Part shown: piece after piece, positions 1 to 64,000 of the stretch
How the letters are laid out: the number at the start of each line of letters is the position of its first letter
Position numbering within the stretch: position 1 is the stretch's first letter
DNA from: Eledone cirrhosa
Lineage: Eukaryota
Length of the DNA: 64,000 bases
NCBI GenBank assembly: GCA_964016885.1
Contig: OZ024740.1
Span: 90,148,001 to 90,212,000, forward strand
Direction: 5' to 3'
Made by a program: the position numbers and the translations under genes
The notes under the pieces: generated by a model
Told to the model about the DNA's origin: nothing
Seen by the model: the letters and a program-made list of their open reading frames with translations, nothing else
The model's database searches: none

Positions 1-299
1 GAAGCTTTTTTTAATTTAGCTCCGTGTTTATGTTAGCTTTGTTGACACATACGCTATCATCCAGTTAGACCCAACGCAAGTAAACGGGGACATAACGCAG
101 GGCTTTGTGAGACCTACTCAAAATCAGTCTTTAAACTGATCAGCCATTCTCCTGACTCATTGGAGCGGTGGGAACTCTCACTGTCAAGCTGGAATCAGAT
201 TTATTCATTGGAAATGAGTTCATGGTTTTTTTTAAATCTGCCAGAGATCCTTCATTTGGGGCTGTCACGGCGAGAACATTTTTCTTCGCCGCATAGAAA

Positions 300-720
300 T
301 TATAATATCAAATGGCGTTGGATCCGGTTTTATGATACCGGCTTCATAGTTTCTGTAGATAGTCACTGATCTTGTGCTGATATCGTCAGTCCAGCATTCT
401 CCAATTTCAGTCCAGAAGATACTAAACACTGATAGGTTAATTTGCTGTCAACATCAGGATTGTTAGCTCTTTAAGAATACTTTCCAATGAGTTTTTTGCC
501 ATACCTCTACTTTTTTCCTTACTAACATCTTCTATACAATGACGTTTGCCTATTTTACTCTTTCTACTATTGTATTTTCATCATTAAAGGGAACGTTCGG
601 AATGTGTAGTCCATTAGAGTATATGTGTGGTTAGAATAATCAGTTCAGGATTGCCACACAGAGAAATTGATTCCTGGCATGCATTAGATCATACGTGAGA
701 ATGTTTCTTTGCATGCTCAA
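300..720 (-). mobile_element. Degraded fragment of a Dong/R4-like RLE non-LTR retrotransposon
   Basis: The reverse complement (gagctaacaatcctgatgttgac...tctggactgaaa...atatcagcacaagat) aligns by eye with 54760-55080 of the Dong-like element in this window. Many indels and stops. Confidence 0.8.
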
Positions 721-734
721 AAGAACCGGACGTT

Positions 735-952
735 CGGGGAATTAGCAGATTCGATAGCGCGTCGGACACCATACTTTGCGACATAGAGGTACGGCCTTTT
801 ATGTTCTGAGTTCAAATACCACGGATATTAGCTTTGCCTTTCATCCTCATGGGGTCGATAGAATAATGTACCATGCTTAAGGAGTCAATTTAATTGACTT
901 TCTCATCCCCACAAATTGTTGAACTTGTGCCTGAATCAGAAACCATTATATT
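735..952 (+). mobile_element. SINE (tRNA-head type, cephalopod-like family), copy 1
   Basis: B-box-like gagttcaaatacc, core ctttgcctttcatcc..ggggtcgata, 3' end cttgtgcc..agaaaccattat. Homologous to the copies at 17785 and 18376. Confidence 0.75.
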
Positions 953-1319
953 AGTTAAAACAGAAGATCTCCGAGTACTAATTGTGGGTGCGACTTACAC
1001 CTTAATTTAATAAGCAGGTATTCAGGTGATCAGACTATTTATTCATTCGTCGAAAAAACGGCAGATGATCGGGAGGAGTGTGTGTTTGGTTATTTGTTTT
1101 CAAATATGTTCGATTCGATCGTAAATGAATTAAGTAAGCAAAACATACCCATTGATTGTATAATAACTATTTATTAAAATAAATTTCGCGAAGGTAATAT
1201 ATAATCAATATACTCTACTGTTGCATGTACATACCTACATATATACGTACTGTAACACACACACACACACGATGTTTACACATATACACGCCAAACACAC
1301 ACACATATATATGTATATG

Positions 1320-1560
1320 GGTTAAGACGCCCTTCGGTCATGAATGTCCATCCATTTTGGACCAAGATGGATGACCTCCGATGCACAAGCCGGGGTAAGA
1401 TGTTTTGTGGAAGACCAACAGTCACCCACGTATACCAGTCTCCCTAGTTTATGGCACCGATGTCGTTCAAGGGAATGGCAGAGTCTGATACATCTTGAAC
1501 CAACGGCATCACTCATATCTATACGTGAGTGAACTGGTACATGCTCTAGGACTGAACACA
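1320..1560. mobile_element. Probable SINE of a second family (partial, old)
   Basis: GC-richer island after a (CA)/(TA) tract. Motifs ggaagaccaacagtcaccca and tgagtgaactgg resemble a common octopus SINE as I recall it; not verified. Confidence 0.45.
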
Positions 1561-2070
1561 CTGTCTAGTCTAAGATTCAAACACAGCTCCATAATAGTGA
1601 ATCCAATTCTCTACCCAATATGGAATGTATTCCTACCTGTACTAATTCATGATCTCGAACACTTTTCATATAAATGTTTGAATTGCTTACATATTCTGAT
1701 TAGGTGCTACATTCTATTGCTGTTAAAACCAACAATATTTCATTGAAAATAAAGGATTTGGCGTTTGTACATTCATCTATCATTAGTTTAGCTTTACGTC
1801 ATTGATGAAATGATGGTATGAATTATTGGTCAAGAAAGAAGCATAGCTTTATTAGAGTGTATGTGTCAATAAATATTTCTCCGCGAAATTATGCATTTTG
1901 TTAATTGATAAAAAATAAAGCTCTAGTTATATTCCAATAGATAAATATTAGCTTTATACAGAGAGAGACGGTGGGGATGGAGGGAGTTACAAAGAGAGAG
2001 ATAAACACACACACACATGTAGACACACTTTGATTACCTCTAGAGGCAATATTTATTTGAGTGCCGTTGA

Positions 2071-2665
<595 letters not shown>

Positions 2666-2784
2666 ATAGACATAATAACTAGAAATTGATTAACATATAA
2701 ATAAACATGAATAATCACAGGAGATAATTTTTACAAGTGTGTAAGCACACATAGCTAGGTAGGTAACGAAATAAAGTTATATAC

Positions 2785-3478
2785 ATACATGGAGAATAGA
2801 AATGGGTGTGTAGTTGCTATTTAGGGTAACTTAAAATACAGTGGGAATACGAAGCAAGCAAGAAGGTGGGGGGGGGGGCTTCCTCATCACTTGTCTACTG
2901 GGGGTCTCGAATATTTCTACGCTTTAAAGACAATATATCTCACTCCAGGGCGTCAATAAGTGGATGAGTCATTGGGAAAATGGAGGAGGGGCAAAGAAAG
3001 CCAATGAGAAGAAAAGAGGAAACAGAAAAAAAATCACCAAAAAACAAGCAAACAAACCGAGCAATCTGCTAACAACTTCAGGTAAGGAAATCCAAGAACA
3101 CTCGATAAGAGATTTTAAATTCAAGACTGAGTGGTCTAGAGAAAAAAGACACACGTCTGATCGCCGCAGTTGTAAGGGAGAAGAGAACTGCTAAACAGTC
3201 AGACGAGGGGGTGAAAGTGAGAGGGAGAAAGGGAGATGAAGAAAGTGGGGTAAGAGTAGATAGGGAGAAAGGGAGTGGAAGAAAGAGGGATGAGAAGAAA
3301 AGGTAGCGAAATGGTAGGTAGAAGGGGAGAAAATAATGGTTACAGGGAAAACATGATGAAATACATGGAGAATAGAAATGGCTGTGTAGTTGCTTTTAAG
3401 GTAACTTGAAAGGCAATGGGTATACGAAGAAAGCAAGAACAGTGGGGGGGGGGGCATTTTCCACATCAGTTGTCTACT
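2785..3478 (+). repeat. Imperfect ~115 bp direct repeats (2785-2899 and 3361-3478) around a purine-rich spacer
   Basis: Both copies read atacatggagaatagaaatgg...gcaagaa..G-run..ttgtctact. Confidence 0.8.
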
Positions 3479-3639
3479 ATATATATATATATTAGTAAAA
3501 AAGCAAAAGGAAATGCTGACAAATTTTTCCCAGTGAAAAATAGTTTAATTAGGAATAAGTATATATTAGTAATAAGTATTAGTTAGTATTCAGTTTTAGA
3601 TTTAAGGTTTTACTGGTTGCGCATTTCTTATGCTTTTCA

Positions 3640-6600
3640 AAAAATAATTTTGAGATAGAGTGCGCGTGATTTTTGCATAAAGGAGCAGTTCAACTAGAAC
3701 CCTTGCGAATGCCGGATGATGAGGTGTCACCGGAGTTTAAAATACTAAGTATGTGGGGTGATCAAGGAGACAGTGGTAGATTACTGCGCAAATATTCGCG
3801 GCAAATTAACAATTCATTAGCTTTAGCATCGCAGAGAGTTAGTGAGATGTTTGAGAGTGGAGCATGGCAACCGAATGTAGTCATTCAAGGCTGTTTGTAT
3901 CATTGTATCGGTAATTTAGAAGTTACCTCAGGAGAGAGGTCTCGATTCGCTCGAATTTACGTTAACGATCCTGATTATAAAGAATCGGAGGAGGATATCA
4001 GGATCGGTTGGATGAAGTTGCCGGGAAATATAACTGAACTTGAACGGCAAAGGTTAAGTGATTTGATCCGTGATTTGCAATCATGGCTTAGACAGTGTAT
4101 TCCTTATGTTATGGATTTCATGTTGGTGGCTGAACCGCAACATGTTCAGCAGCAAACGTTGGAGATTAAGGCTAACGCAGTGCCAAGGAATCAACAGGAA
4201 TGGCGATATAATGCCCCTGAAGGATTTCGTGAAGTTGCTGTGTTGATGGATGAAAAGCCTGGATCGAGAGATATCGTCCTCAATCGCAGATATGGTGGTC
4301 TCAAGACTATCAATGAGTCAAATAGGGCATACGATCCATTGCATTATGTTCTTTTATTCCCAAAAGGTGAAAATGGATGGAACATGTTTGTTCATTTAGA
4401 TGATCATCAGAATCAGCATCAACAGGGAGGTGGCAATAGAAACGGCTTTTACGCGTTCCATTTGAACGACAGGAATCAACAGAGAAATGCGCTATTTCAA
4501 GCCAGCAGATTGTTCCAGGAATACTGTTGTATGGCATTCACAAAGATCGAAAATCAAAGGCTAAAGTATATAGCTACACATCAGCAACATATCAGAGCTG
4601 AATAGTATAATAATATACAGGACGCGATAACAGCCGATGATGCCAATTACAAGCAAATTGGTCGACGCATCATTTTGCCATCGTCATTCATCGGCGGCCC
4701 GTGATATATGAACCTTCGCCATCAGGATGCAATGGCTATTGTCAGAAAGTTTGGAAAGCCAGATTTGTTTATAATGGTTGCATGCAATCCTGAATGAACT
4801 GATATTAAGGATGCACTTTTGCCAAGACAACAGCCAAAGGACCATCCTGATATTGTGCACTACGCAACTTGGTGGTAAAGTCAATGGCGCACAACCAATG
4901 CGGAGTGGCAAATCGGAAAGCGCCTTGCCTGAAAAATGACCAATGCAGTAAGCTCTTTCTGAAATCTTTTGTCACGAACACTTCCTGGAACGATGGGGAT
5001 GCTCATCCCTCATACAGAAGACGGTCGCCTGCAGATGGCGGTTTGGTCGAAAATGTAAACGGTCGACAGGTTACAAATCAATGGGTTGTGCCATACAATC
5101 CATATTTAATTATGGAACATCGTTTTCATATTAATGTGGAAATGTGTAGCTCAGTGAAACATTGAAAATATCTATTCAAATATGTTTACAAAGGTCATGA
5201 TCGGGCAATGATCAATGTCAGCAATGAGGAGGCGAACCAAGGAGATGAAGTTGGCAGGTTCCAGGATGTACGCTCGATTGGATCTAGCGAAGCTTGCTGG
5301 AGATTGTTCGATTTTGATCACAATGAATGCAAACCCAGCGTTCAGAAACTGACGGTTCACTTAGAGAATAAGCAAATAGTCTGTTTTCAGGGCACTAGAT
5401 GAGGTGTCGAAATAATTGCTAACCCACCACCACCTAAGACGGAATTGACTGAGTGGTTCAAGCATAATAGGGAACATGCTTTGAACCCGGATCAAAGGCA
5501 ACTCTACTGCGATTTCCCTTCGCACTATACGTGGGATAAGAAGGGAAAGAAATAGAATGATAGAAAACAAAAGGTGAGATTCATGACTACTGGACGTGTT
5601 TGTAATGTCCATCAAACATATGGTGATGTGTTATATCTCCGAATTCTGTTGCATAGTGATTTTTCTAAGGTAAACAGAGCTTCGCTGATTTGAAAACAAT
5701 CAATGGCGTGGAATATGAAACATACCAGGCTGTGTGTCAGCATCTGGGACTCCTTCAGGATGACGCTCAATGGAATAACGCCATGGAAGCTACAGGGACA
5801 ACACAGATGCCAGCTCAAATAAGGCAGTTGTTTGTCACGATTATGGGATTCTGCAATTCTGCCGATCCAAGAGAGTTGTTTGAATGCCATTGGGAAATTA
5901 TGGCTGATGATTTTAGGCATCATCTTCAGGTCGATGATGAAAATTTGATGAAAGCTAATGTTTTGCTCAATATTGAGCAATTGCTTGAAGTTCATTTCAA
6001 ATGTTTAACAGATTTCAATTTGACAATTCCCGATGAAGAAATGCGGCAACGTGTTTTAGCATTGAACATGAGATGCAGGTTAAACGGTTGCCACTCGATC
6101 GGAGGGAACTATTCCCGTTTGATCCACTGGAACAGCAACGTATTGTGGATGAACATATACCAATGGTGACCTAATCTCCACTCGATTTCCACTAATGAGC
6201 AACTTTGTGCTTTCATAGATGCTCCAGGAGGCACCGGAAATACATTCTGTTTCAACACTATGTTATCCGCGGTCAGAGCTCAGAGGAAGATTGCTCTCCC
6301 TGTGTCCAGCAGTGGGGTCGCTGCCACTTTGCTGAGTGGTGGAAGGACCTTCCACTCATGATTCAAGGCTCCATTGGCTCCGGATGAGTTGAGTGTCTGT
6401 AACATTACAGGACAAAGTGAACTCACGGGCATTATACGCAATATGTCTCTGATTAATTGGGACGAGGATCCAATGGCACACAGATATTTGCTGGAGGCAT
6501 TGGACTGAACTTTGAGAGATATCTGCGGTAGTGACCTTCCATTCGCTGGTAAGACTATCGTTGTTGGTGGCGATTTCAGACAGGTGCTACAAATTGTTAG

Positions 6601-7489
6601 GAATGTTCAAAGAGCGCAAATTGTCGACGCATGTCTAAAAAAGTCCCCGTTGTGGCACTATTTCAGAGTTTTGCGATTACACGATAATGTTCGACTTCGT
6701 ATGTTCGGGCAAAACGAAGAGGCTCAGGCATATGGTTGATGCAGTTGGGAAAAGATGAATTGCCACACGTTGGTGATAATCAGACTGTAAGAATCCCAGA
6801 CCGTGTGCTTATGCCACTGGACCGCCAAGCATTCATTGACTGGGTGTTCCCTAATTTGAATGCTTTTTGGCAGAATATCTCCTGGATATCGGAAAGCGAT
6901 ATTCTAACTCATACGAGTGCAACGGTCGATGAAATAAATTCACAAGTAGCCGGAATGTTTCCTGGAGAGGAATAGTTGACCGTCAGTGCAGATGCAATGG
7001 AGCCTAATCAGCAGAACAATGTGGATTTTCCGACTGAGTATCTGAATTCACTTCAAATAAATACCCGGATTCCCCCCACATATTTTGAGGTTGAAAACGG
7101 GTATGTCGATTATATTGCTTAGAAATATCAATCATAAAATGGGTCTTTGCAATGGTACCAGATTGATTGTTGAGAGATTGATTAACGGAAGAGTTTTAGA
7201 AGCTAAACTCCCAAGCAGAGAGGAATCGGTTCTCATTCTGAGGATCATGCTGAGACCAAGTGAAGATCTGCTGCCATTCATTTGGCAAAGGAGACAGTTT
7301 CCCGTTAATTTGGCCTGCTCCATGAATGTTAACAAGGCACAGGGACAGACTTTCAAGCGAGACGGTGTCTACTTGAATGATCCAGCATTCAGCCATGTGC
7401 AACTGTATGTTGCTGGATCTCGAGTGTGCGATCCTGATGGTATAACATTTGCAATTGATACCACTAACAGAGTATTACAGTATTGGTAA
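3640..7489 (+). pseudogene. Helitron Rep/Helicase (RepHel) pseudogene of a dead autonomous Helitron
   Basis: YDPLHYVLLFPKGENGW, RLFQEY, Rep motif 1 FGKPDLFI, NQWVVPYNPY, motif 3 KYLFKYVYKGHD. PIF1 motifs DAPGGTG, SSGVAATLL, GGDFRQ, LCNGTRL, NKAQGQT, FSHVQLYVA. Many stops and frameshifts. Confidence 0.95.
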
Positions 7490-8091
7490 ACATTGCTTTC
7501 ACTGCTATGTTGCGCAATAAATACCAACAATAATTGGTAGAAATTGCCTTCACTGATATGAATATTTGACATAAATGATTCAGACATTGGTGTCCTTTGA
7601 TCAGTATTTTGAGCTTTGACAGAGTTATCATTTCTGTTCAAATTCATTTATTGTCGATAATGAGCAAAAAAAAAACAGTTTGGTAGACATTGCCTTCAGA
7701 TTTATCGCTTCTGATAGCGGTGGTAATAAAACCTCATCATATGCTGAGTCTGGCAAAACTTTTGGTGCTTATGGTCGGCCAGGGCTAGAAGAGTAATATT
7801 GAAAAACGATTCTATTTTTGATGTAGAAGGATCCGCTATCTGGAGTTCAAACCAGGCCACCTCCCCGAGTTGAATTCTGGCCAATATTGACTGTCTGTTA
7901 CTCAGTGGCTAAGAGCCAGGAAATTACTGAATACATTTTTGTGTCATATAATTTGTTGTTTTATTATTATAGCTGACCACTTATAGATACGCATGTTATC
8001 CATATCCATATTAATTTGGCATTTGTATAAACCATTTCAAGTAAATAGGGACCTTTGTTACATTGACGGACATTTTAATATATATTAATTA

Positions 8092-8450
8092 TCTATATCT
8101 ATATACACATATAATATAAAAGATTGGAACTTCCATCATCCTTTTGGGAAACGTGGAACAACCACGTCTATGCAATGATACACGTTTTACAGTCAGGCAG
8201 AAGATGAACCATCTGCTAGAGGTCACTATTCTAGGTGGGAGCACCTACAATTGTTCATATACTATGCACAAACGGTACAACGAAGAATCTGGTATATCTG
8301 GAAGATTTGTTTTACTATTTTTTGTATCACACAGACAGAACGGACTCGCCTCATACTGTAACCAGACAAACATCCAATACAGTCCTTTTCTCTTTTACCT
8401 GTCTTCTCTTATCATCTGTTTACTCGGGAGAAGCTGGGTACGTCAGCTAG
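8092..8450 (+). mobile_element. Short non-autonomous Helitron
   Basis: 5' A|TCTATATCTATATA, internal PIF1 remnant (PRLCNDTR..LEVTILGG), imperfect 3' hairpin tactcgg..ctgggta, then CTAG|T. Confidence 0.75.
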
Positions 8451-8920
8451 TCTATATATTAATATGAACAATGTCAGTATTCCGTCATAATTCTCGATTA
8501 TCATTGGTTCATAGGATTAAAAGGACTCCGCCCACCTCAACGAGGCCAAACTTAAATTAATATGCCAATGAGGGAGTGAGAGGGGAGAGAGAGAGGCAAA
8601 GTAACGCTGTGTTTGGATACACTATGTATATGTGTCAGTGTAGAGACATGTGTGTGTGTGGAAATAAGAGGGGAAGGAAAGCACTAACTATTAACACGTG
8701 TGCGTGTGTATGTACGTGCGCGTATGTTTATCTGTGTGCGTGCGTGCAGCGTTCCACAGCAAGTAACAACTATCAACATGTGTGAGTGTGTGCGTGTGTG
8801 TAAGTTTGCGTACGTGTGCGCGTTTCCATGCGTGTATGTGTGTGGCGTTCCATAATCGCCACGCAGTTTATCTGTCTGTGTGCCTGTCTGTAAGTCTAAG
8901 ATACACAGAGTTGTGAAAGA

Positions 8921-9305
8921 AGTAAATAGGAACCTTTTTTTACATTGACGGACATATTTTATATAAATTATCTATATCTATATCTACATATATTATAAAA
9001 GATTGGAATTTCCATCATCCTTTTAAGAAACGTGAAAACAACCACGCCTATGCAATGATACACGTTTTATAGTCAGGCAGAAGATGAACCATCACCTAGA
9101 GGTCACTATTCTAGGTTGGAGCACCTAGAATTGTTCATATACTATGCACAAACGGTACAACGAACAATCTGGTATATCTGTAAGATTTGTTTTACTGTTT
9201 TTGGTATCACACAGACACCACGGACTCGCCTCATACTGTAACCAGACAAACATCCAATACAGTCATTTTCTCTTGTACCTGTCTTCTCTTATCATCTGTT
9301 TACCC
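8921..9305 (+). repeat. Second, 3'-truncated copy of 8040-8425 (Helitron plus 50 bp of upstream flank)
   Basis: Near-identical to 8040-8425. Ends at ttaccc before a (TG)n tract (9310-9390). Confidence 0.85.
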
Positions 9306-9397
<92 letters not shown>

Positions 9398-9879
9398 TGT
9401 TAGATATTGATTTAACAATGAACATAACTTCACTTTGTTGTTAATATTTTCATTGTGAAATTAATACCTAAAATCAGACTCTGTATCTAAGGAATTAACT
9501 CAGCGGAACACGGAAGCTTTCTATGGATTTCACTGATTACTCCGCATCTGGTTACATTGAGTTCTATTTACGGTACGGACCTTACCACGAAAGGTAGACC
9601 ACATTAAAAAAAATGTATATATATATATATATATATATAAATATATATATATATAGAGATAGAGAGGGGGGGGGAGTGAGATATATATACGGAGGGTGGC
9701 GTAGAGAGAGAGCGAGAGAGAGTGACGTCTAGTGATTTATATATAGGTATATACACATATATAAACATTCCTGTTTTACCTAAATATAACATTTATATTA
9801 AATTCTCATAACACTTAACATTATATTAAATTTCATTTTGTACGCAGAGTTCCTACGAGATGAAGAATGATATTTAACT

Positions 9880-10535
9880 AATGTATTGGTACGCGATGGG
9901 GCCCACCCACAGCCCCGGTGGACAGAATGGAGAAGGCGTTTCCCCGGAGGACAGCAAGGGAGACGCGCTGGAAAAGCCACTCCAACTCGCGGGGCTCACA
10001 CCTGCGGTTGGCCAGCTCAGCGCCTATGGTGGTGAGTATTGAGGTAGCCCTGTGGACAAGGACACCAGGAGTTTCCACTGCCAGGGGAACGACCGCAAAC
10101 CTGTCGGAGAGCCACTGGTATTTGGGGAGTTTGGCCTCCTCAGCCCGACGTGCAGCAAAACCTGGCTTAGTCGCAGACTGTACCAGATTGCGGCTGCAGA
10201 AAATGTCGGTACAAGTGGCATCCCAGACGAGGGGTTTGCCACCGCGGAACGGGAAGATGGTCATGCCATCTGGCCTTTTGCCGTCCCCTCAATCCAGCCC
10301 CACCGGCTCGAGCTTGGAAGGGAAGCCTGCAGCGTCCAAGCCATGCTTAATGTCCTCATTGAGGGCAGCATGGCGTGGAATGCGGCCGGCACTGTGGATA
10401 CAGGAAATCGTGTGGAGGCCGACAGTGTCCACGGTGGAACCGCATCGACATTGGTGTGGCTGGCAGATCCGGAGGCTGAGCCTCAGGGAGACGCCGATTC
10501 GCAGGCTATGGTTGTCTAGCTGCGTGCCAGTGGAG
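9880..10535 (-). mobile_element. 3' coding fragment of a CRE-like RLE non-LTR retrotransposon
   Basis: Minus frame gives a CRCG..D..GLH..SC zinc knuckle, RHAALN, RPDGMTIFPFRGGKPLVWDATC, PLAVET and FQRVSLAVLRGNA. GC-rich island. Confidence 0.8.
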
Positions 10536-10729
10536 AAGGAGGGAAGGGCATGGAGCCAGGCATCACTGTGGGGTTTGGATATTAAATATATTTCTACAAT
10601 TTCAGTCTGATTTTCAAGCTTGGTTTTCTACATACGTGTGTCAATTTCCTATTAATACTTATATTGAGAATATTATGAATACCACAATCACACTCTTCCA
10701 TTTACAATATAAAATCGTACTGCTATCTA

Positions 10730-12003
10730 CAGGCTGCGGACGGTATTTGAGGACAGACTTATCGTTAAAAAAAACGCTTATATGATAACAGAAAAAAAAC
10801 TGTATTGTATTCTTATAAAATTAACATGAACATAAAGCGATATTTTCAATTTAATAATTCCATTCAATAAAACCACCATAAGTATCAATAACTATCTCTA
10901 GAAGGGGTAAAAATTGTTTGCAAGCTCGGATTAAGTGATCCTTGTTCAATCGGACATGACTCGAATTATGGGGGCTTTCAAAGAATCTTTGGTACTATGA
11001 GGGTGATCATTGACATTTTCCTCAACGATGCTCCATACATTGTAATCCAGTGGATTGAGACCTGGAGAATTGGCAGGCCAAATGTTTGGGGTGATGTGAT
11101 CATGCAAATTGTCGGCCATCCATTCTTGTGTCATTTGAGCTTTGTGTGGTGGTGCAGAATTTGGTTGAAAGACATAAGGCCTTCCATTGCATTCACTGTT
11201 GTTCCAAGGCTTAACAACTTTATCTAGAACCTCAATATATGCCACAGTATTCACCCTAAGGCTTTGTGGAAAAAGGTGAGGAGTTATCACATGTTCTTCA
11301 TTGCTAACAACACCCAAAACCATGATACTTGCAGGAAATGTTGTGTGCATTACTCTTGGAACATCAGAAGGGTCTGCGCATAGCCACCTGTCATTTCCTC
11401 TGTTAGCTCTCTGGTCCTGGTCAAACTTTTTCTCATCTGAGAAGAACCAAATCAGACAATCTTCTGATGGATTTTTTAGATTGTTTACAAGTCTTTTGGA
11501 TCTGATTAAATGCTTTTCTTTTGTTTTTTACTGACATGAATCGACCTCTACTTATCACGTAAGATTTGTATCTGATGTCTTCATGCACAACATTTCTGAT
11601 TGTTTTTTCTAACACACCAAATCGTTTTGCAATTGACCTCATTGATTTTCCTCGATTGTCATCAATGGTTTGCTTGACTTCCTGAATATATTCAGGTGCC
11701 CTGATAGAATCAGAGCATTTGGAATGTTTTTTTAACGTTTTGATACAGGTAATACGCTTGCATCTTCTTTCTCTAACTCACACCGAATATTGTGGACAAA
11801 AGATCTTGCAACATTCAGAAAACGAGAAATCTCTAAATCCCCATATTTAGCCTTCAAAGCCACAATCACAACATGCCTTTTCATTTCATTAGTAAGCATA
11901 GTTATTTTCATTGTTATTTTTCTGAAATGGAAGCTCAATAAAAATTAGTCAAATAAAATAATGACTAAAAATACATGTATCCTCAAATACCGTCTGCAGC
12001 CTG
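10730..12003 (-). mobile_element. Tc1/mariner superfamily transposon, DD37D (maT) type, full length but decayed
   Basis: 24-bp TIRs caggctgcggacggtatttgagga / tcctcaaataccgtctgcagcctg (1 mismatch), TA at the left end. Transposase motifs FFSDEK, FQ.(D>N)SAP.H and WP.NSP.LNPLDY, with 37 aa between the 2nd and 3rd catalytic positions. Confidence 0.92.
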
Positions 12004-12349
12004 GATGATAGGCGTAATTTATAGAAGGGTTTCAAATTTATGAAAATGCGACTGAAATAAAATTACATGTTAAATTCCTGAAATACTCGGGTGAGGGTTC
12101 TCCATTCACTATAGTAAAAAAAAACGTAGTTAATTTAGACTTATTAGCCTCTTCTATTACATGTTGTGTTACATGATATTGTTTGTAATCGAGCTATGAA
12201 TTATTGATGAAGAAATTAGCATAGCATTATCTGAGTACATATATCAATATATATTTCTGAAAACAATTTTGCATGTTGTTAACTGACAAGCAATAAAAGC
12301 TTTGTAATATTCCAATATTGAATCTATTTTTCCTGCTAGAAAATAGATA

Positions 12350-13580
12350 GCTACGTTAAACGACAATCGGTAATATGTACAAGCCCAATCAATTTAATGT
12401 CGAATGGCGACATATCAGTTGACTCCATAATACACTCATTTCCTAATATTACCGTGTTTATCAGAATTCCTAGTACCGTAAACCGAAAGAAATATGATGC
12501 CCTATCAATGTCTCGAAATAGGATGTTCAGAGAAAACTGGCTCATATCAGTTTTAAGAAATGAGGCTGGCTACTTGTCAAGTAAATGTAAAAACAAATCT
12601 CCTATAAATTATGTTTCTTTCAGTCGGATGAAGCATGCGTTTAGAATAGTCACGTTTAATTATATCTTTTTTCTTAATACATTTTCCCTTTTCACTGAAT
12701 CTTTTTTCTTTATTTTGTATGACTTCAAAGATATACAAATTTCTGCATCTTTTTTATGTGCGTCAATTTTGTTTTCATACATTTTGTTAGAAGAGTTGTA
12801 TTGCGATCTGCTTTGAAGAGCATGGAATCTTTGACTATTTTCAACCGTATTTTCCTTATGTTCGCATTTGTGTTTAGTGCAGACTGGTAAGACTGAGTTT
12901 CTTATTCTTAGCAGTTTTGCTATATCTTAGTTACATCTGATCCTTAATTTGATCGGACGATGATCTGATTATAGTGGTGAGAAAGAGTTATATGTTTCAT
13001 ATTTCATATTTCGGTCTGATTTATACTGTAAGCAATTCGCATTAAGTATGTATTGTCCCGTATTTGCATTAAACTCTTGTGTGACGAGAGTTTGGCTGTA
13101 TTTTGAAACTTTACGTATCAAACCTAAACGTCCGTTGGAAAATATTTCAGCAATCTCTCATTCTGAATTACTTGTATGTCTGTAACTACCGACTATGATT
13201 ATCTATCGATTTCCAGTGAATGTTTCTCGCATTATTATTCGTGTTATAGACTCAATGCAGAGCATGTGTCCTTCGCTCTTGGACTTAAAACCCTGCCTAC
13301 TTCACCAATGGTTGTATTATTTTGAGTTTCCTCAGCTGTGCTATACACAAGATTCCAGCCTTTTAGTGTATCATGATATTATAATAGGTATGGTAATGTT
13401 GAGCTTCTTGTACGCATGTACCTTCAATTGGGCAAAGCTCGTGGAGTTCTGTAATTTCATCTGTTTCATTTGGGTTATTTAGTGTCCTAGTGTAGGCAGA
13501 AATTATATTCATAAATTTCATGCATTTTAGTAGGGATCCAGTAACCAACTTTTGCACCGCATCCAGTGTCAACTCAGGGC
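12350..13580 (-). mobile_element. Old LINE remnant (APE endonuclease region, RTE-like)
   Basis: ORF 13363-13572 (NIISAYTRTL...CVQEA) resembles an APE N-terminus. Minus-strand YNSFSPL*SDHRPI near 12950-12990 is the APE C-terminal SDH motif. Confidence 0.6.
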
Positions 13581-16083
13581 ATGCGCTTCTTGGTAATATG
13601 TGTGACGAGCGATGTGATGTGGTGAATTGTGTAGTTGTTCCATCATGGTCTGTTCTTTAGTTGCTAATTTCAACAAGGGACTCATCTTCTACTTAAACCA
13701 GTTGTTTTCTGCTAAATAGCGAGCGTGAGCCTATACATTGTCAATCACCTGATTATTTGCACAGCCATAATTTCTTTAGTGTCAACACAAATGTCTAGCG
13801 TTGTCTGCGAGCTTGAATTAATGTATACCCAGAGAAAATATAGAGGTTTATGAAGGCTGACACATTTTCTCCGAATCCATATCTGTGATGACTGAACAGG
13901 TAGTATATCTTGTCAAAGAGCAACCTGTAAATATTTATAACGATTCTCTCATAATTGTCCGAAAAAAAGTACTTGATAATGTTTAAAATTTACTAATTTT
14001 CTATTTGAAGGACCACAAAAACTGCACCGATTTTCACTGTCGGGGATTTCTTTGTTGCAAGTCAAGTCCACATAATTCCTATACTTTATTTCTTAAGGTT
14101 AGTGTAAAAAATAAATGTCTTATCTGTCGTCTGATACCAAAACATTAATGTAGGTTTTTAACTAAAGATTTATAGATTTTTATCCCTCAAAGCCACAAAA
14201 GCAGTCTTGTATAATTCAACATATAGCAGCGGTTTTCTAGTGATCAAGTATGTAGCTAGATATGGGTACACCATCCCATATATACCAGAGCACAGACACA
14301 AATATATATAATCACGCATATACACATACAGTGCATTCCTGAAAAAGGCAGCTAGGTTAAGCGGTGAAATATATATTCATATATAGATAAGTCTACATGC
14401 TTATGTATACTACTACAAACATACGCTCGAATATGTTATTCTAGTATTTAGTCGAAAGACGTGATAGAAGCTACAGTCATATATCCATTAAAACACAAGT
14501 AATCTCTAAAAATGTTTATAAGTAAGAACAGTAGAGTTAATGTTCATTCATCTTTCAATCTGAGATAGATTACAAATAATAGGAGACACTTTAAATTATG
14601 ACACATATGAGTCAATTAAAAACAATGAATTCCTCTGGTAATATCTTATACTGACACAATATGATTCGCATTTGTATTGACATACATTAGATACATGTTA
14701 ATTGAATGTTGCCTGCAATAAGTTTATCTGACAGAAATATGTTATATGGCTATATATCAAACTACATAACATATGCATAATTATATGGGATTGTTTTATA
14801 TTTCTCTAACAGTATATGTTGACATTTATTGAAGAAATTAAAGATATGTCGATAAATAGAATCGGCTTTAAATTATTAATGTTTACCTAATACCGAATTC
14901 CACATATCGCAATTGAAACACAGATACTTATATTACATTGCCATTATATGAAACGGCGTTATCTGTTTATAAATCAGAACGGAAATGTATGTATATATAT
15001 GACATCATGTCAAACAAACTGCTGTAAACCACAGGATAATTCCAATGAATAGGCATTAATATGAAGAGACGAATATAGTGTGGATAAATTAGCAGATCAA
15101 CTAATTCCTTTTATTTGCCCCGCTATATCAATGGTGTAATCTAACATTTCAGACTCGATAAATATATAGAAAAAAGGTATTCGAAAATTTCGCTTTGTAT
15201 GAACAACATTCTCTTAGAAGAAGCTACAAGGGACAAATGGCTCCGGAAACCATATATATTTGTACTTCACTGAATGCATTAATGCGACCAGTGCATGGGA
15301 AATCACTGATTTGATACTATATGTGAAGAAGGATCTCTGTATTATTTATATTGATAACAAATACGGTTCCGTTTTTAATGCACTGTTAATCTTTTCACAT
15401 CGGTAATTTGATTATTTCAATTAAGTTTAAGTCGTATTTTATCGAAGAGTAAATGTAAATTTCGAGTTTTAATATATAGGATTACGAATTTCTCTCTAAT
15501 AATCTGGTTACATTATATTCAAATGCTATACGTGGTCACTGACCTGAACTTCAGAAAAGTTATGAAGTACCATATCCAATGTAGTGATATAAAACCTTCT
15601 AAATACAGAGAGAATAACACGCTTTATATGCAAATGTATGCTGCTTGTACTGTTTTCAACGGAGACATCTGGTTCAGCAAATGAATCAAGGGAGATAATA
15701 GTTTAAATATTAATTAAATTACAAAACCAATATTTCAATTTATTTTCATATGAAATAAAATTACAATTATCTGTAATAAAATAAATGATATTTTTGTTAC
15801 TGAAAAAACATAATTATAACGGAATGCACCTTTCACAGTTACAGACTATTAGGAAATTATGAAAAAAGCAATTAAATTGCAGAAGAAATTAAATATTAAA
15901 GTTAATCAAAATTTTTCGAAATCATTTCTTACATATTTGTAATGAAAAATTTAGTTAAAATATCGGTCAATTCGTTTATATATGATTTCATTAAGAGTAG
16001 TAAATACAATAATTATTTCACAATTTCATCTATTCATTTCTCCTAATGACATTAACATGGTTTCTGAATTTATATTTACTCAC

Positions 16084-16152
16084 TCACACACACAGACAAA
16101 TATATATATACATATATACATACACACACACACACATATATATATATATATG

Positions 16153-16212
<60 letters not shown>
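16084..16212. repeat. (CA)n/(TA)n microsatellite
   Basis: Directly visible. Confidence 0.95.
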
Positions 16213-16213
<1 letters not shown>

Positions 16214-16918
16214 CAAGAATTACAGTTGCCTCTTCCAACTGATGGTTTGCTCATTAATAAATAAAGACTAATAATAGTAAAAACAAATAGAAACAACTTC
16301 ATAGAATAAATGATGAGGATATTCACCTAATTAAGTTATGTTTCATTTATTATGCATGCTCTATGGGTTTTTAATCGATTTTGAAACCTCAAACAGATGA
16401 CAATAAAAAATAACGTGCTGCGTTTTTTTTTTAATAAATCTGTCTTATTTCCCATAATAGAAAAAAAAAACAAAAAAAAAACAAACACATAGGAATCTAA
16501 GAAAAGAGAGATAACTCACTTAATTCTCAATGATATTACACTCATAAACATTACAATCATAAAAATAAATTGAGGCCGTATGAAAGAAAACCTTATTCCC
16601 TATCTTTTGTTAATATACTGAACATTTAACAATTTAACTTTCAGTGGGATATGAAATTAACACATTTCAAATAGAAGATATTTATCTATGGATCCTATAT
16701 AAAATTTAAAAGCAGACTGATGCTTGTTGACAGAAATCTACATATCAAATAACCCGTATTACAGTCATGATAATCAGTTAGAAATCAAAAACGAGGATTT
16801 ACTCAAAAATATCTGTATGATCTTCACGTAGTACAATTATGCATAATAATTACAATTGTTTTCTAGCATACCTACCTAATACAGATACGCACAAACACTC
16901 ACACGTATTAAAATATGC

Positions 16919-17210
<292 letters not shown>

Positions 17211-17784
17211 GGGGGTATTTTCGTCAACCGGGGTGATGCAATCTGGCAGTACGAAACACATCATTTGTCAAATGAAATCTAAGTATATGAAAGCTAAATT
17301 GAGTATCGGGAATAAGAATAATATAATAAGAATAATATAATAAGAATAATATATATTTCGGCAACACCAATCGGTATAATCTGTCCGATTAAAGAAAACA
17401 TAATCTTTAAACATACTTCTGTGCATTTTCACCTTCACCTTTTACCTATATATGGAGATCTACATATATCTAGAACGGCCAGGAAGAATCATTATGAGAA
17501 CAGAAATGAATAACGTCTATTTAGGAACATTAATGTACCTTACTTTATTTAAATGCCTAAATATACCTATGACATATATTCTATGAAATATTCAGAAACA
17601 AATCATAATCCTTTCTGACTTCCGTTACATAGAAAATAAGTTTTCTTTTGATTTATTTCTGCCAGATAGCAACATAATTCCATTCTGCTCTTTTATTCTT
17701 AGATTCATACATAACTTTGTGTCAATTAAATTCGAGGCCTTACTTTCTTAATATTTCCCGGTGCAATTATATTTGCAATATCAC

Positions 17785-17968
17785 GTGTATTGGAAGTACC
17801 GGTAGAGTGTCAGACATCATGCTTTGCAACACAGAATTTTAGCCCTTTACTTTCTCAGATCAAATCCCGACGAGGTTAAATTTGCTTTTGTCCTTACGTG
17901 GTCTATATAATAAACACCCTAATGTACTGTGGTAATTACTGGCCTTGTGCCAAAAGTAGAAACAATTA
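17785..17968 (+). mobile_element. SINE, copy 2 (diverged)
   Basis: Homologous to 735-952. 3' end ggccttgtgccaaaagtagaaacaatta. Confidence 0.75.
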
Positions 17969-18375
17969 TCGCATAGAACGTAATTTAACTTAACATATAT
18001 AATAATTCATTCTTCTTTTTGTTTCATAATATCTTCACTTTTACAAATTCAATTCTCTCCTTAAATGTAACTGTTTATTTTATAGCATCCAGGAATGATT
18101 GAACTAATTTTACGTTTACATTTTCAAATATTCTTTATGCAATCATTTTCATGTGATTATTATCTATCACCCGGTTTGAGATGTAGCGATATTTATAATG
18201 TTTTATATTTTGTTATATATTTTGTCGAGTTCTATTACTTATTGTTTTAAACTAAAATGAGTATATATATATGCAGAAGTTATATTTGATTTGTTGGGAT
18301 TCCAACAAACTTAAACGTTCATAACTTATATAGAGCACTCAACAGATTACTGGAGTAAATATACAATATATTAAT

Positions 18376-18563
18376 TGTTTCTACTTTTGGCACAAGGCCA
18401 GCAATTACCCAGTGCATTACTGGTACTTTATTTTATCGACCCTGTAAGGATGAAAGGCAAAGTCAACCTCGGCGGGATTTGAACTCAGATCGTAAAGGGA
18501 CGTAACTATGCTGGAAAGCATAGCGTCCGACCCTCTACCGATACTGCCAATCCACCGCCGTGG
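18376..18563 (-). mobile_element. SINE, copy 3 (full length, 17-bp TSD)
   Basis: Minus strand reads ggcggtggattggcag...gagttcaaatcccgcc...ggccttgtgccaaaagtagaaac. TSD atatacaatatattaat at 18359-18375 and 18564-18580. Confidence 0.88.
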
Positions 18564-19009
18564 ATATACAATATATTAATAAATGGAAACTATATTTATA
18601 AAACCATAATTATTTTATTATATATATTTCAAGGGCAACCAAGGCAGTCTTGGTGCGCTGTTATATATATATATTTTAAGGGAAACCAAGGCAGTATTGG
18701 TGCGCTTTCATAAGATAAAATACAAAGTTTGTTTTATAAATAGTGACATAGCCGTGGAAAACAACCATGACGGTTGAAAGTTCTCTTGATAGTAACACAT
18801 TTTATTGAGGGTAATTCAAAGTTCTGTGTGAATATGCAAATGAATGTACGAAAAATTGAATAGAACAACCATTTATTTAAATTACGCTTTGGGAAGAAGA
18901 GAGAGAAAAGAAAAGAATGAAGAAAGAGTGAAGACAGAAGCTTATCTGAGGATGAGTTCATATAACGTAAACACGTCTTATGTTTATGTTACATATTTTT
19001 GTTACGTAT

Positions 19010-20110
19010 ATTTATTAATAATTGTTAGAATTTTATTATTATAAATATTTATTTACTATCATAAGTATATAGAAAATTATATATAGAAAAAATAAAGATA
19101 TATTAAAATTAAAAATAAAGATATATTAAAATATATTAAGATATATTAAAATATATCAAAACATATTAAAATATATTAAAAATAGTTTTAAATAAATATG
19201 AAGTAGAAGCATGGGATAAAATGTAGATATAAGGATAGATATATGAGTGGATAGATGGGTATATAATGTTATAGGTGATACATTATGAGGGATACTAGTT
19301 TATATTTAGTGGAAGTATTTAAATTAAATTAAATTAAATTAAATTAACTCAGACAATAAGATTACTTATATGTTTAATTGGAAAAATATTGAAAACCCCA
19401 GTTTTGTTTCTTTAGTAGTTATTATGAGATCATTTTGACAAATATATGTTTAAAGATATATTTAGCCAGAATTATTTATTGGTTATAACTCTAATATTAA
19501 ATAATTACACAAAATTACAAAAAATTACAAAAATTAAAAAAAATTAATTAAAAGTATAAGAAAATAATAAAACCATTAAAGAATTAAGACTATAAAATGT
19601 TAACATTTCTAGAAAAAATTATTTCCAAGAGATTTTTAAAAGATCTCAAAAAGACTCCGAAGATACTCAAAAACCTTTTAAAAACATTTAAAAAGTATTT
19701 AAAATTAATTAAAAATCTAAAATTATTCAGCAAATATTATTAAAAGCCTAAAATTATTTAAAACTATGAAGAAATATTAAGAAATATTTAAAAATACTTA
19801 AAAATATTTAAAAATATTTAAAAATATTAGAAAAATACTAAAAAATATATTAAAAATATTAAGGTGACCCCAAAATTAGTTCTTTTGAAAATAAGTAATA
19901 TTTTAAAACATTAATGTAATTTTTCTAAAATGATTATGAGATATTTTGGAAGAAAGAAAAATAAAGATAAAAAATAAAGATAAAAATAAAGATATTTAAG
20001 AAGTAAAATATTTAAAAGTAAAATATATATATATTTAAAAAGTAAAAAATATTAAAATTAGAATTACATTAAATGTAAATATAAAGATTTAGAATTTATG
20101 AACATATATG
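19010..20110. repeat. Extremely AT-rich low-complexity region with degenerate aaaatatatt / aaaaataaagat repeats
   Basis: Directly visible; no ORF. Confidence 0.7.
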
Positions 20111-20452
20111 CATATAATTTAAGAAATGAGATTATAGGTGTTTGGATAAAGTAAACATTATGTAGAGAAGATTTAACGTGTAATTATATTTCATATATAG
20201 ATCTAAAAGTTGAGTTTGGGCGATGCCTACAAGAACTAAATAAATTGTTACGTAAATTAATGGAGTTCTTACATTTAAGTATATATACATATATATACAT
20301 ACATGCATATACATATTCCTTCTTCATATAAAATAGCTTTTGTAAAATTGCAGGTAATTTTGAAACTACAACTGAATATGTTACTTATCCTATGAATGCA
20401 GTTTGTTACACATGAATTTTGTAAGGGTAATAATGTAAATTATATATATATA

Positions 20453-20545
20453 CACGGTGTTCCCAAAAATTTGACATTTTAAAAGCAAATATCCCGAAAA
20501 CTACTAGGTCTAGCTCAATGAAGACAACTTTTTGGGGATACCCTG
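20453..20545. mobile_element. 93-bp Tc1/mariner-type MITE
   Basis: TA|cacggtgttcccaaaaa ... tttttggggataccctg|TA: imperfect 17-bp TIRs with TA on both flanks. Confidence 0.7.
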
Positions 20546-20549
20546 TATA

Positions 20550-21290
20550 TCTGTATATATATAAAATTAAGTATGTGTGTGTCTGTGTGTCTGTGTATTA
20601 CCTATAGGGGCCTACATCTTACGACCGATTTTCATGAAACTTTACAGGCTCATGGATTAGTCATCGCGGAGTGTTTTCTATGTATTAGCGTATAATTATT
20701 TTTATTCCGGGGTCATTCTACTGATAGAAATTAATAGGGGGCGTCACCTTTTTTTAGGTATCGAAAAATAAGAATTTTGGCTCTAGTCCCACATTGTGCC
20801 ACCGATTTCGTTCACATTTGAAAGCAAAATAGAATTTATCATTCCACATCCTGTAATGGGTTTATATTTTACATTTGTTGTTCAGGGACGGCGTGGGAGC
20901 CGCTTAAATATTCATAAATACCACTTTTAGACTCAAATTACCACTTTTTCGGCTCTAGCTCCCACATTAATGAACCTACTTTGTTCAGATTTTACACTAC
21001 GCTACACCTGATTATTAAACGTCTTAAAGTGGCTTTACATTTCGGATTCTTTTGTTCAGGAACGGCGTGGCAGCCGCTTAAATATTCGAAAACACCACGT
21101 TTTCGCTCAAATTTCCGCCTTCTCGGCTCTAGAACCAACATTTTTCAACCGAATGCGTTCAAATTCGAAACTTCGGCTCTACCTCACACATACGCGACCG
21201 ATTTTCAAGAAACTCGCAGTCGCTAAGATCAACACCTTTTCATTAATGCACATATTATTTTACCTACCCAGGAACGCTGGGTACTGCTGG
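20550..21290 (+). mobile_element. Non-autonomous Helitron with internal tandem subrepeats
   Basis: A|TC 5' end, subterminal (GTCT/GT) microsatellite, four ggctcta..cacat..accga subrepeats, 3' hairpin tacccag-gaacg-ctgggta, then CTGG|T (CTRR). Confidence 0.85.
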
Positions 21291-21929
21291 TCACACATAT
21301 ATATATATATATATAAGGTTATTTATTAGAACATGCATAAGTTTAGATGAAATATTTCATGAAATGCAACCAGATATTTGGGGCAAAGCTTTATCATGTA
21401 CTGGAATATATATATATATATGTATATATATGATTTGGTTTTCATTTCAAACGCATATTTTAAAACTTTTATCACCGTGTCATTACGTCAGACTTCTTAT
21501 TATTATTTGATATCAATGTTTAGTACTTGCGATAATATTTATTACGGTAAGATTTCCCAATAATAAACGTTAAAAAAAATATGGAATACTTCCATCATTG
21601 ATTATTAAAGTTTCAAATATGCAACATATATCATTTGCAACTCTGTTATTAGACATTATCCATCACGACTACGATGGTTGGAATAGATCTCAATACCCAC
21701 TGCAGCTCTGAGTTGATATTGTGAAGCGGATTAATCTAACGCTAATCGGATATGTCTAAGAATATTTTTATTCTCGCATAACTTTGTAAATTAGTAGTTT
21801 TTAATTAATTCTGTTCACACAAGAAATATAAATCATAACCATGTGACGAATATTGCTCAAAATAATAAGTAGAATTCTGAAATAATTTATAGGGATTGTA
21901 TCAGACAAATATATCCATATTTTGTATTA

Positions 21930-23092
21930 TGAGAGCTGGGCGTGCTGTGGCTAATGATGCGCAGGCATGCTCTGAGGCTGTGACATCTCCAGATATTCGG
22001 CCTAAATGGTAAACAGGTGTGGTCGCCGTTTATCTGACGGGCCTTTCCGCAGCACGTTTCTTTTACAGAGCTGCAGTCCTGGGTCAAGAAGAGGCCGAGT
22101 CTGGGTTACTGACACCAAGAATGTTGCCAGCCACTCACTGCCCTCTACCAAGTGGGCAATGCGATCAGTGGAACTTCCCTTTTGAGTTTTATAGAGGATT
22201 AGTGGTGGGAAAGTGCGATGATGCACTCGGAGAAGCTTTGGGCCTCGACAAAGTCGAACTGACCAGTCTGTACCTGAGGACTTTCGAGCCGGGGACGATG
22301 GACAATTTCCAGAAATCCCTCGCTTGACAGTGCTATCGGGGGGCACTGCCCGTTCGGGATAAACTCTACAGGCACGGAAGTGCTGTCAGACAGACATGCC
22401 CAAGATGCGCACAGAGCGATGAAACCGTTCTGCACGCACGTGTCCAAAGTCCGTGCATTACTGCCTTGTGGTGTTATGTCGAACAGCTACTGTCGCGTGT
22501 GGAACGGAACCGGCTATCGGCCGAGTCCATAGTGAAGATCGACCCGCCACTTTCTTACGTCAGGAAGAGCAGGAAATTTTCCTCTGTCCGGTGGCAATTG
22601 CGAAAGAGTTTATATGGTGGACCAGATTAAAAGGACTGAAGACAGACAATTTTCACTTCGGCCTATCCCTCATCAACTTCTTCAAGTTTCACCTGGAGAG
22701 GAAAGTAAGGGTGGAGAGATATGTCCCCCACTCCCAGTACATTTGGTAATAGGTGGATGAATGTGGCGAGAATGGCCTGTGTGAATGACCGTACTCTGAC
22801 CATGCGCTTATAGGCTAGCTAACTTGAGGAGAGGGGTGCTCTCCCTGGGTGTCCCTAGAAGCCCAGGGTGGTTCAGGATTAGTATAGTACCTGAGTCATC
22901 CCTGGTTCGTCCTCTCCCTATAGGGGAATTTATTTTGATATATTTATGCATTGTTTATTTAATATTTTTTTATCTTCATTATTAAATTAGTCTTGCCATT
23001 GTGCACTTTTACTCGCCCTTATAGTAAACTCCCACTGTCCCTGTCTTTGTATTGTGCCCCATATGTCGGCCCTTGTGGCTAATAAGTCAAAG

Positions 23093-23093
<1 letters not shown>
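21930..23093 (+). mobile_element. Tx1-like LINE T1: 5'-truncated, divergent subfamily, with (ATT)n tail at 23094-23129
   Basis: MDNFQKSLA and WWTRLKGLK..INFFKFHL are homologous to the ORF2 C-terminus at 40509-43928. Ends cccttgtggctaataag. Confidence 0.9.
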
Positions 23094-23129
<36 letters not shown>

Positions 23130-24800
23130 GGTGAAGCCACGCTTGTTATCGCCTCCTGCTTTTTTCAACGTTTTATCTCGTTTTCAACCGTTCTAAACCT
23201 TTCATTCAAGTTTTAAATGTGATAAAAGTTTAGAAGTGACCCACCTAATACAGTGGTTCACTCGTAAATAATACGGCACCCCTTTACGGGGTTTCGTATT
23301 CGTATATGTGTAAAAATATTTTTTTGAAAAAATTTCAACATGGATAACACAAGAAACAGAGAGAGCTCTGTCAGACAACACATAGAGAGGTTGACTTTAT
23401 CAGCATGTCAACAAGACAGCGTTCCAGCGGAGGTGAATATAAACGAAAATATTACAAACGAATAGATGATTGTTACAGATTTAAAAGTAACAAATATTTC
23501 TAACACAAACAACACCAACAATAACACCAACAACAACACCAACAACAACACCATCAATAACAACAGCAACAACAAAAATAACAGCGGTAAAGTCGAGAAC
23601 GACAATAATAAAAATAACAGCGATAAGGTCGAGAACGACAATAACAATGACAATAACAACCGCCACAACAACAATAATAGTAGGAACAGTATCAACAAAA
23701 TCAACAATAAGAAGAACAGCCACATTAACAGTAACAACAGTATCAACGAAAACAACAACAACACCAACAACTTTACCAAGGAAAACAACAACAATGACAC
23801 CGATACCTGTAATAGCGATCTCAGCACCACCAGTAAGACCTGTAGCGGGAGCAATAGTGGTGCTGCTGAAAAAGGGATCACTTCTTTTGCAGGTGTGGCC
23901 CAAAATATCGAGACAGTGTTAGTCACAGAGGAGGAGATGGCAGTCTCAAGGACCATGGTAACAAGAAGCGCCAATAGAGTCTCCCGAAAACCTCCACCCG
24001 ATTTTTTCAAGGACAAGCTGCTACGGACGGTGACTTACCGCACCGTAGGCAAAATCTCATATCGGGTGGAGAGAGAAACGGAGGCTCAAATCTAAAAGGA
24101 ATTGGTGTGCGTCTGGGCACGGAAAACCCACATCACTGGAGACAGAAAGTACCCCACAGTAGACGTACATTTCTCCCCTCCCCCCCCAGGAAGCAAAGTC
24201 TCACTCTTTGGAAAACCCTAAAGAGTGAGGAGATAGTCTTGGTGCCCCCCTACTGCCGGCAGAAAATTGTGAGGGTCAAAGTGACCCAGGTCCCACCCGA
24301 CATGCCCATGCCTTCGCTGCTCGCGTCTGTCCTTAGGAATCGAGAACAGGACGACCATGCTTCAAGTAGAAAAAATAGGACAAGGTTAAAAGGGTTAAAG
24401 ACAGACACTTTCCTCTTCGGGGAATCCCTAATTAACTTTTTGAAGTTTCACTTGAAGAGGAAAATCAGGGTGGAGAGGCAAGTGCTGACTTCTAGCAAGT
24501 TTGTTGAAAGGTGGGTGAATGTAGCGAGAATGGTCCGAGTGAACGGGACCGCTCTGAATATACGTCTGTAGTTTGAGAAATGGAAAAATTGAGAGAGGGC
24601 GCTTGCCCTGGTGGTGAGTGTGGCCGTGGGCTTTTGTGTGGTTTTCGCCACGAATAACCCTCGGAGGTTTCCCCTCTATTGGGGAATTTTTCATTGTTTC
24701 AATTTTCAATTTTATTGTATATATATAGATGTAATTTTTTAAATTTTTTATATAAAATATTTACACGCACAAAACCCACATCGTACCGTCCTGTACCGTC
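23130..24800 (+). mobile_element. Tx1-like LINE T2 (type B): 5'UTR and ORF1 N-half fused directly to the ORF2 C-terminus and 3'UTR (large internal deletion)
   Basis: Starts GGTGAAGCCACGC right after (ATT)n. Asn-rich ORF1 remnant. Jumps at ~24380 into TRLKGLKTDTFLFGESLINF. Confidence 0.9.
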
Positions 24801-27257
24801 AAGCACCACCGACTTATCTACTGGGTCTAGGAAAATGGCCCGTATCGCGAGATCCAAGCCTCTCCGAAATTGGACGCCGAGCCCTCCCCCCGATCCTGGA
24901 CGGCTGGGAGATGCGTATACATCGTAGCCGCCGACAATCGCTGCGAAGGCCTGTTCTTCGGAGATTCTGGTTTCACTCTTGGCCACCACATCTATGTTTA
25001 GTGACCTGAGGTCATTGAGCAGGTGACCCTGCTTCCAAGATAACCCAGGCCACGTGCATTTATCCTGCCTATTCTGAGTACGGCTATGTTGGATGAGAAA
25101 CGGGGCAAGTGAGAAAGGGTCACTTACCTTGTTCGTGTGGTGAAGGGACACTAGAACAGTCCCTTTAGCTGGTCATGGGTGATTCCAAGAGGATGTTAGT
25201 GTATATCCTCTTGGTAACCGACCCACTGAAGTCTCCAACTGCGTTGGGGAATTTTGGTTTTAAAGGTTTGTTCTGTTGAGATTTCGATGACGCTTATGTT
25301 TGTCGGGAGAGTTCTTGGTGTTGGTGGGGTGTAGTATTTTTTTTCTGTGATGTCTGTGTGCTGCTTTATGTATTGTGTGACTTCTTTTTTTTGCCATGTT
25401 TATGGCGGTGTACTTTTTGGGGGGAGGGGTGATTTTGTTGTAGTTTTCTTCTTGTTGCTGTTTGGTGTGTGTTTGCGTTGTTGGTGTTTTTGGTGATGCT
25501 GGTGGTGGTGTGGTTGTTGTCGTCAGTGGTGCTTGTGGTGGTGATGGTGGTGGTGTTGCTGCAAGTTTCCTTGCTGCCTTTACCCCTCTTTGTATGTCTT
25601 CGCTTTTGGAGGGTGAATATAAGGGTTTTTTTGTTTTTTGTTTTTTTTGTGGCAGACCGTTTGCCACTTCACTCCCGCCTCAAACTCTATGTCGGATTTT
25701 GTGGCGTCTGGGAGGGGCATGAGCTCCACAGCGGTTGGTGGTGGTATTGGGCCCTATTCGGCAATGTTGTTGCTGGTGTAGTTACTTCAAATGTAGCTAT
25801 GGGTGTTGCCGCTACTGATGATGCTGCTTTAGCTATCCGTGGCCTTGGTACGGGTGCTACGGACGTTGCCCTCCTACAGTGGTAGGGGCTTCTTCGTTTG
25901 TTGCTTGTCCTGCTCTTGGTAGCAGCGGACCAGGTATTGGAAGGAGAAGGGCCTTCTTCGCTGTCTTCCCTCTACACTTATAGGGAGTTGGAGTCCTTCC
26001 TCGATGTCTATGATATCGGGGATAGCGTCGATACATTCCTGATCAGTTTGTATAAGTATTTGCATGCCTATACCTGACCAGTTCTCTCTCCCTATTTTTT
26101 CTACTTGCAGCAAGGTCGCCCTGTACTCGAATCCAGCAAGGACAGACGCGGCCAGCCAAGTTATGGGAACGTCGGGTGGGACCTGGGTCACTTTGACCCT
26201 CACAATTTTCTGCCCGCAGTAGGAGGTCACCAAGACTATCTCCTCACTCTTTAGGGTTTCCAAGAGTGAGACTTTGCTTCATGGGGGGGTGCCGAATAGT
26301 ACGTCTACTGTGGCGTACATTCTGCCTGGGATGATGTGGGTTTTGCGTGCCCAGACGCAGTCCAAGGCCTGTTGGATGTGAGCCTCCGTGGCTCTCTCCA
26401 CTCGATGTGAGATTTTGCTTACGGTGCGGTAAGTCACCGTCCGTAGCTGCTGGCCCTTGCGACTACCATCTCCTCCTCAGTGACTAACACTGTCTCGATA
26501 TTTCGGGCCACACCTGCAAAAGAAGTGGTCCCTTTTTCAGCAGCACCACTATTGCTGCCACTACTGGTCTTACTGGTGGTGCTGAGATCGTTATTACAGA
26601 TATCGGTGACATTGTTGTTGTTTTCATTGGTACAGTTGTTGATGTTGTTGTTGTTGTTTTCGTTGATACTGTTGCTGTTGTTACTGTTATTGTGGCTGTT
26701 GTTATTATTGTTGTTTTTATTGATACTGTTCCTACTATTATTGTTTTTGTGGCGGTTGTTATTATCATTGTTATTATCGTTCTCGACTTTACCGCTGTTA
26801 TTTTTGTTGTTGCTGTTGTTATTGCTGGGGTTGTTGTTGGTGTTGTTGTTGGTGTTGTTGTTGGTGTTGTTTGTGTTAGAAATATTTCTTAATTTTAAAT
26901 CTGTAACAATCTTTTTTTCCTTTGTAATATTTTCGTTTTAATTTACCTCCGCTGGAACGCTGTCTAGTTGACATGCTGATGAAATCTCCCTCTCAATCCG
27001 TTGTCTGACAGGGCTCTCTCTCTTTCTTGTGTCATCCATGTTGACATTTTTCAAAAAAAAATATATTTACCCAAATACGAATACGAATATGAAACCACGT
27101 AAATGGGTGCGTATTATTTACTGGTGAACCCCTGTATTAGGTGGGTCACTTCTTCTAAACTTTTATGAAATTTAAAACGAATAAAAGCTTTAGAACGGTT
27201 GAAAACCAGGTAAAACGTAGAAAATAAACTGGACGCGATAAGAAGCGTGGCTTCACC
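24801..27257 (-). mobile_element. Tx1-like LINE T3 (type B): 5'UTR, ORF1 and start of APE; 3' part lost
   Basis: Inverted homolog of T2. ORF1 fragments (IVRVKVTQVPPD, LPISVEGR) and APE start SWKQGHLLNDLRSL. Confidence 0.9.
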
Positions 27258-27290
27258 AACAATAATAATAATAATAATAATGATAATAAT

Positions 27291-30200
27291 GATTTCTTTA
27301 TTAACCACAAGGGTTTACATAAAGTAGACATTAAGGACAGTACAGAACAATACAGGGCGGTACAAATGGGCATGTCTGCGTGTAGAAAAAAGAAACCGAG
27401 GATGTAATAATAGAAACATGAAACAATTCCTCAATAGGGGGGGAGACTTCCGAGGGACATTGGTGGAGAAAGCCCATTAAAAGCCACAGTGACCCTGACC
27501 ACCAGGGCAAGTTCCCTCTCCCAATGTTCCACCTTTAATTTATATACACATACTCAGAGTCGGCCCATTCACTCGGGCCATTCTTGCCTCTCTCACCCAT
27601 CTTTCAACAAAATGCTGGGAAGAGAGCACTTCCCTTTCTACCCTGATTTCCCTTTTCAAATGAAATTTGAAAAAGTTAATCAGGGCATCACCGAAGATGT
27701 AAGTGCTCGTCTTCAGCCCTTTCAAACGTGTCCACCATACTATCTCTTTCGCCATGGCCACCAGACAGATAAAAACTGCCCACCCTTCCCGGCTAAAGGA
27801 AGAGGGCGGGGCAATCCTCACGATGGCCTCAGCTGATAGCTGGATCCGTCCTACACGCGACAGCAGGTGTTCGACATAAACCCACAAGTCAGCAATGCTC
27901 GTACACTGGACGAGTGCGTGCAGGACGGTTTCGTCGACCTGCGCGCATCTCGGACATACCCGGCTGACGGCACCTCCATGCCTGTAGAGTTTATCCCGAA
28001 CTGGCAAAGATCCTCGGTAGCACTGCTAGGCCAGGGATTTCTGGAAGTTCTCTATAGGCCCCGGCCCGAAAGTTCTTCCTAAGAGATTGCCTAGTTGATT
28101 TTCTTCGACGCCTAGAGTTTCTCCAAGTACGTCATCGCTCTTTCCCTCCAATAATCCCCTATAGAACGCCAAGGTGGAGTTTCCACCGATCACATTGCCC
28201 GATTGGTCGAGGGCTGTGAGCGCCTGAAGACATTCCAGTCTCCAAGCGCTCCCTCTCGGTCTTCGCTTGACCCAGGACTGCAGCTCCGTCAAGGAGACGA
28301 GCTGGGGAAAAACGTGTCTATCAAACGGCGACCACACCTGATCACCGTCGAGGAAGAGGTGGAGATGTCGTAGCCTGAGCGCGTGTCTGCGCATCATCAG
28401 CCACGGCATGCCCAGCCCTCCACGTAGCGGGTGTTGACAGCAGATGGACCGCCTGACCATCGGAACGCGTCCCTTCCACAAAACGCGAAAGAGCAAACGC
28501 TCCAGCGCAGTCAGGCGGGGCTTAGGACAAGGTACGACGGTCAGGCGGTAGTAGATGAGGGAGGCGATATACGCGTTAGCCACCTCCGCCCGCCCTTTCA
28601 GGGATAGCTTCCTCTCCGAGAATTTCTGGGTGAGAGAAGCCACCCTGCTCGTCACCTCGTCCCAGTTTTTGTCCGTATGGAGATCCGGACCGAACCAAAC
28701 CCCGAACAATGTAACCGGTCCGTCCGTCTAGCGCCCGACGACGCTGTTGGACGGCATGGCCCTGCCTCTCCAGGTGCCGAGTTGCAGGCCCACTGACTAT
28801 TCCTGGTTGATCATTGCTCCTGTCACGGCTTCGTATTCTCTTAGTGTAGTGCCGATCGCCTCGATGTGTTTGGCGTTCGACACCACTACGCTGACATCGT
28901 CCGCATATGCTGACACGGATCTTCTTCATCCTAGTTCGCGCGGGACCCCCCTCAACGTCTCCAGTTTGTGCAGTAATGGCTCGAGAGTCAATACGTACAA
29001 GAGGGACGAGAGGGGACATCCTTGGTGTATCGAGCGCATAATGTTGAACGGTTCCAAATAGTGACCGTTCACTCTCACCACAGAGAAGATGTCGCTGTGC
29101 ATGATAGCGATCCAGCCTCTGAAGACGGGCCCAAAGCCAGCCGCCCTCAGGACTGCCGCTAGGTAACGATGGTTGACCCTATCGAAATTTTTCGACTGAT
29201 CTAAATTGATCAAGGACCCACCCGTGGCAGGTTCCCTAGCTTCCCCGTTACAATGTATCGCATGAGGTGGAGGTTGTCGTGGATGGATCTGTCAGGAATG
29301 GCGCATGTCTGCGCCTCTTCCACCAGACCACCAACGACAAGCACGAACCGCTTTGCTAGCACTTGGCCAAAATCTTGAACTCTGTGTTTAGCAGTGTTAT
29401 GGGCCTAAAAATTATCTATGTTATCCCCCTTGTTCGGATCCTTTTTCAGTAGCGCCACAGCTCCTCGGCTCACAGAGCTGGGAATTCTACTCTCTGTTGC
29501 CAGTTGCAGTAGACGTCCGCCAAGAGGCCTCCGAACAAATCTGGCATCTGTAGGTAACGTTCATAGGGCAGACCCTCCAAACCAGGCGATTTACCTCTTG
29601 TGCAGCTAGTCATTGCCTCGCGTACTTCAGCGGCTGTTATCGGCTTTTCGCAACACTCCTCCTCAGTGGCCGAGAGCCGCGGCAGTCCGTCGAGGTAGAC
29701 ACTAAAGTCCATCCCTCGATCCGGCCCGCCGCTGCTCCCGAACAACTGAGCGAAGTGTCGCTGAAAAGCTTCACACATTTGCCCGGGATCGAGTAGCATG
29801 CGCCCGTCGTGGTCCACCAAAGACCGGATCGTGGCTTTGTTTCCACGATGCGCCTCCGCCACTCGGGCGCATTGAACGGCTTTCGTCCCCTCTTGTCTGA
29901 GAGCACGCACCCTAGCTCTGACAACGCACCCTTCGTGCTTTGCATTGAAGAATTGGTCAAGGGCCAATTTCGCCGCAAGCACGTCGCTCGCGATGCCTCT
30001 GCTAAGCGCCTCGTCTAATTTTTTAACTAATTCCCCCTCTGCTCTATTTTTCTCAATTGCTAAAGCCTTACTAAACCTAATTGACTCTATTCTAATTGCT
30101 CTTTTCAGATCAAACCACCACTCTTTGTTGACGATGACTCCCGTCAACGCCCGCTTAACTAGTTCGCTAATCCGGTCTCTGTAGGCCTTGCGCGCTGGTA

Positions 30201-33174
30201 AGGACGCGTTTAGCTTCCAGTAGCCGGGTCCTCGTATATGAAGCCTATCTATGTCAAGTACACCGATCACGAATTTGTGGTCCGTGTAGCTGACTATCTT
30301 GAATTGTGGACAGCCTATGCTAGACATATCTATTTCTCTACAAAGTACTCTATCTAGATATTATCTGGATGACCCTATGAGATTTGTCCAAGTCCACATT
30401 GGCACATTCGAAAATCCAATCGGTACCTGTCAGACAGTTCAAAACGCCTGAGCAGGGTGGTGAGGCTCTTGCGCCCTCCTCCCATATCCGCTAATCCCAC
30501 ACAGTCCCAGCGTGCATCTAAGATCCCGTTCCAGTCGCCCACTAACACTAATGAGCGGTGGTTCCAAGAAAGGTCTTCAGACGCTGGAAGAAATCAGGCC
30601 GCCCTGCTCCTGTCGGGGCATAGACGGCCACTAGCCTGAAATCTTTCCCGTCTCCGCTGGTTACGTCTAGCACCACCAACTTACCGTCTGGGTCAAGGAA
30701 GATGGCTCGTATGGCGAGATCCAAACCTCTCCGAAAAAGCACAGCAACTTCTCCCCCCGATCCAGGACGGCTGGTAGATGCGTACACATCGTAGCCGCCG
30801 AAGATCAGTGCGAAGGCCCGTGCTTCGGAGATTCTGTTCTCGCTGATGGCCACTACATCTATTTTTAGTGACCTGAGGTCGTTGAGCAGGTGGCCCTGCT
30901 TCCATGACGACCCCAAGCCACGCGCATTTATGCAGCCTATTCTAAGTGAGGTCATGTTGAAATGGAGTGGAAAAGATGGGAAAGACCACTTACCTTACTT
31001 CTCGTAGAGGAAGGATTGTTTGTCCATCCTTTTCACTGCTTGTGGCCTCCTCCGGAATGATGTCCTTATAAATCCTCCTGGAGAGTGTTTGTCGGAAGTC
31101 TCCGATGTCTTTGGGGAATTTTTGTTTCAGAGTCGTGTACGTTTTCTGTGTGATGCGAGTGATTTGTATGTGTGGAGGTGCATGTGAACTTTTGGGTTGT
31201 TGTGTAGTGATTTTCTGTGATGCTGGTGTTGTGTTGCATGTAATGTAATAATTGGTTGTTGCTCAAATTTAATGATGTGTAGTGTGTATCGTTTTGGTTG
31301 TTTTGTTTTGTTTGCGTTTGTTGTGGGTTTGTTTCTGTTTCGCTTTTTGGTGACTTTTGTGGTGTTGGTGATGGTGGTTTTGGGGTTAATGATGGTGATG
31401 GTGTTGGTGTTTGTGGTGATGGGGTTGGTGATGCTGGTGTGGATGGTGTCATATCAGTCCTAACTTTTTTGTTTAATATTTTATTTGTTTCCCTCTGTAT
31501 TTTATTTTTGGAGGGGGAGGGAAGAGAATTTTTTCTTTTTTGGTTTCTTTTTTTCTTTTTTCCTGATACCGTTTCCCACTCCTCGTCGTCACAATCTGTC
31601 TCGAGTTGTGATAAGCCGGAAAGTGGAAAATCCTCCACCGGCATTGGTTTTGGTTGTGGCGTGGGGGATGATGTAGGAGCTGGTGCTAATTCTGGCGCGT
31701 TGGGTGGTGTTGGTGTTGGTTTTACTACTGTTGCTGGGGTTGTTGCTGTTACAGTTGCTGTTGTTGTTGGTTTTACAATTGTTGCTGCCAGCTCTGCTGC
31801 TGGTGGTTTTGATGGTTGAGTCACTGGGGTTTGTAGGAGAGGTGGCCCCAACCTTTTAGCCTAAGGGCAAAAAGCCCTTAGGTGGGTTCCTTCACCACAA
31901 ACGACACACCTCGGCCTTCTGCCCTCGACAATTACGGTGAGGTGGCTGCCGTCAGTGAGGTCTATTACCTCTGGGATCTCCTCAATGCTTTTTGGTCCGC
32001 TTGGATCAGGACCTCCATCCCAGATCCGGACCAGTTCTCCTGCTTTTCTTTCGCTATTTCGATTATCTTGGTGTTGGCTTGGATGCCGGTGAGGACGGCA
32101 GCTATTAGCCAGGGAATTTCGATGGCCGGTGGAACGTGGGTGACCCTGATCTTTACGAGTCACTGGCCACAATAGCTTGGGATGAGTGTGAAGTCGTCAC
32201 TTCTTAATGGGACCATGGAGTGTTCTCTAGCCTCCTGTGGTATTTCAAAGAACACGTCCAAGGTTCCATATTCTGCCCACGTCTGGTGTGGGTTTTCTTT
32301 TGCCCACGCATGTCCCAAAGATTTTTGGATTTGGGACTCGGATGCCCTGGCCACTCGACGCGATTTTATATTAATTGTCCGATAAGACACAGTGCATAGG
32401 CGCCGCTGCTCCATTTTATTAGGGTGGAGGCTGACCCTGTACCCATCTTTCTTTACCATTTTTTTGGCTTCTTCTAATTCCTCCTGAGTTACCTGAAATG
32501 CTTCGCACTGTTTTGGTACTCTGGCAAAACTCAGGGTGGTTTTCTTAATGTCATTGTTGCTGTTGTTGTTATCGTTGTTTTTGTTATTATTAATTTTAGT
32601 TTCAGTTGTGGTAGTGGTGGCGTCAGTGGTGTTCGGTGTGGAAGAGTTCATTTTGGTTGAATTCATTTCGATATCACGAGTTAATTTATTTTTTTCTTTT
32701 GTTTCTGTTGTCACGGTGGTGATGGGGGTGGGGGTTGTCGCGGTGGTGGCGGTGTGGGTGTTGGGGGGGGTCGCGGTAGTGGTGGCGGCTTTAACACCTG
32801 CAGTCATTGGTAATGGCGGGAAATGAATGTCTGCCTGAGACAAATTTAAAATATTGCTACTGCTTATATTTTTAGTGTTGGCAAACGTAGTACTATTTAC
32901 AATGGTTGTGTTGGTGTGAGGTGTTAGTTTGTGAGGAAGGAGTGACTCTGAGTCATCCATGATTTTTCAAAGACAAATTTTTGTTTGATAATTATAAAAG
33001 TTTAAATTTTGGGCTCAAGGCCCTAATCTTTTTGGGTGTCCTTTTCAGATAACAATGTATGTGCACTTATATACAGTTAACAATACAAATTTTCCATGAA
33101 TGGCAATTTTAAACAACTGAAAATAGCAAACCTTTGCGGAGCAGACGATGATACGATTTACTACGTAGGGCGCC
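27291..33174 (-). mobile_element. Tx1-like LINE T4 (type C 5'UTR/ORF1, type A-like ORF2), full length, frameshifted
   Basis: ORF1 remnants 30990-32960 with a CVVCGEGTHLRAFC knuckle. ORF2 remnants 27540-30955 (APE, RT QGCPLS, CPRC...H..C). (AAT)n on both sides. Confidence 0.93.
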
Positions 33175-33189
33175 AATAATATTAATAAT

Positions 33190-36100
33190 GATTTCTTTAT
33201 TGGCCACAAGGGATGACATCAAGAAAAACATTTCAGACGGCACAGGACGGTACGATGTGGGTTTTGTGCGTGTAAATATTTTTTATTATTTATATAAGAA
33301 CAGAAAAAAAAAAGGACATAAAACATATATATATATAAACAATATAAAATTAAAATTGAAACAATGAAAAATTCCCCAGTAGGGGGAAACCTCCGAGGGT
33401 TACTCGTGGCGAAAACCACACAAAAGACCACGGCCACACTGACCACCAGGGCAGGCGCCCTCTCTCAATTGTTCAATCTCTCAAACTACAGACGTATATT
33501 CAGAGCGGTCCCGTTCACTCGGACCATTCTCGCTACATTCACCCACCTTTCAACAAACTTGCTAGAAAGCAGCACTTGCCTCTTCACCCTGTTTTTCCTC
33601 TTCAAGTGAAACTTGAAAAAGTTAATTAGGGATTCACCGAAGAGGAAAGTGATTGTCTTTAACCCTTTTAACCTTGTCCACCACACAATCTCTTTCGCCA
33701 TGGCCACCAGGTAGATGAAAACCGCCTGCTCTTCCTCCTCGAAGGAAGACGGCGAGACCATCTGCACAATGGACGACAGTGGACAACCGGATCAGTCCAA
33801 CACGTGACAGCAACTGTTCGATATAGCTCCACATGTCAGCAATGCTCGGGCACTGAACGAGTGCGTGCACAACGGTTTCGTCGCTCTGCACGCATCTCGG
33901 ACAGGCTCGGCTGACGGCACTTCCGTGCCTGTAGAGCATATCTCGAACCGGCAGCGCTCCCCGGTAGCACTGCCAGGCCAGGGATTTTGGGAAGTTATCC
34001 ATAGGCCCCGGGTTCTCCGGAAGAGAGAAAACAGCTGATCTTCTTCGACGCCTCAGGCTCTCACCGAGAATGTCGTCGATCTTCCCCCGCACTAGTGCTC
34101 TATAGAACGCCTAGGGGGATGTTCCACTGATACTGGTGCCCAACTGGGAGAGGGCAATGAGTGCCTGGAGACATTCCAGTTTCCAAGCGTTATCCCTCGG
34201 TCTTTTTCTGACCCAGGACTGCAGCTCCGTCAAGGAGATGAGCTGTGGGAAAACGCGCCTGGCGAAAGGCGACCACAGCCGTTCACCATCAAGGAAGCAC
34301 CAGAGATGTCACAGCCTCGGCGCATGTTTGCGCATCATCAGCCATGGCGTACCCAGTCTTCCACGCAACGGGTGTTGACAGCAGATGGATCGTCTCAACA
34401 TGGGAGCGCGTCCCTTCCACAAAAAGCGGAAGAGGAGGCGCTCCATTTTGGTGAGAGTTGGGCTGGAGCAACGGACGACGTTGAGGTTGTAGCAGATGAC
34501 GGATGCGATGTACGCATTCGCCACTTCCGCACGGCCTTTCAGGGACAGCTTCCTCTCAGGGCCATTTCTGGGTGAGGGGGGGCCACCCTGCTCGTCACCT
34601 CGTTCCAGCTTTTCTCCATCTGGACGTCTGGTCCGAACCAGACCCCAAGCAATTTAACCGGTCCGTCCGTCCAATGCCCCACGACGCTGTCGGACGGCAT
34701 GGACTTGTTTCTCCAGGTGCCGAGCTGCAAGCCCACCGACTAATCCTGGTTTATCTTTGCTCCTGTCACCGCCTCGTATTCCTTGAGAGCGGTGCCGAGC
34801 ATCTGGACGTGTCTGGTGCTCGACACGACCACGTTGCCATCGTCAGCGTAAGCCGACTCGGATTCCCCGCATCATAGTTCGCGTGGGATGCACCTAATCG
34901 CCCCCAGTTTGTGCAGTAACGGCTCGAGAGCCAATACGTACAAGAGGGACGAGAGGGACAACCTTGGCGAAGTGAGCGCATGATGATGAACGGCTGCGAC
35001 AGGTGACCGTTCACCCTCACAACTGAGCAGATGTCGCTGTACATTGATGCGATCCAACCCCTGAAAACGGGCCCGAAACCGGCTGCCTCGAGGACCGCCG
35101 CCAGGTACCGATGGTCGACCCTATCGAATGTTTTGGATTGATCCAAGTTGATCAGGGCCCCACCCTTTCCAGGTTCCTTAACCACCCTCTCTATGATGTA
35201 TTGCATGAGGTGGAGGTTTTCGTGTATGGATCTGTCCGGAAGAGCGCATGTCTGCGCCTCTCCCACCAGACCATTGACGACAAGCGCCAACCTCGTTGCT
35301 AACACCTTGGTCAAAATCTTGAACTCTGCGTTTAGTAAGGTTATGGGCCTGAAATTATCGATAACATCCCCCTTCTTCGGGTCTTTTCTCAGCAGTACCA
35401 CTGCTCCCCGGCTCACAACACTGGGAATGCTCCCGTTCTGCTGCCAGCTGCTGTAGACGTCTGCCAAGAGGTCACCTTACAAGTCTGGCATAAATGCATA
35501 AAGCTCGTAGGGCAGACCATCTAAACCTGGTGATTTATCCCTTGTGCAGTTAGCCATCGCTTCCCGTATTTCAGCGGCTGTTATTGGCTTTTCACAACAC
35601 TGTGCTGGGGTCGTCGAGAGCCGAGGCAGTCCGTCGAGGTATGCACTGAAGTCCATGCCCCGATCCGGGCCGCCGCCACTCCCGAACAGTTAAGCAAAGA
35701 GCTGCTGTAAAGCTTCGCACATCCGCTCGGGTTCGAGCTTCACACACCCTTTTTGGTCAGACAAAGACAGAATTGTGGCGTTGTTGCCACGTCGCCCCTC
35801 TGCTACCCGGGCCCATTGCACGGCGTTTGTCACCACGTGTTTCAGAGCACGCGCTCTAGCTCTGACAACGCAGGCTTCGTGTTTTGCATTGAAGAATTGG
35901 TCGAGTGCCAATCTCGCCGCAAGAACGTAGGTTGCGATGCCTGTCCTAAACGCCTCTTCTAGCTTTCTGACTAGCTCTCCCTCTACTCTATTTTCCTCTA
36001 TCACTACTCCTTTGCTAAACCTAATCGACCCTAGTTTACTTGCCCTTTTCAGGGCAAACCACCACCTGTTGTTGACGTCCGCTCCCGTCAACGCCCGCTT

Positions 36101-38353
36101 AACTAATACGCTAATCAGGTCTCTGTAGGCTTTGCGCGCCGGGAAAGACGCATTCAGCTTCCAGTAACCAGGCCCTTGTCTATGAAGTCTGTCTATGTCG
36201 ATCTCACAGATCACAAATTTGTGGTCTGTGTAGTCGAATATTTTAAATTGTGGAAAACTTATACTAGCCTTATCTAGTTCTCAGCAGAATACCCTATCGG
36301 GATACGATCTGGATGACCCGATGCAGTTTGTCTATGTTCACATGGGCACATTCGGGTGATCCAGTCAATACCTGTCAGACAGTACAAAACGTCTGAGCAG
36401 GTTGGTGAGGCTCTTGCACCCTCCTCCCCTATCCACTAGCCCCACACGATCCCAGCGTGCATCGAAGATACCGTTCCAGTCGCCCACTAACACTAAAGAG
36501 CGGGACGTTCCAACAAAGGTCTCTAGACGTCTGAAGAAATATGGCAGTCCTGCCCCTGTTGGGGCGTAGATGGCTACTAGCCTGAAAGCATTGGCTTCGC
36601 TGTCGGTCACGTCCAGCACCACCGACTTACCTTCTGGGTCCAGGAAGATGGCCCGTATGGCGAGATCCAAGCGTCTCCGAGAAAGGACGGCACCCCCCGA
36701 TCCTGGACGGCTGGGCGATGCGTATACATCGTAGCCGCCGAAAATCGGTGCGAAGGCCCGTTTTTCGGAGATTCTGGTTTTACTGATGGCCACCACATCT
36801 ATGTTTAGTGAACTGAGGTCATTGAGCAGGTGACCCTGCTTCCAAGATGACCCTAGGCCACGTGCATCTATACTGCCTATTCTGAGTACAGCCATGTTGG
36901 ATGAGAAACGGGGCAAGTGAGAAAGGGTCACTTACCTTGTTCGTGTTGTGAAGGGACAGTAGAACCGTCCATTTCGCTGGTCATGGGTGATTCCAAGAGG
37001 ATGTCAGTGTATATCCTCTTGGTAACAGCACCTCTGAAGTCTCCAACTGCGTTGGGGAATTTTTATTTAAAAGGTTTGTACTGTTCTATTGAGATTTCGA
37101 TGATGTTTGTGTTTGTCAGGAGAGTTCTTGGTGTTGGTGGGGTGTAGTGTTTTTTTTCTGTGATGTCTGTGTGCTGCTTTATATATTGTATGAGTTCTTT
37201 GTTTGCCATGTTCATGGCTGTGTATTTTATGGGGAGGGGTGATTTTGTTGTAGTTTTCTTTTGTTGCTGTTTGGTGTGTGTGTCTTGTTGTGTTTGCGTG
37301 TTGGTGTTTGTGGTGGTGATGGTGGTGGTGTTGTGGCAAATGTCCTTGCTGCCTTTACCCCTCTTGTATGCCTTCGCTTTTGGAGGGTGAATCTAAGGGG
37401 ATTTTTGTTTTTTGTTTTTTGTGGCAGACCGTTTGCCACTTCACTCCCGCCTCAAACTACATTATCGGATTCTGTGGCGTCTGGGAGGGGTATGTGCTCC
37501 ACGGCTGTTGGTGGTGGTTTTGGGCCCTCTTTGGCAATGTTGTTGCTGGTGTAGTTACTTCAAATGTAGCTATGGGTGTGGCCGCTACTGATGATGCTGC
37601 TTTAGTTATCCATGGCCTTGGTACGGGTGCTACGGACGCTGCCCTCCTACTCACCGTGGAAGGGGCTTCTTCGTTTGTTGCTTCTCCTGCTCTTGGCAGC
37701 AGCGGACCAGGTATTGAAACGAGAGGTGCCCTCTTCGCTGTCTTCTGCGGGAAAAAAGCCCTGAGGTGACCCTTCGAACCACAGAGATAACATTTTGGCC
37801 GTCTTCCTTCTGCACTTATAGGGAGTTGGAGTCCTTCCTCGATGTCTATGATATCGGGGATAGCTTCGATACAATCCTGCTCAGTTTGTATAAGCATTTG
37901 CATGCCTATACCTGATCAGTTCTCTCTCCCTATTTTTTCTACTTGCATCATGGTCCCATGTTCTCAATTCCAGCAAGGATAGACGCGGTCAGCCAAGGTA
38001 TGGGCACGTCGGGTGGGACCTGGGTCACTTTGACCGTCACGATTTTCTTCCCGCAGTAGGAGGGCACCAAGACTATCTAATCACTCTTCAGGGTTTCTAA
38101 GGAGTGAGACTTTGCATCCTGGGGGGTGGCAAAAAGTACGTCTACTGTGGCGTACTCTTTGCCTCGGGTGATGCGGGTTTTGCGCGCCCAGACGCACCCC
38201 AAGGCCGTACTATTTACTAGTGAACCCCTGTATTAGGTGGGTCTCTTCTTCTAGACTTTTATCAAATTTAAAACTTGAATAAAGGTTTAGAACGGTTGAA
38301 AAAGAGGTAAAACGTTGAAAAAAACTGGAGGCGATATGAAGCGTGGTTTCACC
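33190..38353 (-). mobile_element. Tx1-like LINE T5 (type B), decayed, with a deletion from the 5'UTR into ORF1 at ~38208
   Basis: APE and RT fragments 33486-36895, ORF1 knuckle CYLCGSKGHLRAF, 5' end homologous to T2 and T3. (AAT)n on both sides. Confidence 0.92.
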
Positions 38354-38390
38354 AACAATAATAATAATAATAATAATAAAAATAATAATA

Positions 38391-40196
38391 TACAAAAATG
38401 CATTTGACATGGTGCCTCATTATTGGATCACCAAAAGCCTAGAGATCTTCAAGGTGGCAGATAACATCAGACAGTTGTTGGGCAAAAGTATGAAGTCCTA
38501 TAAAACAGAGTTAACATCGGGCGGAGAATCCTTGGGAAGCGTGAGGATCAAGAGAGGTAACTTTCAGGGAGATAGTTTGTCCCCTCTGATTTTTGACCTT
38601 GCCCAAGATTACCCTGACCATTATACTGCGAAAAGTGAGAGCAGGATACAAGTTGGGAAAGGGAGAGCTTACCATCAATCACCAGCTCTTCATGGACGAT
38701 CTTAAGCTCTTCGGGACGAGGAAGAAGATGTGCTTGTTGACACTCTCCGTATTTTCAGCAATGATATATGTATGCAATTTGGTATTAGTAAGTGTGGAGT
38801 CCATGTGATGAAGTGGAGTAAATTGAGCAGAAGCAACAGAATCCAGGTACCCACAGGTGAGATGATAAATAAAATTGATACTGAAGAAGTATACAAATAT
38901 TTAGGTGTTCTGGAGGCTGATGACATCAATAACAAAATAATTAAGGAATTGATAAGATCTGAATACATTCGGAGAGTAAGGAGCGTACTAAAGTCCAATC
39001 TGAAGAGTAGGAATGCTATAAGTGCAGTAAATTCCCGAGCTGTGTATATTATTAGGTACAGTGTGGGAATTCTGAGATGGAATGTTGCTGAACAAAAAGA
39101 AATGGATAGGAAGACTAGGAAACTATTGACTATCTACAATATGTTCCACAAGAGGAGTGATGTCGATAGACTATACTTAAGGAGATCTGAAGGTGGAAGA
39201 GGTCTTATCAGAATAGAGGACTGTTTTCAGATGGAGAAAAACAACCTACACAAATACGTGACTGATAGTAAGGAGCCAATGCTCAGAATTGAACTGAAGG
39301 AGAGGACAATAGGCCAGGGGATGTCCAAGGAGGAAATAATAACAAGGAGAAAGAGCAGCCTTCAAGTAATATCCCTTCATAGTACCTTCTTTGAGAAAAC
39401 TGAATTCAGAGATCCACAGACATGTAACTGGTTGAAAAAAAAGAAAACCTTAAAAAGGCTACAGAATGAATGCTAATGGCTGCGCAAGGGCACGCCCTCA
39501 AAACGAAGTGGTTGAAACACTATATTTACAAGGCGGAGGCTAGCCTACTGTACAGGATCTGTGGAGAGAGAGAGGAGACTGTGGCTCACATTGTATCCGA
39601 GTGTAAACACCTAACCCAGACTCACTATAAAGGCTGGAGACATGATGTGATGGGCAGGGTGATCCACTGGCACCTATGCAAAGTAAACAATTTACCAGAT
39701 TCTGAGAAGTGGTATGAGTATAAGCCAGATTCGGTGATAGAAAACGATCAGGTGAAGGTGCTGTGGTATTTTACGATACAGACGGACAAGAAACTGGAAT
39801 ACAATAGACCTGACCTGGTGGTTTTGGACAAAGAAAAAAGATCGTGTCTGATTGTGGATGTGGCCTGCCCATTCGACACGAGAGTGCAAGAGAAGGAGAG
39901 GGAGAAAATTAACCGATACCAGGACTTAAAGTGGGAGGTAAAAAGGATTTGGAACTGCATTGAAATCAAAGTGGTCCCGATTGTCATAGGCGCACTAGGT
40001 ACTATCTCAAAAAGATTCAAGGGATTTTTAAAGAAAATTGGCCCCGCCCCGCTTTTTGAAACACTTCAAAAGGCATGCTTGCTGGGAACAGCAAGAGCCC
40101 TCCGTAACGTCCTGAAATCTGAGGCTGCAGGTATTGGCTTGATATTCATTTCAACAAACTTGCCAGTTAACTAACATCAATGACTGAGACTCAAAG
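38391..40196 (+). mobile_element. Dong/R4-like RLE retrotransposon D1, 5'-truncated within RT
   Basis: YKNAFDMVPH, FQGDSLSPL, FMDDL, RLYLRRSEGGRGL, RICG..ETVAHIVSEC, NRPD..IVDVACP..EKINRY.DL. Followed by (AAT)n at 40197-40247. Confidence 0.92.
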
Positions 40197-40199
40197 AAC

Positions 40200-40249
<50 letters not shown>

Positions 40250-40508
40250 TTTCTTTATTAACCACAAGGGTTTACATAAAGTAGACATTAAGGACAGTGC
40301 TGGACAATGCAGGACGGTACAAATGGGCATTTCTGCGTGTAAAAAACAAAAACAGAGGATGTAACAAAAATAACAATGAAAATAACAATGAAAAATTCCC
40401 CAATAGGGGGGAGACTTCAGAGGGACATTTGTGGAGAAAGCCCAGTAAAAAGCCACAATGCCCCTGACCACCAAGGCAAGTGCCCTCTCCCAGTTTTCCA
40501 CCTTTAAT

Positions 40509-43500
40509 TTACAGATATATACTCAGAGTAGGCCCATTCACTCGGGCCATTCTTGCTTCTCTCACCCATCTTTCAACAAAATGCTGGGAAGATAGCACTT
40601 CCCTCTCTACTCTGATTTTCCTTTTCAAATGAAATTTGAAAAAGTCAATCAGAGCATCACCGAAGAGGTAAGTGCTCGTCTTCAGCCCTTTCAAACGTGT
40701 CCACCATACTATCTCTTTCGCCATGGCCACCAGACAGATAAAAACTGCCTGCCCTTCCCGGCTAAAGGAGGAGGGCGGGGCAATCCTCACGATGGACTCA
40801 GATGATAGCCGGATCCGTCCTAAACGCGACAGCAGGTGTTCGACATAAACCCACAAGTCAGCAATTTTCGGACACTGGACGAGTGCGTGCAGGACGGTTT
40901 CGTCGCCCTGCGCGCATCTCGGACATGCCCGGCTGACGGCACCTCCATGCCTGTAGAGTTTATCCCGAACTGGCAAGGCTCCTCGGTAGCACTGCCAGGC
41001 CAGAGATTTCTGGAAGTTGTCCATAGGCCCTGGCCCGAAAGTTCTTCCGAAGAGATTGGCTAGTTGATTTTCGTCGACGCCTAGAGTTTCCCCAAGTACG
41101 TCGTCGCTCTTCCCCTCCACTAATCCTCTATAGAACGCCGAGGTGGAGTTTCCACCGATCACATTGCCCGATTGGTCGAGGGCTGTGAGCGCCTGAAGAC
41201 ATTCCAGTCTCCAGGCGCTCCCTCTCGGTCTTCGCTTGACCCAGGACTGCAGCTCCGTCAAGGAAACGAGCTGGGGAAACACGCGCCTAGCAAACGGCGA
41301 CCACACCTGATCACCGTCGAGGAAGAGGTGGAGATGTCGTAGCCTGAGCGCGTGCCTGCGCATCATCAGCCACGGCATGCCCAGCCCTCCACGTAGCGGG
41401 TGTTGACAACAGATGGACCGCCTGACCATCGGAGCGCGTCCCTTCCACAAAAAGCGAAAGAGCAAACGCTCCAGCGCAGTCAGGCGAGGCTTAGGACAAG
41501 GTACGACGGTCAGGCGGTAGCAGATGACGGACGCGATGTACGCGTTAGCCACCTCCGCTCGACCTTTCAGGGATAGCTTCCTCTCCGCCCATTTCTGGGT
41601 GAGAGAAGCCACCCTGCTCGTCACCTCGTCCCAGTTTTTGTCCGTCTGGAGGTCCGGACCGAACCAGACCCCTAGCAATTTAACCGGTCCGTCCGTCCAG
41701 CGTCCGACGACGCTGTTGGACGGCATGGACCTGCCTCTCCAGGTGCCGAGCTGCAGGCCCACTGACTTTTCCTGGTTGATCATTGCTCCTGTCACCGCTT
41801 CGTATTCTCTTAGTGTAGTGCCGATCGCCTCGATGTGTTTGGCGTTCGACACCACTACGGTGACATCGTCCGCATATGCTGACACGGATCTTCCGCATCC
41901 TAGTTCGCGCGGGACTCCCCTCAACGTCTCCAGTTTGTGAAGTAATGGCTCGAGAGTCAATACGTACAAGAGGGACGAGAGGGGACATCCTTGGCGGACC
42001 GAGCGCATGATGTTGAACGGTTCCGACAGGTGACCGTTCACTCTCACCACAGAGCAGATGTCGCTGTGCATGGCAGCGATCCAGCCTCTGAAGACGGGCC
42101 CAAAGCCAGCCGCCCTCAGGACTGCCGCTAGGTAACGATGGTCGACCCTATCGAAAGCTTTCGACTGATCTAAATTGATCAAGGACCCACCCGTGCCAGG
42201 TTCCCTAGCTACCCTCTCTACGATGTATCGCATGAGGTGGAGGTTGTCGTGGATGGATCTGTCGGGAATGGCGCATGTCTGCGCCTCTCCCACCAGACCA
42301 CCAACGACAAGCGCCAACCTCTTTGCTAGCACCTTGGCCAAAATCTTAAACTCTGTGTTTAGCAGAGTTATGGGCCGGAAATTGTCTATGTTATCCCCCT
42401 TGTTCGGATCCTTTCTCAGCAGTGCCACCGCTCCTCGGCTCACAGAACTGGGAATTCTCCCGTTCTGTTGCCAGTTGCAGTAGACGTCCGCCAAGAGGCC
42501 TCCGAACAAGTCTGGCATCTGTACGTAAAGTTCATAGGGCAGACCATCCAAACCAGGCGATTTACCCCTTGTGCAGCCAGTCATTGCCTCCCTTACTTCA
42601 GCGGCTGTTATCGGCTTTTCGCAACACTTCGCCTCAGTGGCCGAGAGCCGCGGCAGTCCGTCGAGGTAGACACTAAAGTCCATCCCTCTACCCGGCCCAC
42701 CGCTGCCCCCGAACAGCTGAGCGAAGTGTCGCTGAAAAGCTTCACACATTTGCCCGGGATCGAGTAGCATGCGCCCGTCGTGGTCCACCAAAGACCGGAT
42801 CGTGGCTTTGTTGCCACGACGCGCCTCCGCCACTCGGGCCCATTGAACGGCTTTCGTCCGCTCGTATCTGAGAGCACGCACCCTTGCTCTGACAACGCAG
42901 CCTTCGTGCTTTGCATTGAAGAATTGGTCAAGGTCCAATTTCGCCGCAAGCACGTCGGTCGCAATGCCTTTGCTAAGCGCCTCGTCTAATTTTCTAACTA
43001 GTTCTCCCTCTGCTCTATTTTTCTCTATTGCTAAAGCCTTACTAAACCTAATCGATTCTATTCTAATCGCTCTTTTCAGAGCAAACCACCACTTGTTGTT
43101 GACGATGGCCCCCGTCAACGCCCGCTTAACTAGTTCGCTAATCCGGTCTCTGTAGGCCTTGCGCGCTGGTAAGGACGCGTTTAGCTTCCAGTAGCCGGGT
43201 CCTCGTCTATGAAGCCTATCTAAGTCAAGCACACAAATCACGAATTTGTGGTCCGTGTAGCTGACTATCTTGAATTGTGGACAGCCTATGCTAGACCTAT
43301 CTATTTCCCTACAAAATACTCTATCTAGATATGATCTGGATGACCCTATGCGATTTGTCCAAGTCCACATTGGCACATTCGGGAAATCCAATCGGTACCT
43401 GTCAGACAGTTCAAAACGCCTGAGCAGGTTGGTGAGGCTCTTGCACCCTCCACCCCTATCCGCTAATCCCACACAGTCCCAGCGTGCATCTAAGATCCCG

Positions 43501-43928
43501 TTCCAGTCGCCCACTAACACTAAAGAGCGGGACGTTCCAAGAAAGGTCTCCAGACGCCGGAAGAAATCAGGCCGCCCTGCTCCTGTCGGGGCATAGACGG
43601 CCACTAGCCTGAAAGCTTGCCCGTCTCCGCTGGTCACGTCCAGCACCACCAGCTTACCCTCTGGGTCCAGGAAGATGGCCCGTATGGCGAGATCCAAACC
43701 TCTCCGAAAAACCACAGCAACTCCTCCACCGGATCCAGGACGGCTGGGAGATGCGTACACATCGTAGCCGCCGAAGATCGGTGCGAAGGCCCGTGCTTCG
43801 GAGATTCTGGTCTCGCTGATGGCCACTACATCTATGTTTAGTGACCTGAGGTCGTTGAGCAGGTGACCCTGCTTCCATGACGACCCCAAGCCACGCGCAT
43901 TTATGCTGCCTATTCTGAGTGAGGTCAT
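40509..43928 (-). CDS. ORF2p: APE endonuclease, reverse transcriptase and C-terminal zinc finger (L1/Tx1 clade), intact, 1139 aa
   Basis: SINARGL, ISET, GDWN, YLDR, TDH, GPGYWKLN, KSPGLDG, FRPITLLN, KAFDRV, RQGCPLS, YADD, CPRC...HALVQC. Confidence 0.97.
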   Translation of the reverse strand: MTSLRIGSINARGLGSSWKQGHLLNDLRSLNIDVVAISETRISEARAFAPIFGGYDVYASPSRPGSGGGVAVVFRRGLDLAIRAIFLDPEGKLVVLDVTSGDGQAFRLVAVYAPTGAGRPDFFRRLETFLGTSRSLVLVGDWNGILDARWDCVGLADRGGGCKSLTNLLRRFELSDRYRLDFPNVPMWTWTNRIGSSRSYLDRVFCREIDRSSIGCPQFKIVSYTDHKFVICVLDLDRLHRRGPGYWKLNASLPARKAYRDRISELVKRALTGAIVNNKWWFALKRAIRIESIRFSKALAIEKNRAEGELVRKLDEALSKGIATDVLAAKLDLDQFFNAKHEGCVVRARVRALRYERTKAVQWARVAEARRGNKATIRSLVDHDGRMLLDPGQMCEAFQRHFAQLFGGSGGPGRGMDFSVYLDGLPRLSATEAKCCEKPITAAEVREAMTGCTRGKSPGLDGLPYELYVQMPDLFGGLLADVYCNWQQNGRIPSSVSRGAVALLRKDPNKGDNIDNFRPITLLNTEFKILAKVLAKRLALVVGGLVGEAQTCAIPDRSIHDNLHLMRYIVERVAREPGTGGSLINLDQSKAFDRVDHRYLAAVLRAAGFGPVFRGWIAAMHSDICSVVRVNGHLSEPFNIMRSVRQGCPLSSLLYVLTLEPLLHKLETLRGVPRELGCGRSVSAYADDVTVVVSNAKHIEAIGTTLREYEAVTGAMINQEKSVGLQLGTWRGRSMPSNSVVGRWTDGPVKLLGVWFGPDLQTDKNWDEVTSRVASLTQKWAERKLSLKGRAEVANAYIASVICYRLTVVPCPKPRLTALERLLFRFLWKGRAPMVRRSICCQHPLRGGLGMPWLMMRRHALRLRHLHLFLDGDQVWSPFARRVFPQLVSLTELQSWVKRRPRGSAWRLECLQALTALDQSGNVIGGNSTSAFYRGLVEGKSDDVLGETLGVDENQLANLFGRTFGPGPMDNFQKSLAWQCYRGALPVRDKLYRHGGAVSRACPRCAQGDETVLHALVQCPKIADLWVYVEHLLSRLGRIRLSSESIVRIAPPSSFSREGQAVFICLVAMAKEIVWWTRLKGLKTSTYLFGDALIDFFKFHLKRKIRVEREVLSSQHFVERWVREARMARVNGPTLSIYL

Positions 43929-43963
43929 GTTTAAAATAGAGTGGAAAAGATGGGAAAGACCAC

Positions 43964-46055
43964 TTACCGTACTTTTGGTAGAGGAGGGATGGTTTTTACA
44001 TCCCTTTTCACTTGATCGTCTGGTGAAGGGACCGTTGAATCGTCCCTTCGGCTGGTCGTCGGCTCTTCTAAGAGAATGTCTGAGTATACTCTTCGATTGA
44101 TGGTTCCTCCTAGGTCCCTGAAATAACCAACTGCGTTGGGGAATTTCGTTTTAATATTTGTGTATTGTTTCTGTGCTATTTTTAGCAGTCTTATGTTAGT
44201 TGGCGTTTTGATTGGTGCTGGTATTATGTAGTCCTGTTGTGAAATGTCTGTGTGTTCAATTATGTAAGTCATTAGTTTCTTGTTGTGTGTATTTATTGCC
44301 GTGCATTTGTTTTTCTGGGGGTGGGGTGTGGTTCTGCTATTTTCTTGTCGTTGTTGCTGGGTGTGTGTGTTTTGTTGTTGTGTTTGCGATGTTGGTGCTT
44401 GTGGTGGTGGTGTTGAAGGTGTTGTTGGCGGTGGGGTTGTCGCCGGTGGTGATGGTGGTGCTAGTGTGGGTGGTGATGGTGTTGGTGTTGTTGCTGCTGT
44501 GGGTCTCTTTGCAGTAGACTTTACCCTTTTCTCATTTCTTTCCTCCCTTTTCAAAGGCGACGATGCGCTGCTTCTGCGTTTGTGCCTTCTTACGACATTT
44601 TGCCATCCCTCTCCCACCTCACACTCCATGTCTGATTCTGTGAGGTCGGGGAGGGGTACCAGCTCCACTCTTTCACTTGTTGTTGTTGGTGATGTTTGCA
44701 CTGGAGTCTCTGTTGCAGCTGCATTTGGTATTGCTGTTGTTGTTGTTAGTATTTCCACTGCTGCTGCTGTTTTTGTTTTCCGTGGAGTGGGTATGGGTGC
44801 CACGGGCCTATCGTTCCTGGTTGCCGCTTGTCCTGTTGCTGGTAGCCGTGGAGCCGGATTCGGAAGGAGGGGGGTTTTCTCCTTTCTCAGGGTATTCTCG
44901 TTGCAGAAGGCCCTGAGGTGAGTCTTCGATCCACAGCGAAAGCATTTCGGGCGTTTGCCCTCAACACTTATGGGCAGTTGAGTGCCGTTATCGAAGTCTA
45001 TCACATCCGGGATAGCTTCGATGCACTCCTGGTTGGTTTGGATTAGCATCTCAATGGAGGAGCCGACCCAATCTTCTCTTACTTTTTTCTGTACTTGCAG
45101 TACAGTTGTTTTGTCCTCGATTCCGACGAGGACAGACGCGGCCAGCCAAGAAGGGGTCATTCCGGGGGGGACGTGGGTCAGTTTGACCCTCACAATTTTT
45201 TGCCCACAGTAGGAGGGCACCAACACCATTTCCTCGCTCCTTAGGGTCACTACTGATTGGGCCTTTGCCTCCTGGGGTGTGGCAAAAAGTACGTCTACGG
45301 TGGCATATTTTTTGCCTCGGGTGATGTGCGTTTTCCGCTGCCACACAGACCCCAAGGCTTTTTGTATTTGGGCCTCTGTGGCTCTTTCCACCCTACGGGA
45401 TTTTGTACTTACTGTACGGTACGTGACCGTACAGTGCTCTTGGGTTTCGAAAAATGTTTCCGCTGCCTTGCAGATTGCTCGGTGTCCGTTCTTTGTCACC
45501 ATCTTCTTCGCTTCCTCTAATTCCTCATTTGTTATGAGGATTGTTTCCAAGTTTTTCGCAATACCTGCAAATGAGATTGGTTTTTCTCTGCTGTTGTTGT
45601 TGTCGTCAGAGCTGCTGGTACTTTTGTTGTTGCTGCAGGTACTACGACTACTGCCTCCGACGCTGTTGCTGTGGTTGTTGTTGGTGTTGCTGCTGCTAAT
45701 GCTGTTGTTGTTTATGCTGCTGGTGATGCTGTTGCGGCTGCTACTGTTGTTTTCATTGTCACTGTTGCTGTTGTTATTACGGCTGCTACTGCTATTATTC
45801 CTGACGTCAGACGAATGAACTGGGTTTTCGTATTTCCCGCACACCTGTTTCGTCGCTGTCGTCGTCGTCGTGGAGAAACCTTGTACGCTTTGCACGAGAC
45901 TTTTCTTTCGTCACTTGCGAAAGAGAAGGGAGGGAGAGAGACACATTTAAAGAAGGGAGGGAGAGAGACAATCTTCTCTCTGCTGTAGTGATGATTGAGG
46001 AAGAAGAAGACGGAATGAGTGGGAGTGACGTATGAAATTTCTTTTTCGTAGCCAT
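43964..46055 (-). CDS. ORF1p (gag-like nucleic-acid-binding protein) with a 5-bp frameshift near 45900
   Basis: 643-aa open frame with Asn/Ser-rich tract, CFRCGSKTHLRAFC knuckle and basic plus Pro/Thr-rich tail. ATG at 46055 is in frame in T7, which has an extra gaaaa. Confidence 0.85.
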
Positions 46056-46310
46056 GTTGTTTTTTGTTTAAAATGAAATTTTGGGTACAAAACCCCAATA
46101 ACTGGTTATTTAACCCCGAAGGGCCAAATAACGGACAGAAAGACCCCTCTCACGAGGAGGAGGGTGTCTTTATCAACAATTAGGTTCAAGTTTTAAACAA
46201 TTTACAATTGTTTTAACGGTTAAAAATTACTATACCTTACAGAGCCGAGCCTCCGTCAACCATGGCATTCAATAATAATAATAATAATAATAATAATTGA
46301 CAGTAATAAT

Positions 46311-49300
46311 GTTTTCATTATTAACCACAAAGGGTTCACATAAAGTAGACATTAAGGAGAGTACAGGACAATACAGGACGGTACAAATGGGCATTTCTGC
46401 GTGTAAAAAAACAGAGGTTGAAATAAAATAACAAAGAAAAATTCCCCAATAGGGGGGAGACTTCCAAGGGACATTTGTGGAGAAAGCCCATTAAAAGACC
46501 ACAGTGGCCCTGACCACCAGGGCAAGTGCCCTCTCCCAGTTTTCCACCTTTAATTTACAGACACATACTCAGAGAAGTCCCATTCATTCGGGCCATACTT
46601 GCTTCTCTCACCCATCTTTCAAAAAAATGCTGGGAAGAGAGCACTTCCCTCTCTACCCTGATTTTCCTTTTCAAATAAAATTTGAAAAAGTTAATCAGGG
46701 CATCGCCGAAGAGGTAAGTGCTCGTCTTCAGCCCTTTCAAACGTGTCCACCATACTATCTCTTTCGCCATGGCCACCAGACAGATAAAAACTGCCTGCCC
46801 TTCCAGGCTAAAGGAAGGGGGCGGGGCAATCCTCACGATGGGCTCAGCTGATAGCTGGATCCGTCCTACACGTGACAGCAGGTGTTCGACATAAACTCAC
46901 AAGTCAGCAATGCTCGGACACTGGACGAGTGCGTGCAGGACGGTTTCGTCGCCCTGCGCGCATCTCGGACATGCCCGGCTGACGGCAACTCCATGCCTGT
47001 AGAGTTTATCCCGAACTGGCAAGGCTCCTCGGTAGCACTGCCAGGCCAGAGATTTCTGGAAGTTGTCCATAGGCCCTGGCCCGAAAGTTCTTCCGAAGAG
47101 ATTGGCTAGTTGATTTTCGTCGACGCCTAGAGTTTCCCCAAGTACGTCATCGCTCTTCCCCTCCAATAATCCTCTATAGAACGCCGAGGTGGAGTTTCCA
47201 ACGATCACATTGCCCGATTGGTCGAGGGCTGTGAGCGCCTGAAGACATTCCAGTCTCCAGGCGCTCCCTCTCGGTCTTCGCTTGACCCAGGACTGCAGCT
47301 CCGTCAAGGAAACGAGCTGGGGAAAAACGTGTCTAGCAAACGACGACCACACCTGATCACCGTCGAGGAAGAGGTGGAGATGTCGTAGCCTGAGCGGGTT
47401 CCTGCGCATCATCAGCCACGGCATGCCCAGCCCTCCACGTAGCGGGTGTTGACAACAGATGAACCGCCTGACCATCGGAGCGCGTCCCTTCCACAAAAAA
47501 CGAATGAGCAAACGCTCCAGCGCAGTCAGGCGAGGCTTAGGACAAGGTACGACGGTCAGGCGGTAGCAGATGACGGACGCGATGTACGCGTTAGCCACCT
47601 CCGTTCGCCGTTTCAGGGATAGCTTCCTCTCGGCCCATTTCTGGGTGAGAGAAGCCACCCTGCTCGTCACCTCGTCCCAGTTTTTGTCCGTCTGGAGGTC
47701 CGGACCGAACCAGACCCCTAGCAATTTAACCGATCCGTCCGTCCAGCGTCCGACGACGCTTTTGGACGGCATGGACCTGCCTCTCCAGGTGCCGAGCTGC
47801 AGGCCCACTGACTTTTCCTGGTTGATCATTGTTGCTGTCACCGCTTCGTATTCTCTTAGTGTAGTGCCGATCGCCTCGATGTGTTTGGCGTTCGACACCA
47901 CTACGGTGACATCGTCCGCATATGCTGACACGGATCTTCCGCATCCTAGTTCGCGCGGGACGCCCCTCAACGTCTCCAGTTTGTGCAGTAATGGCTCGAG
48001 AGTCAATACGTACAAAAGGGATGTGAGGGGACATCCTTGGCGGACCGAGCGCATGATGTTGAACGGTTCCGACAGGTGACCGTTCACTCTCACCACAGAG
48101 CAGATGTCGCTATGCATGGCAGCGATCCAGCCTCTGAAGACGGGCCCAAAGCCAGCCGCCCTCAGGACTGCCTCTAGGTAACGATGGTCGACCCTATTGA
48201 AAGATTTCGACTGATCTAAATTGATCAAGGACCCACCCGTGCCGGGTTCCCTAGCTACCATCTCTACGATGTATCGCATGAGGTGGAGGTTGTCGTTTAT
48301 GGATCTGTCGGGAATGGCGCATGTCTGCGCCTCTCCCACCAGACCACCAACGACAAGCGCCAACCTCTTTGCTAGCACCTTGGCCAAAATCTTGAACTCT
48401 GTGTTTAGAAGAGTTATGGGCCGGAAATTATCTATGTTATCCCCCTTGTTCGGATCCTTTCTCATCAGTGCCACCGCTCCTCGGCTCACAGAACTGTGAA
48501 TTCTCCCGTTCTGTTGCCAGTTGCAGTAGACGTCCGCCAAGAGGCCTCCGAACAAGTCGGGCATCTGTACGTAAAGTTCATAGGGCAGACCATCCAAACC
48601 AGGCGATTTACCCCTTGTGCAGCCAGTCATTGCCTCCCTTACTTCAGCGGCTGTTATCGGCTTTTCGCAACACTTCGCCTCAGTGGCCGAGAGCCGCGGC
48701 AGTCCGTCGAGGTAGACACTAAAGTCCATCCCTCGACCCGGCCCACCGCTGCCCCCGAACAGCTGAGCGAAGTGTCGCTGAAAAGCTTCACACATTTGCC
48801 CGGGATCGAGTAGCATGCGCCCGTCGTGGTCCACCAAAGACCGGATCGTGGCTTTGTTGCCACGACGCGCCTCCGCCACTCGGGCCCATTGAACGGCTTT
48901 CGTCCCCTCGTGTCTGAGAGCACGCACCCTTGCTATGACAACGCAGCCTTCGTGCTTTGCATTGAAGAATTGGTCAAGGGCCAATTTCGCCGCAAGCACG
49001 TCGGTCGCAATGCCTTTGCTAAGCGCCTCGTCTAATTTTCTAACTAGTTCTCCCTCTGCTCTATTTTTCTCTATTGCTAAAGCCTTACTAAACCTAATGG
49101 ATTCTATTCTAATCGCTCTTTTCAGAGCAAACCACCACTTGTTGTTGACCATGGCCCCCGTCAACGCCCGCTTAACTAGTTCGCTAATCCGGTCTCTGTA
49201 GGCCTTGAGGGCTGGTAAGGACGCGTTTAGCTTCCAGTAGCCGGGTCCTCGTCTATGAAGCCTATCTATGTCAAGCACACAGATCACGAATTTGTGGTCC

Positions 49301-52300
49301 GTGTAGCTGACTATCTTGAATTGTGGACAGCCTATGCTAGACCTATCTATTTCCCTACAAAATACTCTATCTAGATATGATCTGGATGACCCTATGCGAT
49401 TTGTCCAAGTTCACATTGGCACATTCGGGAAATCCAATCAGTACCTGTCAGACAGTTCAAAACCTCTGAGCAAGTTTGTGAGGCTCTTGCACCCTCCACT
49501 CTTATCCGCTAATCCCACACAGTCCCAGCGTGCATCTAAGATCCCGTTCCAGTCGCCCACTAACACTAAAGAGCGGGACGTTCCAAGAAAGGTCTCCAGA
49601 CGCCGGAAGAAATCAGGCCGCCCTGCTCCTGTCGTGGCATAGACGGCCACTAGCCCGAAAGCTTGCCCGTCTCCGCTGGTAACGTCCAGCACCACCAGCT
49701 TACCCTCTGGGTCAAGAAGATGGCCCGTATGGCGAGATCCAAACCTCTCCGAAAAAGCACAGCAACTACTCCCCCCGATTCAGGACGGCTGGGAGATGAG
49801 TACACATCGTAGCCGCCAAAGATCGGTGCGAAGGCCCGTGCTTCGGAGATTCTGGTCTCGCTGATGGCCACTACATCTATGTTTAGTAACCTGAGGTCGT
49901 TGAGCAGGTGACCCTGCTTCCATGACGACCCCAAGCCACGCGCATTTATGCTGCCTATTCTGAGTGAGGTCATGTTTAAAATAGAGTGAAAAGATGAGAA
50001 AGACCACTTACCGTACTTTTAGTAGAGGAGGGATGGTTTTTACATCTCTTTTCACTTGATCGTCTGGTGAAGGGACCGTTGAATCGTCCTTTCGGCTGGT
50101 CGTCGGCTCTTCTAAGAGAATGTCTGAATATACTCTTCGATTGATAGTTCCTCCTAGGTCCCTGAAATCACCAACTGCGTTGGGGAATTTCGTTTTAATG
50201 TTTGTGTATTGTTTCTGTGCTATTTTTAGCAGTCTTATGTTAGTTGGCGTTTTGATTGGTGCTGGTATTATGTAGTCCTGTTGTGAAATGTCTGTGTGTT
50301 CAATTATGTAAGTCATTAGTTTCTTGTTGTGTGTATTTATTGCCGTGCATTTGTTTTTCTGGGGGTGGGGTGTGGTTCTGCTATTTTCTTGTCGTTGTTG
50401 CTGGGTGTGTGTGTTTTGTTGTTGTGTTTGCGATGTTGGTGCTTGTGGTGGTGGTGTTGAAGGTGTTGTTGGCGGTGGGGTTGTCGCCGGTGATGGTGGT
50501 GGTGCTAGTGTGGGTGGTGATGGTGTTGGTGGTGTTGCTGCTGTGGGTCTCTTTGCAGTAGACTTTACCCTTTTCTCATTTCTTTCCTCCCTTTTCAAAG
50601 GCGACGATGCGCTGCTTCTGCGTTTGTGCCTTCTTACGACCTTTTGCCATCCCTCTCCCACCTCACACTCCATGTCTGATTCTGTGAGGTCGGGGAGGGG
50701 TAGCAGCTCCACTCTTTCACTTGTTGTTGGTGATGTTTGCACTGGAGTCTCTGTTGCAGCTGCATTTGTTATTGCTGTTGTTGTTGTTAATATTTCCACT
50801 GCTGCTGCTGTTTTTGATTTCCGTGGCGTGGGTATGGGTGCCACGGACCTATCGTTTCTGGTTGCCGCTTGTCCTGTTGCTGGTAGCCGTGGAGCCGGTT
50901 TCGGAAGGAGGGGCGTTTTCTCCTTTCTCAGGCTCTTCTCGTTGCAGAAGGCGCTGAGGTGAGTCTTCGATCCACAGCGAAAGCATTTCGGGCGTATGCC
51001 CTCAACACTTATGGGCAGTTGAGTGCCGTTATCGAAGTCTATCACATCCGGCATAGCTTCGATGCACTCCTGGTTGGTTTAGATTAGCATCTCAATGGAG
51101 GTGCCGACCCAATCTTCTCTTACTTTTTTCTGTACATGCAGTACAGTTGTTTTGTCCTCGATTCCGACGAGGACAGACGCGGCCAGCCAAGAAGGGGCCA
51201 TTCCGGGGGGGGGGGGGGCAGTCTGACCCTCACAATTGTTTGCCCGCAGTAGGAGGGTACCAACACCATTTCCTCGCTCCTTAGGGTCACTACGGATTGG
51301 GCCTTTGCCTTCTGGGGTGTGGCAAAAAGTACGTCTACGGTGGCATATTTTTTGCCTCGGGTGATGTGCGTTTTCCGCTGCCACACAGACCCCAAGGCTT
51401 TTTGTATTTGGGCCTCTGTCGCTCTTTCCACCCTACGGGATTTTGTACTTAATGTACGGTATGTGACCGTACAGTGCTGTTGGGTTTCGAAAAAATTTTC
51501 CGCTGCCTTGCAGATTGCTCGGTGTCCGTTCTTTGTCACCATCTTCTTCGCTTCCTCTAATTCCTCATTTGTTATGAGGATTGTTTCCAAGTTTTTCGCA
51601 ATACCTGCAAATGAGATTGGTTTTTCTTTGCTGCTGTTGTTGTTGTCGTCAGAGCTGCTGTTACTTTTGTTGTTGCTGCAGGTACTACGACTACTGCCTT
51701 CGCCGCTGTTGCTGTGGTTGTTGTTGGTTTAGCTGCTGCTAATGCTGTTGTTGTTTATGCTGCTGGTGATGCTGTTGCGGCTGCTACTGTTGTTTTCATT
51801 GTCACTGTTGCTGTTGTTATTACGGCTGCTACTGCTATTATTCCTGACGTCAGACGAATGAACTGGGTTTTCGTATTTCCCGCACACCTGTTTCGTCGCT
51901 GTCGTCGTCGTCGTGGAGAAACCTTTCACGCTTTGCACGAGACTTTTCTTTTCTTTCGTCGCTTGCGAAAGAGAAGGGAGGGAGAGAGACACATTTAAAG
52001 AAGGGAGGGAGAGAGACAATCTTCTCTCTGCTGTAGTGATGATTGAGGAAGAAGAAGACGGAATGAGTGGAAGTGACCTATGCAAATTCTTTTTCGTAGC
52101 CATGTTGATTTTTTTGTTTAAAATAAATATTGGGTACAAAACCCCAATAAGCAGTTATTTAACCCCGAAGGGCCAAATGACGGGCAGAAAGACCCCTCTC
52201 ACGAGGAGGAGGGTGTTTTTGTCTGCAAGTTGGTCTAAGTTTTAAACAATTTGCAATTGTTATAGCGTTCAAAATTTACAGTACCTTACAGAGCCGAGCC

Positions 52301-52319
52301 TCCGTCAACCATAGCATTC
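46311..52319 (-). mobile_element. Tx1-like LINE T7 (type A), full length, several frameshifts and stops
   Basis: Collinear with T6 throughout. ORF2 broken near 49710, 49438 and 46897; ORF1 broken near 51730, 51210 and 51080. Confidence 0.95.
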
Positions 52320-52346
52320 AATAATAATAATAATAATAATAATAAT

Positions 52347-55300
52347 TGACAGTAACAAACTAGCCAATATACGAAGAAATATTGTAAGAAAAAAGTTACT
52401 AACTGATATAGAAATTGATCAGATCAAGCTATTAGCACAAAGTCAGCGAAGGGAAAATGAAACATGTGTCAGTGAAAACGAGGTAAACTGTAACACTTCG
52501 AATCCCAGGGTTGGGGCGGAATCACTGGCAACAGAAAAAATTAAAGAAAGGATCGAAAAAGTGGAAGGAGTGCATGCTCAGGATGAAACTCCAAATGAAA
52601 ATAATGAGATCGTAAATGATAAAGAAATGAATGAGAATGAACTTGCCAACTTGAAGGATGAAATTATGATCGAATGGATGAAAATGAAAGAATCTGACAT
52701 GGGGCAACGAGACACCCTCCTTAAGATCCAGAACTCCAAACAGAACCAAAAGATAATACACAAGACTAACATAATTCTCAAAAACATTATCATCACAAAC
52801 AAACTAAACATTACTGATTTAAATCATCTCTATTATACATCGGCTAAAGTCACCACTCACTTATGTGGAGTGAAGATGAAAAAACAAAGGAATCCAACAA
52901 GAAATCTACTTGGCAAGAGAACATCAATCGCCAAATAAACCTTCTCCGATCTTACATAGAAATTTTAACAAACTATAAAGTAGGTGAACATGTTAAACAA
53001 ACTAAACTTAGAAAATTGAAAAAAAGTACAGTATAAAATCAACATGTGACATAGACATGCTGATAGAAATAATCAAGCAAAAAGTGTCGGCCAAAGCTGC
53101 TCGTATAAGGCGCTTTGAAAAACGTCCTAGATTCTATAAGGACAATAATATGTTCAAAAACAACCAAAGAAACTTCTACAGAAAAATTGGTAAGTCAACA
53201 ATAACTGCTAAATCAATACCACCCAAGGAGGAAGTGCAAAAATTCTGGGAAAAGATCTGGGCCGAAGAAAAAGTTCATAACATACATGCCCCATGGATAG
53301 ACAGACAAATGAAAGATACAGTTCACCTTGAGGAACAAACCTGGGAAAATATTACAGTTGAACAGTTGCGCTTGGCTCTAAGAAAAACCAGCAAATGGAA
53401 ATCCCCAGGAAAAGACAAAATACAAAACTTTTGGATAAATGCCTTCACAGAGTCTCATGAGCTGTTAGCCCAACTTTACAATGAAATAGTTAAGGAGCCA
53501 GAAAAGATACCTTCATGGCTAGTTAACGGCATTACATTCCTGCTTCCGAAGAATGATGAGACAAACAATCCCAAAAATTACAGACCGATAACTTGCTTGA
53601 CCACAATGTATAAAATGTTAACATCAGTCCTAACTGAATACACATATGACCACCTGATAACAAATGACCTATTTCCCATTGAGCAGAAAGGGTGTAAACG
53701 AGGTTCATATGGCTGCAAGGATCAGCTTCTGATTAACAAAATGATACTGGAAAATTGTCATAATAGACACAAAAATTTATCGATTGCTTGGATAGATTAT
53801 AAAAAAGCATTCGATAGTTTGCCACACAGTTGGATTGAAAAATGTTTAGAGATTTTCAAAGTATCCCCCGTTGTCAGGAGGTTTTTGTCATTCAGTATGA
53901 AGACATGAAAAACGACACTCCTTTTGAATAGTGAAACAAAATCACTGGAAGCTGGAGAAGTTAATATTAATTGTGGAATTTTTCAGGGTGACTCTTTATC
54001 ACCGCTTTTATTCTGCATCGCACTTATACCATTAAGTACAATGCTCAATGAAACAAAACATGGATATAAAGTCTATGACAAAACCATTAATCACCTGTTC
54101 TACATGGATGACCTGAATCTATTTGCAAAAAATGATGAACAATTGCAAGGGCTATTATCCACTGTGAAGCAGTTCAGTGATGACATTAAAATAGAGTTTG
54201 GACTAGATAAATGCGCAAAGGCAACGTTTACCAGAGGAAAGCTGCTGAAGAGTTCAGACATTAATCTTGATCGGGGGAACGTGATAAGAGAACTTGATCA
54301 AGAAAAAACTTACAAATATCTAGGTGTTTGTGAAGGAGACGGCATCAAGCACTCGACAATGAGGGAATGGATAAGGAAGGAATGTTACCGCAGAGTAAGA
54401 GCAATCGGAATTGAATGCAAGGAATAGGATCGATGCCATAAACACGCTTGCCATACCAGTAGTAACCTACAGTTACAATGTCATCAACTGGTCAAGCACA
54501 GAGATCCGTAGGCTCGATACAAAAATTCGAAAATTCTTAACCATGCACAGAATGCATCACCCTAAGGCAGATATAGATAGAATATATCTCCCTAGGAAAG
54601 AAGGAGGACGTGGGTTAATCCAGTTAGACATTGCGTTGAAAACTGCGACAATTGGATTATCTACATATCTAAGGGAATCACATGATTGGAAGATCAAACT
54701 CGTTTTGAAACACGAAAGCATCAACAGATCCTATTCCTTTACAAAAGATGCACAAAGATACAGTAATGGACTACGCATTTCAGAAGTCCCATTTACTGCT
54801 GAAATGGAAAACACAGAAAAAGCAAAGCAGGTAAAAGTAACTGCAAAGAAAGAACTGCTACAGAAACTGGCTAAGAAATGGCAAGAAAAGCCTCTGTTTG
54901 GAAAATACCCAGAGCGAGCTAACAATCCTGATGTTGACAAAACTTTAACCCATCAGTGGTTGGCATCCTCTGGACTGAAATCGGACACTGAAGGACTGAT
55001 TATATCAGCACAAGATAAGTGTCTGCCAACAAAAAATTACCAAGCCAACATAATAAAAAATGGATGCAGCCCATTATGCCGTGTATGCAAAAAACAACCA
55101 GAGACCATTGACGATATAATTTCAATGTGCAGTCCTATAGCTCCAACCGAATACCTAAATAAGCATGACAGAGCTGCACAATACATACATTGGATAATGT
55201 GTAAGCATTTTGACCTGCCCCATCAAAAGAATTGGTGGGAGCATCAACCACCTCCCATACTTGAAAAAGATACCTCAATCCTGTGGAACTTTAGCATCCA

Positions 55301-55784
55301 AACAGACCGAAAAATATATGCAAATAGACCTGATATAATATTGAAGGAATTTAAAAAGAGGGTATGCCTGCTAATTGATATGTCTGTTCCAATAGACAAG
55401 AATGTATCTATAAAAACATTTGAAAAATTGAGCAAGTATAAGGACCTGGAGATAGAAATTGGAAAAATGTGGAAATTGAGAACTAAAACAATACCAGTGG
55501 TTGTAGGCGCTCTGGGAATGATACCTAAGGGGTCTAATGATTACTTATCGCAAATCCCAGGAAACCCGCGTATAGGAGAAATACAAAAGATAGTACTAAT
55601 GGGAACTGCCCATATACTAAGGAAGATTCTGTCAATATAAGTACATCACAAGTCTAAACACTAAAGATGCATGTGTGAGTGTGTATGTTCTTTCTTGAAC
55701 ATGGCGGCCTTTGTTGTCTCTTGAGGTCACTGGTTGTGACTTGGTGATAACTCGTATGAACATAAAGCAAGATAAATGCAACTG
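52347..55784 (+). mobile_element. Dong/R4-like RLE retrotransposon D2 (second family), 5'-truncated, few disruptions
   Basis: WKSPGKD, NYRPITCL, EQKGC, DYKKAFDS, GIFQGDSLSP, YMDDL, CRVC..ETIDDIISMC, NRPD..LIDMSVP..EKLSKY.DL. (TAA)n tail from 55785. Confidence 0.93.
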
Positions 55785-55815
55785 TAATAATAATAATAAT
55801 AATATTAATAATATT

Positions 55816-58800
55816 GATAAACAAGATTAATATTTAATTTTGGATCAGGAATGTTGGAGTCGAAAATGGCAAAATGACTAAACGACTACAGATTATTATT
55901 TCACCACCAATACCACCACCACTGCCACGATGAAAACTCTGGTCGAATCGACTCAAACTTCTACCCCGACTACAACACCATCACTACAGTAATACGACCA
56001 CATCACCACCACTACTAAACGACTATAGATTATTATTTCACCACCAATAACACCACCACTACCACGATGAAAACTTGGTCAAATCGACTCTAACTTATAC
56101 CCCAACTACAACACCATCACTACTGTAATACGATCACATCACCACCACCACTGCCTCAGTATCGCTACCGCTGCTATATTCTCTCCCACTGCCTCCTACT
56201 AGTTGCTGCTAGCACAGCACCACCACCACATTGTAGAATTCCTACTAAAAGAGGACACCATCACTACAGTAATACTACCACATCACCACCACCACTGCCT
56301 CAGTCTCGCTACCGCCGCTATTCTCTCCCATTGCCTCCTGCTAGTTGCTGCTAGCACAGCACCGCCACCACATTGTAGAATTCCTACTAAAAAAGAGGAA
56401 GACATCAAAATATATAGATAGACTCAAAAGGAAAAAACAAAAATCAAAATCAAAGCAGCACAGCAACAACAACAAATAAACAGACAAAAAAGAAAACGCC
56501 CAAAAAAACCGTAAAGAAAATAAGAATGGAGAGAGAAACAAACGGACGGACAGAGAAGGGAAGGGAAAAACTAAGTCAGACATTCGAACACTACATTACA
56601 ATGAAACTTATGCTTATTCATTTTTGGGGGGTTTTCTGCCTGTTTGTTTGTTTGTTTATTTGTGTTCGTCTACAGCGTGATAATCCCACACAAGAGCCAC
56701 GTGGAGCGACGCAACCACCGGAGACGGTGAATCCACAGGTGGTTATGTAACCATACATTCGCCAATCCTCGATAAGTGTGTTTAAATGTCGAACCTAAAC
56801 AGTTCGAATAACGGTGAAATTGAGACTAGAACGTCATGTGACAGACTCTCACCCAACAGGTGCTCCCTGCCTCAGCAGCAGGGACATGGCTGTCAACCAA
56901 ATACTGCTGGTGTCGGAGGAAGAAGAAGGAAAGGGACCAAAACCAACTGGACGAAAGAATTGAATAGAACTGTTATGCAATGTTACCTGAAAAGTAACCC
57001 CAAGGAGAGGGGCTATAGGAGACGGATACATGACATCTGGAACGAGATTGGTCTATTTAAATTAGATGAACAAATATTGGCCGGGCAGGCTCGGGTAATA
57101 AGAACTAATGGGTGGATAAGCGAGCTGGAACTGGAGGAACTGAGTAGAGAGATTAGCTTGGAGATGGAGGGTGGAGTATGCCAGGCAAACGAGCCAGTGG
57201 GAAATGAAGGTGAAGAGGTCGAGAGAACGGAGGAACCACCCGAAGCAAACAATGATCTGAATACTGAGATAAATAATACCTGGAACAGAGATACGGACAA
57301 CTGAGGAGATGAATGCTGACGGGCTAGGACAAGACTTGGTTGACAACCTAAATTTAGTGGTAGATGAATTGAACAATGATAGTGGGAAACCTATGAACCT
57401 AAGATTTGTAGACAGGAAAAAGTTAAAAGAAACAACAGCTAAGGTAAACAAAGTCATCCCATACCTTGAGGCGAGGAGCCTTCACCAGTGCAACAATATC
57501 CTCAAAGCAACAGCAAATACGGTTGGGAAACTACTTGGTATAAAAGCGAGGGGAAACAACACACAAGAAAGAGCAGAGCCTTGGTGGAAGAAACGACTGA
57601 GTGGTCAAATCAGGGAAATGAGAAATGACATTGGAAAGCTTGAGTCACTACTGAATGGGACGCTAAAAAACATAGACACTAAAAATAGACTGGAAATAAA
57701 GAACAAAACTAGGAGGAAAAAGATAAATATTATCATAGAGGAACTGAAGCAACGCATTGTAGCAAAGTGTGCAAAAATCAGGCGATACGAGAACAGAGTC
57801 AGTCAGTATAAACAGAACCGCATGTTCGACAACAACCAGAAGATTATGTTTGGACAGCTTGAGGGGAAAGAAAGAGGCAACGACTTGATCCCTGGGGCAG
57901 AACAAACTAAAACATTCTGGAGAGGAATATGGGAGCAGGATGTTAGACATAATGACCAGGCAGTGTGAATTGAGACAGTACAGAAGGAGATCGGTGAACA
58001 GGCACACCAACAAACTGATTTGAGTATCACAGTTGAAACCCTGAAGGGGCAGGCCAAAAAACTAACCAACTGGAAATCACCAGGCCCAGAAGGTGTGCAG
58101 GGGTATTGGATTAAAAATATAACATCCTCCACCCGAAACTGACAGCCATGTTCAATGACTGCTTGATGTCAGGTGAGGTACCAGAGTGGTTGACAAAAGG
58201 TACCATAGTTCTGGTATTGAAGGACCGAATCAAGGGTAATGATGTTACCAACTATAGACCTATCACATGTCTGTCCGTAATATGGAAAGTGTTGACAAGC
58301 ATTATGTCTGAGGAAATCTACCATCACCTCCACACAAACAACTTGTTACCGGACGAACAGAAATGATGCCGAAAGAAGTCCCGTGGTACAATGTACTAGT
58401 CTCTTATCGATAAGATGGTAATGAGGAATTGCAAGAAGAGACACACTGTTCTTGCCATGGGATGGATAGACTACAAAAAAGCATCAGACAGTTGCTGGGC
58501 AGAAGTATGAGGTCCTGGAAAACAGAGTTGACATCAACTGGAGAATCCTTGGGAAGCGTGAAGATCAAGAGAGGTATCTTCCAGGGAGATAGCCTGTCCC
58601 CTCTGTTGTTTGTCCTTGCCCTGATGCCCCTGACCAGTGTACTGCGAAAAGTGAGAGAAGGATACAGGTTGGGAAAGGGAGGGCTTACCATCAATCACCT
58701 CCTCTTCATGGACGATCTTAAACTCTTCGGGAAGAGTGAAAAGGAGTTGGATGTGCTTGTTGACACTGTCCGTATTTTCAGCAGTGATATATATCGGCAG

Positions 58801-60203
58801 TTTGGTATGAGTAGCTGTGGAGTCATTGTGATGAGGAGGGGTAGGTTGAGCAGAAGTAACGGAATCCAGATACCAACAGGTGAGATGATAAAGTAAATTG
58901 ACTCTGAGGAAGGATACAAGTATTTGGGCGTTCTGGAGGCTGATGGCATAAAAAAACAAAAAAATGAAGGAATTGTTAAGAACTGAATAGATTCGGAGAG
59001 TAAGGAGCGTATTGAAGTCACATCTGAACAGCAGAAATGCCATAAGCGCAGTAAATTCCCGAGCTGTGTCTATTATTAGGTACAGTGCGGGAATTCTGAG
59101 ATGGAATGTTGCTGAACAAAAAGAAATGGATAGGAAGACTAGGAAGCTATTGACTACCTGCAACATGTTCCACAAGAGGAGTGATGTTGATAGACTCTAC
59201 TTAAGGAGATCTGAGGGTGGAAGAGGTCTTATCAACATAGAGGACTGAAACAACCTACACAAATACGTGACTGATAGTAAGGAACCAATGCTCAGAACTG
59301 TACTGAAGGAGGGGACAATAGGCCAGGGGATGTCCAAGGAGGAAATAACATCAAGGAGAAAGAGCAGCCTTCAGCAAAAATCCTTTCATAGTACCTTCTT
59401 TGAGAACACTGAATTCACAGATCCACAGACATGGAACTGGTTGAGAAGAGGAGACCTTAAAAAGGCTACAGAAGGAATGCTAATGGCTGCACAGGAGCAG
59501 GCCCTCAAAACAAAGTGGTTGAAACACCATATTTACAAGGAGGAGGCTAGCACACTATACAGGATCTGTGGAGAGAGAGAGGAGACTGTGGCTCACATTG
59601 TATCCGACTGTAAACACCTAGCCCAGACCCACTATAAGGGCTGGAGACATGATGTGATGGGCATGGTGATCCACTGGCACCTGTGCAAAGTAAACAATTT
59701 ACCACATTCTGAGAAATGGTATGAGCATAAGCCAGAGGCGGTGATAGAGAACAATCAGGTGAAGGTGCTGTGGGATTTTAGAATACAGACGGACAAGAAA
59801 CTGGAACACAATAGACCTGACCTGGTGGTTGTGGACAAAGAAAAAAGATCCTGTCTGATTGTGGATGTGGCCTGCCCATTCGACACGAGAGTGCAAGAGA
59901 AGGAGAGGGAGAAAATTAACCGATACCAGGACTTAAAGTGGGAGATAAAAAGGATTTGGAACTGCCATGAAGTCAAAGTGATCCCGATTGTCATAGGCGC
60001 ACTGAGGACTATCTCCAAAAGTTTCCAGGGATGGTTAAAGATAATCGGCCCCTTCACGCTTTTTGGAACGCTTCAAAAGGCATGCTTGCTGGGAACAGCA
60101 AGAACCTTCCGATACGTCCTGAATATCTGAGGCTGCAGGTAGTGGCTTGATATTCATTCCAACGGACTTTCCAGTTAACTAACATCAATGACTGAGACTC
60201 AAG

Positions 60204-60204
<1 letters not shown>
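55816..60204 (+). mobile_element. Dong/R4-like RLE retrotransposon D3, near full length (same family as D1), decayed ORF 56786-60130
   Basis: N-terminal WTKELNRTVMQCY..RGYRRR, EPWWKKRL, RT motifs, zinc knuckle and PD..D..K RLE. 3'UTR almost identical to D1. (AAT)n tail at 60205-60237. The 5' boundary is uncertain. Confidence 0.9.
55876..56400 (+). repeat. Complex tandem repeat (overlapping ~140-bp units, CAC/CTA-rich) upstream of the D3 ORF
   Basis: actaaacgacta.agattattatttcaccaccaata occurs twice; caccatcactac.gtaatac occurs three times. Confidence 0.8.
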
Positions 60205-60237
<33 letters not shown>

Positions 60238-60238
<1 letters not shown>

Positions 60239-60843
60239 TTTTCTATATTAACCACAAGGGTTTACATAAAGTAGACATTAAGACAGTACAGGAAAATACA
60301 GGACGGTACAAATGGGCATTTCTGCGTGTAAAAAAAAACAGAGGATGTAATAAAATAAGAAAGAAAAATTCCCCAATAGGGGGGGGGGGGACTTCCGAGG
60401 GACATTTGTGGAGAGCCCATTAAAAGACCACAGTGACCCTGACCACCACGGCAAGTGCCCTCTCCCAGTTGTCCACCTTTAATTTACAGACACATACTCA
60501 GAGTAGGCCCATTCACTCGTGCCATACTTGCTTCTCTCACCCATCTTTCAACAAAATGCTGGGAAGAGAGCTCTTCCATCTCTACCCTGATTTTCCTTTT
60601 AAAATGAAATTTGAAAAAGTTAATCAGGGCATCACCGAAGAGTTAAGTGCTCGTCTCCAGCCCTTTCAAACGTGTCCACCAAACTATCTCTTTCGCCATG
60701 GCCACCAGACAGATAAAAACTGCCTGCCCTTCCCGGCTAAAGGAAGGGGGCGGGGCAATCCTCCCGATGGACTCAGATGATAGCCGGATCCGTCCTACAC
60801 GCGACAGCAGGTGTTCGACATAAACCCACAAGTCAGCAATGTT

Positions 60844-60846
<3 letters not shown>
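60238..60846 (-). mobile_element. Tx1-like LINE T8 (type A-like), severely 5'-truncated (~0.6 kb)
   Basis: ORF2 C-terminus and 3'UTR only, flanked by (AAT)11 and (AAT)25. Confidence 0.92.
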
Positions 60847-60921
<75 letters not shown>

Positions 60922-60923
<2 letters not shown>

Positions 60924-63900
60924 TTTCTTTATTAACCACAAGGGTTTACATAAAGTAGACATTAAGGACAGTGCAGGACAATGCAGGACGGTACAAATGG
61001 GCATTTCTGCGTGTAAAAAAAACAAAAATAGAGGATGTAACAAAAATAACAATGAAAATAACAATGAAAAATTCCCCAATAGGGGGGAGACTTCGGAGGG
61101 ACATTTGTGGAGAAAGCCCAGTAAAAAGCCACAATGACCCTGACCACCAAGGCAAGTGCCCTCTCCCAGTTTTCCACCTTTAGTTTACAGATATATACTC
61201 AGAGTCGGCCCATTCACTCGGGCCATTCTTGCTTCTCTCACCCATCTTTCAACAAAATGCTGGGAAGAGAGCACTTCCTTCTCTACTCTGATTTTCCTTT
61301 TCAAATGAAATTTGAAAAAGTCAATCAGAGCATCACCGAAGAGGTAAGTGCTCGTCTTCAGCCCTTTCAAACGTGTCCACCATACTATCTCTTTCGCCAT
61401 GGCCACCAGACAGATAAAAACTGCCTGCCCTTCCCGGCTAAAGGAGGAGGGCGGGGCAATCCTCACGATAGACTCAGATGATAGCTGGATCCGTCCTAAA
61501 CGCGACAGCAGGTGTTCGACATAAACCCACAAGTCAGCAATTTTCGGACACTGGACGAGTGCGTGCAGGACGGTTTCGTCGCCCTGCGCGCATCTCGGAC
61601 ATGCCCGGCTGACGGCACCTCCATGCCTGTAGAGTTTATCCCGAACTGGCAAGGCTCCTCGGTAGCACTGCCAGGCCAGAGATTTCTGGAAGTTGTCCAT
61701 AGGCCCTGGCCCGAAGGTTCTTCCGAAGAGATTGGCTAGTTGATTTTCGTCGACGCCTAGAGTTTCCCCAAGTACGTCGTCGCTCTTCCCCTCCACTAAT
61801 CCTCTATAGAACGCCGAGGTGGAGTTTCCACCGATCACATTGCCCGATTGGTCGAGGGCTGTGAGCGCCTGAAGACATTCCAGTCTCCAGGCGCTCCCTC
61901 TCGGTCTTCGCTTGACCCAGGACTGCAGCTCCGTCAAGGAAACGAGCTGGGGAAAAACGCGTCTAGCAAACGGCGACCACACCTGATCACCGTCGAGGAA
62001 GAGGTGGAGATGTCGTAGCCTGAGCGCGTGCCTGCGCATCATCAGCCACGGCATGCCCAGCCCTCCACGTAGCGGGTGTTGACAACAGATGGACCGCCTG
62101 ACCATCGGAGCACGTCCCTTCCACAAAAAGCGAAAGAGCAAACGCTCCAGCGCAGTCAGGCGAGGCTTAGGACAAGGTACGACGGTTAGGCGGTAGCAGA
62201 TGACAGACGCGATGTACGCGTTAGCCACCTCCGCTCGACCTTTCAGGGATAGCTTCCTCTCCGCCCATTTCTGGGTGAGAGAAGCCACCCTGCTCGTCAC
62301 CTCGTCCCAGTTTTTGTCCGTCTGGAGGTCCGGACCGAACCAGACCCCTAGCAATTTAACCGGTCCGTCCGTCCAGCGCCCGACGACGCTGTTGGACGGC
62401 ATGGACCTGCCTCTCCAGGTGCCGAGCTGCAGGCCCACTGACTTTTCCTGGTTGATCATTGCTCCTGTCACCGCTTCGTATTCTCTTAGTGTAGTGCCGA
62501 TCGCCTCGATGTGTTTGGCGTTCGACACCACTACGGTGACATCGTCCGCATATGCTGACACGGATCTTCCGCATCCTAGTTCGCGCGGGACTCCCCTCAA
62601 CGTCTCCAGTTTGTGCAGTAATGGCTCGAGAGTCAATACGTACAAGAGGGACGAGAGGGGACATCCTTGGCGGACCGAGCGCATGATGTTGAACGGTTCC
62701 GACAGGTGACCGTTCACTCTCACCACAGAGCAGATGTCGCTGTGCATGGCAGCGATCCAGCCTCTGAAGACGGGCCCAAAGCCAGCCGCCCTCAGGACTG
62801 CCGCTAGGTAACGATGGTCGACCCTATCGAAAGCTTTCGACTGATCTAAATTGATCAAGGACCCACCCGTGCCAGGTTCCCTAGCTACCCTCTCTACGAT
62901 GTATCGCATGAGGTGGAGGTTGTCGTGGATGGATCTGTCGGGAATGGCGCATGTCTGCGCCTCTCCCACCAGACCACCAACGACAAGCGCCAACCTCTTT
63001 GCTAGCACCTTGGCCAAAATCTTAAACTCTGTGTTTAGCAGAGTTATGGGCCGGAAATTGTCTATGTTATCCCCCTTGTTCGGATCCTTTCTCAGCAGTG
63101 CCACCGCTCCTCGGCTCACAGAACTGGGAATTCTCCCGTTCTGTTGCCAGTTGCAGTAGACGTCCGCCAAGAGGCCTCCGAACAAGTCTGGCATCTGTAC
63201 GTAAAGTTCATAGGGCAGACCATCCAAACCAGGCGATTTACCCCTTGTGCAGCCAGTCATTGCCTCCCGTACTTCAGCGGCTGTTATCGGCTTTTCGCAA
63301 CACCTCGCCTCAGTGGCCGAGAGCCGCGGCAGCCCGTCGAGGTAGACACTAAAGTCCATCCCTCTACCCGGCCCCCCGCTGCCCCCGAACAGCTGAGCGA
63401 AGTGTCGCTGAAAAGTTTCACACATTTGCCCGGGATCGAGTAGCATGCGCCCGTCGTGGTCCACCAAAGACCGGATCGTGGCTTTGTTGCCACGACGCGC
63501 CTCCGCCACTCGGGCCCATTGAACGGCTTTCGTCCCCTCGTGTCTGAGAGCACGCACCCTAGCTCTGACAACGCAGCCTTCGTGCTTTGCATTGAAGAAT
63601 TGGTCAAGGGCCAATTTCGCCGCAAGCACGTCGGTTGCAATGCCTTTGCTAAGCGCCTCGTCTAATTTTCTAACTAGTTCTCCCTCTGCTCTATTTTTCT
63701 CTATTGCTAAAGCCTTACTAAACCTAATCGATTCTATTCTAATCGCTCTTTTCAGAGCAAACCACCACTTGTTGTTGACGATGGCCCCCGTCAACGCCCG
63801 CTTAACTAGTTCGCTAATCCGGTCTCTGTAGGCCTTGCGCGCTGGTAAGGACGCGTTTAGCTTCCAGTAGCCGGGTCCTCGTCTATGAAGCCTATCTAAG

Positions 63901-64000
63901 TCAAGCACACAGGTCACGAATTTGTGGTCCGTGTAGCTGACTATCTTGAATTGTGGACAGCCTATGCTAGACCTATCTATTTCCCTACAAAATACTCTAT
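60922..64000 (-). mobile_element. Tx1-like LINE T9 (type A), young, extends past the window end
   Basis: Nearly identical to T6 3'UTR and ORF2. Confidence 0.95.
61185..64000 (-). CDS. ORF2p of T9 (RT and zinc finger; APE N-terminus outside the window), uninterrupted
   Basis: Open frame of at least 910 aa, differing from T6 ORF2 at only a handful of residues. Confidence 0.93.
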   Translation of the reverse strand, partial: RVFCREIDRSSIGCPQFKIVSYTDHKFVTCVLDLDRLHRRGPGYWKLNASLPARKAYRDRISELVKRALTGAIVNNKWWFALKRAIRIESIRFSKALAIEKNRAEGELVRKLDEALSKGIATDVLAAKLALDQFFNAKHEGCVVRARVRALRHEGTKAVQWARVAEARRGNKATIRSLVDHDGRMLLDPGQMCETFQRHFAQLFGGSGGPGRGMDFSVYLDGLPRLSATEARCCEKPITAAEVREAMTGCTRGKSPGLDGLPYELYVQMPDLFGGLLADVYCNWQQNGRIPSSVSRGAVALLRKDPNKGDNIDNFRPITLLNTEFKILAKVLAKRLALVVGGLVGEAQTCAIPDRSIHDNLHLMRYIVERVAREPGTGGSLINLDQSKAFDRVDHRYLAAVLRAAGFGPVFRGWIAAMHSDICSVVRVNGHLSEPFNIMRSVRQGCPLSSLLYVLTLEPLLHKLETLRGVPRELGCGRSVSAYADDVTVVVSNAKHIEAIGTTLREYEAVTGAMINQEKSVGLQLGTWRGRSMPSNSVVGRWTDGPVKLLGVWFGPDLQTDKNWDEVTSRVASLTQKWAERKLSLKGRAEVANAYIASVICYRLTVVPCPKPRLTALERLLFRFLWKGRAPMVRRSICCQHPLRGGLGMPWLMMRRHALRLRHLHLFLDGDQVWSPFARRVFPQLVSLTELQSWVKRRPRGSAWRLECLQALTALDQSGNVIGGNSTSAFYRGLVEGKSDDVLGETLGVDENQLANLFGRTFGPGPMDNFQKSLAWQCYRGALPVRDKLYRHGGAVSRACPRCAQGDETVLHALVQCPKIADLWVYVEHLLSRLGRIQLSSESIVRIAPPSSFSREGQAVFICLVAMAKEIVWWTRLKGLKTSTYLFGDALIDFFKFHLKRKIRVEKEVLSSQHFVERWVREARMARVNGPTLSIYL

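Follow-up and report, generated by a model that had tools for sequence, protein, structure and literature searches.

The window analysed here is a stretch of 64,000 nucleotides of Eledone cirrhosa DNA. At positions 21931-64000, 12 non-LTR elements stand end to end without intervening host DNA; nine of them are L1/Tx1-like with an APE (Tx below) and three R4/Dong-like with an RLE (Dong below), and AAT tracts lie at 10 of the 11 element junctions (Table 1). Each of these, apart from the interrupted tract at 33175, holds a perfect run of at least 4 units (ATT x12 at 23094, AAT x6-25 at the other eight), and no tract of at least 4 units is found in bases 1-21930 of the window or inside the bodies of the 12 segments. 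At identities of at least 75%, copies elsewhere in the genome cover 99.6-100% of each segment and 1.8% of the left host flank. No SINE matches were found in the 12 segments, and the coverage search rules out host DNA or SINEs between them. The tract calls and this coverage thus confirm the uninterrupted run described in the sequence-only reading, and the range from decayed to near-intact copies that it reported is seen as well: ORF2 is intact in E6 and E9, and E4 and E5 carry 10-11 stops plus frameshifts (9 stops in E4 when counted across its pieces). Tracts are also clustered relative to background, at 214 per Mb in the array (nine tracts) versus 70 per Mb across 40 stretches taken at random (Poisson P = 0.003). 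DongB is a second R4-like family, with 34-51% protein identity to DongA. The duplicate that flanks E7 on both sides is likely its target-site duplication.

Table 1. Elements, tracts and reading frames of the array, numbered by position in the window; the last three rows lie beyond its right edge
Feature	Position	Strand
E1, 5'-truncated Tx1-like, older subfamily; ORF2 3' part and 3' UTR	21931..23093	+
(ATT)12 tract, E1 tail/E2 head	23094..23129	+
E2, Tx1-like, TxB head; large internal deletion at ~24378; last ~50 nt gone	23130..24800	+
E3, Tx1-like, TxB head; ends early in ORF2, without its 3' part	24793..27260	-
(AAT)7 tract and degenerate extension	27261..27290	+
E4, full-length decayed Tx1-like, TxC head	27291..33174	-
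AAT tract of 5 units, interrupted by one mismatch	33175..33189	+
E5, decayed Tx1-like, TxB head, ~80% identical to E6	33190..38356	-
(AAT)7 tract	38357..38377	+
D1, 5'-truncated DongA (R4-like RLE)	38378..40199	+
(AAT)16 tract, D1/E6 tail-to-tail	40200..40247	+
E6, full-length Tx1-like, TxA head; ORF1 and ORF2 frames open	40248..46270	-
E6 open ORF2, 1138 aa: APE, RT, zinc knuckle	40512-43925	-
E6 open ORF1 frame	43967-45910	-
(AAT)9 then TGACAGTAA; duplicate of 52320-52355	46271..46306	+
E7, full-length TxA copy; ORF2 with 1 frameshift and 3 stops	46310..52319	-
(AAT)9 tract, E7/D2 head-to-head	52320..52346	+
D2, 5'-truncated DongB	52347..55785	+
(AAT)6 tract and degenerate extension	55786..55813	+
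D3, near-full-length decayed DongA; 5' UTR with tandem repeats	55814..60204	+
(AAT)11 tract	60205..60237	+
E8, 5'-truncated Tx1-like, 609 bp	60238..60846	-
(AAT)25 tract	60847..60921	+
E9, full-length TxA, ORF2 open; extends to 66952	60922..64000	-
(AAT)7 after E9	outside window, between 66952 and 66974	
D4, DongA, then tract	outside window, 66974-72384	
D5, DongB	outside window, 72415-73625	

The whole chain runs past the right edge of the window and comprises 14 elements over 51.7 kb. At its left end, the 11th junction (24793-24800, E2/E3) has no tract, and E1 and E2 lie on the plus strand with all remaining Tx copies on the minus strand; the stretch is therefore two chains that run in opposite directions and were joined by a rearrangement. 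The left end has later been inverted or deleted and both chain ends are broken, so that the array is not a single landing pad with host DNA on both flanks.

Tx-side reading frames carry Exo_endo_phos, RVT_1 and zf-RVT domains and Dong-side frames carry RVT_1 (Pfam). In E6, ORF2 has an N-terminal APE, an RT and a C-terminal zinc knuckle (the same three Pfam families), and a 648-aa open frame upstream of it contains a CX2CX4HX4C knuckle read from the sequence. Against the PDB, Tx ORF2 matches LINE-1 ORF2 with an E value of 9e-53 (residues 4-854) and R2 with 1e-21; its APE catalytic residues N, E, Y, D-x-N and D align with the LINE-1 EN, and the histidine of TDH was read from the sequence. A single-sequence AlphaFold model of the APE domain was discarded (mean pLDDT 36). 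With two ORFs, an APE-RT-zinc knuckle ORF2 and greater proximity to L1 than to R2, the Tx elements belong to the L1 group (L1/Tx1). On the Dong side, locus L122 has a single 1130-aa ORF with RT, CCHC and PD..D..EK motifs (residues 652, 941 and 1026) and no APE, and the best PDB matches of the Dong ORF are R2 proteins. Members of the R4 clade have an N-terminal Myb-like region without zinc fingers of the R2/NeSL type; the first 200 aa of Dong show no zinc-finger spacing of Cys and His, and Myb likeness was judged by eye only. Among the homology-search and protein atlas matches there was no named Tx1 reference (among RTs with a name, a protein of Argonauta hians comes nearest, at 74%), the atlas gave generic RT/endonuclease clusters only, and no clade names were found among the Dong homologues and cluster entries. 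The Tx1 and Dong labels appear to fit architecture and target, and are set by these rather than against named reference elements.

The sequence-only reading held that every Tx copy carries (ATT)n and every Dong copy (AAT)n in fixed opposite orientations, and this rule extends to the whole genome as sampled by the best-scoring 30 copies per search, in which young copies are over-represented. All 87 best-scoring Tx heads, from three subfamilies, have at least 4 ATT units in the 30 nt upstream versus 1.1% in the background, with 84 distinct flanks among them by script and 81 by eye; this lies above the more than 20% of flanks by which target-sequence preference is judged in PMC4494074. Among best-scoring DongA matches, 29 of 30 heads, a count that takes in the query's own locus, lie behind (AAT)n. 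Of 38 Dong copies picked by their 3' end and mostly truncated, 32 have at least 3 AAT units at the 5' break, and 56 of 58 Dong tails end at (AAT)n, in agreement with the TAA insertion of the R4 clade. These 5' breaks are scattered over reference positions 1-4334; the upstream tract is therefore target DNA and not only tail. Target-site duplications are unreadable in Dong, both flanks being pure repeat. Truncated Tx copies have ATT runs in 9 of 16 cases and AAT runs in none of the 16; three of four further copies have ATT tracts and the fourth a 7-bp duplication, ATTATCA. Truncated copies, together with the empty paralogous sites described below, rule out that (ATT)n or (AAT)n is a mere 3' tail. 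Another such element lies across the tract from 106 of 175 sampled element ends, and 104 of these 106 Tx/Dong neighbours of best-scoring copies keep the orientation rule, so that neither unique 5' flanks nor random orientation characterizes the genome-wide copies; exceptions are L356, L370, L126, L104 and L209, the last a head beside an ORF1 body. The same pattern is common in sampled copies and random stretches, which rules out a unique locus: the array is a long example of something widespread and not exceptional. Under a geometric model with a continuation rate of 0.61, about 0.15% of chains would have at least 14 members.

How the chain grew can be read from sites with and without insertions. 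Tracts stand on both sides of 55 two-ended copies, with medians of 8 units at the 5' and 13 units at the 3' side. The internal (ATT)n tract of a third repeat is empty in five random copies, is filled by two Tx copies at L013/L014/L077, and at L106 holds a five-element chain of 4,536 bp with the flanks intact on both sides. The proposal of an array that grows itself by renewing its target is thus supported by the two-sided tracts and by the L106 chain in a tract that is empty elsewhere, and repeated insertions into (AAT)n likely built the chain of 14 copies. Chains of like build also occur in random stretches (L167, L177), which, with the intact flanks at L106, argues against the long array being an artefact of assembly, joined where copies are near-identical and at AAT tracts. 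Such a join is suggested by the near identity of E6 and E9 to many copies elsewhere (99.1-99.9%) and by the public sequencing runs, which consist of short contigs only, none across the array. No RNA run is among those listed. A join is nonetheless very improbable: the copies that meet at most junctions are 3-20% different, neither the window nor the 50 kb that follow it contain N bases, and a contig of run X1, which may be the assembly's own sample, crosses the junction between host and E1 without a single difference.

A second way to obtain such a chain would be to start from a few insertions and multiply them on the spot, by tandem duplication or by unequal crossing-over between AAT tracts. 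Duplicates of this kind do exist elsewhere (L002/L003, L016-L019, L094-L096, L224-L226), and within the window the nearest relative of E7 is its neighbour E6 (97.44% versus 97.40% elsewhere), E6 and E7 have the flank (AAT)9-TGACAGTAA in common, and the D1+E6 and D3+E8 junctions are 88.7% alike. In a tree of 58 sequences, though, the window copies are scattered and form no single clade, which makes local duplication unlikely. Three types of Tx head and both Dong families occur among the neighbours, at 79-99% identity; a copy on another chromosome matches E9 at 99.9% identity, and E4, E5, E6 and E9 each have 10-22 copies elsewhere, out of 52, that are nearer to them than any other element of the window. 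Since duplication would also leave the genome-wide orientation rule unexplained, we regard it as improbable as the main source of the chain.

Taking together the observed placement and orientation, the two-sided tracts, the empty and filled paralogous tracts and the separate origins of neighbours, we consider it reasonably probable that the chain consists of separate insertions, in which one APE and two RLE families enter (AAT)n/(ATT)n in opposite orientations, nick different strands first and renew the tracts. The APE and RLE endonucleases would thereby have converged on one microsatellite, as we infer. The nicking scheme follows the model of target-primed reverse transcription, with the choice of strand deduced from orientation and SINE duplications. 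First, each endonuclease would nick a different strand of the repeat. The Tx enzyme would cut within the repeat on the AAT strand, at a T^A step (...ATAAT^N) like that of the L1 target site TTTT^AA, and then prime on its own (AUU)n tail. Dong, for its part, would cut the ATT strand, with priming on its (AAU)n tail. Duplication and tail synthesis would then turn one tract into two, so that filled sites acquire new targets and the chains become longer; a SINE would enter in the Tx orientation, and inversion or deletion of the left chain end would have come afterwards.

The SINE and a sister family bear on what selects the site. The SINE has a tRNA head and a Tx-like tail, and joins chains in the Tx orientation; 13 of 27 random SINE heads have upstream ATT runs. 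Duplications of 10-20 bp were found in 31 of 75 SINE copies versus 9 of 372 in the control, and no duplication in 35 of the 75. Of the 31, 21 start with exact ATTAT, three are shifted by one base, six have one mismatch and one has two, the search being confined to starts within 5 nt of the tail and favouring sites that begin with ATT. The sister Tx family, with endonucleases 60% identical, uses (ATCT)n rather than (ATT)n (ATCT at 14 of 23 5' junctions versus 0.8% in the background; ATTATT at 0 of 23), and both APE families have open reading frames. Its use of ATCT would agree with an altered specificity of the enzyme; it also differs in its RNA tail, and enzyme and tail are confounded.

A possible though less probable reading keeps the same chain-building and lets RNA-DNA pairing mainly set site and orientation: the endonuclease, of loose specificity, would nick AT-rich DNA, and insertion would be completed only where the 3' end of the nick pairs with the element's own repeat tail, with the repeat at the RNA 5' end pairing too in full-length copies. 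In each family the target matches the tail: Tx and the SINE have ATT, the sister ATCT and Dong AAT. The SINE tail is nearest to the 3' end of the ATCT sister (score 29.8 versus 16-24 for the ATT families) and nonetheless lands at ATTAT. Furthermore, the ATT|G register is exact in 57 of 58 full-length Tx heads and varies in phase in truncated copies, and duplications are absent (L070, L086) or over-long (E7, L013) in the four informative full-length cases. On the other hand, the ATT family could mobilise the SINE, and tails may simply be read-through copies of the target. Published work describes the endonuclease as mainly setting target choice in these clades (PMC4494074) and the microsatellite specificity of Dong and the Tx1 clade as lineage-specific (PMC3812793).

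There are several precedents. According to the portion of PMC3812793 covered, Dong, DongAg and DongBg of the R4 clade target TAA microsatellites, including a mollusc member in Biomphalaria glabrata. The Dong families here are alike in target and in their single ORF with RT, CCHC knuckle and PD..D..EK nuclease, and differ in that two of them use one tract together with a SINE and an APE element. In Octopus vulgaris, Dong-R4 is abundant and has been active recently, and the most active LINEs of octopod genomes include Dong-R4 and L1-Tx1, as far as the covered part of PMC13282606 goes; no mention of the target preference of octopus Dong was found in that part. In the Tx1 clade, Kibi uses (TC)n, Koshi (TTC)n and crocodilian families (TTCC)n/(TTTC)n, and SINEU shares its target with Tx1-Mar and is taken as a passenger (PMC4494074, main text). 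Here too an APE element sits on a microsatellite with a SINE on the same target, but the targets are (ATT)n and, in the sister, (ATCT)n; that main text, as distinct from Fig. 3 and the supplements, yielded no ATT, TAA or TTA target. TRAS and SART, from what is covered of PMC10088271, occupy Bombyx mori telomeric repeats in opposite orientations and in arrays, as the families here do in theirs; unlike those two, both R1-clade APE elements at telomeres, the present ones combine APE and RLE in chains scattered inside chromosomes. Finally, Keno (Tx1, APE) and Utopia (RLE) evolved the same U2 snRNA gene target in parallel, on the evidence covered from PMC4640811. The likeness is that of APE and RLE elements on one target; there the 3' flank is the same and the gene low-copy, whereas here orientations are opposite and the target is expandable and renewed with each insertion. 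In the full-text literature searched, neither a Tx1 family specific for (ATT)n or (ATCT)n nor Tx1/Dong chains are reported, and Repbase, Kojima and Fujiwara 2004 and Fig. 3 or the supplements of PMC4494074 may hold such families.

Microsatellite target choice by retrotransposons has been called poorly understood (PMC3812793, in the part covered). This single genome offers a matched set, with sister APE families on (ATT)n and (ATCT)n and an unrelated RLE element on the other (ATT)n strand, and the paired families are thus a natural test of how elements choose landing sites; between the sisters, swaps of domain and tail can separate the enzyme from RNA guidance. Chain growth is a possible mechanism for transposon hotspots and for the abundance of AAT tracts in octopod genomes, and it counsels caution with AAT microsatellite markers and assemblies in octopods, which rest on insertion sites. 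More tentatively, one can imagine a self-amplifying niche in which the strands of (AAT)n are divided among a SINE, two RLE families and an APE family, every insertion doubles the target, the resulting feedback brings a few percent of the 3-Gb genome into mixed chains, and the sister's switch to (ATCT)n was steered by the repeat ends of its RNA and not by the endonuclease; if so, a few changes of tail bases would retarget an element.

The main chain, from 21931 to the end of the window, resolves by self-comparison and ORF scans into the 12 segments claimed by the sequence-only reading, and the AAT tracts that it named are all present, nine of them perfect (6–25 units) and one, at 33175, interrupted. 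Copies from other loci cover 99.6–100% of every segment and 1.8% of the left host flank. Tracts of at least four units were found neither inside the 12 segments nor in the first 21.9 kb of the window, and no SINEs were found inside the segments. Nine of the 12 are two-ORF elements with APE, RT and a zinc knuckle (Tx, copies E1–E9); LINE-1 ORF2 is the best solved relative of their ORF2, and the closest named relative of the RT is an Argonauta hians protein (74% identity). The other three (Dong-like) have one ORF, which encodes RT, CCHC and a PD..D..EK nuclease, and fall into two families that are 34–51% identical. The names Tx1 and Dong are assigned by architecture and target rather than through a phylogeny that includes named reference elements. 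In this genome of 3.0 Gb and 1,796 contigs, in which the window lies at C1:90148001–90212000, the chain extends past the window to 73625, with 14 elements and 51.7 kb in total. The junction at 24793–24800 lacks a tract, the orientation of E1 and E2 is inverted with respect to the remaining members, and the last Dong copy, D5, is broken off; both chain ends have thus been rearranged. A second chain, Dong-Dong-Tx (L140, L139, L066), occupies window coordinates of about −18900 to −3330; its end lies ~25 kb upstream of where the main chain starts, and both chains have the same AAT polarity. The 5′ UTRs of DongA contain variable tandem repeats (window 55877–56407, in D3, and L061:3040–4350), with units of 136–144 bp in D3 and about 320 bp in D4.

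Placement and orientation follow the same rule elsewhere in the genome, which was searched with element ends, excluding the tract, and the best 30 loci per search were read; five of the sets exclude the window's own locus, and one keeps the locus of the query itself. First, all 87 Tx heads, from three subfamilies, are immediately preceded by at least four sense-oriented ATT units (background, 1.1% of random 30-mers), and their flanks are distinct in 84 cases by script and 81 by eye; the exact ATT/G join occurs in 57 of 58 heads of two subfamilies. Second, AAT comes next in 56 of 58 Dong tails, the remaining two having three units, and 29 of 30 DongA heads stand behind AAT. Third, another Tx or Dong lies across the tract at 106 of 175 ends, and the fixed opposite orientation that had been proposed is obeyed by 104 of these 106 neighbours, like elements being in tandem and Tx and Dong opposed (exceptions, L356 and L370). 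All of these counts refer to the best 30 loci per search. Among 38 DongA copies picked by their 3′ end, the 5′ breaks are spread along the element and 32 have at least three AAT units there; the six misses comprise four with a variant 5′ UTR missing from the reference, one with an ATT tract and one with no tract. Twenty Tx copies picked in the same way comprise 16 with heads behind an ATT tract, three truncated at ATT tracts and one with the duplication ATTATCA. A search for 5′-truncated Tx gave 23 rows, seven of which were discarded for further homology upstream; ATT runs precede 9 of the 16 left, and AAT none. In a random sample of 40 stretches (399,800 bases), 10 of 28 tracts of at least five units touch Tx or Dong, with Tx-like DNA, sister families counted, making up 5.3% and Dong 1.6%. 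A further repeat ending ...ACACAATAATTTC(ATT)n (L166:7938, L169:7621) is a possible additional source of ATT tracts.

Insertion renews the target, as had been suggested: 55 two-ended Tx copies, including six from the window locus and its upstream neighbour, have a median of 8 units on the 5′ side and 13 on the 3′ side. A third repeat (L141:4884–4960, L147, L164) contains an (ATT)n tract of its own, which is empty in five random-sample copies. At L106, this tract has grown into a 4,536-bp chain of DongA, SINE, DongB, SINE and DongA with six tracts, flanked by intact halves of the repeat. Two Tx copies occupy the tract at L013/L014/L077, which was read except for 2.8 kb in the middle. In L141 and L147, there are two copies of the repeat, inverted and separated by a few kb, which may thus represent the termini of a DNA transposon. 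Local duplication is a minor alternative; the window copies have separate origins and fall into no common group when 58 ORF2 stretches are placed in a tree. For E4, E5, E6 and E9, 10–22 of 52 outside copies are nearer than any window mate, and only E7 is nearest to a window mate (E6), by a slight margin. The nine bases following the tract at 46271, DongB sequence, repeat those following 52320 and read as a putative target duplication from E7. Mis-assembly of the chain is likewise a minor alternative; the left host junction is the only one bridged, by a contig from public sequencing run X1.

One Tx family is a sister of the ATT-tract Tx, to which it is ~70% identical in DNA and 60% identical in the APE domain. 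Its 5′ junctions carry ATCT repeats in 14 of 23 cases (background 0.8%) and ATTATT in none of the 23, and 25 of 29 copies end in ATATCT. Some copies have duplications of about 10–18 bp that start at or near ATCT.

Features located in the window and at sister-family loci
Feature	Location	Strand	Remark
Sister Tx1-like family, (ATCT)n target	L153:1452-4702 and 5043-5544	-	also L321-L340
Sister, open 1145-aa ORF2	L326:3152-6589	+	
Helitron-like frame fragment (PF14214, under cut-off)	window 3670-4605	+	host part
DDE_3 (Tc1/mariner-type) transposase fragment	window 10946-11527	-	host part

An abundant SINE (L006, L148, L149, L151, L165, L177 and many others) is also found in the same tracts. It is ~200–260 bp long, its head is tRNA-like as judged by eye, its 3′ end resembles that of Tx and its tail is (ATT)n; in 19 of 20 cases with a neighbour, it is oriented like Tx. 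Its last 28 bases outscore every shuffle against the Tx 3′ ends of E1, E5 and the sister, and do not against E6 or either Dong 3′ end. Among 75 copies with both ends, 40 have a duplication of at least 8 bp and 31 a complex one of 10–20 bp, compared with 9 of 372 in the control. Of the 31 complex duplications, 21 start exactly at ATTAT, three within one base, and seven with one or two mismatches. Since the duplication search is biased toward ATT-starting sites and ATT runs precede just 13 of 27 randomly chosen SINE heads, the recognised unit may be a short ATTAT motif, the microsatellite being its densest array.

Target-primed reverse transcription begins with a nick in the strand complementary to the element sense, and this strand then primes on the tail of the RNA. 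From this model and the observed orientation, we infer strand-specific nicks, the first of which would fall in the AAT strand for Tx and in the ATT strand for Dong. Duplication together with synthesis of the tail would leave a tract at each end, and an occupied site would thus gain targets. In the main rival model, the repeat ends of the RNA select the site through pairing, which is favoured by the match of target and tail in every family, by the SINE, whose tail is closest to the ATCT sister yet lands at ATTAT, by a register that is fixed in full-length heads and not in truncated ones, and by duplications that L070 and L086 lack and that are over-long in E7 and L013.

R4 elements are of the RLE type. 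PMC3812793, which gives TAA as the target of Dong, including snail DongBg, places Dong among APE-type elements, in conflict both with this and with the RLE motif found in the Dong-like copies here. Kibi, Koshi and crocodilian families of the Tx1 clade target TC-rich repeats, and SINEU and Tx1-Mar have a common target (PMC4494074); TRAS and SART insert into a single telomeric repeat, facing opposite ways (PMC10088271), and a single U2 site is used by both Keno and Utopia, one an APE and the other an RLE element (PMC4640811). In octopus, Dong-R4 and L1-Tx1 are abundant and active and TE hotspots occur, with no target analysis found in the passages covered (PMC13282606, PMC9115989, PMC8967140); PMC4824008, PMC8869645 and PMC3747384 offer general background. 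No report of an ATT- or ATCT-specific Tx1 family, or of Tx1/Dong chains, was found in full-text literature searches, Repbase being outside this scope. The pattern is real and clean and every ingredient has a precedent; what appears undescribed in the literature searched is the combination, the change of target in the sister family and the growth of a chain out of one tract, which can be seen directly.

Tx heads are of at least four types, all beginning with G directly after ATT, and near-identical ORF2s are joined to differing 5′ UTR/ORF1 modules (L303, L310, L316 and L317 versus window E4 and E6; L167:2700–4990, minus strand). At C2:124754300–124780140 (L016–L019, L079, L100) and L304, four tandem TxA copies occur with the same ~130-bp spacer between them, and similar spacer ends surround a copy on C3.
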